Position numbers and translations under genes: made by a program
The notes under the pieces: model-generated
The model's input: only the letters and a program-made list of their open reading frames with translations
Told to the model about the DNA's origin: nothing
Databases searched by the model: none
Origin: an uncultured Campylobacter sp.
GTDB lineage: Bacteria; Campylobacterota; Campylobacteria; Campylobacterales; Campylobacteraceae
Length of the DNA stretch: 64,000 bases
Assembly (NCBI GenBank): GCA_963522765.1
Contig: CAUQZM010000001.1
Span: 18,329-82,328 of the forward strand
Reading direction: 5' to 3'
Shown here: piece by piece, positions 1 through 64,000 of the stretch
Numbering within the stretch: position 1 is the stretch's first letter
How the letters are laid out: the number at the start of each line of letters is the position of its first letter

Positions 1-56
1 ATAATATCATATTTCTTCAAGTCCTCTTTCGAAATATATTCCGCTACAAATGCCAC
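1..56 (-). CDS. Partial CDS (5' end only, runs off the left edge); tandem paralog of the 58..504 small protein
   Basis: The reverse complement of 1..56 reads GTG GCA TTT GTA GCG GAA TAT ATT TCG AAA GAG GAC TTG AAG AAA TAT GAT ATT = (M)AFVAEYISKEDLKKYDI. This aligns with the N-terminus MAFENAIITKEDDEKYGL of the upstream ORF. The GTG lies 1 nt after that ORF's stop codon. Confidence 0.35.
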   Translation of the reverse strand, partial: MAFVAEYISKEDLKKYDI

Positions 57-57
57 T

Positions 58-504
58 TTATTTTTCCTTTCTCGTATCTATTAATGCTACACTAAAATCA
101 TACTTATCCTCCCAGCCTGGTCTAAATTTAAAATCAATCAAAATATCTCTCAATATTTTAATAACTTCATTATCTGGAATAATAGAATTTATAACATTTA
201 TCTCGATAATTTTCCACACCCTTTGAAATTTGCGTCCATCCACTTCTTGATCATATTCGTAGTCCAAAAGAATATCTAAATTATTTCCTTGAATATAAAG
301 CCTCCATAGCTTTTTGCTCCCATAACCATAATCATACCCTTCATTTGGTAGTCTTTCAATTAAAAGAAACCAAATATCTTTTTGTCTATCAACAACAAAA
401 TTTCTAGGTAGTTCTTCATGATACGGACTATATTGATAAAAAATTTTACTCAACCCGTACTTTTCATCATCCTCTTTAGTGATGATAGCATTTTCAAACG
501 CCAT
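58..504 (-). CDS. Hypothetical small cytoplasmic protein (148 aa), low-GC, family not recognised
   Basis: Single long ORF in an AT-rich segment. AAGGAG lies about 8 nt upstream of the ATG (revcomp of 505..520). No signal peptide or TM segment. A paralogous start follows immediately downstream. Confidence 0.6.
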   Translation of the reverse strand: MAFENAIITKEDDEKYGLSKIFYQYSPYHEELPRNFVVDRQKDIWFLLIERLPNEGYDYGYGSKKLWRLYIQGNNLDILLDYEYDQEVDGRKFQRVWKIIEINVINSIIPDNEVIKILRDILIDFKFRPGWEDKYDFSVALIDTRKEK

Positions 505-559
505 TTCCTACTCCTTAAAATTTAATTCTCGGATTATACCGCGATATGTTTATATCCGC

Positions 560-800
560 CTATGTGCTAATAAATATAGCGAGGAGTTAAATTTATAATT
601 GATTTTGCCTTGAACCGCGCGCAACGCTCTCAGAAAATTTTTAAAATTTCAAAGCGTAGTTTAAATTTACAGCCGCAGCTCGGCGCGTGCCAAAGTGCAA
701 GCCGCAGCGCGTTTAAATCCTGCCGCAAACCATGCAGTATTTCAAATTTAAACGCTACCCGGGCTCGGTAAATTTTACCGCGGCGCGATTAAATTTCGTC
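560..800. repeat. Intergenic array of AAATTT/RAATTY-cored short degenerate repeats with GC-rich spacers
   Basis: aaaattt, aaatttc, taaattta, caaattta, taaatttta and taaatttcg recur every 20-40 nt between gccgc/gcggc-rich spacers. No credible ORF. Confidence 0.45.
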
Positions 801-809
801 GCAGCGCGC

Positions 810-2018
810 CTAAGCTTCTATCGCGTATGGGATTTTATCTTTTGCGCCGGCGCCCGCAAAGCCTTTAAGCCGCAGTAGGCAGCTGTCGCAAAGCCCGCAC
901 GCAGCGTCCTCTCGCTCGTAGCAGCTCCACGTAAGCTCTAGCGGCACGCCGATTCTAAGCGCCAGCGAGACGATCTGCGCCTTGCTAAGGTGCACGAGCG
1001 GGGTTTTGATGCGCGGATGAAAGTCGCGGCTCGTGCCCAGATCGAGCGCTCGCTCAAACGCGCCGATGAAGCTCGCGCCGCAGTCGGGATAGCCGCTACT
1101 GTCCTCCTGCACCACGCCGATGAAAATCGCGTCGCAGCACTCCTTCTCGGCGAGCGCGGCGGCGATACTCAAAAACACGCCGTTGCGAAACGGCACGTAG
1201 GTGCTCGGCAGATCCGAAAACACGCTCTCGCCGCTTGGCGGTGAAATTTTATCGCTTCGGCTTGGCGGTGAAATTTGATTGTTTTGGCTTTGAGGTGAAA
1301 TTTCACCTCCTGCGTGCTTGGGTGGAATTTTATCGCCCCGCTGCGGCTCGGCTCCGCTTTGAGGTGAAATTTCGCTACCTTGCAGTGAAATTTTGTCGTC
1401 GCGGACTAAAATTTTACCGCTTTGAGCCGAAATTTTACTACCTTGCGATGAAATTTCACCGTCCCTGAGTGAAGCTTCGCCATCTTGGGTTAAAATTTCG
1501 TCTTTCTGCGCGCAGCCGCCGCTATTTCGCGCCAAATCTGCACTTAGCGGAGCGTCCGCGGGGCTCGTCGAGAAATTTGACGAAGTGAAATTTTGCCCGC
1601 CAATCTCGGCATTAAAAGAATTTACCGCAATAGAATTTTGCCCGTCTAGTTCGGCGACGGAATTTGTCTCGGTAAAATTTAACTCTCCAAGCTCGGCACT
1701 CTTGGAATTTGCCGCGCTGTCAATCTCGGCGCTAGCGGAATTTGCCGCGCCGCAAAGCTCCGCCGCGCCCTTTCTGATCGGCAATGTGCCGTCTGTAAGG
1801 GCGCTGCCGCCGATTTGCGCGATGAAGCGAGCGTCTAAAATCAGCCTCTTTGCGACCCCCAAATCGTCGCAAATTTTACCGAAGCATTCGCGCTCTTTGC
1901 CCATCGTGCGCTGATCGTAGTCAAAGTGCAGCGCCACGATCTCGTAACCTTCGCGCCTCGCGATGTATGCGCAGGTCGCGCTGTCCATGCCGCCGCTGAT
2001 CACGCATAAAGCTCTCAT
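810..2018 (-). CDS. queC: 7-cyano-7-deazaguanine synthase QueC carrying a large internal low-complexity insertion
   Basis: N-terminal PP-loop VISGGMDS. C-terminal TYVPFRNG and the zinc motif [10 protein letters not shown]. The ORF is 402 aa whereas QueC is normally about 220-230 aa. AGGA RBS before the ATG. Confidence 0.9.
1215..1766. repeat. In-frame RAATTY-cored repeat array inside queC (about 180 codons)
   Basis: ggtgaaattt, gtgaaatttc, ggaatttg and agaattttgc units occur every 20-30 nt. Translated as GEISPQS, SKISAQS, DKISLQG, NSASAEI. Three antisense or off-frame ORFs (990..1244, 1235..1468, 1585..1914) stay open across it. Confidence 0.7.
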
Positions 2019-2072
2019 TTTCGTCCTTTTTTTGCTAAAATTATACGAAAATTTTATAAAAGAGGGGTAAAA

Positions 2073-2702
2073 ATGATACTTTGCGAACAGCCCTATCCCG
2101 AAATTTTGGACGCTATCACGGCAGAGCTGGGCGGCGGGAACATCGAGCTAATTTTCGTGCGCGGCGAGGAGATGCGGCAGCTAAATGCGCAAACGCGCGG
2201 CATCGACAAGGCGACCGACGTGCTGAGCTTCCCGCTCGATCCCGCGGCGTTTGCGGGCTTCGGCAAGGATTTGAGCGAGGAAAATTCCGCGCATGAAAAC
2301 AGCGGCGGCAAAAATCCATACACTACAAATTCTGCTAGTGAAAATTCAGACACCGCGAATTCTGCGAGCGAAAATTCTAATACCATAAATACCAAAAATT
2401 CCGAGAACGAAAATCCTAACGATGAAAATTTAAAGAGTGAGAATTTTGGCGGCGAGAATTTCGCCCCCGCACTGCTCGGCTCGGTCGTGATAAATTTAGA
2501 CCTCGTAGAGCTGAAAGCCGCGCAGCTGGGGCACGGCAGGGATGACGAGACGGCGCTGCTTTTTACGCATGGCTTGCTGCACGTGCTAGGTTACGATCAC
2601 GAGAGCGACGACGGGCAGATGCGCGCCAAGGAATGCGAGATCATCGAGAAATTTCGCCTTCCAAAAAGCCTGATCGTACGAACGGAGGAAAACGAGGAGT
2701 AG
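2073..2702 (+). CDS. ybeY: rRNA maturation endoribonuclease YbeY with an internal low-complexity insertion
   Basis: ATDVLSFPL and the zinc triad [11 protein letters not shown]. The ORF is 209 aa versus about 140-155 aa typical. RBS agagggg before the ATG. Divergent from queC. Confidence 0.88.
2244..2465. repeat. In-frame GAAAATTC-type repeat array inside ybeY (about 74 codons)
   Basis: gaaaattc[cta], gaaaatcc, gagaattt repeats are translated as ENSA, ENSD, ENSN, ENF. Several other frames stay open across it (2081..2296, 2093..2395, 2116..2319). Confidence 0.65.
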
Positions 2703-2823
2703 GCGCTGTATATCAAAAAAGGGCGAGCAAGGCATGTGCAGCGGCCTAAAATTCTAATCAAATTTTAAAAATACAGATTGGAAAGCAAAAACTGCAAGCC
2801 CAAAACCGCAGCGATAAAAGGAT

Positions 2824-2887
2824 TTTTAGGGTAAATCGCCATGATTTCCCAACCAAAACGTCGCATGCTCGAAATTATCAATCGCAA
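2824..2887 (-). pseudogene. Orphan 3'-terminal remnant of a paralog of the 4716..5297 gene
   Basis: About 64 nt are near-identical to 4743..4807 (ttttagggtaaat[t]cgccatgat[t/c]tcccaaccaaaacgtcgcatgctcgaaatt[a/g]tcaatcgcaa), with a 1-nt deletion. This corresponds to the last ~20 codons (HATFWLGDHGEFTLKDP) of the intact gene. There is no upstream ORF body. Confidence 0.5.
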
Positions 2888-2913
2888 CTGAATGCATTTG
2901 TATGATTAACTAC

Positions 2914-3719
2914 TTAATGGTAAATTTTTGTATTTAAATACAAATTTCTACAAACGGGGGTCTGCGAAACTCCATCCCTAAATTTATTAATTTTAATAGA
3001 AATCGCTTTAATGCCGCCTACTAAATTTATGGAATCGATAAAAAGCAGATAGTCTTCATCTTTATATTTTATCGGTCCGAAATAAATCAGGGTGTCTCCT
3101 GTGATCTTGTTTCGATAATCCTCAAAATCTATCCTGCTATGATATGAATCGCTCGAGGGGTCTTTTATAATCTTACTGCACTCTTGCGGATCTAGAATAT
3201 ACATAAAATTTGCAAAAGACATCTCGTATTGCCGAAAATCTCTATACGTCATAATATACAAAAGCTTATTATCGAATTTATACAATGTAAATCCTCTCCC
3301 CGTAAAGCCGTCCCTAATCGTTTTATTCATATCCATATACCAGCAATCGCCCATATTTTTCTTTAAAATGGGGTTATTGTAATCCGTCGTATCAAAAACC
3401 AGAGGTTTGATATATTTATATTTTTCCACTCGAATAGATCGTCGTAAAAGTCATTGCAAAAGTCTCTTCCTTTTGATAAATGCTCTTCATACTCTTTTTT
3501 GAGCGTTGCATTTCTATCTATTTGCCAAAAGCTAACGGTTTTTCCGTTGAAAGTGGTTTCTCCTTCTACCATACCGGAAGGACTGCTTCTTACTACTTTC
3601 CTATCATTAGCTTTCCATAAAGCTATTTTTAAATCAAAAGGAATTTCCGTATCGCTCGCATCGTTTGCATTCGCAAATAGTACGAATGCGATCATTAAGA
3701 TGAAAATATGAACCCACAT
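2914..3719 (-). pseudogene. Frameshifted tandem paralog of the 3728..4528 secreted protein
   Basis: ORFs 3363..3719 (118 aa) and 2914..3429 (171 aa) align with the N- and C-halves of the 266-aa neighbour. The break follows FEWKNINI: the intact copy reads ggtttgattatattt (4208..4220) and this copy reads ggtttgatatattt (3405..3417), a 1-nt deletion. Confidence 0.75.
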
Positions 3720-3727
3720 AACCGCCC

Positions 3728-4528
3728 CTATCGATAAAGCTTCATGTTTAAGTATGAATTGCTACAAACAGGCATTTGTAAAATACCGTCTTTAAATTTC
3801 CTGATTGCGACGTTTAGTAATTGACCGCTGTGCGTATTGTCGAAATCTATGAAAAGTAGATAGTCTATATCTTTATAACGTATCGGTTCGGCATAAAACA
3901 GACGCGGTTTATATATGATATTGCCCGGAATTTCTAAATTTTCTCTGCTACGAGGATCTTTTATGATTTTACTACACTCTTTGGGATCTAAAATGTAAGC
4001 AAGATTTGCGAAATCATCCGTCTGATATATATAAGGAGTGGTTTTATAAATCATAATATACAAAAGCTTATTATCAAATTTATACAATGTAAATCCGCGC
4101 CCGCTAAAGCCGTCTTTAATCGTTTTATTCATATCCATATACCAACAATCGCCCATATTTTTCTTTAAAACTGGGTTATTGTAATCCGTCGTATCAAAAA
4201 CCAGAGGTTTGATTATATTTATATTTTTCCATTCGAACAGATCATCGTAAAAGTCGTTGCAGAAGTCTCTTTCTTTTGATAAATGCTCTTCATACTCTTT
4301 TTTGAGCGTTGCATTATCTTCTATCGTAAAAAAATAAAAACTCTTGCCGTTAAAGGTAGTTGCACCCCGGATCATAGGTTCGTGAAGAGCTTTTCTTACA
4401 ACTTTTTTATCTTGAATTTTCCATAAAATAGGTTCCAGTTGCCATGGCATCAATGGATGCTTTATATCATCCGCTTTTGCGAACGATACGGCAAACAATA
4501 TCGCTAAAATAAAAGCACGAACTTGCAT
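3728..4528 (-). CDS. Hypothetical secreted protein (266 aa), family not recognised
   Basis: N-terminal signal-peptide-like MQVRAFILAILFAVSFAKADD. AAGGAG RBS (revcomp of 4531..4540). Low GC. A tandem paralog lies downstream. Confidence 0.7.
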   Translation of the reverse strand: MQVRAFILAILFAVSFAKADDIKHPLMPWQLEPILWKIQDKKVVRKALHEPMIRGATTFNGKSFYFFTIEDNATLKKEYEEHLSKERDFCNDFYDDLFEWKNINIIKPLVFDTTDYNNPVLKKNMGDCWYMDMNKTIKDGFSGRGFTLYKFDNKLLYIMIYKTTPYIYQTDDFANLAYILDPKECSKIIKDPRSRENLEIPGNIIYKPRLFYAEPIRYKDIDYLLFIDFDNTHSGQLLNVAIRKFKDGILQMPVCSNSYLNMKLYR

Positions 4529-4715
4529 CCCTCACTCCTTAAAATGAGCTTTTGAAGCCTTAAAAGCGTTTTTCATTACTAACGTTATACGCTTATACAA
4601 CATAATTACTTAATCTAAAGTATAAAATACATTATCATATCCGCACAAATATGAATTTATGCATATACCGCCGATCTATACGGCAGGCTTTCAGTGTTTC
4701 AATTACCGATCACTT

Positions 4716-5297
4716 TTATTCACATTCATGAATATATGGATCTTTTAGGGTAAATTCGCCATGATCTCCCAACCAAAACGTCGCATGCTCGAAATTGTCA
4801 ATCGCAAATGTCGCATGGTGCTCGCTATACACCCTGCGCGATCTGCATTTTTTGCCTTTGTAATCATAGCGATCTGATAGCTTTTTATAAAACTCAATGC
4901 TTTCGTTATCAAAGTCGTAGCCCAGCGCGATATCTTGATTTCGCCCGTCGTAAAAATGAATATAGTCGAAATCTAAGTTATAATAAACCTTGCAATGACC
5001 ATTTTCGCCGTTTATTATAGTATCACTGCAATATTTTTCTAGCTTTGATTTCTCTTTTTCAAACTCATGTCGTAGTTCAATATGCTCAGACGGGTCTAAA
5101 TTTTGTGTTTTCTCAGTAAAAAATTCCTCTTCATAACGAAGCGCTTTTTGCAATAAAATAGTCGCGTACTCAGCTCTTTTAGAATAAAAATATAGAAAAT
5201 AAGAAGTGTATAGTATAAAGATAAAACCTGCAAAAATCATAAAATTTCTAAGTAGTTTTTTCAAATCGTCGCCTTTTTTGATTATACAAGGTAGCAA
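4716..5297 (-). CDS. Hypothetical membrane-anchored protein (193 aa from a TTG start; start uncertain)
   Basis: One N-terminal hydrophobic helix FMIFAGFIFILYTSYFLYFY. Low GC. The first codon of the tracked ORF is TTG, and the next in-frame ATG is codon 20. Confidence 0.6.
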   Translation of the reverse strand: MLPCIIKKGDDLKKLLRNFMIFAGFIFILYTSYFLYFYSKRAEYATILLQKALRYEEEFFTEKTQNLDPSEHIELRHEFEKEKSKLEKYCSDTIINGENGHCKVYYNLDFDYIHFYDGRNQDIALGYDFDNESIEFYKKLSDRYDYKGKKCRSRRVYSEHHATFAIDNFEHATFWLGDHGEFTLKDPYIHECE

Positions 5298-5400
5298 GGC
5301 CTACCGCCGCCAAAATCTATTTTTCTCGCATCAATTCATCGCCCCGTTGCGTAAAATTTTGCGGGTGAAGCTTATGCCGGTAAAATTTTACAAATCGCGC

Positions 5401-8208
5401 TTAGCCGAAGTTTACGGGATCCATATCGATTTCGACCGGCAGATGCTCAAGCGCGCGCGCAGCACTAATCAGCGGCACGTGCGAGCTAGCGCGCAGCAGA
5501 ATTTCAAAGCGAAATTTCGACGCGATATAGGCGATACCGGCCTTACCGTAGCCGATGATCTCGAAGCTCTCGCTCGCCTTCTCTTTCAAACACTGCGCGG
5601 AATTTTCGGCAGGGTTTTCGGTTTCTAAATTTATAAAATTTTGCGCAGCGCCGTTTCTTTCAGGCTTTAAATTTACGCTACCCGCATCCCTGTCGCAAGC
5701 TGAAATTTGCGCGGTGTTTTTTAAATTTGAAGCGTTTTTTTGGGAGTCTAAATTTACATCACCCGCGCGCAAATCCGGGCTTTGAAATTTAAAATTTGAT
5801 ATTTGTTTGCCGCCCTGCTGCACAGAATTTTGTAAATTCAAAGCGCTTAAATTTGCTCTCTTCGCGTCTAGCCCGTCACGCGGTGCAAACGCGCTACTTT
5901 CCGCCTGTTTGTGGCGCAAAAGCTCAAGCGCGGCGTTCATTATTTCGCCCGCCGCCTTTTCGTTTTTATGCGAGATCAGCACGCGCAAAAGCCGCATATA
6001 CGGCGGATAGAGCCCCTCGCGAAACTCTGCCTCGTCGCGCAAAAAATCGTCGTAGTTTTCGATATAATCCCTAAAAAAGCCGCTCTGGCGCGTCTGTATG
6101 ACGACCCTGCCCTGCCCCGAGCGACCTGCGCGGCCAGCCACCTGCATCGCAAGCGCCAGCGTCTTCTCGCGCGCCCTAAAATCGGGATAGCTCAGATGCT
6201 CGTCGATCCCCATTATCACCGCAAGATCAACGCCATGGTAATCGTGCCCCTTACTAAGCATCTGCGTGCCTACCAGAATGTCGATTTTATGGGCGTTGAA
6301 GTTATTTAGCAGTGCCTCGAGCTTGCGCTGCGTGGTGATCTCATCGCGATCAAATTTTGCGATGCGGGCGCTTGGGAAACGCGCCGCAAGCTGTGCCGCA
6401 AGCTCGCCGGTGCCGATCTTGCGCGCCTGCATCACCTCGCCGCCGCAGTTTTCGCAAGACGCCTTGTAAAACGTACTAAAGCCGCAGTAATGGCACTTTA
6501 GCGCCGCAGCGTCCGCGTGATAACTCATCCCGACGGCGCAAAACGGGCAGCGCACGATCTGCCCGCAGTTTTCGCAAACCATATATTTATAATTCGCGCG
6601 CGTCGGCAAAAACACGACCGCCTGCTTGTCCGCTTCGAGGCTGCGCCCGATCTCGGTTAAAATTTTAGGGCTCAGCCCCGTCTCGCTCTCGTCGAAAATG
6701 AAGCGTTTGGCGCTGCTAAAATAGGTGCCGCGCAGGCGGAAGTGCGGCTGCTTCGCGTAGGTGCTAAGTGCAGGCGTCGCAGAGCCCAAAACCACGCGAA
6801 TGCCGAGCTTTTTGCCGACGAAAATCGCGGCATCGCGGGCATTTAGACGCGGTGCGGCGGCCGATTTATAGCTGTCGTCGTGCTCCTCGTCCACGACGAT
6901 GAGGCCCAGATCGCTAAAGGGCAAAAACAGCGCCGAGCGGGCGCCCGCGATGAGCCTGATCTCGCCTGCATTAAATTTTTCTAAAATTTCGCGCTTTTTC
7001 TTAGGCGAAATTTTGGAGTGCCAGACGCCGAGCCGCTCGCCGAAATAGCTCTGTAGCCGCTTCGTCATCTGCGGCGTTAGCGAAATCTCGGGCATCAAAA
7101 ACAGCGCCTGCTTGCCCGCAGCGAGCGTCTGCGCAATCAACGCGATATAAATTTCGCTCTTACCGCTGCCCGTATCGCCGAAGATCAGCGACGTCTCATT
7201 AGCTTCGGTAAATTTACGCGCTTGCTCCTGCGCGGGGGTTAGGTTTGGAATTTTGTCGATCTGAAGCGGAGATAGCGGCTGCGAAATGGGGCTTTGCGCG
7301 GTAGCGTCTAAATTTTGAATTGAGATGGAATTTTGCGCTGAAGTAGGATTTTGAATCGAAATGGAATTCTCTCCCTCAGTAAAATCCCGCTCTTGGGTCG
7401 AATTTTGCGCGATAGTGAAATTTTGTTTGTGTGCAGGATCGGGAACGGCAACAAAATTTATGGCGGTCTTCATGGCGACAGAATTTTGAATCAATGCGAA
7501 ATTTTGAATTGAGGCGGAATTTTGCTCATCGACAAAGTCCCTCTCTTGGATAGAATTCTGCGCGGCGGTAGAATTTAATGCCGAATTTTGAAAGATAAGA
7601 TTTTGCGCCTGCTTTAAATCTTGCTTTTGCGTGGAATTCGACGCGATGACGGAATTCATGACGGTAACAGAATTTTTTGAGATAGTAGAATTTCTCGTCA
7701 ATGCAAAATTCTGGATTGAGGCGGGATTTTGTATGGCACTAAAGTCATCGTCGAGCGCAGAATTTTGTGCGGTGATGGAATCCTGCTCGGAAATAAAATT
7801 TTGTTCGAAGGTAGAAGTTTGCTTGCAAGCGGAGGTTGGCTTACTAACGGGAATTTGCTCGCAAACACAATTCCGCTCGGTCGTAGGATGCTCCTGCAAA
7901 TTCCGCAAATCCTGCGCCGTCTCGCTCGCAGGCTCGAAAATCCCAAATGCAACGCCCTTTTCGCAAACATAGTAATGCGCGATAAAATTTGCAAGCGTAC
8001 TTTGAAACAAGCTAAATTTAAGCTGCGAAATTTCAGAAATTTCCTTGGTTTTGAAGCTCGGCTTTGAAACCTCACGCAGGATCACGGTGGATTTGACGCT
8101 CGATTTTACGGGAACGGATACGATTTGATAAGCTGGGATTTTAAAATTTGAACTATAAGTAAGCGGCTTTAGGCTGGCGCCCAAAACCGCAACTTCATAA
8201 TAGAGCAT
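5401..8208 (-). CDS. priA: Primosomal protein N' / replication restart helicase PriA with two low-complexity insertions
   Basis: Walker A GDTGSGKSE, VVDEEHD, and a Cys-rich zinc region CENCGQIVRCPFC...CHYCGF...CENCGG. The ORF is 935 aa, well above usual PriA lengths (E. coli 732 aa). Confidence 0.9.
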   Translation of the reverse strand: MLYYEVAVLGASLKPLTYSSNFKIPAYQIVSVPVKSSVKSTVILREVSKPSFKTKEISEISQLKFSLFQSTLANFIAHYYVCEKGVAFGIFEPASETAQDLRNLQEHPTTERNCVCEQIPVSKPTSACKQTSTFEQNFISEQDSITAQNSALDDDFSAIQNPASIQNFALTRNSTISKNSVTVMNSVIASNSTQKQDLKQAQNLIFQNSALNSTAAQNSIQERDFVDEQNSASIQNFALIQNSVAMKTAINFVAVPDPAHKQNFTIAQNSTQERDFTEGENSISIQNPTSAQNSISIQNLDATAQSPISQPLSPLQIDKIPNLTPAQEQARKFTEANETSLIFGDTGSGKSEIYIALIAQTLAAGKQALFLMPEISLTPQMTKRLQSYFGERLGVWHSKISPKKKREILEKFNAGEIRLIAGARSALFLPFSDLGLIVVDEEHDDSYKSAAAPRLNARDAAIFVGKKLGIRVVLGSATPALSTYAKQPHFRLRGTYFSSAKRFIFDESETGLSPKILTEIGRSLEADKQAVVFLPTRANYKYMVCENCGQIVRCPFCAVGMSYHADAAALKCHYCGFSTFYKASCENCGGEVMQARKIGTGELAAQLAARFPSARIAKFDRDEITTQRKLEALLNNFNAHKIDILVGTQMLSKGHDYHGVDLAVIMGIDEHLSYPDFRAREKTLALAMQVAGRAGRSGQGRVVIQTRQSGFFRDYIENYDDFLRDEAEFREGLYPPYMRLLRVLISHKNEKAAGEIMNAALELLRHKQAESSAFAPRDGLDAKRANLSALNLQNSVQQGGKQISNFKFQSPDLRAGDVNLDSQKNASNLKNTAQISACDRDAGSVNLKPERNGAAQNFINLETENPAENSAQCLKEKASESFEIIGYGKAGIAYIASKFRFEILLRASSHVPLISAARALEHLPVEIDMDPVNFG
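5566..5905. repeat. In-frame repeat array 2 inside priA (C-terminal region, about 113 codons)
   Basis: aaattta, gaaattt, aaatttg, agaatttt cores. Translated as NLQNS, ISNFKFQS, VNLDSQKNASNLKN, AQNFINLETENPAENS. Antisense ORFs 5555..5785 and 5796..6074 are open. Confidence 0.6.
7261..7932. repeat. In-frame repeat array 1 inside priA (between the N-terminal domain and the helicase core, about 224 codons)
   Basis: About 20 units of [ag]gaatt[tc]tg[ca] occur every 21-27 nt by eye. Translated as QNS/QNF/QNL-rich peptide. Frames 7631..7972(+), 7729..8067(+) and 7698..8075(-) are all open. Confidence 0.75.
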
Positions 8209-8212
8209 TTAG

Positions 8213-8695
8213 CTATTGCGCTAAGGATTGACAAAGAGGCTGTTGATGATTGCAGTCGAATGAACCTACATTAACCGTTGAGCCTGCAGGTCTAGAAGCC
8301 GCAGTCGGATAGTAGTTAAAAGTAGTTGATTGACCGGCAACGGTAGCTGTATATGTGGATGTAGCATTAGCATTACCATTTGTAACTAAGCTCCAGCCGT
8401 TTCTGCCACCAGCTTTCATTGGATAGATGGGCTGCTGCAAAACACCTTCAAAAAGCGTACCGGCTACATCTGGATTAGCTTCTAGACCAGGCCACGTAGT
8501 CACGCCCCTCATCATATTCTCGCTTCTAACTAGCGAAAGTCCGCTTCTAATAGCAGCGATATCTCCGCGCATCTTAGCGATCGTAGCATCATCACGTGTA
8601 GCGGCCAATCTAGGCACTGCAATGCCCGCCAAAATACCTAAAACGACGATGACGAAAACAAGCTCGATCATCGTAAAAGCTTTTAAATTTTTCAT
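8213..8695 (-). CDS. Prepilin-type N-terminal cleavage/methylation domain protein (type II secretion or competence pseudopilin-like)
   Basis: N-terminus MKNLKAFTMIELVFVIVVLGILAGIAVPRL, which is the canonical G/A-F-T-(L/M)-I-E prepilin motif followed by a hydrophobic helix. Confidence 0.8.
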   Translation of the reverse strand: MKNLKAFTMIELVFVIVVLGILAGIAVPRLAATRDDATIAKMRGDIAAIRSGLSLVRSENMMRGVTTWPGLEANPDVAGTLFEGVLQQPIYPMKAGGRNGWSLVTNGNANATSTYTATVAGQSTTFNYYPTAASRPAGSTVNVGSFDCNHQQPLCQSLAQ

Positions 8696-8777
8696 GTTAA
8701 ATCCTTTGATTTAAAGTGAGATGATTATAGCCAAATTTAAATAAAATTAATTTTAGTTAAAGAAAAAATCCTGCATT

Positions 8778-9779
8778 TTAAATGGAATTTTGTGAAATTT
8801 CATTAAATTCTGCGATTTTTTGTCCGAATTTTACGGACGTATCAGTCGGGGTTTCAAATTTTAAAAACTCGCTTTGCGCTACGAGCACGATCGTCGAGCC
8901 CAGCTCGAAATTTCCCAGATGATCGCCCTTTTTAAAGCTTAAATTTTCATATTCGTAAAGCGCCTCAGATCTACTTGCGCATGCATTCGTCTGTATTCGA
9001 GTATCGAAATCAAATCTCATCTTACCGACGTTTAAGGCGCCCACGAAAACCATCCACAAAATCCCGCCGTTAGGCATTTTGCACTTCAAAATCACGCGCT
9101 CGTTTTTAGCGTAGAGGTTTGGAATTTTAAGTAAAAATTTCTTCGCCACGCTGTAGAGATCGGCGGGTATGTAAAGCGCCTGCAGCACGCTCAGGTCGCA
9201 CGGCGCGTGATAATGATGATAATCGCGTGGGCTTAGATAGATGTTTGCGTAGCTTAAATTTACGCCGCTTGTATTTTTGCAGCATTGGGCATCCTCTGCG
9301 CTCGTTTCGCAGCTCGCACCGCTTTTATCGCTATAAATTTCGGCTCGCACGCCGCTCGCGACATAAGTTGCGCCGTTTTCGCCGTCCATGTTTTTTGCTT
9401 GCGCAGCGTCCGTAGCGTCATCTGAATTTTTAACCGCTCCGCCGTTTTCGCTTGCCGTAAAAGTGCGACCCAGCAGCTCGCTAAGGCTATATTCGCAGCC
9501 CTTCACGCTAAAAGGCCGCAGATCGGCGCAGGTCCCGCTCTCAAAGATCACGCCGTCGCTAGGGCTTATAAAAGCTCGCTCGTCTGCCGCTATCTCGCGC
9601 GGACGCAGCAAGCGGCGGGTAAAAAGCGCGTTTAGGCTCGCGTAGCTCTGCGGCGGATCAAATTCGCTCATATCGATTTTGAAAAATTCCACGTATTTGC
9701 GGTTGATAAAATTTTGTATAAATTTAGGAAATTTCACCGCGGCGATAACCCCGAAAATCCTCGAAATAAAACTTCTCAT
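8778..9779 (-). CDS. psd: Phosphatidylserine decarboxylase proenzyme
   Basis: LSPRDYHHYHAP and the self-cleavage motif ELGSTIV near the C-terminus. Confidence 0.85.
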   Translation of the reverse strand: MRSFISRIFGVIAAVKFPKFIQNFINRKYVEFFKIDMSEFDPPQSYASLNALFTRRLLRPREIAADERAFISPSDGVIFESGTCADLRPFSVKGCEYSLSELLGRTFTASENGGAVKNSDDATDAAQAKNMDGENGATYVASGVRAEIYSDKSGASCETSAEDAQCCKNTSGVNLSYANIYLSPRDYHHYHAPCDLSVLQALYIPADLYSVAKKFLLKIPNLYAKNERVILKCKMPNGGILWMVFVGALNVGKMRFDFDTRIQTNACASRSEALYEYENLSFKKGDHLGNFELGSTIVLVAQSEFLKFETPTDTSVKFGQKIAEFNEISQNSI

Positions 9780-10907
9780 CTATGCCTTTCTAAGCTTAAG
9801 CAGCGCGATCTCTGCATCGGCAAAGACCCTTATCGGCGGGCCCCAAAATCCTACGCCGCTGCTTACGTAAATTTGCTTCAGCCCGTCGTTATACAGCCCG
9901 TAAAGATACTTCTGGCTAAGCAGCACCAAAAGCGTCCATGGAAAAATTTGCCCCGCGTGCGTGTGTCCGCAGATACACAGATCGACCTCGTCGCGCACGA
10001 AATCCACGACGTATTTTGGCTGATGCGCGAGTAAAATTTTAGGCTTATCGGGATCCACCTGCACTAGCGCAGCGCCGAGATCGGGCTGCATATATCCGAA
10101 GCGAAGGCCGCTAAGATCGTGCACGCCCATTAAATTTAGCCCTTCAAATTCCACGCTTTCGTTTTGCAGCACGCGCACGCCCGCTTTTTGCATTGCCGCG
10201 ATAAGCCCGCTTGCGTCGCCGCGGTAATACTCGTGGTTGCCAGTGACGAAAAAGATAGGCTTTTTGATCGCCTCAAGAGGCTGCAAAATATCCCCGAGCT
10301 CATCCGAGCGCAGATCAAACATATCGCCCACGATCAGCAGCGCATCGTAATTTAGTGAGTTTATCTGCGCTACGACGCCTTGCAAAAACTCCTTTTTCAA
10401 AAACTCGCCCAGATGCACGTCCGAGATGACGACGAAGCTTAGCTCGCGAGCTAAGTTTTTGATTTTTATTTCGCGCTCAGTAATTTTTGGAATTTTTAGT
10501 GCATTATAAAGCCCCTTAAAAATATAGCTAAATGCCATTATTACGAAGGTTATGTCGATAAAGGTTTTTAAAAATTTTCGCCTGTTTTGGCTAAATTTAA
10601 CTACATGCGCAGCGGCGCTTAGCACATCGTAAGCAAGGCAGATAAAAAAGAGCGAAAAGGACGCTGCCATGCAAAATACGCATAGCTTATAAAGCAGCTC
10701 GTTTTTAAAGCTTCCATTAAGCCCAAAACCCACAAAAAATATTGCATCTAAAATCGCCAAAGCTACGCAAAGCAAGCTCAAGGCGGGGCGAAACGTAGCG
10801 AAGCCTTTATATGGCGTAAAGCGCGCGCCGATCGATCTGTAGACGTAAAGATTAAAAAACAGAAATAAAACCGTGCCGACGATCGGGAAAATATAGGCGC
10901 TTTTCAA
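9780..10907 (-). CDS. Membrane-anchored metallophosphoesterase (YaeI-like)
   Basis: N-terminal multi-TM region followed by calcineurin-like motifs DVHLG, GDMFD, GNHEY and GHTHAGQ. Confidence 0.8.
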   Translation of the reverse strand: MKSAYIFPIVGTVLFLFFNLYVYRSIGARFTPYKGFATFRPALSLLCVALAILDAIFFVGFGLNGSFKNELLYKLCVFCMAASFSLFFICLAYDVLSAAAHVVKFSQNRRKFLKTFIDITFVIMAFSYIFKGLYNALKIPKITEREIKIKNLARELSFVVISDVHLGEFLKKEFLQGVVAQINSLNYDALLIVGDMFDLRSDELGDILQPLEAIKKPIFFVTGNHEYYRGDASGLIAAMQKAGVRVLQNESVEFEGLNLMGVHDLSGLRFGYMQPDLGAALVQVDPDKPKILLAHQPKYVVDFVRDEVDLCICGHTHAGQIFPWTLLVLLSQKYLYGLYNDGLKQIYVSSGVGFWGPPIRVFADAEIALLKLRKA

Positions 10908-10910
10908 ACT

Positions 10911-11549
10911 CTAGCCTTGGATATACTCATCCAGCTTATCTTTATCAAAGCCCGTGATTTCTTGCTTATCGTCTAAAATTAGCGCGCCGCTCTTTTTAAA
11001 TTTAGTGATGGTGCGCGAAAATGTCTCGGGAGTCACGTTTAGAATTTTGGCTATTCTAGTGTATTTCGTGCTCATAAAAATATCGAAATTCTCGTTGATA
11101 AACTTAGCGATCTTGCCGTCGCAGTTAAGCACGACTTGATTATCAAAGACCGCATTTAGCGCGCGGATCTTCTCAGACATCGATTTTAAAAGCTCCAGGC
11201 AAATCTTTGGATCGCTCATAAACTCGTTTTTAAATTTTTCATAATCGATCTTTAGCACCTCGCCGTTTGTCGAAAACACGCCGCTTGCAGGATAGCTCGT
11301 CTCTTCGAAATTTACCATCTCTGCCACGAGCGAGATGGGGCGGATCTCGCGCATATGGATCTCACGCCCCTTTGCGGAGGTTTTATAGATTTTTAAAATT
11401 CCTTTTAGCAGGATTAATAGATACTGCGAGCGCTCGCCCTCGAAAAACAAAATTTCGCCCTTCTTGTAGCTTTTATGGATGCTAATCTGCTCCAAACGAT
11501 CGATTTGCGCTGCGCTTAGAGCTTTAAAATAAGGGATTTTCTCAAGCAT
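10911..11549 (-). CDS. Crp/Fnr family transcriptional regulator
   Basis: N-terminal cNMP-binding-like beta-roll (GEILFFEGERSQYLLILLKG) and a C-terminal HTH (RIAKILNVTPETFSRTI). Confidence 0.8.
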   Translation of the reverse strand: MLEKIPYFKALSAAQIDRLEQISIHKSYKKGEILFFEGERSQYLLILLKGILKIYKTSAKGREIHMREIRPISLVAEMVNFEETSYPASGVFSTNGEVLKIDYEKFKNEFMSDPKICLELLKSMSEKIRALNAVFDNQVVLNCDGKIAKFINENFDIFMSTKYTRIAKILNVTPETFSRTITKFKKSGALILDDKQEITGFDKDKLDEYIQG

Positions 11550-11558
11550 CGCCGTAAC

Positions 11559-11960
11559 CTATTTTTTAAGCAGGTCTCTTATCTCGGTAAGAAGTTTAAT
11601 CTCTTCGCTAGGCTCGGCAGGTGCGGCAGGCTCTGGAGCAGGGGCAGGCTTTTTAAGCTTATTGATCGCCTTGATCGCGCAGAATATACAAAACGCGATG
11701 ATGATAAAATCGACCGTTACCTGGATAAACGAGCCGTAGTTTATCGTAACGGCCGGGGTCTGCCCCACCGCTTCTTTTAGCACGATCTTAAGATCGGTAA
11801 AATTCATGCCTCCCGTAAGAAGTCCTAAAACCGGCATCATGATGTTGCTTACAAGCGAGGTTACGATCTTGCCGAAAGCTCCGCCGATGACGACGCCCAC
11901 CGCCATATCGATGACGTTTCCTTTCATCGCGAATTCTTTGAATTCCTGAATGAAACTCAT
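11559..11960 (-). CDS. mscL: Large-conductance mechanosensitive channel
   Basis: [32 protein letters not shown] is a canonical MscL N-terminus. 133 aa. Confidence 0.9.
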
Positions 11961-12074
11961 ATTGTCTCCTTAAATAAAATGCGCCGATATTAGCCTATTT
12001 TTGCTTTGTTTTTGCTTTTTATTAGGAAGTAAAAAGTATAATCCAAGCTTAAATTTAAACCCAAAGGACCTAAA

Positions 12075-13391
12075 TTGTATCGCTTCGCTCCATCGCCCAC
12101 CGGCGATATGCATATCGGAAATTTACGCGCGGCCATTTTCAACTACATCTGCTCGCTGCAAGATAAAAGCGGCTTTATTTTACGCATCGAGGATACCGAC
12201 ACTGCGCGCAATATCGAAGGCAAAGATCAAGAGATAATCGAAATTTTAAAGCGCTTCGGCATCTCATGGCAGAGCCTGTATTATCAAAGCAAAAATTTAA
12301 AATTTCATCAGCAATTCGCAGCAAAGCTACTCTCCGAGAAAAAGGCGTTTTGTTGTTTTTGCAGCGAGGAGGAACTGGAAGCGAAAAAGCAAGCCGCCAA
12401 GGACGCGGGCGAGGCGTATCGCTACGACGGGCACTGCGAGCATCTAAGCGATGAAGAGGTTTTAAACTGCGGCAAGCCCTTTACTATCCGCCTTAAAAAA
12501 CCTGATCACGCGCTGGAATTTACCGACGCGATCAAAGGTCGTATCGCATTTGAGCCGCAGAATATCGACAGCTTCGTCATCATGCGCGCGGACAAGACGC
12601 CTACATATAACTTCGCCTGCGCCTGCGACGATATGATGCAGGGCGTGAGCTTCGTAATCCGCGGCGAGGATCACGTCTCAAACACTCCAAAGCAAAACTG
12701 GATCCGCCAAAGCCTCGGCTACGACGGCGAGATCAAATACGCGCACCTGCCGATCATATTAAATTCCGAAGGCAAAAAGATGAGCAAGCGCGAGGATAGC
12801 TCCTCGGTAAAATGGCTGCTTCAAAGCGGCTACCTGCCCGAGGCGATCGCGAATTATCTAATCCTGCTGGGCAACAAAACGCCGCGCGAGGTCTTTAGTA
12901 TGGATGAGGCGGTGGAGTTTTTCGACATCGCTAAAATTTCAAAAAGCCCGGCGAAATTTGACGAGGACAAACTCGCCTTTATAAACCGCGAACATATCAA
13001 AAGAGCGAGCGAGCAGCGCCTAGCGGAGCTTTTTGAGCTCGAGCCAAAATTTTCGCCTTTGATAAAATTTTACACTCAAGAAGCGAGCCTAATCCCGCAG
13101 ATCAAAGAGAAGATCGCAGCGATCTACGGCGCGAAAGATATCCCGCAGGAGTGGGCGGCGCAGGCGCAGGCGCTGCGAGAGGCGATCTTAAATTTATTAA
13201 GCTCAAACGGCGCGAGCGTGGAATTTAATGATTTCAAAGCGGCGCTTTCGCAGGCTACAAATTTAAAAGGCAAGAGCCTGTTTATGCCGCTTAGGTTTTT
13301 ACTAACCGGCGCGCCTCATGGACCGGAGCTTAGCGAGCTGTATCCGCTGATCCGCGCTGATTTAAAGGAGATACTCGATGCTACTAAATAG
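12075..13391 (+). CDS. gltX: Glutamyl-tRNA synthetase
   Basis: [16 protein letters not shown] (HIGH-type motif) and KMSKR. 438 aa. Confidence 0.9.
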
Positions 13392-13674
13392 CGTATTTTA
13401 CGGCATTTTAGTAAGTATTCACTACGTGATTCAAGCTTATATGATGCTCATTTTCGTCGCCTGCGTTTTGAGTTTCATCCGCCCAAATCCGTTCGGTAAA
13501 TTTTATAAAATCTTCCGCGTCATCTCTGCGCTTACCGAGCCAGCGTTCGCGCTCGTGCGCCGCTATCTGCCTACGACGTTCGGCGGGTTTGATCTTTCGC
13601 CGTTAGTGATTTTATTTGTTTTAATGTTTTTTGATAATATGATAATTTATATTCTAAATAGGAGCGTTCTTTGA
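13378..13674 (+). CDS. YggT family membrane protein
   Basis: 98 aa with two hydrophobic spans and the [14 protein letters not shown]...GGFDLSP pattern typical of YggT. Overlaps gltX and the next gene, suggesting translational coupling. Confidence 0.75.
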
Positions 13675-15335
13675 GAGCCATCTGTAAATTTTGCCTTATT
13701 TTAACTTTGCTGTGCGCCGCAAGTAGCGGTAAAATTTTAAGCTACGAACAGATCAAAGACGAGCCCAAATCCCTAGCCAAGGACTATTACATCTATCGCC
13801 TAATAGATGAGACAAAATACAACAAAGCGGAGATTAGAGCTTTAAAACAGAGCATCTTTCGCTACAAGGGCAAACTAAAAGAGAAGCTAGATAGAATTTT
13901 TGGCGCCATTCGCCCTCCTAAGCGTCCGGATCGCTGCGCAGGAGTAACGGCGGCAAATATTTTAGATGCAAATTTAACCTGCAAAAAGGCGCGCTCCTAT
14001 CCAAATTTTATCGCCAAGCTAAGCCCGTCGGTGCGCGAGACGCTCGCTTCACAGCTTGAAAAGCACCAAGACGTGGCAAGTAGAAACGCTGTAAATTTAC
14101 TGCGCGGATTTAACGACAAAAACCCGAGCGAGTATTTTATGCAGAGCCGCAACGCGCAAAACTACTTTTTATATTACGACTACTTAAAAGGTGCGGGCAA
14201 GGACGCTCTGATCGACATCGACGCCGACGCAGCCTTCGTAAGCGAACTGGCTTCGCAAAAAGGCTTCAAAGCGGTTCTCAACGACGCGCTAATCAACCGC
14301 AAATACCCGCACTTGCGCCGCTCGCTCACGGGCGTCGATCCGCTAACCGCGGAGAAGGACGTAGCGTTTATGCTGGGCGTAAATGCCGTAATGCAGGGCG
14401 ATGAAGGGGCTGCGCTTGCATTTTTTAGCCGCGCAGCAGCGAGCTTTGAGAAGCCTCACGACGTGCACAATGCGAAATTTTGGATCTACCTGCTAAATGG
14501 AGATCAAAACGTCTTGCGCCAGCTTGCTAGCAGCGATTATTACAGCCTCTACGCGCTTTATGCCAAGGAGGTCTTAGGGGATAGGAATTTAAACATAATC
14601 ATCCCAAATCCTGCTAAAAATTCCATCGAAGGCTACGATATAACCGATCCTTTCGCTTGGGTTCGCACAAAAAATAGCGCCGATAGAATGTCGCGCCCGC
14701 AGCTTTTGGAATTTGCCAAAAAATTCGACACCAAGCAAAGCATCGGCGAGTACTCATACATCATGAATAAAGCAAGCGGCGGCAAGGATAACTTCTATCC
14801 AACGCCGTTTATGGAATATATCGGCGACGGCGACAACCGCCGCAAGGCGCTAATTTTGGCACTCGCCCGCCAAGAAAGCCGCTTCGTGCCCGCATCGGTT
14901 TCTACCTCGTACGCACTCGGAATGATGCAATTTATGCCGTTTTTGGCTAACGAGATCGGCAAAAAGCAACTCAAAATCGACGGCTTCGATCAAGACGATA
15001 TGTTTCGCCCGGAGATCGCCTACCGCTTCGCCAACATCCATATCGACTGGCTGGAGCGCAAAATTTACAGCCCAGTTTTCATCGCATACGCTTACAACGG
15101 CGGGCTTGGGCTCGTCAAAAAGATGCTTCAGCGCGGCGATATGTTTAACAAGGGCAAATTCGAGCCTTGGCTTAGCATGGAGCTCGTGCCGTATGCCGAG
15201 AGCAGGGACTACGGCAAAAAGGTGCTCGCAAACTTCATCATCTACTCGCAGATCCTCGATCCGCGCGCGAAAGTCTCGGTGCAACAGGAGCTACAAGATC
15301 TGCTGATACCGAGCAGAAGCGACAGCTTCCGCTAA
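13671..15335 (+). CDS. Soluble lytic murein transglycosylase (Slt-like)
   Basis: Signal peptide [21 protein letters not shown]-terminal SLT catalytic region ARQESRF...GLMQFMP...AYNGG. Confidence 0.8.
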   Translation: MRAICKFCLILTLLCAASSGKILSYEQIKDEPKSLAKDYYIYRLIDETKYNKAEIRALKQSIFRYKGKLKEKLDRIFGAIRPPKRPDRCAGVTAANILDANLTCKKARSYPNFIAKLSPSVRETLASQLEKHQDVASRNAVNLLRGFNDKNPSEYFMQSRNAQNYFLYYDYLKGAGKDALIDIDADAAFVSELASQKGFKAVLNDALINRKYPHLRRSLTGVDPLTAEKDVAFMLGVNAVMQGDEGAALAFFSRAAASFEKPHDVHNAKFWIYLLNGDQNVLRQLASSDYYSLYALYAKEVLGDRNLNIIIPNPAKNSIEGYDITDPFAWVRTKNSADRMSRPQLLEFAKKFDTKQSIGEYSYIMNKASGGKDNFYPTPFMEYIGDGDNRRKALILALARQESRFVPASVSTSYALGMMQFMPFLANEIGKKQLKIDGFDQDDMFRPEIAYRFANIHIDWLERKIYSPVFIAYAYNGGLGLVKKMLQRGDMFNKGKFEPWLSMELVPYAESRDYGKKVLANFIIYSQILDPRAKVSVQQELQDLLIPSRSDSFR

Positions 15336-15585
15336 GCCGGCGGCGAGCTTGGAGGATGATTTTAAAAAGCGGTGAGCAAGGAATTTTAAAAGCCGCCGCT
15401 TCAACAAAAGCGCAAAATCTGCCCGCTAAGAGCTTAGACGGGTAGATCAAAACGGCGAAATTTTACCGCAAAAGTAGGTAAGGCGCTATAAAATCGTGCG
15501 AATTTATTTTGACTTCAGTGGTTAAATTTTATCTATTAATGCCTAATGACGGCCATTTCCAGATCTGCACGAAAGGTGGCGCGCC

Positions 15586-15828
15586 ATGCAAATTATCGCG
15601 ACCGTAGTTCTCATAATAGCCGCTATTTTGTACGTATCGTCGTTTAAAGACAAAAAGAAACGCTCCGCGAATTTAGCGGCTTGCTTGTTTTTTATGACGT
15701 TTACGTATTGCGTGCAATTCGGCGTAGGGGACAAGAACTACGTCCGAGCGGGCGGCGCGGCGCTGATAGTCTTTTTTATCTTTGCGCTTGCTTTTTTCGA
15801 GCTTTATTTCTGGGGTGACGAGCTTTAA
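15586..15828 (+). CDS. Possible small membrane protein (80 aa)
   Basis: Two or three hydrophobic segments, but no clear RBS and it sits in a repeat-rich gap. Weak call. Confidence 0.3.
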   Translation: MQIIATVVLIIAAILYVSSFKDKKKRSANLAACLFFMTFTYCVQFGVGDKNYVRAGGAALIVFFIFALAFFELYFWGDEL

Positions 15829-15839
15829 AATTCAAAATT

Positions 15840-16225
15840 CATTGAAATTTTATCGCGGCGTTTTGTGAGCGATCAAATTAGCGCCCGAACGTATAATTTT
15901 AAGTGACATGAAATCAAAATCGGGCGCTTTTGGTTATGGAATTTAAACATATAACCTATCCGCAGCTTATCCGCCGCAAAGGCTGCGGTAGGTTTAAATT
16001 TAGCCTCTTTACAGCTTGTTTGCGGCGATTTAAAATTTCGTAACTTCGGATATGCAAGCCGCTGTTTTAAAATTTCGGCAAGTTTTAAATTTTAAATTTG
16101 CGCTTGCCGACTGCGCCGTTTTAGTTAAATTTAACGGCGCGGCGCAGAGCTTGCGAGCGCGAGATGATTTAATTTTACGACTTCAACTCCGCGCGAGCTT
16201 TGGCGGAATAAAATTTAGCGATCAA
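15840..16225. repeat. Intergenic AAATTT/RAATTY-cored repeat array
   Basis: gaaatttta, ggaattta, taaattta, taaaatttcg, aaaatttcgg, taaattttaaattt, taaatttaac, aaaattta. Also contains the inverted repeat ccgcagc(15960)...gctgcgg(15988). Confidence 0.45.
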
Positions 16226-16229
16226 ATTG

Positions 16230-17186
16230 CTATTTAAAAAGCCCTTTGATCTTGCCGAAAAGCGACTTCTCGCCGCCTGCGGAGGTTGCGTCTTTATGAT
16301 CTTCTGCGGCGGAATTCTCGCTGCCGCCTTCTATCGTATCGCCGCTGCACGGGACGGAATTCCCGCCGCTTGCCTTCATTATGTCGCCATCCGCTTCTAT
16401 TGCACTGCTGCCGCCCGTTACATCGACGCCGCGCGAGGTAAAATTCTCTCTGACCATCCTAACGCCTCCGCCTGTATTGCTACGCTCTATCGCCTCGCCG
16501 ATCTGCTGAGCGGCGATTTCCGCATAGATCAGCGCGCCCTGCGTATCGCAATTAAAAAGATTTGAAAACGACTCGGACCTATTCAGATCAATCGGATTGG
16601 GCTCAACCACCTCGGTAGCCTCAAGCAGCCCTACTTCAAGCTCTGCAGCGAAATTTAGCGCGTTTAAAAACACGGGCAAATTCTGCGCGTAAAACTCATC
16701 TACGGCAGATTTGATTTCGCCGTCCGCTTCGTAATCGCGCAGCAGTTTCTGCACGTTATCGGCGTTTAGATACGCGCCGCAGCAGTAATTTTCGATGATC
16801 TCGTTGTGAATTTCACCGCTAAACTCCGCTAAAAATTCCGCCGGTAAAACCTCGCGCCAATCGCTTATGTAAGGTTTAAATTTAAAGCTTTGCTCCGCCA
16901 AAAAGCTAAACGCCGTGCCGCGCGTGTAAAAATACTCTCTAAAATAGCCCTGCGCCACGGCTATATGAAATCCGTGCGTTTTATTAAAAATCCTCTGCGT
17001 GCCGTACTGCAGCGCCGAACGGAAGCCATCCGCGTATTTTTTTACATAAAATTCGTCCATCCCCGCTTCGCGCGCGATTTGGGAGATAGCCTCAAAATCT
17101 CCCTTCTGCGCGAGCTTTAGCGGCTTAAAATACCACTGCGAAATTTCATCTTTGCCAATCGCGTGGTAGCTTATATCGTAACCCAT
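16230..17186 (-). CDS. Hypothetical protein (318 aa) with a Gly/Ser/acidic low-complexity C-terminal tail
   Basis: Long ORF with host-like GC and no recognised motifs. The last ~90 aa are rich in G, S, D and E. Confidence 0.6.
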   Translation of the reverse strand: MGYDISYHAIGKDEISQWYFKPLKLAQKGDFEAISQIAREAGMDEFYVKKYADGFRSALQYGTQRIFNKTHGFHIAVAQGYFREYFYTRGTAFSFLAEQSFKFKPYISDWREVLPAEFLAEFSGEIHNEIIENYCCGAYLNADNVQKLLRDYEADGEIKSAVDEFYAQNLPVFLNALNFAAELEVGLLEATEVVEPNPIDLNRSESFSNLFNCDTQGALIYAEIAAQQIGEAIERSNTGGGVRMVRENFTSRGVDVTGGSSAIEADGDIMKASGGNSVPCSGDTIEGGSENSAAEDHKDATSAGGEKSLFGKIKGLFK

Positions 17187-17196
17187 CTTCTTTCCT

Positions 17197-17742
17197 TTAA
17201 TCTTTCAGATCGATCTGCGGCTGCCAATACAGCGACTTTGAAATTTTACGAAATTTCATCGTGGCGTTCAGCTCATTTGAGGTGCGGTAGCTAAGCACCA
17301 GCTCGTCCTTATCGCTCTTAGGCGCGGTGATCTTGTAGCGGCTCGCCCACGCAATCTTAAAAAGCTCCTTTTGCAAAAGCGGATCGCCGTCGCTCAGCGG
17401 CACTACGTTTGCGTTTGCGCCGTTGATCTGCACCGCGAGGATCTGCACCTCTTTAGGATAGGAGGTGAGCAAAAACACCTCGTCCTCCGCGGCGTTTCTA
17501 AGCTCGGGCGCGACGGGATTTAGATAGGTCGCCACTGCCAAATAGCGATCGCCCGCGCGCACCGATTCAAATTTTTGCGTGTAGGCCAAAAACTCGTTTT
17601 TAAGCGGATCGTGACGGGGATCGTTTGTGGAGCAGGAGTTTAAAAATAGCGCTAGCGCGGCTAAAATAGCGCCCTTTGCCGCAACGCTTAACGAGCCCCT
17701 TGCCGCGCTACCTCGCGCGCCGCTAAAATCAAATTTCTTCAT
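17197..17742 (-). CDS. Hypothetical lipoprotein (181 aa)
   Basis: Signal peptide ending in the lipobox-like LFLNSC. Lies 10 nt upstream of the 318-aa ORF on the same strand. Confidence 0.6.
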   Translation of the reverse strand: MKKFDFSGARGSAARGSLSVAAKGAILAALALFLNSCSTNDPRHDPLKNEFLAYTQKFESVRAGDRYLAVATYLNPVAPELRNAAEDEVFLLTSYPKEVQILAVQINGANANVVPLSDGDPLLQKELFKIAWASRYKITAPKSDKDELVLSYRTSNELNATMKFRKISKSLYWQPQIDLKD

Positions 17743-17842
17743 CGATCTTCCTTTGAAATTTTAGGCGCATTTTAACGAATTTTGCTTTTTAAAAGGCTAA
17801 ATTCGCTACAATCTGCTCATCTTTAAAAGCCGGATTTTAAAA

Positions 17843-18331
17843 ATGAAAAGACTTGTTATCGCATTTTCAGGCCCTTCCAACAGCGGCAAAACGACGCTAA
17901 TTTGCAAGATCGCTAAAATTTTTATCGCTAGCGGGCTGCGGATCGCGATCGTAAAGCACGATCCTGGCGATAAGGCGCGCTTTGACGTAGAGGGCAAGGA
18001 CAGCGCCAAATTTAGCGAGCTCGGCGCCGAAACCGTCGTGATGAGCCCGACGCGAACGAGCTATTTTTCGCAGCGCTGTATGCAAATCGACGAGGTCGTG
18101 CGGATGCTAGGCGAGTTTGATATCTTGCTCGTAGAGGGGCTAAAGACGCTGCCGCTGCCGCGCATAAGCCTGTTTCGCGACAAGATCGATCCGGCGTATC
18201 TGCCATTTTCGGACGCGATCGCTTCAAATTTAAGCGGCGAGCAGATGGATAAGTTTTGCCCGGTAAATTTCGACATCGACGATGCTGCGGGCATTAGCGA
18301 ATGGATCTTAAAAAACGCCAAAAAAATGTAA
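17843..18331 (+). CDS. mobB: Molybdopterin-guanine dinucleotide biosynthesis adapter protein MobB
   Basis: P-loop FSGPSNSGKTTLI, followed by VKHD and GKDS motifs. 162 aa. Confidence 0.8.
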   Translation: MKRLVIAFSGPSNSGKTTLICKIAKIFIASGLRIAIVKHDPGDKARFDVEGKDSAKFSELGAETVVMSPTRTSYFSQRCMQIDEVVRMLGEFDILLVEGLKTLPLPRISLFRDKIDPAYLPFSDAIASNLSGEQMDKFCPVNFDIDDAAGISEWILKNAKKM

Positions 18332-18340
18332 AGGAATAAA

Positions 18341-19189
18341 ATGCAAGAGATCGTAAAATCAATCCAAAATATCGCGCTACAAATCGCCGAAGAGCTGAAA
18401 TACGCGGACTTCGGCTACACCGATCATCACAACAGCACGGGCGATACGCAGCTCAAACTCGACGTAAAAAGCGACGCCATAATCGAGGCGGAATTTCGCA
18501 AAAATCCGCTCGTGCGCGCCCTAATCAGCGAGGAGAAAGATGAAATTTTAACGCTGCGAGAGGACGCGCGCCTAATCGTCGCCTATGATCCGCTCGACGG
18601 CTCGAGCTTGGTGGACGTAAATTTCGCCGTGGGCTCGATTTTCGGCATTTATGAAGATGAAATTTCTCCCGCAAGCTTAAAAGCGGCGATCTATTGCATT
18701 TACGGACCGCGCCTTGAAATGGTCGTTTGCGAGGACTCGCCGAAGCTCTACCGCCTAAATCGCGAGGGCAAATTTAGCTTCGTAAAAGACCTGCGCCTAC
18801 AGCAAAAAGGCAAACTAAACGCCACCGGTGCGACGCAAAAGGGCTGGAGCGAACCGCACCAAAAGCTCGTGCGGGCGCTGTTTGATGAGGGCTACCGTCT
18901 GCGATACAGCGGCGCGATGGTAAGCGACCTGCATCAAATTTTATTAAAAGGCGGCGGACTTTTCAGCTACCCCGCTACTAGCGATCATCCGCGCGGCAAG
19001 CTTCGCGTAACCTTCGAAGTGCTGCCGTTTGCGTTTATCTTCGAGCGCGCCGGAGGCGCCACCAGCGACGGCGCGAACGGCTCGCTTTTGGATCTTAAGA
19101 TTGAAAAAATCCACCAAAGTAGCCCTTGCTTTTTCGGCTCGAAGTACGAGATCGCGAAGATGCATGAAATTTACGGCGAGAAAAACTGA
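18341..19189 (+). CDS. fbp: Fructose-1,6-bisphosphatase, class 1
   Basis: YDPLDGSS metal-binding motif, GAMVSD, and the overall length of 282 aa. Confidence 0.85.
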
Positions 19190-19398
19190 TGGCTGATACC
19201 CAGAGCAGCGCGCCGCGCGACGTTTACGACGAAATTTTGGATAAAAGCTTAGCCGCGCTGCAAGCGTGCCAGGCGGAGCACAACCTCACCAGCTGCTTGG
19301 AGTGCGAGAAGCTGCTAGATTGCGCGGTGCGCGATAAATACGTCAAGGCGGTTTATGAGAGCATGTCGCACGGCGCGACGGGGGATTTTTCGTTTTAA
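19189..19398 (+). CDS. Small hypothetical Cys-containing protein (69 aa)
   Basis: ATG overlaps the fbp stop (TGATG). Contains C-x11-C-x2-C-x5-C. No recognised family. Confidence 0.45.
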   Translation: MADTQSSAPRDVYDEILDKSLAALQACQAEHNLTSCLECEKLLDCAVRDKYVKAVYESMSHGATGDFSF

Positions 19399-19399
19399 A

Positions 19400-20510
19400 T
19401 TTAGCTATTGCGACGCGACGAGGGATTTTTACGAATTTGGGTATAAATATACCACTGCCTTCCTCTTGCGTCGCAGGATTTTGCAAAGCGAGCTTTGCGC
19501 GCAAAATCTCTGCAAACCAAGCTGTGACGCGGAATTTGCTCTGCGGCGCAGATTTAATCCAGCGGCGCGCAGGTTCTTGCTTTGCAGGGTAAAATTTGCC
19601 CCGCTGCGAAACGATAAAATTTACGGCGCGATTTGGCGTTGCGGCGGAGTCTGCTCTGCGGTACGTCTGTTTTGCGGGGCAGGTTTTGGAGTGCATCTGT
19701 TTTGCGGCGGCCGATAAAATTTAAAAAGAGGGCGTAGCCAAATTGCGAGCGTGCGGCTAAATTTAAAGAGGGCAAACGATTAAATTTCAGGCGCCGCGGC
19801 TGGATTTTAAAATTTATGGATAAAATTTTAAAGCGCGAAATTTTGCTTCGCAAAATTTTATCTGAGATCATGGGCTGTTTATGAGCGCGAACACGCGAAA
19901 TTTCGTAAAGCAAAATTTCGGCGGGCTAAATTTACCGCCGCGATCTTTAAATTTGCGCGACTAAAATTTACCGACTTGCGCGAGCCGCCGTTCGTCACCG
20001 ATCTTTTGCCGGTTTAAATTTAGCTTTGCAAAATTTGGCTCGCAAACTTAGCGACACAGGCGAGACGGCAAATTTTGCCTCACAAAATTTGAGCCGCAAA
20101 TTTAAACTACAAATTTAAACCGCGATCCGTGCGTTAAAAATTTAAAAGCTAAATTTGAAGTCTAGTGAGCGGGTCCGCCACACGAATGCTCGTATAAATT
20201 TCAAGCACATAATGCTCATATTGAAATTTTGCGACTGAGCGTGTATGTGAAGCGCTCGTTAAAATTTCAAAGTCGAGGCGCATGCAAGCGCACGCGTTAA
20301 AAATTTTAGAGCCGAAGCATATGCGACCGCTCGCGTTAAAATTTTAAAACTAAGGCGTATTACGGCGGCGATTGCGTTAAATTTAAAACCGATCGGCGGT
20401 CGCGCGAAATTTTAGGATTGATCCATTCGCGAAGCCGTGCGTCATCGATCTATTCGCAAAGCCGCGTCCATAGATTTTTTCGCAGCGCCGCACGCCGGAA
20501 TTTTAGAGCA
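19400..20510. repeat. 1.1 kb non-coding tract packed with RAATTY-cored repeats, including a degenerate ~40-bp periodic sub-array (20240..20420)
   Basis: aaattt or gaattt cores occur every 15-40 nt throughout. gcgttaaaa(t)ttt[tc]a[ag]a recurs at about 20131, 20257, 20294, 20333 and 20374. Only short overlapping ORFs in several frames. Confidence 0.6.
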
Positions 20511-20533
20511 GTTTGGGGAATGCAAGGAGAGGG

Positions 20534-21130
20534 ATGCAACCGTTCGTACAAGGGGTTTTGATGGGGCTGGGCGTTAGCGTGCCGATCGGCCCGGTAAACG
20601 TGCTGATAATGTCCTACGCGCTGCGAAGCTACACCAAAGCGCTGTGCCTGGGTCTCGGCGCCATGAGCGCGGATATGCTGTATCTAGCGCTATCGGCGTT
20701 CGGCATATCGCAGTTAGCCAAAATCCCGATCGTTTTTGCCTGCATATCGGTATTTGGCGCGTGTTTTTTGCTCTACACGGCGTACGCGATCTGGCATGGC
20801 GCGACTCGCTCGGTGCAACTTGCAAGCGTCGAGGCTTGCTCAGGCGCGGCGCTTTATAGCAAAGGCTTTTTGATAAATTTACTAAATCCATACGTCATTA
20901 TGTTTTGGCTCAGCGTCTCTGCCGGCACCGCGCGAGCAGATTTTGCGCTTGCCCTTGCAGGGCTTGTAAGCGGAATCTTAGCTTGGATCACGCTTTTTCC
21001 GCTTGCGATATATCTAGCCCGCAGCAAGCTTCCAAATATAGTAGTGCGGGCATTTGCATATATCTCGGCGTTTATTTTGGTATTTTTCGCACTAAAGCTT
21101 TTATACGCTATAATTTTCGCTAAAATTTAA
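20534..21130 (+). CDS. LysE/ArgO family amino-acid exporter
   Basis: MQPFVQGVLMGLGVSVPIGPVNVLIM matches the LysE/ArgO N-terminal PxGPxN pattern, and the protein is multi-TM. The start was moved to the ATG at 20534, which is preceded by AAGGAGAGGG. The tracked ORF starts at a TTG at 20513. Confidence 0.8.
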   Translation: MQPFVQGVLMGLGVSVPIGPVNVLIMSYALRSYTKALCLGLGAMSADMLYLALSAFGISQLAKIPIVFACISVFGACFLLYTAYAIWHGATRSVQLASVEACSGAALYSKGFLINLLNPYVIMFWLSVSAGTARADFALALAGLVSGILAWITLFPLAIYLARSKLPNIVVRAFAYISAFILVFFALKLLYAIIFAKI

Positions 21131-21145
21131 ACCGAAGGAAGGCTT

Positions 21146-22324
21146 ATGAAACCGATTGAAATTCTAAAAGAGCTCATCAAATTCCGCTCGCTCACACCTA
21201 GCGACGACGGAGCTTTCAACTACGTCTCAATGCTGCTGGCGGACTTTAGCGAGGATAGATTCGAGCTAAACGGCGTAACTAACGCGATTTTTACCAAGCG
21301 CTTAGGGCTTGGTCCGCATCTGTGCTTTGCCGGGCACATCGACGTCGTACCGCCGGGCGAGGGCTGGGCGAGCGATCCGTTTAAGCCGGTGGAAGCGGAG
21401 AGCTTTTTATACGGGCGCGGCGCGCAGGATATGAAAAGCGGCATCGCAGCGGCAATCTGCGCGCTAGCGGCGGCACGCGATTTTAAGGGCACGCTAAGCC
21501 TGCTGCTAACCAGCGATGAGGAAGGTGACGGCATCTACGGCACGCGCGAAATGCTCTCTAAATTGCGCGAGCAAGGTGCCCTACCCGACTTCGCAATCGT
21601 TGCGGAGCCTACATGCGAAGTGCGCTTCGGTGATACCATTAAGATCGGCCGTCGCGGCTCGATTAACGGTATCCTCACACTCACGGGTATCGGCGGGCAC
21701 GCAGCCTACCCAGATAAATGCATCAATTCTGTCCACATTTTAGCGCCGGTGCTTGCAAGTCTTGCGGGGCATGATCTGGACGCGGGTAGCGAGGATTTCG
21801 CTTCGGCCAAGATAGTCATCACCGACATTCGCGGCGGTTCGCAGGTCGTAAACGTAACACCCAAGGACGTGCGCGTGATGTTTAACGTCCGCGGCGGCGT
21901 AGGGCTGGGGCTAGAGGACGTGCGAGACTACGTACTGAGGTTATTTGAGCTGGATGCAAAAGATGCGCTATGCAACGAAAGCGAATCCTGCGGCAAGCTA
22001 GAAATGAGCTGCACCGCGCAGCTACGAGCAGGCGCGTCGCTACACCTTGCGTTAAAAAGCTCCTCAAAGCCTTTTTTAACTCAGCGAAGCTCCAAAATCG
22101 TGCAAAAACTAAGCGCTAGCGTGCAGAAGATCTGCGGCGCAGCAGCCGAGCTAAACACTGCAGGCGGCACGAGCGATGCGAGATACTTCGCGGAGTTTGG
22201 CGTGGAGACGGCAGAGTTTGGCGTGCGAAACGATACGATTCATCAGATCAATGAACGAGTAGAGATTAGCGATGTCGAAAATTTAGCTAAAATTTTTAGC
22301 GATCTGATAGAAAATTTCGGCTAA
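21146..22324 (+). CDS. dapE: Succinyl-diaminopimelate desuccinylase (M20 peptidase)
   Basis: FAGHIDVVPPGEGW..DPF, LTSDEEG and GGTSDARYF. Confidence 0.85.
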   Translation: MKPIEILKELIKFRSLTPSDDGAFNYVSMLLADFSEDRFELNGVTNAIFTKRLGLGPHLCFAGHIDVVPPGEGWASDPFKPVEAESFLYGRGAQDMKSGIAAAICALAAARDFKGTLSLLLTSDEEGDGIYGTREMLSKLREQGALPDFAIVAEPTCEVRFGDTIKIGRRGSINGILTLTGIGGHAAYPDKCINSVHILAPVLASLAGHDLDAGSEDFASAKIVITDIRGGSQVVNVTPKDVRVMFNVRGGVGLGLEDVRDYVLRLFELDAKDALCNESESCGKLEMSCTAQLRAGASLHLALKSSSKPFLTQRSSKIVQKLSASVQKICGAAAELNTAGGTSDARYFAEFGVETAEFGVRNDTIHQINERVEISDVENLAKIFSDLIENFG

Positions 22325-22329
22325 TTTAG

Positions 22330-23380
22330 GAATTTGGCAAAGTTGCGTAGATTTGATAAAAAATTCTGCGCTCTGCCAAGCTTCGCCGAATTTGCCGGGG
22401 TTTTCGCTCGTAGTTGCTTGGCAAATTTTATCTTTGCCGTGCGTCTTACGTAAGAATTTCGCTCGATACGCCGCTTTTGCTAAGAATTTTATCTACAGCA
22501 CGCTCGCCACTTTTACAATTACTTTGCTATGCAACGTCGCTTTCGCAAGAAACCCTAGCAAAACGTCGCTTTCAAAGGCGAGCTTCGCCGACGATAACGC
22601 TGCCACTGATAGGAATTCTTTATAAAAATGCTGCTTTCGCGCGAATTTCAGCAAATAGCGCGGTCTTTGCGCAAAATTCCTCTCGCTCTCTTCGCGTAAA
22701 ATTTCATCTTCATCGGATGCCTCTAGCGTCATACTGCTGTACTTTGTCGTCTCCGCGAAAAATTTTATCTTTGGCGCGCTCGCTGCTTACGCAAGAAGTT
22801 TGGCTAGGACGATGCTGCTTCTGCTGGGATACCGCCTGCTTCGTGGGTTTATAGAATTTTACTTAGTCACGTTGCCGCTGAGATAATTCCGCCCTGCCTT
22901 ACTACTTCTGTGGAAATTTTACCCCGCTTCGGCAAGCGCAATTAAAAATTTACTTTGCCTTAATACGGCAATGTGAAATTTTGCCCGTGCGGCGCAGCTA
23001 CATAAAATTTCAACCTCTGCAAAATTCCGCCTCAAAATTTGCATCCTTGCTTATTTTCACGAAAGGCTGCAAAATTTTGCCGCCTCGCGCGCTGCTGCAC
23101 TAAATGCACGCAAGATGGAATTTACCGCCGCAAGTTTCTGCGCAGAATTTCGTGAGGCTAAATTTTACCGCTGCGAAAAATTTCAGTCGCTCATAGCAGG
23201 CGTCTGCGGCGCGATAAATTCCAAATTAGAGCTTCAAGCAGGCTTCGCTTCTTGCCAAATTTTAACTACCTTGGTCGCCGCAAAACTAGAAATTTACAAA
23301 ATCGCTTTATGAAATTTTGCAGCGTCGCGCGGTAAGATTTTAAAATAAACGCCTGAGCGGCAAGGCAGAATTTAATGGAT
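22330..23380. repeat. 1.05 kb non-coding tract of RAATTY-cored repeats
   Basis: gaatttcgc, gaattttatc, gaatttcagc, aaaattcc, aaaatttca, gaaatttta, aaaattttgcc, ggaattta, agaatttcg and others occur about every 25-30 nt. aaattttatctttg[cg]c[gc]... recurs at about 22425 and 22765. ORFs here overlap in several frames and lack an RBS. Confidence 0.55.
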
Positions 23381-23381
23381 T

Positions 23382-23942
23382 TTACTTGCCAAATTTGGCT
23401 AGGCTTTCTCTTTCAAAGTTTAGCAGCCACGCTTTGGTCGCTACGCCGCCCGCGCCGCTATATCCGCCGAGCCCGCCCGCAGCTACGACGCGGTGGCACG
23501 GCACGATGATGGGGATTTTGTTTTTGCCGTTTGCGCTGCCTACTGCGCGGCTTGCGCGCGGTCTGCCGATAGCCGCAGCTAGCTCGCCGTATGTTACGAC
23601 CTCGCCGTAAGGGATCTCTAAAAGCGCGCTCCACACGGACTTTTGAAACTGCGTGCCATTTTGGCTCAGTTTAACGCTGAAGCTCTCAAGCTCACCCCTG
23701 AAATAGGCGCTAAGCTCGTCGGTGCAAAGAGTCAAATTCTTTCTTAAATCGCTAAGCTTTAAATCGCGTCCTTTATCATCCGCTGCACACACAAAGCCGA
23801 TAAGCCCTGCATCGTACTTTTTAAAGATCTCATCATTGGGCCCGCGTACAGAGCTTTTGACCCAGTCAATACTGCAGATCCCGATCTCGTCATCCCAAAT
23901 TTCAAGCATTCCAATAGGCGAATTAAAAAAGGCTTTTTGCAT
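23382..23942 (-). CDS. ogt: Methylated-DNA--protein-cysteine methyltransferase
   Basis: Active site IPIIVPCHRVV (PCHR motif) and YGELA. Confidence 0.85.
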   Translation of the reverse strand: MQKAFFNSPIGMLEIWDDEIGICSIDWVKSSVRGPNDEIFKKYDAGLIGFVCAADDKGRDLKLSDLRKNLTLCTDELSAYFRGELESFSVKLSQNGTQFQKSVWSALLEIPYGEVVTYGELAAAIGRPRASRAVGSANGKNKIPIIVPCHRVVAAGGLGGYSGAGGVATKAWLLNFERESLAKFGK

Positions 23943-24085
23943 CTCAATCCTTTCAAATTTTTACTGGTTTGATCAAAAAAATTTTAAAAAGCGCTTGTTG
24001 CGGTGCGAGCTAAAGCTCGAAAACGGCGAAATTTCATACGGCAACGCAAATTTTTAAAATTTATCTGCAAGGCGCCGCGAAGCCC

Positions 24086-26050
24086 CTACTCAAACCGTAT
24101 GATGTTTACCAAAACCCCGTCGAAAACGTCTTGCTTAAAAAGCTTGATCTCGCGCACGATATCTGCGTTATCATCGTCGATAACGCCGTTTTTGACGAGG
24201 CTGTCCTCGATGAGCTTAAAGATAAAGGCGTGGTTGCTGACGTCAGAGATACCGCTTTTAAAGCCCATTTCAAGGCGTACCGGCACGCCTATGTGCACGC
24301 CGCGCAGATCCTTGGCGATGTAAAGATCAGCGATCGTGCGCACCATCTTTTTCGCCATTTGGTAGCTCGCCGTGGACGACAAAATATCATTAAGACCGAA
24401 ATTCTCCATCAAAAGCGGAATACGAACGCGCGCCAAAACCCCTTCGCCAGGCTCGCTCGCGCTCTTTTTCAAAAACGAAATTTTAATCCTATGCGCGATG
24501 CCTATGAAACGCGGCTTAAGCTCGATGAGCCTAGCTTTAGACGCTTGCGGTAGCGAGATAGGACGCGAAGTGCTTGCAATAGGCAGAGCCTGCGGACGTC
24601 CCGGCAGGCGCGCGCGCTCTTTCGCAGGCGCTTTGCGCGTAGGCTTGCCATAGAAATTTACGGGCTTAGTCGCAAAAGTTGATTCGCTCCCAAAAGCAGC
24701 AGACGCGGGCTCATCACCAAGCGCCCCCTCCGCCATAGAAGAAGCAAACGTAGAATTCTCACCCGTTAACGCAGACTGCGCGGATTGCTCAAATTCGGGC
24801 GCAAATTTATTTCCCGCTTGCAGCGGCAAATTTAAAGGGTGCCACTCTTGTGCAGAGATTTTCTGCTCTAAATTTTGCTCGTCGGAATTTTTTAGCGCGT
24901 AATTTTGCCCTTTTGCCAAGCACATTGAATCCTCACCGACTAAATTCTCATCTTGAGGCGCGAATTCCAAGGCATTTTCTAAGGCAAAATTTGCGGCGTG
25001 GCGGCTAGCAAAATTAGCGCTTTGCCCCTTAGAAAACTCGGAGCCTTGAGGCCCACAATCATTTGCGCACTTTATATCAAGCGCGGAATTTGCGAAGGTG
25101 GAATTTTTTGATGCAGAGCCTTGCGCCGTAGAATTTTTACTTCTTAAGTTCGCGCCCTGCTCTGCTAAAAACAAATTTTCAACCGTAAAATTCTCTGCTT
25201 GCGCCATAAAATTAGAATTTTGCGCCTCAAATGCGGAATCTTTCACGAGCGCAAAGCTTTGCGCGGAAATAAAATTTCGCGATGCAGGAATGAAGCTTTG
25301 CCCTTTGGCAGAATTCGCAGGTGCAGAGCTTTGCGGCATAAATTTGTCACTCCTCGCATTTTCGCTCTCTTCGAAACTAGCAGCAAGCCCCACACTCATG
25401 TCATCCTGCGCGGCGTCATTTTGCAAAATTAAATTCTCGCGCGCCGTATCCCACGCGGTATCTACGCAAAATTCCGCTCGAGCCGCACCATAAAATTCTG
25501 CTCGCGAAGCATCTTGAAATTCTGCTCGTGAAGCAAAATCTCGCGCACTCTGAGCGCTACGCGCAGAAAAATCTCGCTCGCCGCACCTTGCGTTTGTAGC
25601 ATACGAGGTCTTTGCTAAGCTGCCGCCAGCCTCGGACGAAACCGCGCCCGAATCTCCGCCGCAAAAGCTACCAAAATCGCAGGCGCCGTCAAACTCCGCA
25701 TAGCCATCCGCCGCGCGGAGACGATCTGTGCGGGCTTTCTTTTTGGGCGTAGAAGGGAGTGTGAGCCTGCCTGCAAGCTCGCGTCCGCCGGAGTTTAAAA
25801 TCCCAAAAATTCTAGCTCTAAAGCGCTCGAACTGCTCGCCACTGAGCGAAATTTTGTCGTTTAGGCTCTGCACGCCGAAGTCTGCAGCGGTAAAATTTAC
25901 GATCGCTCCGTCCCTACTCGCGACGCGCACGCGACCTTTGACCGAGCCTTTTAGCTTAAAATCGCTGCCTGCGAGAATTTTTTTCATCAACTCCTTCGGA
26001 TTGTAGGGCATTTTAGCGCTCGCCAAAAACCACTTCATTAAATTTAGCAA
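24086..26050 (-). CDS. Hypothetical protein: ~100-aa N-domain, ~400-aa low-complexity repeat insert, ~148-aa C-domain. Start uncertain (TTG 26050, ATG 26038, or ATG 26011 right after the upstream stop)
   Basis: Long ORF immediately downstream of, and overlapping, the M23 peptidase gene. The flanking domains have normal composition. The C-domain has a faint RusA-like pattern (see findings). Confidence 0.65.
   Translation of the reverse strand: MLNLMKWFLASAKMPYNPKELMKKILAGSDFKLKGSVKGRVRVASRDGAIVNFTAADFGVQSLNDKISLSGEQFERFRARIFGILNSGGRELAGRLTLPSTPKKKARTDRLRAADGYAEFDGACDFGSFCGGDSGAVSSEAGGSLAKTSYATNARCGERDFSARSAQSARDFASRAEFQDASRAEFYGAARAEFCVDTAWDTARENLILQNDAAQDDMSVGLAASFEESENARSDKFMPQSSAPANSAKGQSFIPASRNFISAQSFALVKDSAFEAQNSNFMAQAENFTVENLFLAEQGANLRSKNSTAQGSASKNSTFANSALDIKCANDCGPQGSEFSKGQSANFASRHAANFALENALEFAPQDENLVGEDSMCLAKGQNYALKNSDEQNLEQKISAQEWHPLNLPLQAGNKFAPEFEQSAQSALTGENSTFASSMAEGALGDEPASAAFGSESTFATKPVNFYGKPTRKAPAKERARLPGRPQALPIASTSRPISLPQASKARLIELKPRFIGIAHRIKISFLKKSASEPGEGVLARVRIPLLMENFGLNDILSSTASYQMAKKMVRTIADLYIAKDLRGVHIGVPVRLEMGFKSGISDVSNHAFIFKLIEDSLVKNGVIDDDNADIVREIKLFKQDVFDGVLVNIIRFE
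24650..25725. repeat. In-frame RAATTY-cored repeat array (about 350 codons) inside the 654-aa ORF
   Basis: gaattct, caaattc, aaattta, aaattttg, ggaatttt, gaattcc, aaaatttg, ggaatttg, agaatttt and others. Translated as NS/NF/QN/AQ-rich peptide (AQNSNFMAQAENFTVENL...). ORFs 25098..25493 and 25199..25432 are open on the other strand. Confidence 0.7.
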
Positions 26051-26825
26051 CGAAGCTTAGCGGATTGACGCTAACGCCGTTGATCGCGATGCCGAAGTGC
26101 AGATGTGGGCCGCTAACTCTACCGCTCTCGCCCGATAGTGCGATTTCATCACCTTTGCGAACGTGATCGCCAAGCGCCACTTTGATCTCGCTTAGATGAT
26201 AATACTGCGAATAGATGCCGCCGCCGTGATCGATCACGACCGAGCCGCCGGCATAGTAGCGGTCTTTGGCGATGACTACGACGCCGTCGTTGGCGGCGCG
26301 CACCGCAGTGCCTACCGCGGCGCGATAATCGGTGCCGCTGTGATAGCTTTTAAGCTCGCCGTTGAAAGTGCGGGCATTGCCGAATGCAGAGGTTATTTTG
26401 GAGTTTAAAGGCAGCTCAAACGGCGTGGAGAAAAGATAGCGTGGCGTGGTGATCGCATAGATCGCGTTGGCTTCGTCGAGCTCTTTTTTGATACGCGCGG
26501 CGGCTTCTTTGGGTGGTTTAACTTTACCAGGAGCGACGCTTAGAGCCTCTTTTTTATACTCGCCCTTTTTCAAAGCGACGATCTGCTCGTGGCTGCCGCT
26601 TTGATCTACTATCCGCAGCGCGAAATCTCCCTTAGCGCGGTAATTCGCCGCCAAAACGGCGATTTTATCGCTAGAATTTGGTGCCTCGATGAGAGGAATT
26701 TGCTTTGAGCCAAAGCTCAACTCGGTTGTGCTTTTATCTAATTTTAAGATAATAACGTCACCATTTACTATGTCTAAAGCGAAAATTTTGATCGCCAAAA
26801 GTGCAAAAATAGCTAGAAATTTCAT
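26013..26825 (-). CDS. M23 family metallopeptidase (secreted)
   Basis: Signal peptide MKFLAIFALLAIKIFA. HSGTDYRA (HxxxD) and GPHLHFGI (HxH). Confidence 0.85.
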   Translation of the reverse strand: MKFLAIFALLAIKIFALDIVNGDVIILKLDKSTTELSFGSKQIPLIEAPNSSDKIAVLAANYRAKGDFALRIVDQSGSHEQIVALKKGEYKKEALSVAPGKVKPPKEAAARIKKELDEANAIYAITTPRYLFSTPFELPLNSKITSAFGNARTFNGELKSYHSGTDYRAAVGTAVRAANDGVVVIAKDRYYAGGSVVIDHGGGIYSQYYHLSEIKVALGDHVRKGDEIALSGESGRVSGPHLHFGIAINGVSVNPLSFVAKFNEVVFGER

Positions 26826-26930
26826 AAATTTTCCAAAATTTGTTATTTTTCATCAATTTTTTGTTAAAAATTAGCTAAAACAAATGAAATTGCTGTTATA
26901 ATAACGAAAATTCAATTTTAAAAGGATTAA

Positions 26931-27749
26931 ATGATGAAAAAGTTTTTGCTTCTAGCATCTGTTGCACTTTGCGGTTTTTTGCACGCGGACGTCGTGGCAA
27001 ATCAAGAGGTTATAGCGGCGACTAACGTCGTTAGATCTTTCGTAGCGGCTAATAACTTCGGCACCGATGAGCGCTATCTCACCAGCGCCAAAGCCGTCGC
27101 AATCCTAACCGACGTAAAACGTTTAGCTGCGGGCGCATCGCTACAATACGGCGATGGAATTTTTAGCGTCAAAGGCGAGAATGGTGAGTGGAGTTCGCCG
27201 ATTTTTATCAAATATAAAGGCTACGGCGTGGGCTTGCAAGCAGGCTACGAGACGAGCGACATTGTTATGATCTTCCATACTACGAAGTCATATCAAGATA
27301 TTTTTACCGGCACAGATACCCTTGAGATCAATGTAGGTGCTGCAGCAGGCGGCGTAGGTAGAAGAACAGGCCGCGCAACCGATCTACCTGATATTTCTGC
27401 ATGGATGGTAAGCCCGGGCGAGCAAACAGGCGTCTACCTAGGCGTATCGATCGACAACGGTAGAATCACTATCGACGATCAACTAACTAACGACTTCTAT
27501 GAGAGAATTTACGACTACGAGGATATCTTAAACGATTCTCCGCGCGCGAATAAATACGCAAAAAGATGGAAGGAAGTGATGAGGAAGTATTTCACAAACG
27601 GCGAGAAATACGGCGCTAGCAGCAGTGCGGCGATACCTGTAAATCACGTGCAGAAAAAATATCCGGACGGCAAGCCGATCATCTCAAACCGCTCTCCTAG
27701 AACTCACGCTAAAGCTACGCGAGGCAAAAAGGCTAAAAAAGCAAAATAA
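26931..27749 (+). CDS. SYLF (Ysc84/DUF500) lipid-binding domain protein, secreted, with a basic C-terminal tail
   Basis: Signal peptide MMKKFLLLASVALCGFLHA. The core GDGIFSVKGENGEWSSPIFIKYKGYGVGLQAGYETSDIVMIF resembles a SYLF domain. Recognition is from memory only. Confidence 0.65.
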   Translation: MMKKFLLLASVALCGFLHADVVANQEVIAATNVVRSFVAANNFGTDERYLTSAKAVAILTDVKRLAAGASLQYGDGIFSVKGENGEWSSPIFIKYKGYGVGLQAGYETSDIVMIFHTTKSYQDIFTGTDTLEINVGAAAGGVGRRTGRATDLPDISAWMVSPGEQTGVYLGVSIDNGRITIDDQLTNDFYERIYDYEDILNDSPRANKYAKRWKEVMRKYFTNGEKYGASSSAAIPVNHVQKKYPDGKPIISNRSPRTHAKATRGKKAKKAK

Positions 27750-27760
27750 ATTATCGAGCC

Positions 27761-27787
27761 AAGCCCCGTTTATCGTTTATGGGGCTT
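27761..27787 (+). terminator. Possible hairpin terminator after the SYLF gene
   Basis: aagcccc (27761..27767) pairs with ggggctt (27781..27787) around a 13-nt loop. The trailing T-tract is weak (cttgcgtt). Confidence 0.3.
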
Positions 27788-27998
27788 CTTGCGTTGAGTT
27801 TGTGCAAGAGCGCGCAAGCGTGAAATTAAAGCACATAGTTGTTTTCTTAGAAAATTATTGATTCTTGACTAAAGTATTTTATTTAATTTTTATGAGTCAT
27901 TGGATATATAAAGATCGATATAATTTTATAAAATTTAACGAAATTTTTATAAAATTTAATCAGTTTTTTATATTTTTATCACTACAATTATAGTTCTT

Positions 27999-28074
27999 GT
28001 CTCGTTAGCTCAGTTGGTAGAGCATCTGACTCTTAATCAGGCGGCCGTAGGTTCGAATCCTACACGGGACACCA
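27999..28074 (+). tRNA. tRNA-Lys (anticodon CTT)
   Basis: 76 nt. Acceptor gtctcgt pairs with acgggac (one G-U pair). D-arm agctcagttggtagagc. Anticodon stem-loop tctga-ctCTTaa-tcagg. T-arm gtagg-ttcgaat-cctac. Encoded CCA. Closely parallels E. coli tRNA-Lys. Confidence 0.92.
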
Positions 28075-28465
28075 ATAATCCTTTACAATTATAGAATTCT
28101 AATCGGTGCTTTTTAATTAATACGCTAAATTTACAATTACGATGCTTTTGTAAATGCAAATTGGGACCACTCGATAGTAATAAATGACTTTTTCGATAAT
28201 GTATCCAAGCGATAGAGTTCGATGCATAGATGAAATTTAATAGTCATAGTCAAAAAGTAAAAAACAATTCTAGCTTTGATACTGTAATAGCTAAATGTCA
28301 TTCTTACTCTTTAGTAAAATAGTATTGCTAATTTAACGTCAATATTATTTTACTAGAGTTTGCACAACATAATATTCCATATAAAGCGCCGCAGTAGGGA
28401 GTTTTATCAAAGCAGCCTTTACATTCAGCCGTAACACCCCAATATAGAAATAAATTATTTAAAAT

Positions 28466-29395
28466 TTATCTATTTTCGGAATTGCAGGTTTTAAATTTAT
28501 CATAAACCAATACTACAAAGGTAGAAAGCATAAGTCCTATTATTGCAGATATTGCTAAAATGATTAGTTTTTTAGGCTTTGCTGGGCGATCAGATAAAAC
28601 TATATTAGAAATTATATGAGAAGTTTTAAAATTAAAATCAGAAAGCCTACTTTCTATAATGCTCTTTTTCTTCATTAAATCAGGAATTTGTATTAGAGTT
28701 ATAGCGCTCATTTCATCGCTTATTTTAGGTATATTGTCGTTTAAAATTTTGTCTTTTATATTCATTAACTCCATCAGTTTTAATTCGCCAGCATCGCTAA
28801 GCTTTTCTTTCTTGTTCAGCATGTCTATTTGATCATCTATTTTGGCTATCTGAATACCTTTTAAATATTCTATGCGTTCTTTTAAAATACGAATTTTATC
28901 ATTTTTTAAATAACTTATCTGTGAATCAATACTTACCGATTGTTCACGTACAGCCTTTTTATATTCATCTAAAACTATAGCATCTTCTTTGCTTAAATCT
29001 GCCACCATCTCATCTATCTGTTTTTTTAGTAATTCGTTTGATTTGGCAAACGCCGTTATAATAAATATATTGGCGCTATCTTTATCGGCGACGATACTAT
29101 CAACCGTTACGTTCTTGTCCTTAATATCCTTTAGTCCATCAATATATTTTACTCTAAGCTCATGCATCCGAACGGATCTTTCGGTTATATACTGTGGCAT
29201 ACCAGTTTCATTATTATAATAGGCGGTTTCTATCATCGCCGTTGCTTTATACCACGGAGTAGCAAATAGAATGTACAAAAGCCCAATCGCAATAAATCCG
29301 CAAGTTACTATACAAATTTGCTTTTTATATTTCCATATCTTTTTTGCCAAATCTAGCAGATCAATCTCATCATCTTCACAATAATTCTGTTGCAT
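28466..29395 (-). CDS. wzz: Polysaccharide co-polymerase / chain-length determinant (Wzz family)
   Basis: N-terminal DDEIDLLDLAKKIWKYKK plus a TM helix, a long coiled-coil middle, and a C-terminal PAKPKKLIILAISAIIGLMLS TM helix. Confidence 0.75.
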   Translation of the reverse strand: MQQNYCEDDEIDLLDLAKKIWKYKKQICIVTCGFIAIGLLYILFATPWYKATAMIETAYYNNETGMPQYITERSVRMHELRVKYIDGLKDIKDKNVTVDSIVADKDSANIFIITAFAKSNELLKKQIDEMVADLSKEDAIVLDEYKKAVREQSVSIDSQISYLKNDKIRILKERIEYLKGIQIAKIDDQIDMLNKKEKLSDAGELKLMELMNIKDKILNDNIPKISDEMSAITLIQIPDLMKKKSIIESRLSDFNFKTSHIISNIVLSDRPAKPKKLIILAISAIIGLMLSTFVVLVYDKFKTCNSENR

Positions 29396-29417
29396 ATTTC
29401 TTCTCCAAATTTAAAAT

Positions 29418-30749
29418 TTAAATTGCGCCCTCGCGAACAAGGACCACCTTAAAGGTTTTTATGATTATCACGATATCGTTCCATATCGACCAGTTTTTCA
29501 TATACCACGTATCCATGCCCGCCCTGGTCGCAAAATCCACGTCGCTGCGCCCGCTCACCTGCCAAAGCCCCGTAATACCGGGCTTAACGGCTAGGATTAG
29601 ATCGGCGTATTCGCCCATATCCTTGCGCTCGTATTGCGCGCACGGGCGAGGACCTACGATGCTCATTTCGCCCTTTAGGACGTTGATCAGCTGCGGAAGC
29701 TCATCGAGCGAGCTTTTGCGTAAAAAATCGCCCAGCTTCGTGATGCGCGGATCGTGCTCGTATTTGTGATATTTTTCAAAATACTCCACCTCTTGCGGAT
29801 TTTGCTTAAGATACTGCGCTAAAATTTCATCGCCGTCTTCTTTCATCGAGCGAAATTTCAGACATCCAAACGGCTTGCCGCCGAATCCCATCCTTTGGTG
29901 CGAAAAAAATATGCGTCCCGTGGGCTCTTTTAGCTTCATCATCAGCGCGATTATACCAAAAATCGGCACCAGCAGAGGAAGCGCTAAGAAAATTAGCGCT
30001 AAATCAAGCCCGCGTTTAAGAGCTAAATTTAAAGGGCTTTTCAGAGAATTTCGTATCGCAAAGAGGCTGGTGCGCGAGGCAAAAACGCTGTAAATATCTG
30101 CCTGCGTAAAATCGTATGAGCGCAGCACGGGGGTAAATAAAATTTCTTTGTTCTTTCTGATATTATGTTCGATAAGCTCGTTCAAGGCTTTCGCACCAAG
30201 CCTACTTCCGCCGATAAATAATACGTCGTAATCGCTTCCAAGAGCTCTAACATATCCTAAATACGCGCTTTCTAAGACGGCGCTCTCAAACTCCTCGCCC
30301 TCGCCTAAAATTTTCGCCCTCTTTCGCCATAGGCCAAATTTAAAAAGACTCCTTTTCGTTATGAGTTTAAAAAGAGGCAAAATCACCGCCATAAAGGCAA
30401 AGCTCAAAATAAAGCTGGCACGTGAAAATTCGTAATTGACTTTGATTAAAGCAAGTAGCGCAAGGCTTAGTAAAAGCCCCAAGAAGCAGCTTTTTACTAA
30501 AATTCTACTCTCATGCCAAAAATCATATCGCCTCGAATAGATCCCCTGATAGAAAAATAGAAATATCATTATGACGTAGGACGGCGCAAAGCCCTGATAC
30601 CTGCCGATATCCAGCAGTACGCTATCGCCGTAGAGCAGATTTTTAAGCACCACGGCAAGCCCGAAGCAAAGCCAGATACCGAAAATATCGACCGCCAAGA
30701 TTATCAAAACGCAGAGTTGCTTTTTCATCCTAGCTCCTATTAAAATCAT
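29418..30749 (-). CDS. Undecaprenyl-phosphate sugar phosphotransferase (initiating transferase, WbaP/bacterial sugar transferase family)
   Basis: N-terminal multi-TM region. C-terminal catalytic domain with KFRSM and DELPQLINVLKGEMSIVGPRP. Confidence 0.85.
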   Translation of the reverse strand: MILIGARMKKQLCVLIILAVDIFGIWLCFGLAVVLKNLLYGDSVLLDIGRYQGFAPSYVIMIFLFFYQGIYSRRYDFWHESRILVKSCFLGLLLSLALLALIKVNYEFSRASFILSFAFMAVILPLFKLITKRSLFKFGLWRKRAKILGEGEEFESAVLESAYLGYVRALGSDYDVLFIGGSRLGAKALNELIEHNIRKNKEILFTPVLRSYDFTQADIYSVFASRTSLFAIRNSLKSPLNLALKRGLDLALIFLALPLLVPIFGIIALMMKLKEPTGRIFFSHQRMGFGGKPFGCLKFRSMKEDGDEILAQYLKQNPQEVEYFEKYHKYEHDPRITKLGDFLRKSSLDELPQLINVLKGEMSIVGPRPCAQYERKDMGEYADLILAVKPGITGLWQVSGRSDVDFATRAGMDTWYMKNWSIWNDIVIIIKTFKVVLVREGAI

Positions 30750-32094
30750 CTTGCAGGCGCACGATATCGTCCTCGCCGGTATAGCTGCCGACTTGAGCTT
30801 CGATTAGCACGACGGGGATTTTACCCTCATTTGCGAGGCGATGGACCTCACCCATCCTAATGAACGTAGATTCATTCTCGCGCAGCAAGAAATTTCGCTC
30901 GCCCACAGTCACGGTCGCGGTGCCGCTAACGACGATCCAATGCTCGTTGCGATGGTAGTGCTTCTGCAGCGATAGCCGCTTGCCGGGCTTAACGACTATA
31001 CGCTTGATCTTGTAGCCGTGCTCATCTTCAAGCACCGTGTAGCTGCCCCACGGGCGGTGCGTCGTTACGTGCACGCGCGCTAGATCGCTATCTCCGAGCC
31101 GCTCCACTACCTGCTTTACCTTTTGGGTAGAGCCTTTTTTACATATGAGCAGGGCGTCTTTGGTATCGACGATAGCGAGATCCTCGATGTCTATGGCGGC
31201 TATCGTGCGGCCCGAGCCGATGATGAGATTGTTTTTAGAATTTAGAGCGATATTTTGCTCGCTTGCGGTGTTGCCGTTCGCGTCTTTAGGTAGCTCGGCG
31301 TCTAAGCTATCGAAGCTTCCCAGATCGCTCCAGCCGATGTCTGCGGGTACGACCTTAGCAAGGCTCGTGTGCTCCATAACTGCGTAATCGATGCTATCTG
31401 CGGGGATCTCTTGCATATCGTCTAGTTTAATTCTAAGCGGATTTTCTGCGTTAGAATTTTCGTACGCACGGACGCAGGCTTCGTAAATTTCAGGGCTCTG
31501 CGCCTTTAGCTCGCTCAAAAATACGCCAGCTTTAAACATAAACATGCCGCTGTTCCAATAAAAATTCCCCGCCGCTATGTAGCTTTGCGCTGCCGCAAGC
31601 TCAGGCTTTTCGTGAAATTTTAACACGTCCTCGCCGCTTGCTTCGATATAGCCGTAGCCCGTATTTGCATCCGCAGGCCTGATACCAAACGTCACCAAAA
31701 ACCCCTGCTTTGCAAGCTCGTGCGCGCGCAAGACGCTGTTTTTATACGCCGCTTCGTCTTTAATTAGATGATCGCTCGGCGTTACGAAAACGATCTCCTC
31801 GGCCTTTAGGCTCAAACATGCAAGCGCGATCGCAGGAGCCGTATTTCTGCCAACGGGCTCGAGCAAAAATTTTACACCGCGCGCTCCTAGGACCTCAAGC
31901 TGATCAAGCGCCAAAAAATACTGCTGCTCGTTCGAGACGACGAGCGTGCGCTCGCATAGCGGAGAGTTTCGCTCGTAGCTCATCATAAAAAGCGAGCGGT
32001 CGTCAAAGAGGCGCACGAACTGCTTTGGCATAAGCGTACGGCTGATGGGCCACAGCCTCGTGCCGCTGCCGCCGCTTAGGATTATATTAGTCAT
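30730..32094 (-). CDS. manC: Mannose-1-phosphate guanylyltransferase / mannose-6-phosphate isomerase
   Basis: ILSGGSGTRLWPISR nucleotidyltransferase motif and a C-terminal cupin (RPWGSY, HRNEHWIVVSGTA). Confidence 0.88.
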   Translation of the reverse strand: MTNIILSGGSGTRLWPISRTLMPKQFVRLFDDRSLFMMSYERNSPLCERTLVVSNEQQYFLALDQLEVLGARGVKFLLEPVGRNTAPAIALACLSLKAEEIVFVTPSDHLIKDEAAYKNSVLRAHELAKQGFLVTFGIRPADANTGYGYIEASGEDVLKFHEKPELAAAQSYIAAGNFYWNSGMFMFKAGVFLSELKAQSPEIYEACVRAYENSNAENPLRIKLDDMQEIPADSIDYAVMEHTSLAKVVPADIGWSDLGSFDSLDAELPKDANGNTASEQNIALNSKNNLIIGSGRTIAAIDIEDLAIVDTKDALLICKKGSTQKVKQVVERLGDSDLARVHVTTHRPWGSYTVLEDEHGYKIKRIVVKPGKRLSLQKHYHRNEHWIVVSGTATVTVGERNFLLRENESTFIRMGEVHRLANEGKIPVVLIEAQVGSYTGEDDIVRLQDDFNRS

Positions 32095-33211
32095 TTAGGC
32101 CGTCCTTAAATTCCTCATATTTTTTCTCGACGTAGCTTTTGATCTCGACTTCAAAGCGTGCGCGCGAAAATTTTAAAGAATTTTCTCTGATTTTTACAGG
32201 CTCAAATTTATCATAATTTTGCTCAAATTTAGCTACGGCGGCGAGCAGCTCCTTTGTATTTTGCTCCATAAAATACAGTCCGCTCTCGCCGTCAAGCACC
32301 GTCTCGCGAGCGCCGCCGCGCCCAAAGCAGATCACCGGCGTGCCGCATGCCTGCGCTTCTACCGGCGTAATGCCGAAGTCCTCTTCGGCGGCAAAAACAA
32401 ACGCCTTAGCCCGCCCCATGAGATCCGCCATCGTTTCATCGCTCGCAAAGCCCAAAAGCTCGACATTTTTGCCTGCTTTTGATTTTATTTTGGCCATATC
32501 GGGTCCGTCGCCAATGACTAGCAGCTTTTTATCCGTCTGCGAAAACGCCTCGACGATAAGATCGATCTTTTTGTACGGAACCATACGCGAGGCAGTGAGA
32601 TAGAACTCCTCTTTAGCTTCGCGCAGCGTAAATTTATCTACATCCACGGGCGGATAGATGACGTCGCTAGGCTTGCCGTATGTTTTTTTGATACGGCGCG
32701 CGATGTAGCGGCTGTTTGCGACGTAGTGATCCACGCGGTTTGCGGTGCTCGCGTCCCAAAGCCGAATTTTATGTAAAAAATACTTCGCCAGCATGCCCTT
32801 TAAACCGCGATCTAGCCCGCTTTCGCGCAAGTACTGATGATACAGATCCCACGCGTAGCGGATCGGCGTGTGTACATAAGCGATGTGAAGCTGATTTGAG
32901 TGCGTCAGCACCCCCTTTGCTACGGCATGCGAGCTGGATAGCACGACATCATAGCCGCTTAGATCAAACTGCTCGATCGCGAGCGGAAATAGCGGCAGGT
33001 AGTTGCGGTATTTATCCTTTGCAAAGGGTAGCTTCTGGATAAAGCTCGTATGGGCGCGCTTGCCCTTTAAAATTTTATCTCGGTCGGCATCGCTTAAAAA
33101 GTCGATGAGGCTGTAAATTTCAAAATCATCCCAGATATCGGTAAAACTCTCAACGCATTTCTCCGCGCCCGCATAGGTACTAAACCAGTCGTGAATAAGG
33201 GCTTTTTTCAT
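32087..33211 (-). CDS. Glycosyltransferase, GT4 family
   Basis: GT-B C-terminal signature EDFGITPVEAQACGTPVI. Host-like GC. Confidence 0.8.
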   Translation of the reverse strand: MKKALIHDWFSTYAGAEKCVESFTDIWDDFEIYSLIDFLSDADRDKILKGKRAHTSFIQKLPFAKDKYRNYLPLFPLAIEQFDLSGYDVVLSSSHAVAKGVLTHSNQLHIAYVHTPIRYAWDLYHQYLRESGLDRGLKGMLAKYFLHKIRLWDASTANRVDHYVANSRYIARRIKKTYGKPSDVIYPPVDVDKFTLREAKEEFYLTASRMVPYKKIDLIVEAFSQTDKKLLVIGDGPDMAKIKSKAGKNVELLGFASDETMADLMGRAKAFVFAAEEDFGITPVEAQACGTPVICFGRGGARETVLDGESGLYFMEQNTKELLAAVAKFEQNYDKFEPVKIRENSLKFSRARFEVEIKSYVEKKYEEFKDGLND

Positions 33212-34311
33212 TGCAGCTTCCTAGTTGATCTATTTTCAAATATTTGCTCGTAAATTTTTTCCACTTTACGAACCGCGATGCCTATATCAAATTTATCTTT
33301 AAAATTTAGCAATGCTTCGGCTTGCATTTTACCGTATATTTTCTCATCATTTAATAAAATTTCTATCTCCCGGCACGCCTTCTGTGCACTCTCAAACAAG
33401 AACCCGTTTTTGTCGTTTTCTACGACTTCGTTATTTCCCACGACGTTTGTCGCCACTATCGGGATACCGAGCGACTGAGCCTCCATAAGCGCATAAGGCA
33501 GCCCCTCCCATCTGGACGTAGACAGATAGATGTCCGTAGCGGATAGATACGCGGGCACTTCGTCTGTAAAGCCCGTAAAGATTATATTTGCGCCGTCTTT
33601 TTGCGCCATAGATTCAAATTTCGCCCTATCATCGCCGTCTCCGAGCCACAAAAAAACGATGTCTGGGTTGTCTTTAAAATTTTGAGCTATCTCGTACGCC
33701 AAAGACATATTTTTCGCATAATCAAATCTTGAAATAGTCGTAACTACCCTTTTCCCTGATAAATTAAATTTTATCTTGGCATTATCGTCTTTTAAAAGAG
33801 CTTTTATACCGTTATATACGATCTCGCTCTTGCCTTTTTTAAATAGCCCAAGCTTTAAACAAACGCTATTTTCACTATTTGAGACATTTATAAATTTATC
33901 GGTAAATAACGTTAAAAATCGCTCCAAAAAAACATATGCGCTCTTTTTTAAAAAGCCGTATTCTCCGATATGAACGCCGTGTAAAGTGTGAACTATCTTT
34001 AGCCTTGGATTTAAAATTTTAAGCATCCGCGAATAGATGCCCGCACCTTTGCCATGAGAATGAACTATCTCTATATCGTTATCTTTTATAAATTTATTCA
34101 GCCCAAGGAGTTTTTTTACACTAAATTTTCTGTGCGGCAGGGCAAATATATCTTTAACCTTTTTTGACTCGCTCCACATATTATAATAGGGCTTATCTTT
34201 CGGACAAGCAAGATATATCTCTATCCCGCTAGATAAATTATTTATAAGTAGATCAACGTGTTTTGGACCGCCGCCGTGATCGGCCCTAAGCGTTATAAAT
34301 AAAATTTTCAT
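33208..34311 (-). CDS. Glycosyltransferase, GT4 family
   Basis: SRWEGLPYALMEAQSLGIPIVATNVVGNNE (E-x7-E region). ATGA overlap with the neighbouring gene. Confidence 0.8.
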   Translation of the reverse strand: MKILFITLRADHGGGPKHVDLLINNLSSGIEIYLACPKDKPYYNMWSESKKVKDIFALPHRKFSVKKLLGLNKFIKDNDIEIVHSHGKGAGIYSRMLKILNPRLKIVHTLHGVHIGEYGFLKKSAYVFLERFLTLFTDKFINVSNSENSVCLKLGLFKKGKSEIVYNGIKALLKDDNAKIKFNLSGKRVVTTISRFDYAKNMSLAYEIAQNFKDNPDIVFLWLGDGDDRAKFESMAQKDGANIIFTGFTDEVPAYLSATDIYLSTSRWEGLPYALMEAQSLGIPIVATNVVGNNEVVENDKNGFLFESAQKACREIEILLNDEKIYGKMQAEALLNFKDKFDIGIAVRKVEKIYEQIFENRSTRKLQ

Positions 34312-35384
34312 TTGTCATAATCCTTCAGTATAAATGATATATATATATATAGAATAAGCTCATGCAAAGCATTGACAAATAGACAAGAAGCTAATAAAGA
34401 TATAAAGGCAATAAATAAATTATGATTTGTCAATATAGCTTTTCTTAAAATATAAATTATAAAAGCACAAAACAAAATATAACCAATAACACCGAATTCA
34501 GAAAATACTTGTAGAAAAAGATTGTGTTGTTCTAATATCAAATTCATACGCTCTAAAGCATTTAAATGCAATAAGTACTCTGAATCAAGAATTAAATTTT
34601 TGCCATTAAAATATCCTATACCAAAACCATAATTATCAAAACCCATATTAGCATATGCAACATGTAACTGATACCTAAGAGACGAAAAATCATCTATTAA
34701 AATTTTATTATCTATATCCAAAATGCGGTCCACTCCAAGTATCAAAAAAGGATATAGAAATATAAATAAAATATATAGACATCCAAAATAAACACTTACT
34801 CGTTTGTTTATCTTCGAGATTATAGACAAAAATATAAATAAGAATAAGGATATTATAAAGCTCCTATTAGCAGTAAAAATTATAGATAAAAAAGATATGG
34901 CAGAATAGTAGTATACTTTTTTTGTTGCGAATAAAAGACCAATTCCGGTAAGCAATAATGCAGTAAAATTAAATTCTCCAATAACCCCCCTGTATCGTGG
35001 CAAATAAAAACCAAAAAAATCTCTATAGCCAGCATTATTGCCCATGTATACTTCTAAGATAAAAACAAGTATAATAAATATAAGCATTATTTTTAATATT
35101 AAAAATATATCATACTTTTTTAATACCTTGATTAAATACATAGAGAAAAATAAAATTAAAGTAAGTTGCAGTAGCCTAAAAATCGATGATATCCGGGCAG
35201 TATATACACATACTACAACATTGCATATTATCATAATAAAAATTGGAATATAGCATGCATATATCTTTTTATACTTAAATATGTAAATAAATCCAAAAAT
35301 GGGAGCCAAAGCATTAAAATATAATGGTAGACTAAATGGTTGTTTTAATATAAAAAAAGGTAAAAGTCTATAAAGTAACTTCAT
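34308..35384 (-). CDS. wzy: O-antigen polymerase (Wzy) or ligase-like multi-pass membrane protein
   Basis: About 10 hydrophobic spans, very low GC, and its position among glycosyltransferases. Wzy and WaaL cannot be told apart by eye. Confidence 0.6.
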   Translation of the reverse strand: MKLLYRLLPFFILKQPFSLPLYFNALAPIFGFIYIFKYKKIYACYIPIFIMIICNVVVCVYTARISSIFRLLQLTLILFFSMYLIKVLKKYDIFLILKIMLIFIILVFILEVYMGNNAGYRDFFGFYLPRYRGVIGEFNFTALLLTGIGLLFATKKVYYYSAISFLSIIFTANRSFIISLFLFIFLSIISKINKRVSVYFGCLYILFIFLYPFLILGVDRILDIDNKILIDDFSSLRYQLHVAYANMGFDNYGFGIGYFNGKNLILDSEYLLHLNALERMNLILEQHNLFLQVFSEFGVIGYILFCAFIIYILRKAILTNHNLFIAFISLLASCLFVNALHELILYIYISFILKDYDK

Positions 35385-36511
35385 AAATCTTTAAGCAAGG
35401 TGCTTAGCTTGCCATTCCATGTAACATGTTCTAGATGAAACCTCTGCCTAGCTTCTCTACTTTCAATACAATTCAGAAAGCTATCGCTATTACATGCAAA
35501 ATACACATAATCACTCATATCTTTAATCTGCTCCCACTCCACGCTAACAACTTTTAATCCGCAAGCTAGATACTCATACATCTTTAGCGGATTTATACTA
35601 TTTACTAAATCAGGATAATCCTTAACATTAAAAGGAATTATGCCCACCTGCGAATTATATAAAAACGCAGGAATTTTAGCGTATGGAATAGAGCCTAAAA
35701 TATGGATATTTTTTAACTTTTTGAGTAAAGATAGATCTTTTTGCTCCGGACCTATTATAATAAAACTAAAATTTGGCAAATTTTTAGCGCAGTAATACAC
35801 TAAATCCACATCAAACCAATCATGTATTGCGCCTACGTAAATTACCCTAGGCTCAGGAATATCTTCAAGCTCCTGCGGCAAAGACCTGTCTGCCGTTTTA
35901 AAAAAATCGAGATCAATGCCATTTGGCACATATTTCATTTTAGATTTATCTTTTATTTGATCGTATTTTTCTTTTAAATTTTTTGCCGTATAAATGACAG
36001 CATCTACTTTATTTGCGATATTTATCTCGGCGTTAAACTGCGCATCAGAAACCGCATTAAAGCCTTTTGAATAATCGGCTATCCTTAAAATCGATTTTTT
36101 ATAAGTTATAGTATCCAGCAAAAAACCAAACAATGGGCTATCAAACCACAATATATCAACCTCGCCAAAACCCCGCTCTCTTATAAAATTTAATAAATTT
36201 GGATACGTAAAATTTTGCCAATTATTTAAAACAAAATTTGACGATAAAATCGGCTTATTTTGAGGCGTAAAAAAGGAGTGCGGAACATAATAAAAAATAC
36301 CGCCTGCGCCCTCGCCTCCTTTTTTATAAATTCTTTCCCGCTCTTTTAATTCGTTACTATTTGCAAAAATTTTATGTATCGGCGAGATAGGATTTGAGAT
36401 AAAAAGCACCTCATATCCTAGCTTTTCAAACGCCCTGGCATAATGATGGCTACCGACCTGAAACGGCGAAGTATAGTAATTCGCAACGGCCATTAAAACT
36501 TTTTTAGACAT
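35381..36511 (-). CDS. Glycosyltransferase (GT-B fold, GT4-like)
   Basis: 376 aa. C-terminal IIPFN...NPLKMYEYLACGLKVV pattern. Operon context. Confidence 0.65.
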   Translation of the reverse strand: MSKKVLMAVANYYTSPFQVGSHHYARAFEKLGYEVLFISNPISPIHKIFANSNELKERERIYKKGGEGAGGIFYYVPHSFFTPQNKPILSSNFVLNNWQNFTYPNLLNFIRERGFGEVDILWFDSPLFGFLLDTITYKKSILRIADYSKGFNAVSDAQFNAEINIANKVDAVIYTAKNLKEKYDQIKDKSKMKYVPNGIDLDFFKTADRSLPQELEDIPEPRVIYVGAIHDWFDVDLVYYCAKNLPNFSFIIIGPEQKDLSLLKKLKNIHILGSIPYAKIPAFLYNSQVGIIPFNVKDYPDLVNSINPLKMYEYLACGLKVVSVEWEQIKDMSDYVYFACNSDSFLNCIESREARQRFHLEHVTWNGKLSTLLKDL

Positions 36512-38594
36512 TTTTCATCAACTTCCCATATCCATTTGAATATAACTCAAATTTACTATAATAAAATTCTCTATTTGCCATATCGATAATCTCCAGCCTA
36601 TCCTCTTTTATCTCAAATTTTCTAATTATCTTTACGCCCTTGTATTCTGCGGCTAGGCTTATAAAATTTTCTCCAAAATCCGTCACTTCGCATCTGCATT
36701 CCGCAAACATTCCAAATAGTCCTATCGCCCCCTCGCCCCAACTATTTTGCTCTAGATCTTCCACGATCGGTACGTTGTGAGCCTTGACGCTTCTAAATTC
36801 ATTTCTTCTGCCGGGAAGCGGCGTATAAAGATAGGTGCCGGGATCTCTCGCTATATCCAGCCCGTCTATCCACAGCTCGTAGCCTAGCTTATCGTTGTGC
36901 GTATGTCCACCGTGACCCTTTTGTCCAAGCGGCGTAGCGCAGACGGCGAGGTAAAATTTGCTGGACTTGAAGATAAAAATTCCGCTATCCGGATAAAATA
37001 TATTTTTGATCTCTTGCGAATTTGGAATTTTAAATTCCGTGCCCTTTTGATATGGTAGTTCGCTAAATTTCGCACCCGAGGCGCTCGGACTTTTATATGT
37101 TTTATCGCCTGCTTGCAGCGTACGCCCTGCGAGCGAGCGAATAAAACTCCTCTCAAAGCAAAAACCGTTTTTAAATATCTCATCGTCAAAAATCCCGTCC
37201 ATGCAGCTAATTAGCGTGGAGTGGTTTAAGATATTCTCATCCCAAAACAGCTCGTCGCCGCCCTCAAAGCCGCTCAAATTTAGATATTTTCGCACGGCTT
37301 GTTCGTTGCTCAAGAACTCGCCGTTTGGGCTAAATTTAAAAAACCCGCCGCTATCGTTATCGCCGAATTGCGGTACTTCGCCGTTTGGCTTTGTAATGTC
37401 CGCGGTAAACCTGCCGATTTTATACAGCCTGTCCACGAACCACTGCGGCAGCGCTATTTGTCCGTTTAAAATTTTAAATTCCTGCTCGTCCGGCGGCAAG
37501 AGCTTCGGCTTTTTGCGCCAAAGCTTTGCATCATAATTTTTTAGCGATGAAATTTTTTCGCTTTTTAGGCCCAGTACCAGAGCCGCGGCATATGCCATTA
37601 GCTCGCCGCTTAGGCGGTGGTAGCTCGTAGAGCTCTCAAAATTTCCGCCGTCTTGGCAAAATTCATTTTTCATTTCACGGATTACTTCTTGCACGGCAAA
37701 CGCTAGCCACGCGTCCGTCTCGCCGCCGCCGTCCAAATACGAGCACGCATACAGCAGACCCACGATATCGCTCAGATAGTGATTTGACGTAAGATGCGGC
37801 GAATATTCTAGATTATTCACGACATGAAGTGCATGTTCGTAGACGCTATTTGAAAAAGTCTGCTTGAAATTTTGATCCAAAATTCCACCCTCATCCATCT
37901 GGCAAAACATATCGTAAGCCGCCAGCATGTTGGCGACCCTGATGCCAACGTCCATCGTGCAGGTCCAATTTACGCCCATTCTAGGCGGATTATTGCGGAT
38001 AAAATCTAAAATTTGGTTTTTAAATTCTTTTAAATTTTGCTCTTTTAAACTCGGATCTACTATCGCAAAAATAGCGAGCTGCGGCAAGTGCTGCAACCTC
38101 GCAAGCTCCCACGGCACCTTTATATCGCTGCCGAGCTTATGGGCTATGCGCTGATCTTTGTACCATTTTTTTTCGCTCCACCGAAAGCCGCTTTTAAAAT
38201 CCTTTTGCCAATCGATCGGCTCGTAGCCTTCGGACGCGCTCGCGGGCGCCGCGACATTCATATCGTATTTGTAGCCCTCAAGCCCGAGCGCCGCGCTATC
38301 ATAGCTATTTTTTACCCAGCCGCTACCGAACAGATCAAATTTATGCTCGATGTACATTTTAGATAGATATTTTGCGACATCCGGATCGATATTTGACAGG
38401 TCGAGCTCTTTTGTATTTATATAGCTAGTTTTGATAATAGAAACGTTAAAATTTATGTGAGTATTGCCTAGCAGATCGCACATTTTTTGAAATTTATTCT
38501 TTGCGATATTTAAAATTTTATTAGCTATTTTTGCAGCCAACGCATCAAACGGCATTGATCTAGCTTTTTTAAGATAATAAGAAATTCTACTCAT
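36504..38594 (-). CDS. Heparinase II/III-like protein (696 aa), apparently cytoplasmic
   Basis: The C-terminal GHGGHTHNDKLGYELWIDG resembles the heparinase II/III family His cluster. The N-terminal region is alginate-lyase-like. No signal peptide or TM segment at the N-terminus (MSRISYYLKKARSMPFDALAAK). Confidence 0.65.
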   Translation of the reverse strand: MSRISYYLKKARSMPFDALAAKIANKILNIAKNKFQKMCDLLGNTHINFNVSIIKTSYINTKELDLSNIDPDVAKYLSKMYIEHKFDLFGSGWVKNSYDSAALGLEGYKYDMNVAAPASASEGYEPIDWQKDFKSGFRWSEKKWYKDQRIAHKLGSDIKVPWELARLQHLPQLAIFAIVDPSLKEQNLKEFKNQILDFIRNNPPRMGVNWTCTMDVGIRVANMLAAYDMFCQMDEGGILDQNFKQTFSNSVYEHALHVVNNLEYSPHLTSNHYLSDIVGLLYACSYLDGGGETDAWLAFAVQEVIREMKNEFCQDGGNFESSTSYHRLSGELMAYAAALVLGLKSEKISSLKNYDAKLWRKKPKLLPPDEQEFKILNGQIALPQWFVDRLYKIGRFTADITKPNGEVPQFGDNDSGGFFKFSPNGEFLSNEQAVRKYLNLSGFEGGDELFWDENILNHSTLISCMDGIFDDEIFKNGFCFERSFIRSLAGRTLQAGDKTYKSPSASGAKFSELPYQKGTEFKIPNSQEIKNIFYPDSGIFIFKSSKFYLAVCATPLGQKGHGGHTHNDKLGYELWIDGLDIARDPGTYLYTPLPGRRNEFRSVKAHNVPIVEDLEQNSWGEGAIGLFGMFAECRCEVTDFGENFISLAAEYKGVKIIRKFEIKEDRLEIIDMANREFYYSKFELYSNGYGKLMKNV

Positions 38595-39792
38595 TACCTA
38601 CGGCCTTTAAAATTTTATCCACATGTTTATCCCATGTGTATTTTTGGATCACTTCATCTCTGGCGCTATCGCCCAGGCGCTGTCTTAGCTCACCATCATC
38701 CACAAGCTTCTTCATGGCAATCTCCAGCTCGTCTATATTCCCAGGCTCTACCATATAGGCGATTTTGCCGTGTTCTAAAATTTCAGACATCTGAGCCATG
38801 TCGCTGCATATTATGGCCTTACCCATAGCCATATACTCAAACAGCTTGGTGGGACTTCCGAAAAACTCGCTTCCGTCTGGATTTGGCACGGTGGCATTGA
38901 TCAGGATATCGCAAGCGTTTAGAAATTTCGCCCCATCATATTGTGGAATCAGGCCTGTTAATACGACGTTTTCTTGCAAATTGAATTCCAAAATATATTT
39001 TTTTACGATTGGCATCCTAACGCCATCGCCTATCATAAAGAGCTTTGCTTTATTTTTATACTCAGGATATTTTTTTAGCAACTTACCAAAAGCCAGAGCT
39101 ATGTTTTCAGCCCCGTGCCACTGCCCAAACGTCCCTATAAAGCCGATTACGATTTTATTTTCAAGATTATATTTTTGCTTCACATCATCGCATTTTATCT
39201 GCGGATTATATTTGCTTGCATCAATACCATTTGGATTGACGATTATTTTGTTTTCATCCACTCCAAATTTTAAAAGAATATTTTTTAGTGCCTCGGACAC
39301 TACGACTATATGAGCCGCGCTATTTAAATTATATTTTTCTATAGCGGAAACGATAGGAAGTTTGAAAATTTTATAGTAAATGGTTTTAAAAATCCGCTTT
39401 AAAAACGTATCGTTATTTTTCCAATTTTTAATTTTCCATACATCAGATGAATTAAATTCCAAAACAAATGGTATATTTTTCTTTTTTGCTATATATGCCC
39501 CGCAAAAGCTAAACCCGTTATATCTTTGATATATCGCGTCGGCCTTTAAATTTTTACAATATTTAATTATCTTAAAATTATAAAAAAGCTCAAGTATATC
39601 TTTTAGTAAAAGCGGTATTTTTATAGGCTTAACGATTGTGATATCTTTGTCTACATCGGGCAAAAAATCGTTTGAAACAACAGATAACTCGACTTTTTTA
39701 TCCATAGCATTTATGACACCCGCGGTGTGCCCTACCGAACCGCCAGCCTTTAAGCCAAACCAATAAAGCGTTCTAAGATAGAGGATTTTCAT
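38587..39792 (-). CDS. Glycosyltransferase, GT4 family
   Basis: N-terminal GLKAGGSVGHTAGV and C-terminal SEFFGSPTKLFEYMAMGKAIICSD. Confidence 0.75.
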   Translation of the reverse strand: MKILYLRTLYWFGLKAGGSVGHTAGVINAMDKKVELSVVSNDFLPDVDKDITIVKPIKIPLLLKDILELFYNFKIIKYCKNLKADAIYQRYNGFSFCGAYIAKKKNIPFVLEFNSSDVWKIKNWKNNDTFLKRIFKTIYYKIFKLPIVSAIEKYNLNSAAHIVVVSEALKNILLKFGVDENKIIVNPNGIDASKYNPQIKCDDVKQKYNLENKIVIGFIGTFGQWHGAENIALAFGKLLKKYPEYKNKAKLFMIGDGVRMPIVKKYILEFNLQENVVLTGLIPQYDGAKFLNACDILINATVPNPDGSEFFGSPTKLFEYMAMGKAIICSDMAQMSEILEHGKIAYMVEPGNIDELEIAMKKLVDDGELRQRLGDSARDEVIQKYTWDKHVDKILKAVGNE

Positions 39793-40760
39793 TATATATC
39801 GCCCACCCGCATAAATTTTAGCCTAAATTTATCTTTTGCATATTTTATCATATCGGCATCAACGTGTATCGTAGGAACAAAATCCTTACCGCTCAAGCCC
39901 CCCACATCCAAATCCTTTATGGAGAAAAATTTACATTCCGCCTTATCGGCGATACTCGCAAGAAGCCTTTTATATTCATTTATTAATTTATCATTTATAC
40001 TTATTGTTACGTATTTCTTATCTTTAAAACTATACTTCAAATTTAAAAAATTAAAACTATGTAAAAAAAGCACTATTATACAATTTTCAGGCATCAGATC
40101 TATCGCTTTTAAAATTTCATCCGCACTAGAGCCGTATCTAAAATCAAATTTTTGAAAACTACTTTTTGTTTTTATAAAACCGTAATGCTTTTGTTTTTCA
40201 TAAACGCTCACGGGCAGCTGCAACACGCCGTTTTTTTCGGACACTTTATTTATGTAATCATAGTTTATCTTGCAATTTCCGTTTTTATAGAAAAACGAGC
40301 TGTCTATAAAAATATCATTAAGTTTCAAAGCCTGAATAGTATCGTCGTTCGCTCCATACCCACCAGCCCTATGAGCCAAGACGTCTATACCGATCCACTC
40401 TTGTATCTTTTGCTTACCAAATTTTATAATTTCTACTTGTTCATCCAAGCTATACTGCCACATAAATTTTCTATTTTTATCATATCTGCTGGACGGATGA
40501 GTATGTAAATTTACGCCGTGTCCGCCCCGGATAATATCGCAACATAACCGATCAAATTTATGCTCGCCGTACCTTTCATAAGGATACACATCCACAAAAT
40601 GCTCCAGCATCGCACCGTATTCGCTCGCCAGATCATTTATAAGCTTTACGCCTACTTCCCTACCCAGGATCTCGCCTTTTATAAAAATCTCAAACGCATC
40701 GGACCTATCCGCATGCAGTTCGCCGACTTCAGTATCACAGGTTATCAAAATTTGTTTCAT
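39792..40760 (-). CDS. Hypothetical; possibly polysaccharide deacetylase-like (tentative)
   Basis: ILITCDTEVGE and GVNLHTHPSS resemble the Asp and His metal motifs of CE4-like or WalW/WbmS-type proteins. Based on weak pattern matching only. Confidence 0.4.
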   Translation of the reverse strand: MKQILITCDTEVGELHADRSDAFEIFIKGEILGREVGVKLINDLASEYGAMLEHFVDVYPYERYGEHKFDRLCCDIIRGGHGVNLHTHPSSRYDKNRKFMWQYSLDEQVEIIKFGKQKIQEWIGIDVLAHRAGGYGANDDTIQALKLNDIFIDSSFFYKNGNCKINYDYINKVSEKNGVLQLPVSVYEKQKHYGFIKTKSSFQKFDFRYGSSADEILKAIDLMPENCIIVLFLHSFNFLNLKYSFKDKKYVTISINDKLINEYKRLLASIADKAECKFFSIKDLDVGGLSGKDFVPTIHVDADMIKYAKDKFRLKFMRVGDI

Positions 40761-40773
40761 TCAAATCAACCAA

Positions 40774-41742
40774 TCATATTTTATTCTTAAACCAAAGTAT
40801 TGCCCGAAATAGTGTATTTAAGAATGATCTATAAATCAATATTCCTCCAAAATAATATCGCAATTCACCACCAAATCTATCTTTAAATCTATTTATGCTT
40901 ATTGACTTCTCATCTTCACCAAAAGAGCAGCCGCCAAAATCATACTGGGCAATACCATTTTTTTTAAAATATCTTATTGCCTCCCATTGCAACAAATTCG
41001 AAGATCCCAAAATACAATTATTTATAGAACCACCATGCCAATATATAGACATATTGTCAGAAATTATAAAAATTGCTCCAGCTTGAATAATACCATCGTG
41101 TTTTGCAAAAAAAATTTTTATTCTATTTGTTTTATTTAACGCAAAAAAATACCTTAATAGATACTCAACTTTTAAGGATGGCTTATTTGATCTGGCATAC
41201 GTTTCGATAGTAATCTTCTGAAAATCATATATTCCTTGCTCGCTGGTGTCCTCTAATATTTGCACATTTTCTTTTTGCGCCCTTCTTATAACATTACGGT
41301 GTTTGCTATGTATATTAGAAAATATTACGTCTTCATTTTGAGTTAAATCTAAAACAGATGAGCCGTATCTATATATTTCATTAAAATTATTTAGTTCTAA
41401 AAAATCTATATTTGTAAATTTTGATAATGTGATAGAGTAAAAAATTACCTTAAAGGGATTAAAGACTCTTAAAATTTCTTTAAAGGCGATATCCAGTAAT
41501 TCGGTAGTTTGAATATTTGGCTCTGAAATAATATTGATATATCTAAAATATCTAAAACCTACTACGAAAAACTGCCATTTAAAAATAATATCTTTATCTT
41601 TTATGATTAGAAAATACGGAATTGAAAATTTACCACTAGTATTTGCAAATTCAAATAGTTGTGTTGGATTCTTTATACTAATATTCCACTCTATCGGGTT
41701 AATTAAATCTTTTGTAAGAATTCTAATTTCCATTAAGGACAC
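40774..41742 (-). CDS. FemAB-like / GNAT-fold acyl- or aminoacyl-transferase
   Basis: HSKHRNVIRRAQKENV, YWHGGS and NLLQWEAIRYFKKNGIAQYDFGG resemble the FemAB/lipid II glycyltransferase-like family. Confidence 0.55.
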   Translation of the reverse strand: MSLMEIRILTKDLINPIEWNISIKNPTQLFEFANTSGKFSIPYFLIIKDKDIIFKWQFFVVGFRYFRYINIISEPNIQTTELLDIAFKEILRVFNPFKVIFYSITLSKFTNIDFLELNNFNEIYRYGSSVLDLTQNEDVIFSNIHSKHRNVIRRAQKENVQILEDTSEQGIYDFQKITIETYARSNKPSLKVEYLLRYFFALNKTNRIKIFFAKHDGIIQAGAIFIISDNMSIYWHGGSINNCILGSSNLLQWEAIRYFKKNGIAQYDFGGCSFGEDEKSISINRFKDRFGGELRYYFGGILIYRSFLNTLFRAILWFKNKI

Positions 41743-42781
41743 CTCTTAACTTGCCTATTTTTTCTTCATCAAAGCAATCCAGGTCTATTAGCAATAGTTT
41801 TTTAGATAGTTCTTCGACATTTGCGGTCTTTTGTTCATGCCAATATTTTTGAAAATACGGCCATACTCTTCTGGTTTTAATATTAAGAGCGCCAAAAATA
41901 CGCTCTAGCTTCTCAAGTTCATCGCTATATATTACATAGTTTGTAAATATATTATTGTCTACATTAAAAAAGGACGGTAAAATTTCATTAAGCCTGGATG
42001 CAACTTTTTTCCTAGTATTAATCGCAAGCCTTAACTTTCTTATGGCGATCAAGATATATTTCAATTGCTCTGAAGTCATCCTGGTATCAAATATATGGAA
42101 ATTTTTTCCAATGTCATTGCTGGTTATTTTATAAAAATAGTTTTTTTGATAAAAACCAAGAATTTTGAGCAGCTTGGAGGCACTCATTTTAATAAATTTT
42201 AGAAGTTCACATTTTTTATATCCGCTGCAAGACCTATCGCTTTTAATGGCCTCCATATAATTAAAGGCTTCAGTGTTTAAAATGAATGTATGAAAAATAC
42301 TCTTATTTTTGTCCTGAATGCTTAGACATTCTTTCCGTATTTTATGATCTTTTGTAACTATTAATCCCCCGCCGGGAGAAATCATATTCTTTGAAAAAGA
42401 ATATATAGCGACATCGCCGATCAAATCTTTCTTTAAGCCATAACAATGAGCCCTATCTTCTATGTGAATAAGGTTGTATTTTTTTGCAATATCTTGTATT
42501 TTTACAACATGGTCCATATAGGCGCCATAATAATGGTGAGATATAATTGCTATCGTATCGGATGAAATTTTATTTTTTATATCATCTTGAATCATTTCTA
42601 AACTATGCACATCAATATCCACAAACACTGGAATCCCGCCAGCCTGTACTATTGCATCCGGCAGCGTTGTAGCGCATGTAAAAGCCGGCAATAAAACTTT
42701 TTTGCCTTTTGCGCCTATAGATAATAAAGCTAAGTATATCGCAGTTCTTGCATAACTCGTATATATTTTATATTTTGGCAT
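41723..42781 (-). CDS. DegT/DnrJ/EryC1/StrS family sugar aminotransferase
   Basis: TSYARTAIYLALLSIGAKGKKVLLPAFTCATTLPDAIVQAGGIPVFVDID and a candidate PLP lysine in YSFSKNM. Confidence 0.75.
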   Translation of the reverse strand: MPKYKIYTSYARTAIYLALLSIGAKGKKVLLPAFTCATTLPDAIVQAGGIPVFVDIDVHSLEMIQDDIKNKISSDTIAIISHHYYGAYMDHVVKIQDIAKKYNLIHIEDRAHCYGLKKDLIGDVAIYSFSKNMISPGGGLIVTKDHKIRKECLSIQDKNKSIFHTFILNTEAFNYMEAIKSDRSCSGYKKCELLKFIKMSASKLLKILGFYQKNYFYKITSNDIGKNFHIFDTRMTSEQLKYILIAIRKLRLAINTRKKVASRLNEILPSFFNVDNNIFTNYVIYSDELEKLERIFGALNIKTRRVWPYFQKYWHEQKTANVEELSKKLLLIDLDCFDEEKIGKLRGVLNGN

Positions 42782-43982
42782 AGTAAATCTTTGTATATAA
42801 AAATAGCGAATACAAATTTGATATCATACTTGACATACAGGCTCCAATCGCGCCCATTATCGGAACTAATAAAATACTAGATAAAGCAGTCATAATCGTC
42901 ATTTTTATATTAGCCTTTTTTAGCTCTTTCCCATATCCATGCCCATTAATCCAAGCATTATATGGTTGATAAAGGGCTTGGAAACAAACCGCGATAGACA
43001 TCAAAAGCAGCAAGAAAGAAACATCACTGTATTCTTCTTTTAGATAAAAATTTATAATTAAATACCCCAGTATATTAGCTAAAACAAACGCTAGAAATAC
43101 CCAAACTAAATTTGCCTTTAAAACGGCAGTGGGTATTTTGCTGCTATTTGCTAGCATTTTAAACATAGTACTACTCATCGCATTTGATAGCGAATTTATC
43201 GGGGTGGCCATAGAATTTGCCAGCCCATAAAAGCCAACATCCTTTGCACCCATAAAATACCCTATTAAAAGCCTGTCTATATTGTATGTCGAAACGTCAA
43301 TTACTCTACCTACATACACATGTATACCGTAGCGTTTGTTTTCTAAATTTATAATTCCAAAGATCTCAGAAAAATCACTAAAATTTGGTCGTAATATACA
43401 CCCATATATCACAAATGCAAGCGCATAAGACAATGAAAACGACAAAAGAGCATTTAGTGGAGTTAAGCCTTCAAAAATAAACAAAATGAATAAAAATACT
43501 ACAAATAAAATTTTAGAAAATATATTAAAACCAGCTAAATAACCTATGTGATTACTACCTTTTAATATTAGTTCCATAAAAAATGGAATTGTAAAACTCC
43601 AACTAACAAAGGATGAAATTCTAATGATATGACCTATCTTGTCATCAAAAATGATATCTAGTAGAAAAGAAATAGCTAACGAAAATAGTAAAAATAATAC
43701 AAATATAACACAGACTATAATTATCGATGCTCCAAATATCTTTTTTTCCAAATTTATATCATGATTTTTCGCCAGCATTTTTGAAGCGCTAGAAAAATAT
43801 CCGAACTCAAAAAATATGGAAATAAATATGATGATAGCTAAGGCCAAAGAATATATCCCAAAATCAACCGCTCCCATCTGTTTTGCCAAAAGCATATTAG
43901 ATACAAAGCCCACAACCATACCAAATATCTGTGCTACAAAAAGGAAGGTCGTTTGATAAAATACTTTATTTTTTGCTATCAA
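42768..43982 (-). CDS. wzx: Oligosaccharide flippase (Wzx / MOP superfamily)
   Basis: 404 aa with about 12 hydrophobic spans, and a typical N-terminus (VAQIFGMVVGFVSNMLLAKQMGAVDFG). Confidence 0.7.
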   Translation of the reverse strand: MIAKNKVFYQTTFLFVAQIFGMVVGFVSNMLLAKQMGAVDFGIYSLALAIIIFISIFFEFGYFSSASKMLAKNHDINLEKKIFGASIIIVCVIFVLFLLFSLAISFLLDIIFDDKIGHIIRISSFVSWSFTIPFFMELILKGSNHIGYLAGFNIFSKILFVVFLFILFIFEGLTPLNALLSFSLSYALAFVIYGCILRPNFSDFSEIFGIINLENKRYGIHVYVGRVIDVSTYNIDRLLIGYFMGAKDVGFYGLANSMATPINSLSNAMSSTMFKMLANSSKIPTAVLKANLVWVFLAFVLANILGYLIINFYLKEEYSDVSFLLLLMSIAVCFQALYQPYNAWINGHGYGKELKKANIKMTIMTALSSILLVPIMGAIGACMSSMISNLYSLFLYTKIYYAKI

Positions 43983-45816
43983 AATTTATCTCCAGCCATT
44001 TTTCTAAAGCAAATAATATCCACATCTTATATCCCTGATTTTTATATTTAGTGTGGATATCTAATAGCTTCTGCAAGAAAATTTTAGATATAAATTCATG
44101 TATCATAGCTTTTTTAAGCAATAATTCCTTTTGATACCATATAGGCATAATATTTTGCAAAAAAGGTGTTAAGAGCATACCGAAACCGACTTTTGGCCGA
44201 TTTAAAATATAGCTAGGAAGCTTATTTTTTGCTATTTCTTTTAAAATACTCTTGGCGCCATATTTCATCTTTGTATCGAACGATAGGCTAGAACTGTATT
44301 CAATAAGAAAATGATCCATAAACGGACTCCTTGCTTCTACGCTTTGGGACATCGTGGAATAGTCTATCTTCTGCAAGATAAGCTCGGGGAGTCGCATTTT
44401 ATATTCAACATTAAGAATTTTTCTTAAAAAACTATCAGGCAAATCATCTCTTATTTCAGACATATAATTATGTAGAATTCTATATGAATTAAAAGACTTA
44501 TCGCTCAACCAAAAACTTCTTTTTTCAAATTCGGTAAAGCCGTGTATGTGGCGCCTAGAAATAATGTCATTATTATAGAAAATATCAAACTTTCTAGCAA
44601 ATTTCTCTGGCAGGCTTTTAAACATAAAATTTAAATTCTTAAAATGCTTCAAAATATTATATTCTTTATTTAATTTTTCATATATAGGATAACCGCCCAT
44701 TTCATCGCCACCCTCGCCAACGATCATAACTTTAAGACTATTGCTTTTGCTAAGCTTTGATAGGAAATACAGCAAAGCGGAATTTACATCCCCGGTAGGG
44801 CTATCTATTTGTTTAGTCATATATTCTTTCGCTAACTCTTCAAAATCGTTGGAAGAAATAACGCTTTTAATAAATTTTACACCAAGTTCTTTTGAAAATT
44901 TTTGTGCTATTTCTGATTCGTCATATATATCATCCGCATCATAACTTATGTTAATTGCATCTATCTTTCCGGCCTCTTTACTTGAATAAAATAAATTTAA
45001 AGAGCTATCTATACCGCCGCTAAGCGCTATAGCTATATCGACGTCTGCTATATTTCTATATTTCATTGATTTTACAAGCAGATCTTCAGTTTTTTCGGTA
45101 GCCTGCAAAAAATTATCCGCGTTATCTACATTAATAAAATCCGCAATATTCCAATACTTTACTTTTTCTATTTTATTCTTTGTAATTTTTAAATAATGAC
45201 CGCATTCTAATTTATAAATATTAGCGAAAAAAGTATCAGGAGCATTGGTTGTTAAAAATGTCAGATAATTATATATCGCCTCCTCATTAATACGCTTCTC
45301 AACTACGCTTGCCTTAAAAAATGCATGAATTTCTGAAGAAAAATATAGAGCATTATTACTCATAGTAAAAAACAACGGCTTTTTACCCATTCTGTCTCTA
45401 ATAAGAATAGTTTCCATTTTTACTTTATCGTATAGGGCAATAGCAAAAAAACCGTTAAAATATTTTATGCATTCTAGTCCCCACTCTTTATAGGCATATA
45501 GAATAGTTTCGGTGTCAGAGTGATCCGTTTTAAAACTATATTTTGATTTTAATTTCTCTCTAATCTCTAAATGGTTATAAATTTCACCGTTAAAAATCAA
45601 AACTAAAGTATTTTCATCATCAACCATCGGCTGATCAGCTGTAGTAGATAGATCTAGTATAGACAGCCTTCTGTGTCCAAACACAACATTCTCATCAGAG
45701 TAAAAACCTTCGCTATCGGGCCCTCTATGTATTATTGCGCTTGACATATTTTTTATATCATCAATATCTTTCTGCGTTATTCCTTTATAAGAGACCTTAC
45801 CGACTATTCCACACAT
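43966..45816 (-). CDS. Asparagine synthase (glutamine-hydrolysing)-like amidotransferase
   Basis: N-terminal nucleophile MCGIVG and the PP-loop ALSGGIDSS. 616 aa. Confidence 0.85.
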   Translation of the reverse strand: MCGIVGKVSYKGITQKDIDDIKNMSSAIIHRGPDSEGFYSDENVVFGHRRLSILDLSTTADQPMVDDENTLVLIFNGEIYNHLEIREKLKSKYSFKTDHSDTETILYAYKEWGLECIKYFNGFFAIALYDKVKMETILIRDRMGKKPLFFTMSNNALYFSSEIHAFFKASVVEKRINEEAIYNYLTFLTTNAPDTFFANIYKLECGHYLKITKNKIEKVKYWNIADFINVDNADNFLQATEKTEDLLVKSMKYRNIADVDIAIALSGGIDSSLNLFYSSKEAGKIDAINISYDADDIYDESEIAQKFSKELGVKFIKSVISSNDFEELAKEYMTKQIDSPTGDVNSALLYFLSKLSKSNSLKVMIVGEGGDEMGGYPIYEKLNKEYNILKHFKNLNFMFKSLPEKFARKFDIFYNNDIISRRHIHGFTEFEKRSFWLSDKSFNSYRILHNYMSEIRDDLPDSFLRKILNVEYKMRLPELILQKIDYSTMSQSVEARSPFMDHFLIEYSSSLSFDTKMKYGAKSILKEIAKNKLPSYILNRPKVGFGMLLTPFLQNIMPIWYQKELLLKKAMIHEFISKIFLQKLLDIHTKYKNQGYKMWILFALEKWLEINFDSKK

Positions 45817-45831
45817 TATTTTGATCCGAAT

Positions 45832-47961
45832 TTACAATATAAAGCTTATCTCCGTCGTCTGCACCATATCCCAAAGCTCTATCGGCCAGCTTTTTTTGCT
45901 TCCTTTTAGAGCCCCAAATAGCGCCTCAAGCTCTTCGAGCTGCCCCTTTTGGCTTACGTTCGTTGAAATTTCTTTCACCCCAATTCCGTATCCTTTAAGA
46001 CTTTTATAGTCATCTAAAACGATGCTCTTGCCGTCAAAGTGAATCTCCATAAATTCCTTACTTAGCTCCTTGCTGCCGTTTGCGAAATACTCGATATTTG
46101 CTACCGAGCCGTCTTTGTATTTTAAGACGATGGATTTGTTATCCTCGGCGCTATATTTTTCATTACTCGGCGTGATCGCCTGCGAAAATACGCTCTGTAT
46201 CTCGCTGCCCGTCAGCGCCGTCATTAGATCTATTATGTGGCACGCTTCGCCCACCATTCTGCCGCCGTTTTCGTGCACCCAGTGATCCATCGGTATGTAA
46301 CCCGCGTTCATTCTATATCTAATTATCATCGGATTTATTCTAGCGCTCGTGTGCTTTTTTATCTCCTGTGCATAGGCGCTAAATCGCCTGTTAAATCCCA
46401 CGAATAAAAGGGGCTTGTCGCCTCCACCTTCGTAAAATTTCTTTATCTTTTCAAGCTCCTCTTTGTTTGTCGCAAGCGGCTTTTCTACAAATACGTTTTT
46501 GCCCGCTTCAAGCGCCTTTAAAGTAAGCTCCGCATGGCTATCGTGCCTTGTGGATATTATCACAAGATCGACGTTTTTGTCATTTAAAACATCGTCTAAA
46601 TTTGAAGTAGCGTAGTTCGCTCCGTATTGCTGCGCCACGGCCTTTGCTTTATGTCCGCTCCGGTTCATGATCGCGTAAATTTTATACTTGTCCGTAAGCT
46701 TTGAGATATTAGGCAGGTGCATACCGGTAGCAAATCCACCAACGCCTACGAATGCGACGTTTATCACATCTCTGTTTACGGGTATAGAATTTATAATGAT
46801 TTTTTTATCGTGATTTAGATAGTTATCAAGCTCGGTCAAATTTGCCTCGCCGTAGTCGAGCAAAACCATAAGCGGCTTATTCTGCGATGTTTGCAGCGAC
46901 TCAAACGCCTCCGTTACCTGCTCGATAGGGTATTTTGCGTCTATGAGCTTATCCAGCTTTATCAAATTTTCATTTACCAGCCTTAGATACTCGCTCATAT
47001 TTCGATTTTCGGTCCATCTGACGTAGCTAAACGGATAATCAAGCCCCCCCTCTTCGTAGCTCTTGTCGTAGCGACCAGGACCATAAGAGGTGGAGATGAG
47101 AAAATCGAGCTCCTTTTTATACATATCCTCTCTATTGATCTGCATGCCGGCAACGCCTACGAGCACCACTCTGCCCTTTTTCTTACACATCTGAAAACTT
47201 TGCGATAGCGGCTCGCTACTGCTCGTAGCGGCGGTAAATAGCACTCCATCGGCGCCGTATCCGCCGCTCCAGGATGAAACGACATCCAGCAAATCGTCTT
47301 TTGACGGGTTTATGACGAGCTCGGCGCCATATTCCTTTGCTATCTGTAAGCGCCTATCGTCAAAATCGCTGACCGCAACCCTTACGCCTGAAATTTTAAG
47401 CATCTGTACCGCAAGAAGCCCCAAAATCCCAGCTCCCACCACTACGCAGGTCTCACCCAGCCTTAGATCGATCCGCCTAACGCCCTGCATCGCTATGCCG
47501 CCTAGCGTCACGGTGCAAGCCCGCTCAAAGTCCATATCCTGCGGCATTTTCATAACTAAATTTTTTGGCACGTCTACGTATTCTGCATGGTTCGCAAGCC
47601 CTGCACCGGCTGCAGCGACGTGCTCACCGATTTCAAAATTTGAAACGCCCTCTCCGACTGCTATGACGACGCCGCTAAGCGAATAGCCGGTCGGACTTCC
47701 GCTATCAAGCTTGCCCTTTACCTTCGCATAGACGCTAGCTATTCCGTCGGATTTCACCATATTGATGACTTTTTTTACGTTCTCCGGCTGCTCCAAGGCT
47801 CTTCTAATTAAGCTCTTTCCGCTATTTGATACGCCGCTTATCTCGGTGCCCGCTGATATGCAGCTATTTACTACTTTTATAAGAACGCATCCCCTTGAAA
47901 CGCTCGGAGCAGGCATCTGCTCTGCTAAAACTTTACCTTTTTTAACTATTGCTTGTATCAT
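45832..47961 (-). CDS. Bi-domain oxidoreductase: N-terminal MDR/zinc-ADH-like domain fused to a C-terminal Gfo/Idh/MocA domain
   Basis: The N-half has the Rossmann motif VVGAGILGLLAVQ after an ADH-like GroES domain. The C-half has VAFVGVGGFATGMHLPN and EKPLA, typical of Gfo/Idh/MocA. Confidence 0.75.
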   Translation of the reverse strand: MIQAIVKKGKVLAEQMPAPSVSRGCVLIKVVNSCISAGTEISGVSNSGKSLIRRALEQPENVKKVINMVKSDGIASVYAKVKGKLDSGSPTGYSLSGVVIAVGEGVSNFEIGEHVAAAGAGLANHAEYVDVPKNLVMKMPQDMDFERACTVTLGGIAMQGVRRIDLRLGETCVVVGAGILGLLAVQMLKISGVRVAVSDFDDRRLQIAKEYGAELVINPSKDDLLDVVSSWSGGYGADGVLFTAATSSSEPLSQSFQMCKKKGRVVLVGVAGMQINREDMYKKELDFLISTSYGPGRYDKSYEEGGLDYPFSYVRWTENRNMSEYLRLVNENLIKLDKLIDAKYPIEQVTEAFESLQTSQNKPLMVLLDYGEANLTELDNYLNHDKKIIINSIPVNRDVINVAFVGVGGFATGMHLPNISKLTDKYKIYAIMNRSGHKAKAVAQQYGANYATSNLDDVLNDKNVDLVIISTRHDSHAELTLKALEAGKNVFVEKPLATNKEELEKIKKFYEGGGDKPLLFVGFNRRFSAYAQEIKKHTSARINPMIIRYRMNAGYIPMDHWVHENGGRMVGEACHIIDLMTALTGSEIQSVFSQAITPSNEKYSAEDNKSIVLKYKDGSVANIEYFANGSKELSKEFMEIHFDGKSIVLDDYKSLKGYGIGVKEISTNVSQKGQLEELEALFGALKGSKKSWPIELWDMVQTTEISFIL

Positions 47962-47981
47962 TAACTATACCTTGAAAAATA

Positions 47982-49181
47982 TTAAATATTAGTATTTCGC
48001 ACGCCGCAAAAATCCAAAATTTCTTTTTCTATTTTCAGCCCCTTAAATTCCTTATGTCCGACTAAAAATACGATAATGTCTGAAATTTCAATAGCCTTTT
48101 TATAATCCACTATCTCAAAATCCTTGTGAGCCTTGATATTGGGCTCTACGGCGACCACATCGACGCCGTCTGCGATCAGGCGTCTGGTTATATTTAGCGC
48201 AGGCGACTCCCGCAAATCGTCGATGTCGGGCTTAAAAGTAAGCCCCATGCACGCGACTTTGGGCTTTCTGCCGTTTTGCAGCTCAAATTTCAAAGCGGCG
48301 TTTTTGATTTTTTCAATACACCACTCAGCTTTGTGATCATTGACCTCTCTTGCGGATTTGATCAGCCTTGCTTCGTAGCCGCCCGCATGCACTATAAACC
48401 ACGGATCGACCGCTATGCAGTGCCCGCCTACGCCGCAGCCCGGGTTTAAAATATTAACTCGCGGATGGCGATTTGCTAGAGAAATGAGCTCCCAAACGTT
48501 AATGCCGAATTTATCGCACAAAATGCTAAGCTCGTTTGCAAAGGCTATGTTTACGTCGCGAAAGGAATTTTCGGTCAGTTTCGACATCTCTGCGGTTTTT
48601 GAGTCGGTCTGCAAAACTTCGCCTTCTACGAATTCTTCGTAAAATTCCGCCGTTTTTTCTGCAGCTTCTCTGTTTAGACCGCCCACGATCCTATCGTTTT
48701 GCGTGAGCTCTTTTAAAATTTTACCCGGCAAAACCCTCTCCGGGCAATGAGCGATATAAATTTTAGAAATATCAACACCGCCATTTTTTAAAATTTCACC
48801 TATCTTTTCGGTAGTACCTACCGGTGAAGTGGATTCTAAAACGACCATATTATCGTCTTTTACGTATGGTATTATAGATTTTGCCGCACTTATGACATAA
48901 TCGATATTTGGCACGTATCCGTCTCGAAACGGCGTCGGAACAGCTATGATAAAAACGTCTGCGAAATCAGGCTTAACGTCTGCTTTTAAATTTCCGCTCT
49001 GCACTGCTTTTTTAACAAATCCATCTAGTTCCGGCTCGACGATATGAATTTTACCATCATTAATCGTATCTACGACGCTCTGCACCACATCAACGCCATG
49101 GATTTTATAGCCCCTATTTGCCAAAAGCGCCGCCGTAGGCAGCCCTATGTACCCAAGACCTAAGATGCAAACTTTTTTCAT
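47982..49181 (-). CDS. wecC: UDP-N-acetyl-D-mannosamine dehydrogenase (UDP-glucose/GDP-mannose dehydrogenase family)
   Basis: MKKVCILGLGYIGLPTAALLA and the catalytic region GVGGHCI. Confidence 0.85.
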   Translation of the reverse strand: MKKVCILGLGYIGLPTAALLANRGYKIHGVDVVQSVVDTINDGKIHIVEPELDGFVKKAVQSGNLKADVKPDFADVFIIAVPTPFRDGYVPNIDYVISAAKSIIPYVKDDNMVVLESTSPVGTTEKIGEILKNGGVDISKIYIAHCPERVLPGKILKELTQNDRIVGGLNREAAEKTAEFYEEFVEGEVLQTDSKTAEMSKLTENSFRDVNIAFANELSILCDKFGINVWELISLANRHPRVNILNPGCGVGGHCIAVDPWFIVHAGGYEARLIKSAREVNDHKAEWCIEKIKNAALKFELQNGRKPKVACMGLTFKPDIDDLRESPALNITRRLIADGVDVVAVEPNIKAHKDFEIVDYKKAIEISDIIVFLVGHKEFKGLKIEKEILDFCGVRNTNI

Positions 49182-50314
49182 AATATTCCTTTTAAAAATT
49201 CCAGTATTTTTTTACAAGCTTTACCGTCGCCATACGGACTTGTACTTTTACTCATTTTATCATATTCATCTTTTAAATTTAATAATTTTTGCACCTCTTT
49301 TATGATATTTTCGCGCTTGGTGCCGATAAGCTTAACGCATCCTGCCCTTATCCCTTCGGGTCTTTCGGTAGTTTCTCTGATAACTAAAACAGGCTTGCAA
49401 AGGCTCGGCGCCTCCTCCTGGATGCCACCACTATCGGTTACTATCATATATGACTTGCTCATAAGATAGACAAAACTATCATACTCTAGCGGATCGATTA
49501 AAAATATATTCGAAATGCCCGATAAAATTTCTCCCACAGGCTTTCTTACATTTGGATTTAGATGCACGGGATAAACGATGTCGATATTTTCATTTTTTAG
49601 TGCTATTTCACGTAAAGCCTCACAAATATTAACAAAGCCTTCTCCGAAATTCTCTCGTCTGTGTCCTGTAACAAGAATAAATTTTCTATCACTAAGCTTA
49701 TATTTGGAATTTATAAAAGATAAAATTTTATTTTTTAGCAGCTTGTTGTTTTCGATTTTATCTATCGTCCACAAAAGTGCGTCTATAACGGTGTTGCCGC
49801 TAACGATTATATTTCTTGAATCTTTGCCTTCTTTTAATAGATTGTCTCTTGCATCGATGGTCGGCGCAAAGTGATATTTAGCTATGAGCCCTGTCATCTG
49901 CCTATTTATCTCTTCAGGAAACGGCGAATAGATATCATGCGTCCTAAGTCCAGCTTCGACGTGAGCAACATCTATCTTTTGATAATACGCCGCCAAAGAA
50001 ACGGCATAAGTAGTAGTCGTATCTCCATGCACAAACACGATGTCTGGAGTATATTCTCTAAATACATCGCGCATACCAAGCAAAACGCCTGACGTAATAT
50101 CGTACAGATCCTGCCCTTGCTTCATTAAATTTAGATCGAAATCGGGCTTTATCTCAAAAAATTCAAGCACCTGATCGAGCATCTGTCTGTGCTGCGCCGT
50201 AACGCAAACCTTCACTTTAAATTCTGCATGCTTTTGAAATTCCTTTATCAACAAAGCCATCTTAATGGCTTCCGGGCGCGTTCCAAATACTATTAAAATT
50301 TTTCTTTTCGTCAT
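49178..50314 (-). CDS. wecB: UDP-N-acetylglucosamine 2-epimerase (non-hydrolysing)
   Basis: ILIVFGTRPEAIKM, HVEAGLRT and DSGGIQEEAPSL. First gene of the operon. Confidence 0.9.
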   Translation of the reverse strand: MTKRKILIVFGTRPEAIKMALLIKEFQKHAEFKVKVCVTAQHRQMLDQVLEFFEIKPDFDLNLMKQGQDLYDITSGVLLGMRDVFREYTPDIVFVHGDTTTTYAVSLAAYYQKIDVAHVEAGLRTHDIYSPFPEEINRQMTGLIAKYHFAPTIDARDNLLKEGKDSRNIIVSGNTVIDALLWTIDKIENNKLLKNKILSFINSKYKLSDRKFILVTGHRRENFGEGFVNICEALREIALKNENIDIVYPVHLNPNVRKPVGEILSGISNIFLIDPLEYDSFVYLMSKSYMIVTDSGGIQEEAPSLCKPVLVIRETTERPEGIRAGCVKLIGTKRENIIKEVQKLLNLKDEYDKMSKSTSPYGDGKACKKILEFLKGIL

Positions 50315-50464
50315 AAACTCCCCTAAATATCGGTTTTTTAACCGAATTTATTGCTGTAATTTTAATTAAATTTTGCTATATCGGCGCTTAACAATACATA
50401 AAATCACCTATTTGTCGTTACTTGGATGGTATAAATATTCTTCGCTTTCAAAGATGGCTAAGAT

Positions 50465-51163
50465 TTATTTTAAATTATCAAAAAATTCCATTGCAAAATC
50501 ATCAAAAATTTTGCCTTTTAGATGCGCTTTGCAAAATTCTACGATGAGCCCGTGAAATAGCGCGTACACGCCGTTTTCATTCTCCAGCTTATCTGTTTTT
50601 GCTGCCGCATCGCAGGGAAAATTAGCGGAATTTACAAGCTCATAGATCCGCTCAAATTCCAGCTCGCCAAGCCACGCGCTAAGCTCGTCGTAGCTTTCAA
50701 ACTCATAGCCCAAAGCGCCGAGCAGCCGCGCCGAATAGCTGTCTGCGACCATCACAGCGCGCTCGCACGCATAGCACAGGATTGCGTCGCAGCTCTCCGC
50801 GCCGATCCCCTTGCGCGCTAGCAGCCACTCGCGGCTAACGCCCGCTTTGAAGCTCTCAAAATCCCCAAAATCCGCGATTATCACTTTGCAAAGCAAGCTT
50901 AGACGTCTCGCTTTTTGGTTATAAAATCCGCTCACTTTAATGATCTTCGCAAGCTCCGCTTCATCTAGCCCGGCGATCCCCTCTAAGCTCAAAAGCCCCT
51001 TGCTACGCAGGTTTTGCAGTGCTGCATCGGCATTGCGCCACGCCGTATTTTGGATCAAAATCGCCCCGACGACCACCTCAAAGCTTCCAAACGCAGGCCA
51101 CCAGCGAAAATCCTTGATTTTCACGGCGCGAAAAAGCGCGATAAAAAGCTCGGTCGCGCTCAT
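50465..51163 (-). CDS. HhH-GPD superfamily protein (endonuclease III-related), without an obvious Fe-S cluster motif
   Basis: AILIQNTAWRNA and the HhH element LLARKGIGAESCDAIL. The C-terminus lacks the C-x6-C-x2-C-x5-C cluster. Confidence 0.7.
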   Translation of the reverse strand: MSATELFIALFRAVKIKDFRWWPAFGSFEVVVGAILIQNTAWRNADAALQNLRSKGLLSLEGIAGLDEAELAKIIKVSGFYNQKARRLSLLCKVIIADFGDFESFKAGVSREWLLARKGIGAESCDAILCYACERAVMVADSYSARLLGALGYEFESYDELSAWLGELEFERIYELVNSANFPCDAAAKTDKLENENGVYALFHGLIVEFCKAHLKGKIFDDFAMEFFDNLK

Positions 51164-51281
51164 CTTGCGCCTCCGAAATTTCTGGCGTCGTTTCTAAAAT
51201 TTCGCGCAGCGACGGCGATTTTTCGCGTACGCTCTATCACGGCGATAAAATTTACGCCAAATTTAAATCCGCGCGCCGTAT

Positions 51282-52262
51282 TCATCTGCCGCCTTTTAAA
51301 TTTGCAAAAAATTCCTCACTAAAGTTCAAGAAAAACTGCTTTGCCGCGCGGCCGCTGCGGCTTGCGCGAAGCATCGCAAACTCTCTCGCCTTTGCGTGCA
51401 GCGCATCTAAATTTGCAACAAAGCTCAAGCTAAATTCCGCCGCACTCATACCTTGCGCAGCCGCAAAATAGGCATCTACGATCCCCAAATACTCCAGCAT
51501 GCTCCCGCCGTAAAAGCTTAGCTGCAGCCCGAAGCGCTCGCTCAGGCTAATTCGCTCGTTCGCCGCGTCGCTTAGGTGCAGCTCGCCGCGACTGATCTGC
51601 GCGGCGTCGTTGTCGCTTGCGCATTCGCCTACGATGTGGCGGCGGTTGGACGTCGCATACATCAGCACGTTGCGCGGCGCGCGCTCTAAGGATCCCTCAA
51701 GCAGCGGCTTTAGGTGCTTGTAGCCGCTCTCGCCGAGCTCAAAGCTCAAATCGTCGCAAAAGATGATAAATTTAAAGTTCGTTTCGCGGACCGCATCGAT
51801 TATATCCACGAGATAACCCAGATCGTCCCTGCCGATCTCGATGATCTTAAGGCCTTGCGGGATAAATTTAGAAAAAACCGCCTTTGCAAGGCTTGATTTG
51901 CCGCAGCCGCTCTCACCCCATAGCAGCGCGTGGTTGACGCTCGCGCCGCGCAGGAAGGCGTCAGTGTTTTTTATAAGAGCCGATTTTTGGCTCTCTAGCC
52001 CCACAAGCGCGTCAAGATCGGTAAAATCGATGTCGCGGACGATCTTTAGCGCCTTTTTATTCGCGCGGAAGACGGCGACCTGCACCGTGCGCCAATCAAT
52101 CGCGCTAAAATCGCTGAAATAAATTTGCTCGCCTGCGGCGCTCTGCGCGCTTCTTAGGACGGCTTGCGGCGCTAAATTTAAACCGCTCGCCGAGTTTAAA
52201 TTTAGCTCTTCGCTTCTACTTTTGCTCGCGCTTTTTTTGATATTTTCATCGCAAGTTCGCAT
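51282..52262 (-). CDS. P-loop ATPase, DUF815-like
   Basis: Walker A LWGESGCGKSSLAKA and Walker B IIFCDDLSF. Confidence 0.7.
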   Translation of the reverse strand: MRTCDENIKKSASKSRSEELNLNSASGLNLAPQAVLRSAQSAAGEQIYFSDFSAIDWRTVQVAVFRANKKALKIVRDIDFTDLDALVGLESQKSALIKNTDAFLRGASVNHALLWGESGCGKSSLAKAVFSKFIPQGLKIIEIGRDDLGYLVDIIDAVRETNFKFIIFCDDLSFELGESGYKHLKPLLEGSLERAPRNVLMYATSNRRHIVGECASDNDAAQISRGELHLSDAANERISLSERFGLQLSFYGGSMLEYLGIVDAYFAAAQGMSAAEFSLSFVANLDALHAKAREFAMLRASRSGRAAKQFFLNFSEEFFANLKGGR

Positions 52263-55206
52263 TTTTTAGCTCCCTTCGCAGATATATTAAAATTTCGCTT
52301 ATCACGTCGTCATCGTCGCGCGTCTGCGCCTTTAATCGCACCTTATCGCCGTTTGCAAGGGTGATCAAGATATTTTCGTCCATGCTCGAAATCACGCGTA
52401 AGCCAAGCTTCGTAGCCAAAACCTTAATCATCATCACGTCGATGAATTGCTTAGTGTAAATGTCCGCGCGCCCGAAGCGATCCTCGATCTCACCGAAAAT
52501 TTCGAGCACTTCGCTCGCCTCGGCGCACTTGCTAAGCCGCCTGTAAAGATCCAAGCGCAGGCGATCCTCCCTGATAAATTCCGAGTTTAAAAAGGCGTTT
52601 ACGGAAATTTTAAGCTCTACGCTCGCAGCGGCGCTCTTTCTGCTTAGCAGCTTGCCGATCTCCTCTTCTAGCATCTTTAGATAAAGCGAGTAGCCGATCG
52701 CTTCGATATGCCCGCTCTGCGCCTCTCCGAGTAGGTTCCCGCCGCCGCGAATTTCAAGATCGTGATATGCTAGCACCGAGCCGCTACCCAAAAATGAGTT
52801 GCTCTCAAGCGCTACGAGCCGCTTTAGTGCGTCCTGCGTAAGGGCGGTTTTATCCTCGATCAAAAAGTAGCAAAAGCCCTGTTTGTTGCTGCGCCCGACG
52901 CGACCGCGCAGCTGGTGCAGATCGGCAATACCGAATTTATCCGCGTTTTCGACGATTATCGTATTTACGCGCGGCATATGAATGCCGCTTTCTACGATGC
53001 TGGTACAAAGCAGCAGATCGTATCCGCCCGATACAAATTTTAAAATTTCATCCTCCGTAGTTTTAGCGTCGATCTTGGAGTGCAAAATTAAAATTTTAAG
53101 GCTCGGCAAAATTTCAAGCAGCTTCTTTTTGGCGCTTTGCATCGTTGCGATGTGGTTGTGGACGTAAAAAATCTGCCCGCCGCGTCGCAGCTCGCGCGAG
53201 ATCGCCTCTTTTATGATCTTTTCGTCCCACTGCTTGACGAAGGTGCGCACATCCAAGCGGTCCTGCGGCGGGCTAAGCAGCGTGGAGTAGCTTTTAATCG
53301 AGCTTAGCGCCATATTTAGACTGCGCGGTATCGGCGTAGCAGACATACTAAGCAGGTGCGAGGCGGCGCTTTTTTCTTTGAGCCGCTCCTTTTGCTTAAC
53401 GCCGAATTTATGCTCCTCATCGATGATTATGAGCCCTAAATTTGCGGGGTTTAAATTTAAAAGCGAATGCGTGCCGACCACGACGATCGCCTCGCCGCTT
53501 TGCAGACGTTTTAAAATTTCGCTCTTTTGCCTCGCGCTACTGAAGCGATCGAGCTTGAAAACAGGAATTTCAAACTCCTTAAAGCGCTCGCTAAGCGTGG
53601 CGTAATGCTGCGAGCTAAGCAGCGTCGTAGGCACGAAAAACAGCACCGAATGCCCGCTGCGAATGCAAGCAAAGATCGCATTCATCGCAACCTCGGTCTT
53701 TCCAAAGCCCACGTCGCCGCTAAGTAGGCGGTCCATTACCTTGCCGCTTTGCAGATCCGCCAAAATCGCGCTCACAGCCTTTTGCTGATCGCTTGTGTAG
53801 CTAAAGCCGCTTGCGCTTAGAAATTTCGCATAATCCGCGCTTTCATTTTTGATGACGAGTCCTCGCACCAGCTCGCGCTTGGCAGCCAGCGCGATGATCT
53901 TTGAAGCGATCGCAAAGAGCTTTTCGCGCACGCGCTCTTTGATTTTTGAAAAGCTCGCCCTGCCCAGATGATCCAAGCTCACCGCGCCGCCGCTTGCGAC
54001 GTAGCGATCGATCTTGTTTAGGTACTCGACCGGCAGCAACAGCTTGTCGCCGCCCTCGTAGAGCAGGGATACGAACTCCTTGCTGCGCCCCATCACCTCG
54101 ATGAGTTCAAGCCCGTTAAATTTAGCGATACCGTGATCTTCGTGCACGACAAAATCGCCCACGTTTAGCTCATCCAGAGCCAGGCTCGATCTTCGCACGC
54201 GCTTTTTAGGCACCGCTTTGTTTAGCGAAAGGATGATCCGCTCGGCGCTTATTAAATTTACGACGAAATCCTCGCGTAAAATTTCGATATTGCTAAATCC
54301 GCTAAGATCAAACGGCGCGAGCAGCGCGTCGTTTCGCGCGATCAGCGTGATAGCCTCGCTGCGGTGGAATTCAAAAAATTCCTGCGACGGCGTCACGGCG
54401 AGGTCTTTAAATTTACGCGCCGCGGGCAGTACCTCGATCGCGTCTAAAAAATCCAAATTGCGCTCGGAAAAAATTTCATCCTTTTTGATCTCGTGCAGCA
54501 AGACGCAATCAAACGCCTCCGTGTAATCGACGAAGCCATCGATAAACCAAAACCCGAGCGAGCCCAGATCGCGCGCTAACGCGTCGCTATCCGCGCGCGA
54601 TATCTTTTCGCTCACGCTCTCAAACTCGTCCTCGCTTAAATTTGCCAAAAACGGCGCTATCTCGACTTGCACAAGCTCATCTTTTTCGCTTTTTTGCGTC
54701 GCGACGTCAAAGCGCCTGATGCTCTCGACCGTCTCGCCGTCGAGCAGAATTCTAACCGCGCTTTCGCTTCCTACCGAAAAAATATCGATGATCTCGCCAC
54801 GGAAGCTCACCTCGCCCATGCTTTCGACGATGTCGCGCACGTCGTATCCCAGGCGTAAAATTTCCTCTTTCAGCTCACTTAAGTTTAACCCTTCGCCAAA
54901 TTTTAAATTTAGTGGGCGCAGATGGCTTGCGGCGGGGAGTTTGTTTAGGATCGTACGGACGGGAGAGATTAAAATTTTTTTGCCGCTTGCTTTGTAAAAC
55001 GCGCTAAGAGCGGTGCTGATGCCTGCGAGCTCGCCCATATAGCTGCGCAGATCCTCGCCGAAGCTCGCTCTAAAGTCGGGTAGGCAAAAGGTCGCATAGC
55101 CCATAAATTTAAGCACCTGCTCGCACGCTGCGGCCTCTTTATCGTCCTCGCAGATCAAAAGCTCTTTTTGGTTTTGCAAAAAGTATTCGTAAACCTCGGC
55201 TTGCAT
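52246..55206 (-). CDS. mfd: Transcription-repair coupling factor
   Basis: SGDVGFGKTEVA, IIDEEHKFG, LSMSATPIPRSL and QLRGRVGRS. 986 aa. Confidence 0.9.
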   Translation of the reverse strand: MQAEVYEYFLQNQKELLICEDDKEAAACEQVLKFMGYATFCLPDFRASFGEDLRSYMGELAGISTALSAFYKASGKKILISPVRTILNKLPAASHLRPLNLKFGEGLNLSELKEEILRLGYDVRDIVESMGEVSFRGEIIDIFSVGSESAVRILLDGETVESIRRFDVATQKSEKDELVQVEIAPFLANLSEDEFESVSEKISRADSDALARDLGSLGFWFIDGFVDYTEAFDCVLLHEIKKDEIFSERNLDFLDAIEVLPAARKFKDLAVTPSQEFFEFHRSEAITLIARNDALLAPFDLSGFSNIEILREDFVVNLISAERIILSLNKAVPKKRVRRSSLALDELNVGDFVVHEDHGIAKFNGLELIEVMGRSKEFVSLLYEGGDKLLLPVEYLNKIDRYVASGGAVSLDHLGRASFSKIKERVREKLFAIASKIIALAAKRELVRGLVIKNESADYAKFLSASGFSYTSDQQKAVSAILADLQSGKVMDRLLSGDVGFGKTEVAMNAIFACIRSGHSVLFFVPTTLLSSQHYATLSERFKEFEIPVFKLDRFSSARQKSEILKRLQSGEAIVVVGTHSLLNLNPANLGLIIIDEEHKFGVKQKERLKEKSAASHLLSMSATPIPRSLNMALSSIKSYSTLLSPPQDRLDVRTFVKQWDEKIIKEAISRELRRGGQIFYVHNHIATMQSAKKKLLEILPSLKILILHSKIDAKTTEDEILKFVSGGYDLLLCTSIVESGIHMPRVNTIIVENADKFGIADLHQLRGRVGRSNKQGFCYFLIEDKTALTQDALKRLVALESNSFLGSGSVLAYHDLEIRGGGNLLGEAQSGHIEAIGYSLYLKMLEEEIGKLLSRKSAAASVELKISVNAFLNSEFIREDRLRLDLYRRLSKCAEASEVLEIFGEIEDRFGRADIYTKQFIDVMMIKVLATKLGLRVISSMDENILITLANGDKVRLKAQTRDDDDVISEILIYLRRELKNANLR

Positions 55207-56111
55207 TATTTAAACCTTTCGATCTGGTGCTGCACGACATTTGCGATCTCCTGCCACGAAACATTAGGTTCCAAGGTCGAGATATTTTTGAAATTCTGCG
55301 CGTTCCAGCTCATAAAATTTGCAGGATCGACACTTTGAGCCAAAAACCTAACTTCATAATGCAAGTGCGGACCGGTGCTGTAGCCGGTATTACCGCTATA
55401 GCCGATAAGATCGCCCTTTTTAACCCAAGAACCAGGCGTTACGACCGCGGAGCTAAGGTGGCCGTAGCGGGTTTCAAAGCCATAATTGTGCGATAAAATC
55501 ACTAAAATTCCATATCCGCTGCCGCTACCGCCTGCAAACTGCACGAAGCCCTCTGCCGTCGCAAACACCGGAGTGCCCTCACTCGCTCGCAAGTCGATGC
55601 CGTGGTGCATCCTCATAACGCCGCTGATTGGATGAGTGCGCATCCCAAAAGGGCTAGTGATCCCGCGATACTGCATCGGAAGTCCATTAGGCACAGCGCT
55701 AAGAATCGCGCTCGCCGTTTTTTCGCTAGCTGCAATGTGCGCGCCGGAGCCCTTTTTACGCTCCTTTTTCATCTCATTCATCGCAAGCATTACCTGGATA
55801 TCACTATCCAGCCCGCCTCCATCGTCTTCGCGTCCGTCCAGCTTGGCAAGCACCTCCTCATTTTTGCCCTCAAGCGCGATATTTTGCTCTTTAAGCGCGA
55901 GATTTTCGGCGTATAGGGTTTTGTTTAGCTCCTTTAAATTTGAACGGTCACTCGCGAGTTTAAATATCGCAAAAAACAAAACAAGCAGAAAAATTACAAA
56001 AAACGCGGATAAAATTTTAAGCTGAAATCTAAAATTTTCGCCGAAATACAGCGTCTTGGTGCCAAAGTGATCGCTTAGGGTAAGTTTAGTTTTAGCCACG
56101 GCACGCCTCAA
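55206..56111 (-). CDS. M23 family metallopeptidase with an N-terminal TM helix and coiled coil (EnvC/Csd-like)
   Basis: HHGIDLRA and GPHLHYEV. The coiled coil is LKELNKTLYAENLALKEQNIALEGKNEE. Confidence 0.85.
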   Translation of the reverse strand: MRRAVAKTKLTLSDHFGTKTLYFGENFRFQLKILSAFFVIFLLVLFFAIFKLASDRSNLKELNKTLYAENLALKEQNIALEGKNEEVLAKLDGREDDGGGLDSDIQVMLAMNEMKKERKKGSGAHIAASEKTASAILSAVPNGLPMQYRGITSPFGMRTHPISGVMRMHHGIDLRASEGTPVFATAEGFVQFAGGSGSGYGILVILSHNYGFETRYGHLSSAVVTPGSWVKKGDLIGYSGNTGYSTGPHLHYEVRFLAQSVDPANFMSWNAQNFKNISTLEPNVSWQEIANVVQHQIERFK

Positions 56112-57777
56112 GCCATAAAATAAAATTTTCTACCAAATGAAACGAGCCGAAAACCAAATACTCCTCCTCCGCTCTAAGCTCGCCACGAAACGGCGAATGC
56201 GGAATTTTAAGCGCGTCAAGCGCACGGGTTATCGCCTCTGCCGCCATTTCGCGATCCGCAACCTCGTAGCTAAAAATCTCCACGCGCTCCACTACAGGCG
56301 CTAAAGTCCGCAGCACCGCGGCTACGTCCTTATCGGCAAAAGCATTGTAAATCAGCACGATCTTTCTGCCCCCGTAGATTTCGGTAATTTCGCGGGCTAC
56401 TTGCTGTGCCGCAAGCTCGTTGTGTCCGACATCTACGCGTAAATTTGGCGCCAAAACTTCCATCCTGCCGCGTAAATTTAGAGGTGGCAGCTGCGAAATT
56501 TCAAATTTTAAATTTAAAAATTTCATCGCAGCAAGCGCTAGAGCTAAATTTGAAATTTGAAATTTAGGCAGATTATTGTGCGCGCAAAACTCCGCGATCT
56601 GCGCTTGCTCGCTCTTGCTTAAAAGCTCTGCTGCAAACCTCAAATGAGTTCCTTTTTGCTCTGCGATCTGCTGCGCGATACGAAGCGGAACTTCGCTCAT
56701 CTCGTCGCTTAAAATCGCCTCCTTATCCATCGTAATGAGCTTGGTGTGGGCGATCTGCTCTAGATTGCATCCTAGCATGCCCAAATGATCGGTGCCGATC
56801 GGTGTAAAAAGCGACAGCGTGCGACCAAAGCTCGATGTAGCATCAAACTCGCCGCCCATCCCAGCCTCGATCACGCAGTAATCGCAATCCCTAAAAAGCA
56901 CTGCTGCCGCAAGCGTGAGATACTCAAAATACGACAGGCTATCTTTAAACTCCGCGGGCAAGCTCTCTTGCAAAAACTCATGCGCGAAATCAAGCTCCTC
57001 ATCCGTAGCATCGCGCCCTAACGAAATGGGAAGCAAGCTTTGAGCGGGTTTGAAATTTGATCCTAATGGGGATTTAAAATTTTGCTCAGACGAGAAATTG
57101 AAATTTTGCTCAGACGGCGATCTGAGATCTTGCAAATTCCATAAATTTTGTGTAGAAGCAGAATTTTGCGTATAGATCGAATTTCGCGCGATGGAATTCT
57201 GCTCGCTACAAAAATTTTGCGTGGTAGAAACGAAGCTTTGCAGGGCGGAATTCTGCTCGCTATGCAAATCCTGCGTGGCGTAATTTTGCAAATTAGAAAT
57301 AGAAATTTGTGAGGCTGAATTTTCTCTGTTCGCAAAATTTTGCATTTTCTCGAAATTTTGTCTTTCCGTAAAATTTGACGCCGAAGCGGAATTTTGCTCG
57401 TTTTTAAAATTTGAAGCGTCGGAATTCAACGCAGAAACGGGACTTTGCGCGATACGTCCGCCTAGATAGATGCGCTCGTTGAGCTTAAAAACGTGCGGAC
57501 TGGTGTAGTGCCCGACGCTAAAGCCCGCTGCGGCGATCGCGTTAGCCAAAAACCTCCCGGTGCTGCCCTTGCCATTGGTGCCGATAATCTGAATGACGTT
57601 TTTGAGCGGAATTTTATCTTTAATGGCGGCATACGCCCGCGGGAAGCGCTCGTAGTCGATTTTTTTGTAATAAATCGGGCGATTTTGCAAAAATTCTTTA
57701 ATGCTGCGCCCGCCCAAGTCTGAATCCCCTAATCGCAAGCGCCGAAATAAACTCGTCAAACGCCTGCGCGGAGGCAT
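56092..57777 (-). CDS. folC: Folylpolyglutamate synthase / dihydrofolate synthase with an internal low-complexity insertion. Start uncertain (80-nt overlap with lptE)
   Basis: P-loop IIGTNGKGST, HYTSPH and EAGMGGEFDATS. The ORF is 561 aa versus about 400-420 aa typical. Confidence 0.85.
   Translation of the reverse strand: MPPRRRLTSLFRRLRLGDSDLGGRSIKEFLQNRPIYYKKIDYERFPRAYAAIKDKIPLKNVIQIIGTNGKGSTGRFLANAIAAAGFSVGHYTSPHVFKLNERIYLGGRIAQSPVSALNSDASNFKNEQNSASASNFTERQNFEKMQNFANRENSASQISISNLQNYATQDLHSEQNSALQSFVSTTQNFCSEQNSIARNSIYTQNSASTQNLWNLQDLRSPSEQNFNFSSEQNFKSPLGSNFKPAQSLLPISLGRDATDEELDFAHEFLQESLPAEFKDSLSYFEYLTLAAAVLFRDCDYCVIEAGMGGEFDATSSFGRTLSLFTPIGTDHLGMLGCNLEQIAHTKLITMDKEAILSDEMSEVPLRIAQQIAEQKGTHLRFAAELLSKSEQAQIAEFCAHNNLPKFQISNLALALAAMKFLNLKFEISQLPPLNLRGRMEVLAPNLRVDVGHNELAAQQVAREITEIYGGRKIVLIYNAFADKDVAAVLRTLAPVVERVEIFSYEVADREMAAEAITRALDALKIPHSPFRGELRAEEEYLVFGSFHLVENFILWLEACRG
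57022..57447. repeat. In-frame RAATTY-cored repeat array inside folC (about 140 codons)
   Basis: gaaattt, aaaatttt, gaaattg, caaattcc, agaatttt, cgaatttc, ggaattct, aaaattttg, ggaattct, taattttg, gaatttt and others. Translated as EQNSA, QNF, TQNSAS. Off-frame ORF 57063..57335 is open. Confidence 0.7.
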
Positions 57778-58237
57778 TTTCGATCGCCTTATAGCGGTCC
57801 TTATCGCTAATGATTGAGCTCGTATCGTAGCTATTTTTGACTAGGCGGCTAACTTTAAAATCGTAATCGCCCACGCAATCCTTGCTGAAAATCTCGCCGT
57901 TTTTAAGCTTGGTGCTGAAATTTACGATGAGATTTGCGCGGTAGCTAGTGACGTAGCCGAACTGATCGTATGAAAGCTCGCTAAAGCTTAGGCTTTTTAT
58001 GCTCGCTACTACAATCGTCTGCGCCGAGTTTTTATCCGAAAGGCTCATCCCTAGGCGCTGGACTATACCCTGTCTGATCGCATCTTTGATAGCGACGGTG
58101 TTTTGTGGATCGGTCTTACTCATCATCACATCCACAAATACGCTTCCGCTCATCGTCTCTTTTGCAATCCTTGAAACGGGCTTATAGCCGCAGCCGATTA
58201 AAAAAATCAAACAAAAAACGGTTAAAACTCTTCTCAT
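57698..58237 (-). CDS. lptE: LPS-assembly lipoprotein LptE
   Basis: Lipobox LIGCGYKP. 179 aa. Conserved position immediately downstream of leuS. Confidence 0.7.
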   Translation of the reverse strand: MRRVLTVFCLIFLIGCGYKPVSRIAKETMSGSVFVDVMMSKTDPQNTVAIKDAIRQGIVQRLGMSLSDKNSAQTIVVASIKSLSFSELSYDQFGYVTSYRANLIVNFSTKLKNGEIFSKDCVGDYDFKVSRLVKNSYDTSSIISDKDRYKAIENASAQAFDEFISALAIRGFRLGRAQH

Positions 58238-58243
58238 CTTCGC

Positions 58244-60691
58244 CTACTTTATCACCAAATTTACGAGCTTGTTTTTGACATAAATTTCTTTTACGACGCT
58301 CTTGCCCTCTAGCCATTTGGCGCAGTTCTGCTTCGCAAGGCTTAAAATTTCGCCCTCGCTTAAGCTCGCGGGCGCTTCGAACTCGGCGCGTTTTTTGCCG
58401 TTAATCGTGACGGCAAGTTTAATAGTATCGCTTTCAAAGACCTCTTCGCAAACTCTCAGCTCGCAAAAATTCGCCCGTCCAAACAGCCTCTCGCTAAGCT
58501 CGGCACAGATGTGCGGCACTATAGGCTCTAGCAAATTTAAGATCACGAAATAGCCCTCGGTAAATACGTCTTTGTCGCTCTGCGCGTTTAGGGCGTTTAG
58601 CGCCTCCATACACGCGGCTATTAGGGTATTGAAAGCAAAGCTGCTCTCATAAACCTGCTGTGATTTCTTAAGCGCCTCATAAACTTTAAGGCGGGCGTAT
58701 TTTTCCTCTTTATTTAAAGCTGCGTGATCGATCTGCGGAATTTTATCCGTAGCGTAGGCATTTTCGGCGCGATCGTAGAGGCGACCAAGAAATTTATACG
58801 CGCCCTCTACCGCGCTGTCGTTCCACTCAAGCTCCTTTTGCGGCGGTGCTGCAAAAAGTATAAAAAGTCTCGCCGTATCGGCGCCATAGGTCTCGATAAT
58901 GTCGTCCGGATCGACGGTATTGCCCTTGCTTTTACTCATCTTTGCGCCGTCTTTTAGCACCATACCCTGGGTTAGCAGCCGCTCAAACGGCTCGCTATCG
59001 CGCAGATAGCCTATGTCGCGAAGAGCCTTTTGGAAAAATCTCGCATATAAAAGGTGCAGGATCGCGTGCTCGATGCCGCCGATATACTGATCGACGTTCA
59101 TCCAGTAGTTCACGCTTTGCTCGTCAAACGCCAGCTGCTGCCACGTCCGCTCGTCGCTTGCGTAGCGCGCGAAATACCACGAGCTTTCAAAAAATGTATC
59201 GAGCGTATCGGTCTCGCGCACCCCGTCGCCGCCGCATTTAGGGCATTTGCAAAACTTCCAGCTAGGATGCGCGTCGAGCGGATTGCCCTTGCCGGTGATC
59301 TTAATATCCTGCGGAAGCTCTACGGGCAGATTTGAAATTTCCTCGCTTACCAGCCCGCATTTTGGACAGTGGATCATCGGGATCGGCGCGCCCCAGTAGC
59401 GCTGGCGGCTCACTCCCCAATCGCGCAGTTTAAAATTTACCACGCGGCGTCCGAGCCCTAGCTCCTCAAATTTTGAGATAACGGCGCTTTTTGCTTTTTC
59501 GCTATCCATGCCGCTAAATTCCGCGGAATTTACCAAAACTCCGCTCTCTACGTAGGCTTTGCTAGCGTCGTAATCGCCGCTTTTTGGAGCGATGCTTTGA
59601 ATGATCGGCAGGTTAAATTTCTTTGCAAACTCAAAGTCTCTTTCATCGTGCGCAGGCACAGCCATAACTGCGCCACCTCCGTATTCTGCCAGGACAAAAT
59701 TTGCGGTCCAAACGGGGATCTTTTTGCCGCTTAGCGGATGAAGCACGCTGATTCCGAGGCTCACGCCATCTTTATCACTTGCTTGGCGCTCTCGTGGGCT
59801 TTGATTTAAAATTTCTCTCACCTTCGCCGCAGCTTCGGCATCAAGTAAATTATTATCCAAAAGTCTCTTTACGACCTCGTGCTCCGGCGCAAGTGCCGCG
59901 TAGCTCATGCCGTAAATCGTATCGGGGCGCGTCGTAAAGACCTTAAAGCCCTCGATGCCGCCAAGTTTGGCGCTGCTTTGCTCGTCAAATTTAAAGCTAA
60001 ATTCCAAACCTTCGCTGCGCCCGATCCAGTTTTCCTGCATCGTAAGCACCTGAGCGGGCCACTTGCCTTCAAGCTGTTTTAGGCAGTCCAAAAGTTCCTG
60101 CGCGTAAGCGGTGATTTTTAGATAATATCCCGGCATCTGCTTTTGCACGACCTCGTTGCCGCAGCGCCAACACCTGCCCTCCTCGACCTGCTCGTTGGCA
60201 AGCACCGTCTGATCGTACTCGCACCAATTTACCACGGCGCTTTTTCTATAAATGAGCCCTTTTTCAAAAAGCTTGATGAAAAATTCCTGCTCCCAGCGCG
60301 TATAAAGCGGATCGGAGGTAGCAAGCATACGACGAGCCGAAAAGCTAAAGCCCAGGCGGTGCAGCTCGTTTTTCATATAATCGATATTTTCGTAAGTCCA
60401 AGTTTTAGGGTGAATGCCGTGTTTGATCGCCGCATTTTCCGCAGGCATACCGAAGCTGTCAAAGCCGATCGGCTGAAGCACGTTGTATCCGCGTAGTCTA
60501 TAATATCGACTCAGCGCGTCGCCGATGCTGTAGTTCCGCACGTGCCCCATGTGGATGCGACCGCTTGGGTAGGGAAACATCGAAAGGATATATTTTTTAG
60601 GCAGGCTATAATCATCCTTAGGCTCGAAAACTCCCTCTTCATCCCAAATTTTCTGCCATTTAAGCTCAATACTTTTACTATCGTAAGGCAT
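58244..60691 (-). CDS. leuS: Leucyl-tRNA synthetase
   Basis: [15 protein letters not shown] (HIGH motif) and [10 protein letters not shown] (KMSKS motif). 815 aa. Confidence 0.93.
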
Positions 60692-60700
60692 TTTGCGCTC

Positions 60701-61042
60701 CTAGAATTCGTCTTTAGTTTTTGCCGACTCAATCGCTATTAAAATTAGCGAGAAAAAGTTTGCAAGTAGCGCGCCGATCGCAAGCGAGGTCACGATCGAC
60801 AAATCTCCCGGCGCTACTACAATCAAAACGAACGCCGGTATGAGATGCAGATCCGCTACGAGCGAGCTTGCAAAAAGCTCGGCTGCTAGCATATTTCGCA
60901 CGCCTACCTTCAAAAGCGTCGAGACTGCATTCACGCTGGTTGCTATGAAAAGTAAAATTTCATTCTTCTCATACAAAAACCCGCCTATCGTAGTCATACT
61001 CATCAGCGCAAAAAATATGTAAATTACCCTTCCCCAGTTCAT
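60701..61042 (-). CDS. Small integral membrane protein (113 aa)
   Basis: Four hydrophobic spans. Sits between secF and leuS on the same strand with 9-10-nt spacers. Confidence 0.55.
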   Translation of the reverse strand: MNWGRVIYIFFALMSMTTIGGFLYEKNEILLFIATSVNAVSTLLKVGVRNMLAAELFASSLVADLHLIPAFVLIVVAPGDLSIVTSLAIGALLANFFSLILIAIESAKTKDEF

Positions 61043-61051
61043 CTTCTATCC

Positions 61052-62020
61052 TTACACCGTGCCTTTTTCATACATGGCGCGATTCTTTTCTTTCTCTTTG
61101 ATACGACGCTGTTTTTCGGCTAAAAACGCGCGGTATTTCTCGACGTTAAATTTAAACAAAATCAGCATCGGAGCAGCTACGAATACAGAGCTGAAAGTTC
61201 CTGCTATGACGCCTATTAGCATCACGAAGCTAAAGCCGTGGATCATCTCTCCGCCCCAGACGAATAAAATCACGATGACGATGAGAGTAGTAAGCGAAGT
61301 AAGCAGCGTGCGCGATAGCGTGTGCGAAATCGATTCGTTGATCACTTCGTTAAGCTTGACGGATTTGCTTTCCTTCACGCCCTCGCGAATTCTATCGAAA
61401 ACAACGATGGTGTCGTTAAGTGAGTAGCCCATTATAGTTAGCAGTGCAGCTAGAATTTCAAGGTTGAAATCCACGCCGGCTAAAATCATCGCACCTACAG
61501 CAACTACGACGTCGTGCAGATCCGATAGTACGGCTGCAATCGCAAATCTCCACTCAAACCGCAGGGTGATATAAACCAAAATGAGCGCAAACGACACACA
61601 TACCGCTAAAATTCCGTTTGTGCGAAGCTCCTCGCCGACTTTAGGACCTACAATATCGACCTTGCGAATGTCGAAGTTTCCGCTGCCTTGTAAAATTTTT
61701 TGCGCCGCTAAAGCGGGATTATCGCCCAGTTCGCTCGCAGCGCCTGAATATCTAATCGTGACTTCTTGATCGCTACCGAATTCCGTAACGTTGATATTGC
61801 CTAAATTTGCCGCTTCGAAGCGCTTTCTGATCTCATCAAGCGGTGCTTTGGCGTCGTATTTAACCTGAATGAGCGTACCGCCGCTAAAATCGATGCCGTA
61901 ATTAATGCCCTTAATGAAAAACAGCGCAATAGAGCCTATTATCAAAACAGCAGAAAGCGCAAAGGTAAAATATCTAAATTTCATAAAATCATAAATTTTG
62001 CCCTTATCGAACACTTGCAT
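61052..62020 (-). CDS. secF: Protein translocase subunit SecF
   Basis: GIDFSGGT, a six-TM architecture, and overlap with secD. Confidence 0.9.
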   Translation of the reverse strand: MQVFDKGKIYDFMKFRYFTFALSAVLIIGSIALFFIKGINYGIDFSGGTLIQVKYDAKAPLDEIRKRFEAANLGNINVTEFGSDQEVTIRYSGAASELGDNPALAAQKILQGSGNFDIRKVDIVGPKVGEELRTNGILAVCVSFALILVYITLRFEWRFAIAAVLSDLHDVVVAVGAMILAGVDFNLEILAALLTIMGYSLNDTIVVFDRIREGVKESKSVKLNEVINESISHTLSRTLLTSLTTLIVIVILFVWGGEMIHGFSFVMLIGVIAGTFSSVFVAAPMLILFKFNVEKYRAFLAEKQRRIKEKEKNRAMYEKGTV

Positions 62021-63608
62021 TTGCGCCTCCTCTTACTTTATAACCGAGCCAAAGCGCGGTATTTTTGCTCTTTTCCATCTTATCCATTACTAACTCAAAC
62101 ATTCCGTGAGTGCCTAAAATAGCCGTTATCATCGACGCTACGATACCGATGCTCATCGTGACGGCAAAGCCCTTCACTGGACCCGTGCCGTAAGCATAAA
62201 GCGCAGCAGAAGTAATTAACGTAGTGATATTTGAATCCACGATCGCGCTCATCGCATTTTCATAGCCTTTATTTATGCTTTGGCGGATTGAAACTCCCGT
62301 CCTTAGCACCTCTCTAACGCGCTCGTTAATGATGACATTCGCATCTACCGCCATTCCGATAGTTAGTACGATTCCAGCCATTCCAGGAAGCGTTAACGTT
62401 GCACCAAAAAGCGCCATACAAGCGATCAGAAATAAAATATTGACTACAAGCGCGATATCGGCAAAAAGCCCCGCTACGCCATAGTATAAAATCATAAAGA
62501 TCAAAATCGCAACCGCCGCAAGACTAAGCGCCGCCATACTTTTATCGATGCTGTCTTGTCCTAGGCTAGGGCCGATGCTGCGCGTTTCGGATACTTTAAC
62601 CGGAGCTAAAAGCGCACCGCTTCTAAGCGCGATCGCTACGTCGTGCGCCTCCTCGACGCTAAATCCGCCGCTGATCTGACCGCTGCCGCCGCCGATGCGC
62701 TCGTTAATGCGCGGTGCGGAGTAAACCTTGCCATCAAGTACGATCGCAAGGCGCTTACCGACGTTTTTGCCGGTAAAATCGCCGAAAATTTGAGCGCCTT
62801 GAGAGTTAAGCGTAAAATTTATGATCGGCTGGTTGGTGTGCTGATCGAAAGCGACCTTCGCATCGACTAGCATCGCGCCATCAAGCACCGGAATTTCGTT
62901 TATGAGATACTTGTAATTCGGATTTTTAACGTCGGGATAGATCACGTCGCCGTAAGCTCTGGCATCCGCTGCACTGATAGTCTGCGCGCGGTCTTGGCGT
63001 ACGTCGTCCACCGCCATAAGCTGCAAGTGAGCCGCTTTGGCGATCAGATCCTTGGCGCGCTGCTCATCCGCTGCACTTTTGACGCCCGGAAGCTCCACCA
63101 AAATATAACTCTCGCCCTGCTTTGCTACCGTCGGCTCCGCAAGTCCGAATTGATCCAAGCGGTTTCGGATAGTTTCTACGGCCTGTTCGATCGCGTACTT
63201 TTTAGTCGCTTCGACCTCCTCCGGCGTTAGCGTGACGCGGTATTTTTCGCCCGATTTTTGAATATCCAATCCGCTTGCGGCGCTATGCAAAATCGCATCA
63301 AATTTAGAAGCCTCGTCCGCGTCTAAAATTTCAAACTCAAACGAATCGCCTTCTAATTTTAGCCCGTCCATTAGTAGATCATCGCGCTTAGCGGCGTAAT
63401 TGACACTAGCGGCGATCGATTTAATCTTCGAAACGACCGCTTCGTCGCTTTGAACTTCCAAAAGCATATGCAAACCGCCTTGCAGATCCAAACCCAAGTT
63501 TATCTTGCTTCCCTTTTCGGTCTGAAAGATCGAAGGCGCGGCAAAAATCGCCGAAAAAATAACCGCAGCCAAAAAGATCAGCAGGCGGTATGAAATTTTA
63601 CTGCTCAT
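62004..63608 (-). CDS. secD: Protein translocase subunit SecD
   Basis: LGLDLQGG, a periplasmic P1 domain, and a C-terminal TM bundle (TLPGMAGIVLTIGMAVDANV). Confidence 0.9.
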   Translation of the reverse strand: MSSKISYRLLIFLAAVIFSAIFAAPSIFQTEKGSKINLGLDLQGGLHMLLEVQSDEAVVSKIKSIAASVNYAAKRDDLLMDGLKLEGDSFEFEILDADEASKFDAILHSAASGLDIQKSGEKYRVTLTPEEVEATKKYAIEQAVETIRNRLDQFGLAEPTVAKQGESYILVELPGVKSAADEQRAKDLIAKAAHLQLMAVDDVRQDRAQTISAADARAYGDVIYPDVKNPNYKYLINEIPVLDGAMLVDAKVAFDQHTNQPIINFTLNSQGAQIFGDFTGKNVGKRLAIVLDGKVYSAPRINERIGGGSGQISGGFSVEEAHDVAIALRSGALLAPVKVSETRSIGPSLGQDSIDKSMAALSLAAVAILIFMILYYGVAGLFADIALVVNILFLIACMALFGATLTLPGMAGIVLTIGMAVDANVIINERVREVLRTGVSIRQSINKGYENAMSAIVDSNITTLITSAALYAYGTGPVKGFAVTMSIGIVASMITAILGTHGMFELVMDKMEKSKNTALWLGYKVRGGANASVR

Positions 63609-63870
63609 CTAATTTTCTTGCCACAAATTGTTTATCCAGCTCAACCATGACCTCATCGTTAAGCTTAACTGTGATAAAATCATTGTTTGTTTTCACGACC
63701 GTGCATTTTATGCCACCGCTAGTTATGATCTTATCGCCTTTGCCGAGCGCATCGACCATCGCCTTATGATCCTTGGCCTGCTTTTGCTGCGGTCTGATAA
63801 TCAAAAAATACATAATCGCAAAGATTACGACGATAGGCAGGATTGATGCAAAGAAGTTTCCTTGTTCCAT
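63598..63870 (-). CDS. yajC: Preprotein translocase subunit YajC
   Basis: 90 aa with one TM helix followed by IIRPQQKQAKDHKAMV...GDKIITSGG. Confidence 0.85.
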   Translation of the reverse strand: MEQGNFFASILPIVVIFAIMYFLIIRPQQKQAKDHKAMVDALGKGDKIITSGGIKCTVVKTNNDFITVKLNDEVMVELDKQFVARKLDEQ

Positions 63871-64000
63871 GTGTTTCCTTCATTAGAAATTTAAAAAGTA
63901 GCTATTTTACATTAAGTTACATAAATAAAGGCTTTGTTATTGCCCTTGCGCTTTCAAATTTTATTTTCGTAGAAATTTTAAGCTCTAAATTTGACGGCTT

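Follow-up and report, generated by a model that had tools for sequence, protein, structure and literature searches.

A favoured RAATTY hexamer, rather than a mobile repeat, recurs in intergenic arrays and in-frame gene inserts of a Campylobacter gracilis-type genome

Why does the same short sequence recur at close intervals both in non-coding tracts and, in frame, inside housekeeping genes of a Campylobacter? The window analysed here, a 64-kb stretch of a Campylobacter gracilis-type genome, was described in an initial annotation as carrying one RAATTY-cored repeat family, for which a selfish or slippage-driven repeat, an enriched recognition site and DNA-bending or nucleoid-protein sites were all suggested. 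We find that the recurring entity is a single hexamer, R-AATT-Y (mostly AAATTT), without a repeat element around it. As the hexamer stays fixed amid drifting DNA and is densest in long non-coding tracts and in dispensable, rapidly evolving inserts, it is a favoured short site rather than a mobile repeat.

The enrichment itself is real: the window contains 654 RAATTY sites, whereas 100 dinucleotide-preserving shuffles gave 239±15 and never more than 278. AAATTT is the top-ranked hexamer of the window (n=428, 14.7 times the mononucleotide expectation). Counting as a run at least five RAATTY sites with gaps of no more than 45 nt, 169 of the 654 sites lie in runs, compared with 42±14 under random placement at equal density. 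The computed runs match the locations named in the initial annotation (four non-coding tracts, queC, ybeY, two in priA, folC and a 654-aa ORF), and its estimate of about 20 cores in the first priA array compares with the 23 counted at 7210-7903. The features, with their runs, are as follows.

501..809, no strand: non-coding RAATTY array from the 3' end of queC to the start of the adjoining minus-strand gene
1221..1757, minus strand: QueC low-complexity insert, aa 88-266 of a 402-aa protein (gene 810-2018); run 1244-1743
2250..2468, plus strand: YbeY insert, aa 60-132 of a 209-aa protein (gene 2073-2702); run 2282-2497
5494..5826, minus strand: PriA insert 2, aa ~795-905, separating helicase core and C-terminal domain; run 5600-5854
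7219..7926, minus strand: PriA insert 1, aa ~95-330, in the linker from the N-terminal DNA-binding region to the helicase core (priA 5401-8208); run 7310-7711
15828..16229, no strand: non-coding RAATTY array between convergent genes; run 15996-16132
19399..20512, no strand: long non-coding RAATTY array upstream of a LysE-type exporter gene; run 19717-20412
22325..23381, no strand: long non-coding RAATTY array between the convergent genes dapE and ogt; run 22914-23317
24641..25693, minus strand: low-complexity middle of the 654-aa ORF, aa ~120-470 (ORF 24086-26050); run 24753-25220
56430..56570, minus strand: FolC C-terminal RAATTY cluster, very dense, inside the conserved part
57040..57450, minus strand: FolC insert, aa ~110-246 of a 561-aa protein (gene 56092-57777); the folC runs lie within 56441-57427

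Per kb, there are 32 RAATTY sites in the in-frame inserts, 27 in the intergenic arrays, 11 in other GC-normal DNA and 7.8 in low-GC blocks. The arrays look like a repeat family because the hexamer reaches a density of about one per 31-37 nt in unconstrained DNA. They are indeed denser than their surroundings, but the enrichment is not confined to them, as 5-10 sites per kb are found window-wide and the excess extends to the genus. The low-GC blocks, in which enrichment is 1.55 times the Markov expectation as opposed to 3.31 times, are probably acquired DNA; lower enrichment has similarly been described for USS and for RAATTY in C. fetus prophages.

Across strains, the DNA sequence of the hexamer stays constant in every location. 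Variability at the central AATT is 3-10 fold lower than at other A/T sites among 12-32 strains, be it in inserts, in intergenic arrays or at synonymous positions of conserved domains. Within the inserts (columns without a gap in any strain and 12 nt or more away from the nearest gap), pi was 0.044 in cores and 0.113 at other A/T sites (p=3e-5), with values of 0.097, 0.007, 0.017, 0.019, 0.032 and 0.097 at R, A, A, T, T and Y, respectively; the conservation footprint is exactly R-AATT-Y, with a sharp 4-nt trough. At third codon positions of conserved domains, A/T pi was 0.022 in cores (n=144) versus 0.139 outside (n=1072, p=7e-13). The codons AAA, GAA, AAT and ATT were 6-13 times less variable in cores than outside, while TTT, which bears the Y position, varied equally in both. 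The outer positions vary just as purine or pyrimidine across strains (A 1222, G 252, C 1 and T 1 at R; T 1129, C 339, A 3 and G 2 at Y), while the background transition:transversion ratio is about 3:1. Among 156 tetramers at unconstrained sites AATT had the lowest pi. The four intergenic arrays, 12-32 metagenome contigs forming an independent set, and C. concisus (0.050 versus 0.169, p=3e-14) all replicated its conservation. The footprint, the synonymous-site control and the tetramer ranking all favour enrichment of a recognition site among the suggestions of the initial annotation. We found no literature report of RAATTY conservation at synonymous sites, of constant RAATTY density in GC-richer species or of in-frame arrays.

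The non-coding arrays were compared individually. The array at 501..809 carries 25.9 RAATTY per kb, with an AATT pi of 0.012 against 0.118 at other A/T sites (p=0.006, 7 strains). The array at 15828..16229 measures 389-409 nt with 25-30 RAATTY per kb in 11 strains (AATT pi 0.049 versus 0.127 at other A/T sites), and that at 19399..20512 measures 961-1264 nt with 22-29 per kb in 16 strains (0.048 versus 0.174, p=9e-12). The latter showed no 3-nt diversity periodicity and no conserved ORF in these 16 strains, and no Rfam match. The array between dapE and ogt, compared in 29 strains, spans 803-1089 nt at 21-28 RAATTY per kb; 82% of its cores are at the same aligned place, and AATT pi is 0.033 versus 0.098 (p=6e-5). 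The long non-coding arrays keep their position and a similar length in all strains compared, and this retention could reflect an array function of its own rather than passive filler.

Only the C. gracilis complex has the inserts, which are sited in loops or linkers. QueC, which has 221-228 aa outside the complex, carries its insert between positions equivalent to residues ~83 and ~87 of the solved structure 2pg3, and its homologues of 379-418 aa differ by whole-unit indels. YbeY has 133-154 aa in other genera and species versus 209-245 aa in the complex, and its match to the TIGR00043 profile is broken into two stretches; the TIGR01499 match of FolC is also split, the protein being ~160 aa longer than the profile. 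PriA has 611-623 aa in most Campylobacter species versus 796-955 aa in the complex. Its helicase core (aa 340-750) matches residues 182-609 of E. coli PriA, and insert 2, with 12 cores in its run, is exclusive to the complex among the PriA sequences aligned. The 654-aa ORF had no Pfam or NCBIfam match and belongs to no known family; RAATTY clusters and a 24-nt tandem repeat occupy its middle part. Tandem periods are 27 and 33 nt in queC, 15 nt in ybeY and 18 nt in both PriA insert 1 and folC. Several length indels are flanked by core-containing direct repeats, and the priA gene of locus L011 is without most of insert 1. The inserts expand and contract via slippage or unequal recombination between adjacent cores, and the tandem periods and whole-unit indels bear out the local slippage or tandem duplication already mentioned in the initial annotation. 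Both the long intergenic tracts and the low-complexity inserts of the C. gracilis complex are nearly free of other constraint.

All Campylobacter lineages sampled keep the hexamer far above compositional expectation. The ratio of observed RAATTY to a first-order Markov expectation reaches 2.98 for the C. gracilis complex, 2.81 for C. concisus, 2.59 for a 46%-GC Campylobacter group and 1.5 for C. ureolyticus-like loci, compared with 0.63 in 20 loci of Sulfurospirillum, Sulfurimonas and Arcobacter. AAATTT occurs ~6-10 times per kb in nearly all Campylobacter loci at GC contents of 27-48%, with one exception (locus L035, 4.2 per kb). C. concisus has the same RAATTY enrichment and a PriA without inserts; the motif alone fails to explain array building in C. 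gracilis. In C. concisus the outer hexamer positions are conserved too and GAATTC is avoided, so the favoured word differs within the genus.

m6A methylation of RAATTY is known from C. jejuni, C. coli, C. lari and C. fetus, and a methylase homologue of C. hyointestinalis reportedly recognises the same motif. Methylatable positions occur about every 60 bp in C. jejuni, whose strain IA3902 has 27,514 positions of the motif, and DNA uptake in this species needs CtsM-methylated RAATTY (Beauchamp et al. 2017, as cited in PMC10046745, PMC8468864 and PMC8627207). By analogy with these species, a CtsM or uptake role may be proposed for RAATTY in C. gracilis, where a GspG-like pseudopilin gene (8213-8695) is the sole competence hint in the window. 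The hexamer may be favoured because a conserved orphan N6-adenine methyltransferase of Campylobacter, called CtsM in C. jejuni, recognises it. In that case RAATTY would be maintained and would accumulate either by molecular drive, through uptake-biased recombination, or by selection for methylated sites. Its density would peak where coding constraint is weakest, and its upkeep would be the same as that described for the USS and DUS of Pasteurellaceae and Neisseriaceae and for HIP1 of cyanobacteria. We consider it reasonably probable that RAATTY is an iterated site of the USS/DUS or HIP1 kind, a probable CtsM target, that saturates slippage-grown unconstrained DNA.

It is also possible, if unlikely, that no benefit is involved. 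Methylated RAATTY might mutate 5-10 times more slowly or be restored by methylation-linked repair, so that the arrays would simply be old DNA without constraint that has reached mutational equilibrium. Variability falls 3-10 fold, a drop of the same order as the enrichment (3-5 fold over Markov), and variants inside AATT share the frequency spectrum of neutral A/T variants (singletons 29% versus 23% at other A/T sites, p=0.41), with which a lower mutation rate is as compatible as selection or drive. HIP sequences have been proposed to originate in connection with a methylase, and Elhai is said to have proposed methyl-directed repair that restores the HIP1 site. However, we know of no such repair system in Campylobacter, the conservation of HIP1 has been read as a sign of selection rather than biased repair, and a non-coding stretch of ~1 kb between convergent genes, kept in 29 strains, is unexpected for useless bacterial DNA.

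We regard as rather less plausible a role of RAATTY as the binding site of a chromosomal protein, such as a nucleoid protein or one that reads methylated or hemimethylated sites, with the arrays serving as chromosome-organising platforms independent of uptake. The exact, sharp hexamer footprint is what sequence-specific recognition would give, 82-86% of array cores are at the same aligned place, and a role in nucleoid structure has been proposed for HIP1. Against this, no candidate protein was identified, and the arrays are distributed irregularly along the window, leaving 26-56 kb without any. Core spacing is without 10-11 nt phasing (vector strength <0.1), so phased A-tract curvature is unlikely, and in C. 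gracilis the outer positions accept G/C freely, unlike an A-tract. The DNA-bending suggestion of the initial annotation, in its phased A-tract form, finds no support in these two observations.

How the cores are read within the inserts bears on whether the peptides themselves could be selected. All three codon phases are in use, in agreement with the claim that the core is translated in different phases. The phase xxR AAT TYx (x-N-S/F/L) dominates in priA, folC, ybeY and the 654-aa ORF; it is used by the 10 cores of the ybeY insert. The insert peptide of FolC repeats QNS/QNF/SNF. The queC insert begins in this phase (phase 2) and its second half is filled by xRA ATT Yxx (phase 1; E/K-I-S/L). 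RAA TTY (K/E-F) occurs as well: the middle of the 654-aa ORF has cores in phases 0, 1 and 2, and the FolC C-terminal cluster (9 sites in 125 nt, 72 per kb) uses all three. Most arrays have one or two stop-free frames rather than the three or four nearly stop-free frames claimed initially, several other frames containing 3-9 stops; the short overlapping ORFs across the arrays are a by-product of GC-rich spacers and a stop-free core.

It is very improbable that the inserts were selected as functional N/S/Q-rich disordered linkers, with the DNA motif as a by-product of codon choice. The coding frame is open in all 12-15 strains despite 2-9 stops per array in other frames, and phase 2 (x-N-S/F) is the commonest. 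However, diversity is equal at the three codon positions (pi 0.178, 0.177 and 0.191 in the queC insert), and the insert peptide is therefore unconstrained. Synonymous AAT to AAC and ATT to ATC changes, which would destroy the motif, are avoided, although these codons vary freely elsewhere; the motif is conserved in non-coding arrays too, queC employs two phases, and most of PriA insert 1 is deleted in L011. The codon-position diversity, the synonymous avoidance and the non-coding arrays largely contradict protein-level selection, and the open reading frame and the hexamers are the only constraints detectable within the inserts.

An RPE-like or MITE-like selfish element, inserting in frame in genes and also between genes, is scarcely credible: like-looking DNA does occur both between genes and inside them, where it is in frame and free of stops, and single-strand folding of the arrays exceeds that of shuffles (z -3.2 and -5.7), but such folding is expected of any set of self-complementary hexamers, matches between arrays amount to two cores and a few bases with no common unit longer than ~30 nt, the sequence logo returns to background composition beyond ±2 nt of the core, flank complementarity is at chance level with no correlated palindromy, unit lengths differ by array (15, 18, 21, 24, 27, 33 and 39 nt), and isolated hexamers in conserved domains are equally conserved. 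The missing consensus, non-palindromic flanks and differing unit lengths rule against the RPE-like repeat proposed initially.

The favoured-site reading can be set beside several known systems. Rickettsia palindromic elements (RPE) likewise occupy tolerated surface positions of housekeeping genes in frame and have intergenic copies, but they are dispersed copies of a palindromic consensus of 100-150 nt, whereas the arrays here share nothing longer than 6 nt and their flanks are not palindromic. Plasmodium falciparum, with its compositionally extreme genome, carries Asn-rich low-complexity inserts in housekeeping proteins; these too are lineage-specific, length-polymorphic, made by slippage, placed in enzyme loops and under little or no protein-level constraint, although here a GC-rich background is punctuated by one conserved AT hexamer instead of following a general genomic bias. 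HIP1 (GCGATCGC) is similarly a short palindrome, hyper-abundant throughout a clade and conserved within and between ORFs. It has been tied to orphan methyltransferases, with a methylation-dependent boost to natural transformation reported. HIP1 differs in being a GC-rich 8-mer with far greater over-representation (15-300 fold) and in having no described in-frame arrays; the 10-90 kb long-range periodicity reported for it compares here with a window of 64 kb. The DNA uptake sequences USS (Pasteurellaceae) and DUS (Neisseriaceae) are short, strongly over-represented words found in several reading frames of coding DNA. They concentrate in genes and positions of low conservation, seldom occur in newly acquired genes and make the peptides that they encode more frequent. 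RAATTY repeats this pattern in its codon phases and region-dependent density, but USS and DUS are 9-12 nt long, non-palindromic, unmethylated and present at ~1 per kb, whereas RAATTY is a 6-nt palindrome, methylation-dependent and present at 10-30 per kb, and in-gene arrays of 100-240 codons in housekeeping genes are not known for them. Finally, while methylation and uptake dependence have been shown solely for the CtsM signal of C. jejuni and the evidence here is conservation and enrichment, the two agree in hexamer, in degeneracy (free R and Y around a fixed AATT), in genus and in high density.

AAATTT is the most frequent hexamer in the window (428 copies, 14.7 times the mononucleotide expectation), and the six-base site to which it belongs, RAATTY (R-AATT-Y, each copy being a core), has 654 copies, 2.7 times the 239±15 found in dinucleotide-preserving shuffles. 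Runs of at least five sites with gaps of no more than 45 nt contain 169 of these copies, when random placement would give 42±14. The runs fall where the initial annotation had located arrays, both in non-coding tracts and in frame within queC, ybeY, priA (inserts 1 and 2), folC, and a 654-aa ORF, and the arrays are irregularly spaced along the window. Profile matches of the window ORFs bear out the gene names queC, ybeY, priA, and folC and the GspG-like pseudopilin, and profile searches assigned the 654-aa ORF to no known family.

Features of the window to which the text refers (window coordinates)
501-809: intergenic array
2703-5400: low-GC block (35%) with three paralogous ORFs (2914-3429, 3728-4528, and 4716-5297)
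8213-8695: GspG-like pseudopilin gene
8778-9779: psd, phosphatidylserine decarboxylase gene
15828-16229: intergenic array
19399-20512: intergenic array, first 1-kb tract
22325-23381: intergenic array, second 1-kb tract, between convergent dapE and ogt
27999-28074: tRNA-Lys
28466-50314: low-GC (28-35%) Wzy-type polysaccharide locus
56441-56565: RAATTY cluster in folC

RAATTY is densest in the in-frame inserts, with 32 sites per kb, followed by the four intergenic arrays (27), the other GC-normal DNA (11), and the low-GC blocks (7.8). When expressed relative to Markov expectation, the excess is 1.55 in the low-GC blocks and 3.31 in the rest of the window. This weaker excess, which includes the polysaccharide locus, is consistent with more recent acquisition of the blocks. 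Weakly constrained sequence is denser in the site and probably acquired low-GC DNA is sparser, as would be expected of an uptake signal. The polysaccharide locus encodes Wzz, an initiating sugar transferase, ManC, several GT1/GT4 glycosyltransferases, a Wzy_C protein, and a heparinase II/III-like protein. The three paralogous ORFs of the smaller block match no Pfam or NCBIfam family and vary in length among strains; the same block carries direct repeats pairing 3243-3563 with 4045-4366 (82-93%) and 2823-2890 with 4743-4810 (88%).

Two further observations concern individual genes. The folC cluster holds nine RAATTY sites in 125 nt (72 per kb) in all three phases, is built as a 7-nt tandem of AAATTTC/AAATTTG, and lies in the conserved C-terminal part of the gene, outside the insert. 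The psd product has 333 aa compared with a 267-position profile; about 60 of these residues (aa ~108-170, about 9270-9458) form a low-complexity insert with few RAATTY sites, so the motif-dense state is not general to lineage-specific inserts.

The initial annotation had proposed that the constraint acts on DNA and not on protein. This central inference holds, and R-AATT-Y is exactly the word under constraint. Diversity across strains (pi) was compared in 10-15 genomes of the C. gracilis complex, using columns that had no gap in any strain and lay 12 nt or more from the nearest one. Within the inserts, RAATTY positions have a pi of 0.044 compared with 0.113 for other A/T positions (p=3e-5). 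By core position the values are R 0.097, A 0.007, A 0.017, T 0.019, T 0.032, and Y 0.097, such that the footprint drops sharply over four bases below a surrounding background of 0.10-0.22. The strains carry A 1222 times, G 252 times, and C and T once each at R, and T 1129 times, C 339 times, A three times, and G twice at Y; background substitutions show approximately three transitions for each transversion. This pattern, with AATT at 0.007-0.032 and R/Y at about 0.097, mirrors the R-AATT-Y specificity of CtsM, the C. jejuni orphan m6A methyltransferase.

The same constraint is visible outside the inserts. At A/T third-codon positions of the conserved domains, pi is 0.022 in the motif and 0.139 outside it (p=7e-13). 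In a same-codon control, AAA, GAA, AAT, and ATT vary 6-13 times less within the motif, whereas TTT, which bears the degenerate Y, is no less variable there. Among 156 tetramers scanned at unconstrained sites, AATT has the lowest diversity (0.024 compared with a mean of 0.126), and each of the four non-coding arrays shows its constraint. In a separate, independent sample of 12-32 metagenome contigs, 14.8% of AATT sites segregate compared with 40.5% of other A/T sites, and a C. concisus replicate gave 0.050 versus 0.169 (p=3e-14). Sites are therefore held between genomes at otherwise free positions, a property of uptake signals.

The two 1-kb intergenic tracts illustrate this upkeep. The first was present in all 16 strains sampled and the second in all 29; across strains they measure 803-1264 nt with 21-29 sites per kb, and 82-86% of the window's cores in them are RAATTY at the same aligned place in the strains. 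Rfam and tRNA scans returned no match in the non-coding arrays, and their sole hit was the tRNA-Lys gene. Coding potential of the long arrays was rejected, as their diversity has no 3-nt periodicity and no ORF is conserved. The earlier statement that the arrays are nearly free of stops in three or four frames is right only in part, and the many short ORFs called over them are artefacts.

Within genes, the cores fall in each of the three codon phases, which confirms the initial observation of different phases, and queC changes phase in the middle of its insert. The lengths of three housekeeping proteins and the diversity of their inserts are as follows.

Protein length and insert diversity in the C. 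gracilis complex
QueC: 356-418 aa, 221-228 aa elsewhere; insert diversity at codon positions 1/2/3 in queC, 0.18/0.18/0.19
YbeY: 209-245 aa, 133-154 aa elsewhere; insert diversity in ybeY, 0.12/0.10/0.15
PriA: 796-955 aa, about 611-623 aa elsewhere; insert diversity in priA, 0.12/0.12/0.17

Insert diversity equals or exceeds the third-position diversity of the domains (0.11-0.13). Since it is the same at all codon positions, the peptide is not under selection and only the open frame is kept. Orthologue comparison, which had been suggested as a means of scoring length variation, showed whole-unit indels (7, 9, 14, and 21 aa) together with substitutions in the inserts, while the domains are almost invariant in the complex. 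The indels measure 21, 27, 30, 36, 42, 72, and 84 nt, and several are flanked by core-containing direct repeats. Insertion points were taken from alignments to solved structures and not from AlphaFold2. In QueC, the insert falls between residues ~83 and ~87 of a solved structure of this enzyme; PriA insert 1 lies upstream of the helicase core and insert 2 ahead of the C-terminal domain. A poor AlphaFold2 model of QueC, built from a shallow alignment (mean pLDDT 36), predicts most of the insert to be without secondary structure. In one genome of the complex (L011), most of PriA insert 1 is absent. PriA of the 46%-GC Campylobacter group (L018-L029) also has a shorter, N-rich low-complexity insert of 80-130 aa at about aa 95-200, which occupies the same linker as insert 1 and has no sequence similarity to it. 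The PriA linker appears to be a recurrent permissive insertion site.

PriA, QueC, and their neighbours share 95-98% protein identity with genomes labelled Campylobacter gracilis or 'uncultured Campylobacter sp.', and an identical QueC sequence is present on a 353-kb metagenome scaffold. The next relatives, at ~65% protein identity, are C. ureolyticus-like genomes and the 46%-GC group, followed by C. concisus (~62%) and by Sulfurospirillum, Sulfurimonas, and Arcobacter (~52%). Almost all Campylobacter loci, with GC contents from 27% to 48%, have AAATTT at ~6-10 per kb, one locus (L035) being the exception at 4.2 per kb; in 20 sister-genus loci this hexamer occurs at 1-2 per kb, as expected. Relative to first-order Markov expectation, RAATTY stands at 2.98 in C. 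gracilis, 2.81 in C. concisus, 2.59 in the 46%-GC group, 1.5 in C. ureolyticus-like genomes, and 0.63 outside Campylobacter. The over-representation is therefore clade-specific, as in uptake signals, at 2.6-3.0 times in three Campylobacter groups versus 0.63 in sister genera. Because the enrichment is genus-wide, the arrays are a local extreme of a property of the genus, and they are conspicuous in C. gracilis because this lineage combines a GC-rich background with much unconstrained DNA.

Locus L035 (uncultured Campylobacter sp., 36% GC) has a much weaker excess, with RAATTY at 4.9 per kb and 1.3 times Markov expectation. One form of the site, GAATTC, is nearly missing from C. concisus (L033-L059; 5 copies against an expected 154) and under-represented in the 46%-GC group (12 against 72), and the C. 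gracilis complex (window and L001-L014) has it about as often as expected (172 against 164). This scarcity suggests EcoRI-type restriction pressure in only some Campylobacter lineages, and the favoured word in the two depleted groups is accordingly nearer to AAATTT than to RAATTY.

Four species, C. jejuni, C. coli, C. lari, and C. fetus, are reported to have an orphan N6-adenine methyltransferase whose site is RAATTY, and documented methylation is confined to them; a methylase homologue recognising RAATTY is reported in C. hyointestinalis. In C. jejuni the enzyme is CtsM, and uptake is restricted to RAATTY-methylated DNA (Beauchamp et al. 2017, as cited in later papers). In our data RAATTY is enriched and not avoided, with no cognate restriction pressure visible, as for the target of an orphan methylase. 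Of the readings offered initially, that of a recognition site is supported at the sequence level by the over-representation, the upkeep at free positions, and the exact R-AATT-Y footprint, whose degeneracy suits a methylase-type site better than an A-tract. By extension from the other species, the hexamer in C. gracilis may be favoured as the target of a Campylobacter orphan m6A methylase or as an uptake mark. The mechanism we consider most likely is an iterated hexamer, linked to a methylase or to uptake, that fills unconstrained, slippage-prone DNA to saturation; such DNA would include translated but dispensable loops of housekeeping proteins. No DNA methyltransferase was found among the annotated ORFs of the 64-kb window, and its sole pointer to competence is the pseudopilin gene, a hint from a putative role. 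The match of this gene is limited to the N-terminal methylation motif and GspG N-terminus (aa 1-62), and the remainder has no family match in Pfam or NCBIfam. In the incompletely covered literature, nothing on competence in C. gracilis was found.

A low mutation rate at the site would also preserve AATT, and the frequency spectrum of AATT variants in the metagenome contigs fits this reading and selection or drive alike. Slippage accounts well for the form of the inserts, which have tandem periods of 15-39 nt, unit-length polymorphism, no protein-level constraint, and positions in loops and linkers. The initial suggestion of a selfish element resembling the Rickettsia palindromic element (RPE) is rejected. 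RAATTY does occur in frame within ORFs as well as between genes, as RPEs do, but this is not specific to that family. A shared RPE- or MITE-like consensus of ~100 nt or more was not found: the best inter-array matches span 27-37 nt at 63-78% identity and mainly comprise two cores whose spacing is the same in both arrays, and the flanks show a preference only at ±1-2 nt (T-A...T-A), with background composition further out. No palindromic or terminal inverted-repeat unit was found either, and an extended palindrome around the core was rejected, as flank-pair complementarity at offsets 1-7 equals marginal expectation (all z <1.5); R and Y are chosen independently of each other within sites. The inverted repeats detected in arrays are pairings between cores. 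Arrays fold as single strands more strongly than shuffles because they contain many self-complementary hexamers, which we judge trivial. Tandem unit lengths differ by array (15, 18, 21, 24, 27, 33, and 39 nt), and it is this difference, with the lack of shared consensus and of flank palindromy, that rules against an RPE or MITE. The proposal of DNA bending is unsupported, as the cores in intergenic arrays and inserts lack the helical phasing of A-tract or curved DNA (vector strength <=0.098 at periods 10, 10.5, and 11; p >0.09).

If RAATTY is indeed linked to CtsM, the methylated mark for uptake in C. jejuni would be a genus-wide force and not the quirk of one AT-rich species; it would hold one hexamer at ~8-12 per kb in most lineages sampled, from 27% to 48% GC, with selection or drive visible at synonymous sites and proteins shaped by it. 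A bolder and rather unlikely extension is that the arrays are selected motif reservoirs and not passive filler. They would act as dense platforms of methylated RAATTY favouring uptake or recombination of surrounding core genes, or recruiting a protein that binds the methylated site, and would have grown as rising GC in the C. gracilis lineage left coding DNA with fewer AT hexamers; some would be embedded in essential genes as translated disordered loops, safe from loss by gene deletion. In that case, inserts of 70-240 residues in housekeeping proteins would for the first time be traced to a DNA uptake or methylation signal. Housekeeping proteins here are 50-320 residues longer than their orthologues, with a cause unrelated to protein function. 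Because all but the hexamer and the open frame drifts in an insert, constraint on DNA can be told apart from constraint on protein with unusual clarity in the C. gracilis arrays. The arrays are natural fragments for asking how RAATTY density affects uptake, recombination, and chromosome organisation, and their length polymorphism makes them potential strain-typing markers for an oral pathogen.

Within the incompletely covered literature, the methylome and uptake papers do not treat RAATTY conservation, its constant density independent of GC, or in-frame arrays, nor are these features mentioned in the C. gracilis genome announcement. Among known systems, the site resembles the uptake sequences USS/DUS and the cyanobacterial palindrome HIP1 in its clade-specific excess, its upkeep at free positions, its use of several reading frames, its density peak where constraint is lowest, and its lower numbers in probably acquired low-GC DNA. 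With HIP1 it further shares the form of a short palindrome, hyper-abundant clade-wide and conserved within and between ORFs. HIP1 is reported to be distributed with a periodicity of 10-90 kb; the stretch analysed here spans 64 kb, and the arrays are placed irregularly in it.

Follow-up and report, generated by a model that had tools for sequence, protein, structure and literature searches.

What surface glycan does a Campylobacter build from a 17-gene cluster lying beside a tRNA-Lys gene, is this glycan polymerized, and how did the cluster come to occupy its site? Our analysis indicates that positions 28075-50505 of the window (the whole stretch of DNA analyzed, 64,000 nucleotides) very probably form a strain-variable Wzx/Wzy-dependent surface-polysaccharide locus, and this reading best explains the evidence as a whole.

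Organization and host of the locus

The locus consists of 17 consecutive open reading frames, all on the minus strand, running from 50314 down to 28466. An earlier note on this DNA had described a single-strand run with overlapping junctions, and the ORF listing agrees: neighbouring genes overlap by 1-20 nt at 12 of the 16 junctions and are separated by 13-22 nt at the remaining four. Both ARAGORN and Rfam (72.8 bits) placed one copy of tRNA-Lys(CTT) at 27999..28074 on the plus strand, and the stop codon of wzz lies 391 bp away, close to the 0.4 kb given before. The 3' end of this tRNA (28074) is the left edge of the variable interval, since about 20 related contigs keep 92-95% nucleotide homology to 28056-28084 and then break. 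The right boundary falls within 50315..50505, which comprises an intergenic region and the final 40 nt of an HhH-GPD gene; where a relative has a different cassette, blastn homology restarts at 50499-50505. Promoter and terminator signals in this segment did not rise above the level expected by chance.

The DNA comes from an uncultured oral Campylobacter that was assembled from a metagenome and belongs to the C. gracilis complex. Every close relative is titled uncultured Campylobacter sp., in line with the Campylobacter-like origin first proposed, and WecC falls into the same 90%-identity cluster as a sequence of C. gracilis RM3268/ATCC 33236 (AKT92185.1). The proposed gene order from wecB to wzz was backed by Pfam and NCBIfam profile searches for nearly every name, with curated thresholds passed by WecB, WecC, ManC, the AsnB-type protein, the initiating transferase, Wzx, Wzy_C and Wzz.

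Sugar-precursor and sugar-modification genes

The first gene of the cluster, wecB (49178..50314), encodes a non-hydrolysing UDP-GlcNAc 2-epimerase (TIGR00236, 507 bits against a cutoff of 210) and is followed by wecC (47982..49181), encoding a UDP-ManNAc dehydrogenase (NF008286, 532.6 bits against 459). The third gene (45832..47961) encodes a bi-domain oxidoreductase, a fusion of MDR/ADH_zinc_N (PF00107) and Gfo/Idh/MocA (PF01408) domains, which is 81% identical to its C. mucosalis counterpart and 50% identical to one from Anaerosinus. Near the other end of the locus, manC (30730..32094) encodes a bifunctional mannose-6-phosphate isomerase/GDP-mannose pyrophosphorylase (TIGR01479, 531 bits against 373).

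Several genes appear to serve sugar modification. An AsnB-type glutamine-dependent amidotransferase (43966..45816; TIGR01536, 390.7 bits against 267) has GATase_7 and Asn_synthase domains and begins with MCGIVG, which contains the catalytic Cys2; we infer that its substrate is a uronic-acid carboxylate, amidated to a uronamide. Its slot is occupied by CapK_C, aminotransferase and HAD genes in contigs L117, L118 and L122. A 352-aa PLP enzyme (41723..42781), divergent but DegT/DnrJ/EryC1-like, matches PF01041 (E 1.9e-27) only in part, with residues 4-157 aligned to profile positions 41-200 of 360; its homologue in C. gracilis-type contigs has the same length and 94% identity. Next to it lies a FemAB/GNAT-like acyl- or aminoacyl-transferase (40774..41742; PF02388 E 1.8e-12, PF13480 E 3e-8).

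The name deacetylase-like had been given to a soluble 322-aa protein (39792..40760) that itself had no match in Pfam or NCBIfam; the name nevertheless holds, as a confident AlphaFold model (pLDDT 93.5) has a CE4 (NodB-type) fold. The best Foldseek matches were 3rxz (E 2e-10), H. pylori HP0310 and ArnD. In addition, PF01522 was matched by 22 of 35 family members, the family profile found 3rxz in the PDB (E 0.0017), and D9, H86 and H88 are invariant in the family. A heparinase II/III-fold protein of 696 aa (36504..38594; PF16889, PF07940; PDB heparinase III 5jmd, E 1e-8) has more than 2800 homologues and contains no signal peptide, transmembrane segment or other hydrophobic segment. Its structure model is poor (pLDDT 58.7), but in Foldseek it matched heparinase III, PL17 alginate lyases and dermatan-sulfate epimerase 1. 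This protein may act on uronates, as a C5-epimerase or in some other processing step.

Transferases and export proteins

A WbaP/EPS-type initiating polyprenyl-phosphate hexose-1-phosphate transferase (PGT) is encoded at 29418..30749 (PF02397, E 1e-62); it passed TIGR03025 (313.5 bits against 295.6) and fell just below the WbaP model TIGR03022 (398.7 against 403). Three GT4 glycosyltransferases match PF00534: GT4a (38587..39792; E 1.7e-22, also PF13439), GT4b (33208..34311; E 2.9e-30) and GT4c (32087..33211; E 1.5e-26). The fourth glycosyltransferase (35381..36511) is a GT-B enzyme with a GumK_N-type N-domain (PF22059, E 5.5e-9) and similarity to TuaH (NF047676, E 4e-23, under the cutoff), and is probably a uronic-acid transferase.

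The assignment of a Wzx/Wzy/Wzz pathway made in the earlier note was matched by profile searches, and the predicted membrane topologies fit it. The Wzx O-unit flippase (42768..43982), a member of the MOP superfamily (PF01943, E 1.5e-24), has at least nine hydrophobic segments. The chain-length regulator Wzz (309 aa; 28466..29395) matches PF02706 (E 4.3e-12) and PF13807 (GNVR, E 2.8e-8), the latter a domain typical of Wzc-type co-polymerases. The putative O-unit polymerase Wzy (34308..35384) is a polytopic 358-aa protein with a Wzy_C domain (PF04932, E 3.1e-10; 40.4 bits against a cutoff of 31.7).

Predicted pathway and product

The family assignments show that UDP-ManNAcA is supplied by WecB and WecC and GDP-mannose by ManC, that the WbaP-type transferase begins the repeat unit on undecaprenyl phosphate, that the four GT-B glycosyltransferases lengthen it, and that Wzx, a Wzy_C membrane protein and a short Wzz are encoded. 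The unit would contain about five sugars; mannose would be one of them, and ManNAcA would give rise to at least one hexosaminuronic acid, which would be modified further by six soluble enzymes (the oxidoreductase and the DegT-like, FemAB-like, AsnB-type, CE4-like and heparinase-fold proteins). Wzx would then flip the unit, the 358-aa protein would polymerize it and Wzz would set chain length, and a WaaL ligase encoded elsewhere would attach the polymer to lipid A-core. Such ligation, i.e., an O-antigen product, appears reasonably probable; we infer it, as we do the sugar chemistry.

Alternatively, the polymer might not be ligated to lipid A-core at all, being a capsule or a secreted exopolysaccharide made by a group-1/4-like or EPS-type Wzy pathway. 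Several features would accommodate this product: the PGT passes an EPS_sugtrans model (TIGR03025), Wzz carries a GNVR domain, some proteins show sub-threshold likeness to PEP-CTERM EPS and teichuronic-acid (TuaB/TuaH) enzymes, and WaaL is absent from the window. Moreover, the V. cholerae polysaccharide VPS, an EPS, likewise starts from WecB/WecC-type genes (PMC3901696). However, neither the locus nor the roughly 72 kb surrounding it yielded a Wza-type outer-membrane exporter, BY-kinase or Wzb, and Pfam calls for the same region included no Wza, Wzc-kinase or kps genes. The co-polymerase also resembles PCP-1 Wzz proteins, being short and having a transmembrane segment at either end (hydrophobic segments 27-45 and about 272-300); it lacks a kinase domain. 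In addition, relatives carry GtrA/GtrB/GT-C-type modification modules typical of O-antigen loci. We therefore consider a capsule or exopolysaccharide unlikely, although several of the genes would suit one.

Polymerase or ligase

The 358-aa protein deserves separate consideration. PF04932 takes in WaaL and PglL besides Wzy, and the protein has about nine hydrophobic segments and a loop of about 75 aa with an HN-x9-G-x2-G motif. This motif is common to WaaL, PglL and some Wzy proteins and thus does not discriminate among them. If the protein were a WaaL- or PglL-type ligase or oligosaccharyltransferase, single units would be transferred to LOS or proteins and no polymer would be made; the domain, the motif and the RefSeq label on fragments of the protein ("O-antigen ligase family protein") all agree with such a role. 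On the other hand, the same operon encodes a chain-length regulator, and a ligase must recognize a conserved core, whereas this protein is rare and cassette-specific. Only six homologous clusters were found among 5.8 billion proteins, and its 90% cluster has 49 members, compared with 215 for SecF and 363-529 for conserved locus genes. Its gene has the lowest GC content of the locus (0.25). In other cassettes its place is taken by a member of the EpsG family or by a membrane protein that is unrelated to it, and one compact cassette (L091) combines an EpsG-family, polymerase-type protein with its own Wzx and Wzz. Cassette specificity, the small number of homologues and the EpsG-type polymerase of other cassettes favor Wzy over WaaL, as far as sequence comparison can indicate, and a ligase role is improbable.

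Cassette replacement among relatives

About 45 related contigs share the housekeeping flanks at 92-95% identity; as metagenome contigs with about 93-95% nucleotide identity, the relatives represent a species complex rather than strains of one clone. Between them, the interval 28075-50505 is a mosaic of conserved and swapped modules. The conserved modules are wecB-wecC-oxidoreductase, the heparinase-like gene and GT4-manC-PGT. The oxidoreductase of the 5' module is 96-98% identical in five relatives, the PGT of the 3' module is 94-98% identical in 10 relatives whose central genes differ, and GT4c is 97-99% identical in relatives. The swapped modules are low in GC and include wzx, wzy, wzz, glycosyltransferases and sugar-modification genes. 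Internal breakpoints were located at gene boundaries (29430-29443, 33211-33215, 34313, 36514, 45848-45851 and 47962/48004). At 33211-33215, homology stops in four contigs (L099, L095, L114 and L108), the first three of which lack GT4b; this gene is 89-93% identical in four others (L085, L086, L087 and L103). Similarly, wzz is replaced or missing in L087, L095, L108 and L114.

Alternative gene sets between the kept flanks include Acyl_transf_3, GT2-methyltransferase-GtrA, PMT_2 GT-C proteins with GtrA and GT2, CDP-sugar genes, a different Wzx with a canonical DegT, and other Wzz proteins. In L091 the whole interval is contained in about 9 kb (wzz-GT2-GT4-EpsG-Wzx-wecB), a complete alternative cassette. 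The replacement expected between tRNA-Lys and the HhH-GPD gene was thus observed; the locus is not constant among relatives, and its codon usage is not uniformly that of the host.

Base composition follows conservation, GC3 being 0.20-0.32 in variable genes, 0.46-0.63 in conserved modules and 0.51-0.64 in core genes. The previous statement that most of the locus is much lower in GC applies to 10 or 11 genes (GC 0.25-0.38, GC3 0.20-0.40; wzz, GC3 0.27) but not to six others (GT4c, manC, PGT, oxidoreductase, wecC and the heparinase-like gene; GC 0.44-0.53, GC3 0.46-0.63, with manC at 0.63). These six lie within or just under the range of core genes of the window (GC 0.45-0.55, GC3 0.51-0.64). 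About one third of the locus resembles the host in composition and is retained throughout the species complex.

As had been noted, the window contains neither integrase nor transposase, and a second copy of the tRNA 3' end (att repeat) was not found elsewhere in it, which argues for a polysaccharide locus replaced by recombination rather than a mobile island; the tRNA is therefore misleading here as a landmark of accessory DNA. The site itself is used by integrative elements, as two contigs (L100 and L102) carry tyrosine integrases directly 3' of the same tRNA. C. showae-like species have no polysaccharide locus after the HhH-GPD gene. Even so, and despite the adjoining tRNA 3' end and the many low-GC genes, a horizontally acquired island of 22 kb, site-specifically integrated at tRNA-Lys, is highly improbable, given the missing mobility features, the six genes with GC and codon usage at or near host values, end modules conserved at 94-98% around a swapped centre (typical of recombination-driven O-antigen loci), and the finding that most relatives examined have a polysaccharide locus beside one flank or both. 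Homologous recombination in the housekeeping flanks and internal conserved modules would diversify the locus by swapping the low-GC blocks, with no movement by site-specific integration.

Comparison with known systems

When the AsnB-type, FemAB-like, GT4a and PGT proteins are compared with NCBIfam, models from PEP-CTERM/XrtA EPS loci are among the best neighbours; however, all scores were far under curated cutoffs (341 vs 817, 32 vs 260 and 114 vs 442), and, unlike in those loci, no exosortase was found in the window. In V. cholerae VPS and B. subtilis tua, WecB/WecC-type genes also feed ManNAcA-derived uronic acids into the polymer, and VPS contains glycine-amidated L-GulNAcA, for which C5 inversion of D-ManNAcA is the presumed origin (PMC3901696). 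The TuaB/TuaH-like similarity of the window proteins lies under family cutoffs, and export and anchoring differ from those of the locus described here.

Enterobacterial rfb clusters share NDP-sugar genes, an initiating transferase, glycosyltransferases, Wzx, Wzy and Wzz, low-GC variable genes inside conserved flanks, a very diverse Wzy, and replacement of whole cassettes by flanking recombination. Their flanks are galF/gnd, as opposed to tRNA-Lys and an HhH-GPD glycosylase gene here; in addition, PGT and wzz lie inside the operon here, and linkage to LPS is proposed from the genes.

The C. jejuni kps capsule and LOS loci are likewise strain-variable, mosaic surface-glycan loci with low-GC variable parts, but the capsule is exported by an ABC transporter (KpsMT/CSDE) without Wzx/Wzy/Wzz. 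The earlier note took this contrast as a sign of novelty, which was overstated because the same locus type occurs in C. gracilis-type contigs and cultured C. mucosalis, and proteins of the window are already in RefSeq under sensible names. Two contigs with the WecC of C. gracilis ATCC 33236/RM3268 (L122 and L123), compared over the wecB-proximal half because they end before the distal half, share wecB (97% identity), wecC (94%), oxidoreductase (95%), wzx (88%), the 352-aa DegT-like gene (94%), the FemAB-like gene (80%) and the deacetylase-like gene (78%). They differ in having CapK_C, class I/II aminotransferase and HAD genes instead of AsnB, an additional methyltransferase, and a 680-aa gene upstream of wecB.

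A core block of the locus was also found in a Negativicute. In C. mucosalis (GCA_012978755.1), a different species compared by gene content, the locus is near-collinear (wecB-wecC-(acyltransferase)-oxidoreductase-...-wzx-...-deacetylase-like-GT4-heparinase-like-GumK_N GT-Wzy_C-GT4-GT4-manC-PGT), with 60-81% protein identity. It has CapK_C, aminotransferase, HAD and methyltransferase genes in place of the AsnB, DegT-like and FemAB-like genes, and its Wzy_C protein is unrelated in sequence. The locus was read correctly but is ordinary as a polysaccharide gene cluster.

Organization and composition of the locus

The earlier note had described a single array of seventeen genes on one strand beside a tRNA-Lys(CTT) gene, and both parts of this description held. 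A six-frame ORF listing gave 17 minus-strand ORFs in succession between 50314 and 28466, with overlaps of 1-20 nt at 12 of the 16 junctions and gaps of 13-22 nt at the remaining four. ARAGORN and Rfam placed the tRNA gene at 27999-28074 on the plus strand, convergent with the array, whose last stop codon is 391 bp away.

Pfam and NCBIfam profile searches, on which all functional assignments are based, also agreed with the gene list proposed before. The minus strand encodes, in order, WecB (TIGR00236, 507 bits, with the cutoff at 210), WecC (NF008286, 533 against 459), a 709-aa oxidoreductase that fuses an ADH_zinc_N domain to a Gfo/Idh/MocA domain, an AsnB-type glutamine amidotransferase with the N-terminus MCGIVG (TIGR01536, 391 against 267) and a polytopic Wzx of the MOP superfamily (PF01943, 87.4 bits against 28.2). 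These are followed by a divergent DegT-like protein, whose match was limited to residues 4-157 (profile positions 41-200), a FemAB/GNAT-like protein, a 322-aa protein (39792-40760) with no Pfam or NCBIfam match, a GT4 enzyme, a heparinase II/III-like protein of 696 aa (36504-38594), a GumK_N/TuaH-like glycosyltransferase and a 358-aa Wzy_C protein (34308-35384) with a domain score above the cutoff. The array closes with two further GT4 enzymes, ManC (TIGR01479, 531 against 373), a WbaP-like initiating phosphoglycosyl transferase (PGT; PF02397, E 1e-62; TIGR03025, 313.5 against 295.6) and a 309-aa Wzz with hydrophobic segments at both ends only (PF02706, 46.6 bits against 25.5). By their profiles, the PGT, Wzx and two-TM, kinase-free Wzz of the PCP-1 type are those expected in a Wzx/Wzy-dependent O-antigen cluster.

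Most of the locus had been described as much lower in GC than its surroundings. This applies to its AT-rich genes, namely those for the 358-aa protein (GC3 0.20), the FemAB-like protein (0.22), Wzz (0.27), Wzx and AsnB (both 0.28), the DegT-like protein (0.30) and the GumK_N glycosyltransferase (0.32), but not to six others, which are at or just below the GC3 range of the window's core genes (0.51-0.64): manC (0.63), the GT4 gene next to it (GT4c, 0.58), the PGT gene (0.53), the oxidoreductase gene (0.53), the heparinase-like gene (0.49) and wecC (0.46). Scans for promoters and terminators at both operon ends gave nothing beyond shuffled expectation, and Rfam and tandem-repeat scans found no relevant match inside the locus. 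A search of the locus for phase-variation tracts returned a G7 run in the oxidoreductase gene as the sole homopolymer.

Host and flanking regions

The window belongs to a 353 kb metagenome scaffold (ENA ERZ28634650). When one genome per GTDB species was scanned with the C-terminal half of the neighboring Mfd, about 20 MAGs labeled uncultured Campylobacter sp. were recovered at 98-99% protein and ~94-95% DNA identity, and Mfd of C. showae reached 73% at most. C. gracilis RM3268/ATCC 33236 (AKT92185.1) is a member of the 90%-identity cluster to which WecC of the window belongs. Backbone GC of the window, 0.45-0.55, also fits the C. gracilis group; the type-strain genome of C. gracilis has a GC content of 46.55% (PMC4574385).

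Both flanks consist of housekeeping genes: secDF, leuS, lptE, an M23 peptidase gene, mfd, a DUF815 gene and the HhH-GPD gene on one side, and a Ysc84-like gene, an M23 peptidase gene, ogt, fbp, gltX, priA and psd on the tRNA-Lys side. Several features of the window outside the locus were recorded as well. A minus-strand gene at 24086-26050, adjoining an M23 peptidase gene, encodes a 641-654 aa protein (626-646 aa among relatives) that has no Pfam match; its extended central region is of low complexity, with many N, S, A, Q and F residues. In the intergenic stretch 19417-20491, identity with relatives is interrupted or falls to 81-85%; this stretch holds two short tandem arrays, of 39 nt x 2.4 (20257-20348) and 26 nt x 2.8 (20420-20491). 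In addition, a patch with a GC of 0.35 lies amid housekeeping DNA at 3000-5000 and contains four small ORFs, none with a Pfam match.

Cassette replacement among relatives

Cassette swapping had been predicted between tRNA-Lys and the HhH-GPD gene, and a synteny comparison revealed at least five arrangements on each side of this interval. The relatives compared are metagenome and MAG contigs with ~93-95% nucleotide identity, i.e., a species complex, and most of them cover one side of the locus; they are referred to by L-numbers. Exact-sequence look-ups of the 358-aa protein and two left-flank proteins matched the source scaffold only, and the diversity described here was drawn from pattern scans.

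On the HhH-GPD side, mfd-DUF815-HhH-GPD was kept in all relatives at ~94-95% nucleotide identity, and homology to the window either ended at ~50505 or ran on into the locus. wecB followed the HhH-GPD gene in eight contigs, with collinearity extending through wzx and the DegT-like gene in L006 and through wzx in L018. Between wecC and the oxidoreductase gene, three contigs (L008, L013 and L018) had an inserted Acyl_transf_3 gene, and two (L010 and L020) had an inserted GT2-methyltransferase-GtrA-unknown block. Downstream of the oxidoreductase gene, L008 encoded a different Wzx and a canonical DegT, and L013 an unknown 453-aa protein and a glycosyltransferase. In four further contigs (L002, L011, L014 and L016), one to three genes for ~685-aa proteins directly followed the HhH-GPD gene and were themselves followed by genes for GtrA, GT2, a nucleotidyltransferase, a 4,6-dehydratase and a TPP enzyme. 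Two of the ~685-aa proteins in L011 matched PMT_2 GT-C glycosyltransferases, and the PMT_2/GtrA/GT2 block looks like a periplasmic glycan-modification module. Two or three such genes in tandem were seen at L011:13284-17379 and L014:13530-19906, and also in L016 and L002.

On the tRNA-Lys side, 33 contigs were recovered when metagenomes were scanned with the Ysc84-like protein of the flank. Homology reached exactly the tRNA 3′ end (28056-28084) and then broke in about 20 of them. The window's cassette was carried by L086 and L103 to the ends of these contigs, and was followed to 34313 by L085 and to 33215 by L099. Four contigs (L087, L095, L108 and L114) retained only PGT-manC-GT4c (29430-33215) at 94-98% protein identity and had other genes beside the tRNA and in the center; Wzz of L114 was a 408-aa protein, 32% identical to that of the window. 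A complete alternative cassette, wzz-GT2-GT4-EpsG-Wzx-wecB-HhH-GPD, filled the whole interval in ~9 kb in L091. Breakpoints matched gene boundaries and the conserved blocks were those with host-like GC, which together give the classic pattern of a recombination-diversified polysaccharide locus.

In C. showae-like species, mfd-DUF815-HhH-GPD was also kept, followed by cysK/cysE-like genes, RNase T and rpe; no polysaccharide locus was found after the HhH-GPD gene. A CLC chloride-channel gene absent from the window's lineage lay between DUF815 and HhH-GPD in this group (L023:13075-14301). Finally, contig L084 had genes for a class-I aldolase-like protein and HtpG after tRNA-Lys (8469-11360) and no polysaccharide genes there, suggesting either a rearrangement or a polysaccharide locus elsewhere in that lineage.

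Integration at tRNA-Lys

The earlier note had reported no integrase, transposase or att duplication, and the ORF listing and repeat searches of the window had the same outcome. No integrase ORF was present in the window, the 25-nt tRNA 3′ end occurred once in it even when 3 mismatches were allowed, and a search for direct repeats at the locus boundaries found none. A tRNA-linked integrative genomic island was rejected, as the locus has neither an adjoining integrase nor a repeat of the tRNA 3′ end at its far boundary. In two relatives, tyrosine integrase genes were located directly 3′ of the same tRNA-Lys (L100:11344-12612 and L102:8258-9427), those in L100 being followed by genes for two large RTX/HCBP repeat proteins of 817 and 868 aa. 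These integrases mark tRNA-Lys as a real integration hot spot in the species complex, although not in the window.

The Wzy_C protein

The 358-aa protein has about nine hydrophobic segments and carries the motif HN-x9-G-x2-G in a large loop. This motif is common to WaaL, PglL and some Wzy proteins, and WaaL and PglL have the Wzy_C domain as well; sequence alone therefore cannot settle whether the protein is a polymerase or a ligase. Comparative data favor Wzy. Only 6 homologous clusters were found for it among 5.8 billion proteins, and its 90% cluster had 49 members, compared with 215 for SecF and 363-529 for conserved genes of the locus. Its gene is situated in the swapped part of the locus, and other cassettes have an EpsG-type or unrelated membrane protein in its place, each beside its own Wzx. 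A sequence search against PDB gave no match.

A homolog of this gene in L086 (17387-18487) was broken by a 24-nt insertion with a stop codon, which is not a homopolymer phase switch, and several RefSeq entries in the 90% cluster were fragments of 181-245 aa. Both could be wzy pseudogenes or artefacts of MAG assembly.

The CE4-like and heparinase-like proteins

The label deacetylase-like, given to the 322-aa protein from sequence inspection, gained support from homologs, a family profile, a predicted structure and invariant residues. Homologs at 41-50% identity carry PF01522, which 22 of the 35 aligned members match, and the family profile retrieved the deacetylase 3rxz. The same structure was matched by the AlphaFold model (pLDDT 93.5) in Foldseek (E 2e-10), with H. 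pylori HP0310 and ArnD, whose substrate is a lipid-linked sugar, also in the top five. D9, H86 and H88 are invariant in the 35 homologs. Model and invariant residues agree with a NodB-type fold and an Asp-His-His metal triad, as expected of a CE4 enzyme.

The 696-aa protein has neither a signal peptide nor a hydrophobic segment, and more than 2800 homologs were detected. Its AlphaFold model is poor, and Foldseek matches can be read for the superfamily only; all belonged to the uronate lyase/epimerase superfamily, namely heparinase III, PL17 alginate lyases and dermatan-sulfate epimerase 1. Likeness to PL12/PL17-type uronate lyases, from which a secreted or periplasmic location would be expected, is one of domain and fold, a pLDDT of 58.7 being too low for an active-site check. 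A heparinase-like protein to which no definite role is assigned, GnlB, was likewise reported in a survey of A. baumannii capsule loci (bioRxiv 10.64898/2026.07.20.739706).

Predicted polymer and its synthesis

At the level of protein families, the locus accounts for supply of UDP-ManNAcA and GDP-mannose, WbaP-type initiation, four GT-B transferases, Wzx, a Wzy_C protein and Wzz. The repeat unit would comprise about five sugars, including a modified hexosaminuronic acid whose carboxylate may be converted to an amide by the AsnB-type enzyme and whose amino and acyl groups may be remodeled by the oxidoreductase and the DegT-like, FemAB-like and CE4-like proteins. The heparinase-fold protein might invert C5; such an inversion has been suggested as the origin of L-GulNAcA in VPS of V. 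cholerae (PMC3901696). Wzx would then flip the unit, Wzy polymerize it and Wzz control chain length. The weakest step is the last, presumed ligation to lipid A-core by a WaaL whose gene would lie elsewhere; no second Wzy_C protein that could be a WaaL candidate was detected in the 64 kb window or 10 kb past each end.

On this gene content the polymer is probably an O-antigen, in view of the short two-TM Wzz and the lack of Wza, a Wzc kinase and kps genes in ~72 kb. A capsule, which we consider rather unlikely, would be expected to come with an export system of its own. For a group 1/4 capsule this is Wza-Wzb-Wzc, and Pfam searches of the locus and ~72 kb around it found no Poly_export or kinase domain; for an ABC-transporter capsule of the C. 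jejuni type, kpsM, kpsT, kpsC, kpsS, kpsD and kpsE are all absent from the window. Membership in the PEP-CTERM EPS group was rejected, with scores far under cutoffs and no exosortase in the window.

From Campylobacter to Negativicutes, a block comprising a bi-domain oxidoreductase, a CE4-like deacetylase, a GT4 enzyme, a cytoplasmic heparinase-fold protein and a GumK_N-type glycosyltransferase recurs, always accompanied by a UDP-ManNAc dehydrogenase. In contigs of the type-strain type of C. gracilis (L122 and L123), C. mucosalis (L117) and a Negativicute (L118), the AsnB slot is occupied by a CapK-like adenylating enzyme, an aminotransferase and a HAD phosphatase. By comparison with the glucuronamide pathway of C. 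jejuni, this set resembles an alternative route to a substituted amide. It is conceivable, though we hold it improbable, that the recurrent block constitutes an uncharacterized pathway for a modified hexosaminuronic acid, in which the lyase-fold protein acts as an intracellular C5-epimerase or similar enzyme. Its substrate would be a nucleotide- or lipid-linked ManNAcA residue and its product, e.g., L-GulNAcA; the choice of amide on the carboxylate would fall to the neighboring AsnB slot or its CapK/aminotransferase/HAD alternative.

Significance and relationship to known systems

Serotype differences, phage receptors and immune recognition in oral Campylobacter from the C. gracilis group probably have their basis in this locus, and the interval between tRNA-Lys and the HhH-GPD gene offers a possible target for typing isolates and metagenomes. 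The locus helps in understanding surface variation in these organisms, but will not surprise a specialist. It also indicates that synthesis of a Wzy-type polymer, which the C. jejuni model lacks, is the norm in this branch of Campylobacter. Only the conserved, putative uronic-acid-modifying block with its cytoplasmic heparinase-fold protein is of wider biochemical interest.

No account of this locus, or of a Wzy-dependent O-antigen locus in C. gracilis or a related species, came up in our literature search, and the locus goes unmentioned in the genome announcement of C. gracilis (PMC4574385). An O-antigen-like hypervariable region was proposed in Arcobacter butzleri in 2007 (PMC2147049). Proteins of the window are already in RefSeq, where PGAP calls them, for example, "bi-domain-containing oxidoreductase" or "Wzz/FepE/Etk N-terminal domain-containing protein". 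The locus is a standard Wzx/Wzy-dependent heteropolysaccharide locus and not a new kind of system. Near-collinear versions occur in contigs of the type-strain type of C. gracilis, with proteins 78-97% identical to those of the window, and in cultured C. mucosalis at 60-81% protein identity, and the core block is also present in Anaerosinus at 39-59% identity.

Follow-up and report, generated by a model that had tools for sequence, protein, structure and literature searches.

The segment at 40774-50314 of the window (the whole stretch of DNA that was analysed, 64,000 nucleotides from an uncultured Campylobacter sp.) is that half of a Wzx/Wzy-dependent surface-polysaccharide operon, in a Campylobacter concisus-group genome, that is devoted to the sugar precursor and its modification. 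The most likely product of this half is a mannosaminuronic acid with an amidated carboxyl and with an amino acid attached to a sugar amine. As a whole, the best explanation of the locus is supply of the precursor by WecB and WecC, followed by Wbp/Vim-like tailoring to an N-aminoacyl mannosaminuronamide, to which we give slightly better than even odds (about 0.55). To our knowledge, no glycan structure is available for the C. concisus-type organism group. Among known systems, the Wbp/Vim pathway of oral Bacteroidetes comes closest; it was absent from an earlier, sequence-only reading of this DNA.

Organization of the operon

The surface-polysaccharide operon comprises 17 genes on the minus strand (28466-50314; Table 1). 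All seven minus-strand ORFs at 40774-50314 are present, packed tightly or overlapping, in the order wecB, wecC, MDR+Gfo/Idh/MocA fusion, AsnB-type, wzx, short DegT, and FemAB-fold gene. ORF and profile searches (Pfam, NCBIfam) confirmed this gene content as first read; the span drawn for it holds for the seven ORFs but cuts off a deacetylase, which lies just beyond its start, a GT4, and a heparinase-like gene, and these three are members of one conserved cassette with the genes inside it. The deacetylase-GT4-heparinase-like order is conserved, and the heparinase-like gene is a conserved cassette partner that co-occurs with the fused dehydrogenase; a role as C5-epimerase would be a guess. The Wzx flippase gene had no place in the earlier account.

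Table 1. Features of the surface-polysaccharide operon and its downstream edge (positions in the window).
Feature	Position	Strand	Evidence
wecB, non-hydrolysing UDP-GlcNAc 2-epimerase	49178..50314	-	PF02350 410 bits; TIGR00236 507 bits (cutoff 210)
wecC, UDP-ManNAc 6-dehydrogenase	47982..49181	-	NF008286 533 bits (cutoff 459)
Bi-domain oxidoreductase, MDR/ADH-like + Gfo/Idh/MocA	45832..47961	-	Pfam; wecC neighbour
AsnB-type glutamine amidotransferase (WbpS-like role)	43966..45816	-	TIGR01536 391 bits
Wzx flippase	42768..43982	-	PF01943 87 bits
Short DegT-family PLP aminotransferase, small subfamily	41723..42781	-	PF01041 97 bits
FemAB-fold transferase (VimA-like)	40774..41742	-	PF02388/PF13480 (Acetyltransf_6), TIGR03019
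Divergent CE4-like N-deacetylase (VimE-like position)	39792..40760	-	homologues with PF01522; AlphaFold
GT4 glycosyltransferase (VimF-like position)	38587..39792	-	PF00534/PF13439; TIGR04063 114 bits
Heparinase II/III-like protein, without obvious signal peptide	36504..38594	-	PF16889, PF07940
GumK_N-like (GT-B) glycosyltransferase	35381..36511	-	PF22059
Wzy, two GT4 genes, ManC, Bac_transf initiating transferase, Wzz	28466..35384	-	Pfam
tRNA-Lys(CTT), downstream edge of low-GC cluster	27999..28074	+	ARAGORN; GC profile

No WbpD/WlbB-type hexapeptide acetyltransferase had been seen in the operon, and a search for a hidden one agrees: Pfam detects no Hexapep domain in the 17 ORFs, a six-frame scan for LbH hexads, for which two LbH proteins with Pfam matches served as calibration, was negative, and the intergenic space is too small for any hidden gene.

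Precursor supply, the fused dehydrogenase, and the short DegT protein

WecB and WecC both score above curated family cutoffs, which upholds their proposed role as the UDP-ManNAcA supply, and the top PDB match of WecC is Cap5O (2e-98). The fusion of the neighbouring dehydrogenase to an MDR/ADH-like domain is likewise borne out by Pfam, which places ADH_zinc_N at residues 180-299 and GFO_IDH_MocA at residues 400-511 of the 709-aa ORF. Its N-terminal domain lacks the canonical His/Glu zinc ligands, and its C-terminal domain carries an EKP motif that, along with the Rossmann glycines, is invariant across phyla at 51-69% identity.

The sequence-only reading had paired this dehydrogenase with the DegT protein after the model of WbpB/WbpE; as stated, this pairing is not supported. 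The fusion is not WbpB-like by match rank; it stands consistently beside wecC in 300+ loci, most of which have no aminotransferase, and the short DegT gene is near it in only 2 of 37 diverse loci. Moreover, sister Campylobacter loci carry the fusion alongside a canonical WbpB/E/D-type trio of WbpE orthologue, LbH protein, and single-domain Gfo dehydrogenase. The DegT protein (352 aa) is about 40 residues short at its N-terminus, matches positions 41-200 only of the Pfam profile, and has a PLP lysine (K131) and D109 that are invariant within its subfamily. Its likeness to WbpE is remote (32 bits, compared with 400 bits for the true WbpE orthologue of the sister loci), and it is not a WbpE orthologue.

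Taken literally, the earlier proposal would have the fusion oxidize C3 (or C4) of UDP-ManNAcA, the DegT protein aminate it, and the FemAB-like enzyme aminoacylate the new amine, with the deacetylase acting separately, for instance by leaving a free C2 amine or on the polymer. We regard this scheme as possible, yet clearly less probable than the preferred one. It is favoured by the adjacency of the DegT and FemAB genes, which come and go together in Campylobacter as well as in distant loci, by the retention of the deacetylase in sister Campylobacter loci without FemAB, by an operon lacking both another dehydrogenase and an LbH acetyltransferase, and by compact deacetylase-FemAB-fused dehydrogenase-GT4-DegT modules in sediment metagenomes. 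Against it stand the distribution of the fusion described above and the sole characterised system, in which the amino acid is placed on C2 after deacetylation. The fused dehydrogenase may supply a keto intermediate for amination by the DegT protein; alternatively, it may serve an oxidation-reduction epimerisation.

Predicted amidation of the uronate

The AsnB-like protein has an N-terminal MCGI (Cys2) and an SGGIDS PP-loop, and scores 341 bits against TIGR03108, which is under the family cutoff (817 bits). In sister Campylobacter loci, its slot is occupied instead by a CapK-like adenylating enzyme together with Aminotran_1_2 and HAD phosphatase genes. Because the slot thus alternates with another carboxylate-activating set, and with WbpS as precedent, the predicted conversion of the uronate carboxyl to a carboxamide is supported, as had been suggested from the sequence.

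The same observations bear on whether the tailoring acts on ManNAcA at all. The DegT, FemAB-like, and deacetylase proteins could instead modify another of the residues in the repeat unit, for instance a GlcNAc that the GT4 adds, with the AsnB-like enzyme amidating, for example, an aminoacyl carboxyl or forming an amidine. Several cassettes without nearby wecB or wecC, FemAB/deacetylase pairs in loci without uronic acid genes, and the assignment of AsnB to Pse5Am by the authors on the T. forsythia locus are consistent with this alternative. We nevertheless find it improbable: wecC is the direct neighbour of the cassette both in the window and in Propionispora (where the gene order is identical to that of the window cassette), as well as in many other loci, the AsnB slot alternates as described, and WbpS genetics favour a uronamide role.

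The FemAB-like transferase and the deacetylase

The top PDB sequence match of the FemAB-like protein is 9wqy, an aminoacyl-tRNA-dependent peptide synthase (2.5e-12). Its AlphaFold model (pLDDT 95.3) matches first Sbb17/Sba18 with bound streptothrisamine, an amino sugar (1e-17), and then FemX, FemA, and MprF; its family-invariant F286-K287 aligns with F304-K305 of FemX. Since the protein is closest to aminoacyl-tRNA-dependent enzymes in sequence and predicted fold, transfer of an aminoacyl group from aminoacyl-tRNA to a sugar amine is likely, as predicted from fold, motif, and precedent. The aminoacyl addition proposed earlier is therefore retained; a newly introduced amine, its placement in that proposal, is one candidate acceptor, and C2, as in the Wbp/Vim precedent, the other.

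An acyl-CoA (e.g., acetyl-CoA) N-acyltransferase that replaces WbpD, with a 2,3-diacetamido uronic acid or uronamide of the usual kind as its product, would account for the Acetyltransf_6 match and fits the historical annotation of VimA as an acetyl-CoA transferase, as well as a tandem-GNAT fold common to CoA-dependent enzymes. These acyl-CoA enzymes, however, rank lower among the fold matches, the top 11 of which are aminoacyl-tRNA-dependent, as is every sequence match at E<=0.001; the FK motif is conserved, a VimA swap turns Ser into Gly, and re-acetylation would be futile beside a deacetylase. We therefore doubt this alternative strongly.

The deacetylase itself has no Pfam match, and many of its homologues carry PF01522. 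The top fold matches of its AlphaFold model (pLDDT 94) are CE4 polysaccharide deacetylases and ArnD, with TM-scores to CE4 structures of 0.5-0.6 only, and D9, E11, H86, H88, and H234 are invariant. A deacetylase-like gene directly adjoins the FemAB-like gene in 40 of 73 loci, and both it and DegT lie within four genes in 11 of 21 well-covered distinct loci. Because it is kept in the FemAB-less sister loci, the deacetylase is not strictly the partner of FemAB here.

Proposed pathway

In the preferred reading, WecB and WecC would form UDP-ManNAcA, as their family assignments indicate, and the sugar would then undergo Wbp/Vim-like tailoring with largely non-orthologous parts. The AsnB-type enzyme would adenylate the C6 carboxyl and convert it to a carboxamide, and the FemAB-fold enzyme would N-aminoacylate a sugar amine, most likely from aminoacyl-tRNA; candidate acceptors are a new amine from the short DegT protein or a C2 amine that the CE4-like deacetylase would expose. 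From its position, the adjacent GT4 is the probable transferase for the modified uronic acid, which it would add to the lipid-linked repeat unit. Such a pathway would be expected to yield an N-aminoacyl mannosaminuronamide, perhaps with an additional 3- or 4-amino group. The choice of donor (aminoacyl-tRNA or acyl-CoA), the identity of the amino acid, its site on the sugar, and the level of the substrate (nucleotide- or lipid-linked) are all inferences.

Comparison with known systems

The Wbp/Vim pathway of Porphyromonas gingivalis and Tannerella forsythia yields 2-N-seryl-3-N-acetylglucuronamide and 2-N-glycyl-3-N-acetylmannuronic acid (Veith et al. 2020, PMC7468200; 2026, PMC13086638). In it, the CE4 enzyme VimE takes the acetyl group off C2, and Ser or Gly is added by VimA, so that the amino acid is received by the C2 amine bared by the deacetylase and not by a newly introduced amine; the added amino acid tracks the species origin of VimA, once annotated as an acetyl-CoA transferase, and AsnB-like WbpS forms the uronamide. 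Homologues of vimA/vimE beside Wbp genes were noted earlier in Pseudomonas, Aeromonas, Vibrio, and PEP-CTERM loci (PMC7468200, PMC13086638). The window shares with this pathway a HexNAc uronic acid precursor, a FemAB-deacetylase-GT4 order corresponding to vimA-vimE-vimF (compared by order and family), an AsnB-type enzyme (compared by family), and a manno-configured product, predicted for the window and existing in T. forsythia; VimA, like the window FemAB, matches NCBIfam TIGR03019. It differs in having WecB/WecC in place of WbpA/WbpI, no WbpD, a small divergent DegT subfamily rather than WbpE, a more widely distributed MDR+Gfo fusion as dehydrogenase, and a highly divergent deacetylase. The genes are also set within a Wzx/Wzy O-antigen-type operon with heparinase II/III-like and GumK-like glycosyltransferase genes, in a Campylobacter host without T9SS or a known protein-anchoring role.

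The WbpA/B/E/D/I (WlbA-D) route to UDP-ManNAc3NAcA shares the oxidise-then-transaminate logic on a HexNAc uronic acid, and its true WbpE orthologue occurs, partnered by LbH and Gfo proteins, in the sister Campylobacter loci. By contrast, the window lacks the LbH acetyltransferase, the WbpE orthologue, and a single-domain WbpB, and its 2-epimerase and 6-dehydrogenase are of the WecB/WecC type. Three window proteins match families of PEP-CTERM/XrtA exopolysaccharide loci (TIGR03019 FemAB, TIGR03108 amidotransferase, and TIGR04063 GT4), each as first or second specific NCBIfam match and all far below the family cutoffs, but neither an exosortase nor PEP-CTERM proteins occur.

WbpS/WbqG of P. aeruginosa O6, E. 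coli O121, and the Helicobacter pullorum N-glycan, in the last of which HexNAcAN formation is WbpS-dependent (PMC6025236), likewise combine class II glutamine amidotransferase and PP-loop synthetase domains in a glycan locus adjoining a HexNAc uronic acid dehydrogenase; the window AsnB is set apart by its sub-cutoff TIGR03108 score and its predicted substrate, a ManNAcA derivative rather than GalNAcA. Finally, the FemAB-like, Gly-tRNA-dependent enzymes Orf11/Sba18/Sbb17 of BD-12/glycylthricin biosynthesis (PDB 9wqw-9wqy), among which Orf11 glycylates streptothrisamine in a Gly-tRNA-dependent manner (PMC12945691), are closest to the window FemAB in sequence and fold. They differ in an identity of about 18-20%, a secondary-metabolite pathway, and an acceptor other than a nucleotide- or lipid-linked glycan precursor, but what they aminoacylate is an amino sugar, at its free amine, and aminoacylation of a sugar amine is likewise predicted for the window enzyme.

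Operon content and genomic setting

The seven close-packed ORFs at 40774-50314 are a real feature, and profile searches recovered all of them as called in an earlier sequence-only reading, whose list had omitted only the Wzx flippase. Beyond the deacetylase-like gene, the operon (a minus-strand Wzx/Wzy surface-polysaccharide cluster of 17 genes) encodes a GT4 glycosyltransferase, a heparinase II/III-like protein, a GumK_N-like glycosyltransferase, Wzy, two GT4 enzymes, ManC, an initiating Bac_transf enzyme, and Wzz. It is flanked by tRNA-Lys on one side and by housekeeping genes (HhH-GPD, DUF815, mfd, leuS, secDF) on the other. The nearest genomes are assemblies of uncultured Campylobacter and of the C. 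concisus group, in which the flanks are identical in content and show ~94-95% DNA identity, and the cluster is a serotype-like variable locus of the C. concisus group.

The GC content of the operon is low and mosaic (29-46%, versus 47-51% in the flanks). The low-GC segment is also the one that varies among related genomes, suggesting cassette exchange. Scans for promoters and terminators and for tandem repeats made no contribution to the finding. Outside the operon, two ORFs contain long inserts of low complexity with an abundance of N, Q, S, A, and F residues (resembling "EQNS...NF...").

Coordinates of features in the window
Feature	Position	Strand	Remark
Operon	28466-50314	-	17 genes
Seven close-packed ORFs	40774-50314	-
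Wzx flippase	within 40774-50314	-	absent from the list of the sequence-only reading
Fused dehydrogenase	45832-47961	-	709 aa
Deacetylase-like gene	39792-40760	-	just outside the seven-ORF interval
GT4 gene	38587-39792	-	abuts the deacetylase-like gene
Conserved core genes	35381-39792 and 45832-47961
Segment of GC ~0.32	40001-46000		deacetylase, FemAB, DegT, wzx, asnB genes
Segments of GC 0.41-0.46	46001-50000 and 36001-38000		fused dehydrogenase, wecC, wecB, heparinase-like gene
tRNA-Lys(CTT)	27999-28074		directly past the Wzz end; possible island boundary
ORF with low-complexity inserts	24086-26050
ORF with low-complexity inserts	56092-57777		FolC/Mur-ligase-like appearance (GTNGKGS motif)
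24-bp tandem repeat	25468-25535

Precursor synthesis and the fused dehydrogenase

WecB (TIGR00236, 507 bits) and WecC (NF008286, 533 bits, exceeding the cutoff of 459) were both identified, and the nearest solved structure to WecC is that of the UDP-ManNAc dehydrogenase Cap5O (2e-98). The fused dehydrogenase joins an MDR/ADH-like domain (ADH_zinc_N, residues 180-299) to a Gfo/Idh/MocA domain (residues 400-511) that bears an EKP motif and has generic sugar/inositol dehydrogenases as its best PDB matches. It matched 301 genome stretches, with 51-69% identity across Campylobacterota, Firmicutes (Negativicutes), Bacteroidota, Chlorobi, Desulfobacterota, and candidate phyla. Across 37 diverse loci, the neighbors seen most often are GT4 (14), AsnB (13), Wzx (13), and heparinase-like (13) genes, followed by wecB (11), wecC (9), and CapK-like (8) genes and by methyltransferases; a short DegT gene of the type in the window is nearby in only two. 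Furthermore, sister loci (related Campylobacter loci with the same gene frame) possess a separate single-domain Gfo enzyme besides the fused dehydrogenase. The pathway sketched from the sequence, in which WecB/WecC-derived UDP-ManNAcA is aminated, acylated, possibly with an aminoacyl group, and amidated by AsnB, is supported in part, in its WecB/WecC, amidation, and aminoacyl steps, but not in its assignment of the fused dehydrogenase as a WbpB-type partner of the aminotransferase: because short DegT genes rarely accompany this enzyme and a canonical Wbp trio coexists with it, that partnership is not established. Its equivalence to WbpB was downgraded, since the sister loci have a separate WbpB/E/D-type trio. 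One might speculate that it acts beside WecC in an oxidation-reduction epimerization, with a keto intermediate perhaps intercepted by DegT.

Across many phyla (the 301 genome stretches), the fused dehydrogenase belongs to a conserved core that also includes a cytoplasmic-looking heparinase II/III-like protein, a GT4 enzyme, and often a GumK_N-like glycosyltransferase; besides the window, the core occurs in loci L001, L002, L004, and L052-L085. In the literature, we found no characterized member of the 709-aa fused dehydrogenase or cytoplasmic heparinase II/III-like families, both of them abundant, and nothing relevant on a heparinase II/III, AsnB, and Gfo/Idh/MocA cassette or on a bi-domain oxidoreductase. 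In L115, a metagenome locus with fused dehydrogenase, DegT, and FemAB genes, a 398-aa ORF (6453-7649) weakly matches the D-glucuronyl C5-epimerase C-terminal domain (18 bits, below cutoff). This match is only a hint that the heparinase-like protein could be an epimerase, and C5 epimerization as part of the locus chemistry is likewise faintly hinted at.

Proposed amidation of the uronate carboxyl

The AsnB-like protein has an MCGI start with the Cys2 nucleophile, an SGGIDS PP-loop, and GATase_7 and Asn_synthase domains. Its score of 341 bits against TIGR03108 (eps_aminotran_1), for which the cutoff is 817, places it outside the clade that holds WbpS and WbqG. In related Campylobacter loci, the slot right after the fused dehydrogenase holds either AsnB or the CapK set, which combines an adenylating CapK-like enzyme with a HAD hydrolase and a class I/II aminotransferase. 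As both alternatives are carboxylate-activating, this alternation, together with the WbpS precedent, supports the amidation of the uronate that had been proposed for AsnB. The AsnB variant would yield a primary amide, while the presence of the CapK set in sister loci suggests a substituted uronamide, which is probably its product. The CapK set is similar to the C. jejuni HS:2 machinery for serinol/ethanolamine glucuronamide. Replacement of AsnB by the set, with an aminotransferase of 392 aa, was seen in L017, L027, L034, L036, L039, L042, L045, and L051, and replacement also occurs in L004/L005.

Putative amination, deacetylation, and aminoacylation

The FemAB/Acetyltransf_6 protein among the seven ORFs (PF02388, 47 bits; TIGR03019, E 7e-8) has as its best PDB sequence matches 9wqy and 9wqw, described as 'aminoacyl-tRNA-dependent peptide synthases'. 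Its AlphaFold model (pLDDT 95.3) shows a tandem GNAT-like fold with a TM-score of 0.75 to FemX of Weissella viridescens. The closest folds are Sbb17/Sba18 with the bound amino sugar streptothrisamine, followed by FemX, FemA, and the aminoacyl-phosphatidylglycerol synthase domain of MprF, with CoA-dependent tandem GNATs ranking lower. In a profile alignment, the family-invariant F286-K287 aligns to FemX F304-K305, the conserved C-terminal Phe-Lys in contact with the end of the aminoacyl-tRNA, and K287 is invariant in 36 homologs. The sequence and fold matches to aminoacyl-tRNA-dependent enzymes and the Phe-Lys alignment lend support to the earlier guess of an aminoacyl substituent, and the enzyme may use an aminoacyl-tRNA donor. 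A metagenome scan with the FemAB profile returned 179 related stretches. Five environmental loci (L086, L119, L121, L122, and L140) contain two FemAB-like genes each, often with two DegT genes, which would fit (amino)acylation of one sugar at two distinct amines.

The sequence-only reading had also remarked on the absence of a hexapeptide acetyltransferase, and this was borne out: none of the 17 operon ORFs matched a Hexapep domain, and a hexad scan for left-handed beta-helix (LbH) repeats, calibrated on two Pfam-positive LbH proteins, was also negative. The DegT-family protein (352 aa) matches the Pfam profile in its N-terminal half only; throughout its subfamily, the PLP lysine (K131) and an aspartate (D109) do not vary. 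A truncated pseudogene was ruled out, as the short form is kept in both Propionispora and Campylobacter with invariant catalytic residues. Distant members of this subfamily are again neighbors of FemAB-like genes, at loci that also encode the fused dehydrogenase and a heparinase-like protein.

The deacetylase-like gene of the sequence-only reading lies just outside the start that it stated. Although the protein has no Pfam, NCBIfam, or PDB sequence match of its own, many of its homologs bear PF01522 and are named polysaccharide deacetylases. The structures closest to its AlphaFold model (pLDDT 93.6) are CE4 deacetylases and ArnD, a deformylase of lipid-linked sugars, with E-values down to 4e-10 and a moderate fold match. 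Asp, Glu, and His residues are conserved in the family, the latter as H86-x-H88 rather than HxxxH.

Comparative genomics of the tailoring genes

In Propionispora hippei, the genes occur in the same order: wecC, fused dehydrogenase, asnB, wzx, DegT, FemAB, methyltransferase, deacetylase, GT4, heparinase-like, and GumK-like. The deacetylase-like gene is an immediate neighbor in 40 of the 73 FemAB-like loci analyzed, which have DegT within three genes in 33 cases and the full fused dehydrogenase in 13; both deacetylase-like and DegT genes lie within four genes in 11 of 21 well-covered distinct architectures. Together with the distant short-DegT loci, these counts indicate that deacetylase, DegT, and FemAB form a recurrent triad, as in the Wbp/Vim pathway of P. 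gingivalis and T. forsythia, which makes an aminoacylated HexNAc uronic acid or uronamide.

Among 47 related Campylobacter loci, a constant frame, (wecB)-wecC-fused dehydrogenase ... deacetylase-like-GT4-heparinase-like-GumK-like, surrounds a variable middle, in which wzx is followed by DegT and FemAB or by one or two methyltransferases. Here DegT and FemAB are gained or lost as a pair, and the deacetylase is retained without FemAB. This co-variation favors the new amine as the acylation site, whereas the Vim precedent and the adjacency of FemAB and deacetylase favor the C2 amine. Another Campylobacter class has a WbpE ortholog (400 bits to P. aeruginosa WbpE, compared with only 32 bits for the window DegT), two LbH acetyltransferases, and a single-domain Gfo enzyme, plus the fused dehydrogenase. 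Downstream of wecC and the fused dehydrogenase, L012, L023, and L049 additionally encode a second DegT along with an SDR and a WbuX-like PP-loop protein, completing a gene set of the classical kind for a diacetamido or acetamidino uronic acid.

Wider significance

The C. concisus group consists of pathobionts of the mouth and gut, and their surface glycans have hardly been characterized. An unusual sugar, either zwitterionic or bearing an amide, is predicted from the locus and would shape antigenicity and serotype variation. The Wbp/Vim logic has so far been proven for oral Bacteroidetes alone, in which it serves to anchor secreted virulence proteins; it would thereby extend to ordinary Wzx/Wzy polysaccharides and to another phylum. 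Sister loci are isogenic-like natural variants, with AsnB or the CapK set, and with DegT/FemAB present or absent, making the enzyme functions directly testable. A broader joint reading, which we consider unlikely as a whole, is that tRNA-dependent aminoacylation of surface glycans is widespread and modular, with FemAB and a divergent deacetylase (plus or minus DegT) in ~180 metagenome stretches from many phyla. In Campylobacter, this module would occupy a variable, serotype-like slot in a conserved but otherwise uncharacterized cassette, in which the MDR and Gfo fusion and the cytoplasmic heparinase-like protein might epimerize ManNAcA by C3/C4 oxidation-reduction and lyase-like C5 epimerization toward L-gulo-type uronic acids.

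Comparison with known systems

The best specific NCBIfam matches of the FemAB-like, AsnB-like, and GT4 proteins include TIGR03019, TIGR03108, and TIGR04063, respectively, three PEP-CTERM-locus families, in each case below cutoff. The pathway of P. gingivalis and T. forsythia uses WbpA/B/E/D to make a 2,3-diacetamido uronic acid, an epimerase is predicted but untested in T. forsythia (WbpI in the authors' scheme), and the AsnB paralog WbpS makes the uronamide, as evidenced by deletion (PMC7468200; PMC13086638). Removal of the C2 acetyl is the proposed role of the CE4 enzyme VimE, Ser or Gly is added by VimA, a FemAB-family protein matching TIGR03019, and exchange of vimA between the two species alters the amino acid added; sugar transfer is proposed for VimF, a GT4 encoded beside vimE (PMC7468200; PMC13086638). 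The same authors tied TIGR03019 (FemAB) and TIGR03108 (amidotransferase) to Vim-like genes (PMC7468200).

The window shares with this system a HexNAc uronic acid precursor made by a 6-dehydrogenase, although of the ManNAc-specific type (WecC) rather than WbpA. It has a VimA-type, TIGR03019-like FemAB protein, likened to VimA by family and fold, and a putative CE4-like deacetylase that adjoins the amino-acid transferase as VimE does, the likeness here again being one of family and fold. The vimA-vimE-vimF order is colinear with FemAB-deacetylase-GT4 in the window, where the likeness of GT4 to VimF is at the level of position and family only. By contrast, the WbpD LbH N-acetyltransferase has no counterpart in the operon and a WbpE ortholog is absent, while membership in the DegT family with catalytic Lys and Asp holds. 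The T. forsythia O-glycan locus, whose glycan contains ManNAcA and ManNAcCONH2, has wecB, wecC, asnB, and methyltransferases in common with the window; it was rejected as a match, and no oxidoreductase or heparinase-like gene is mentioned there. Overall, judged by family, fold, and gene order, the best description of the module is that it follows a variant of the published Wbp/Vim logic and is made of largely non-orthologous parts, within a widespread, uncharacterized cassette.
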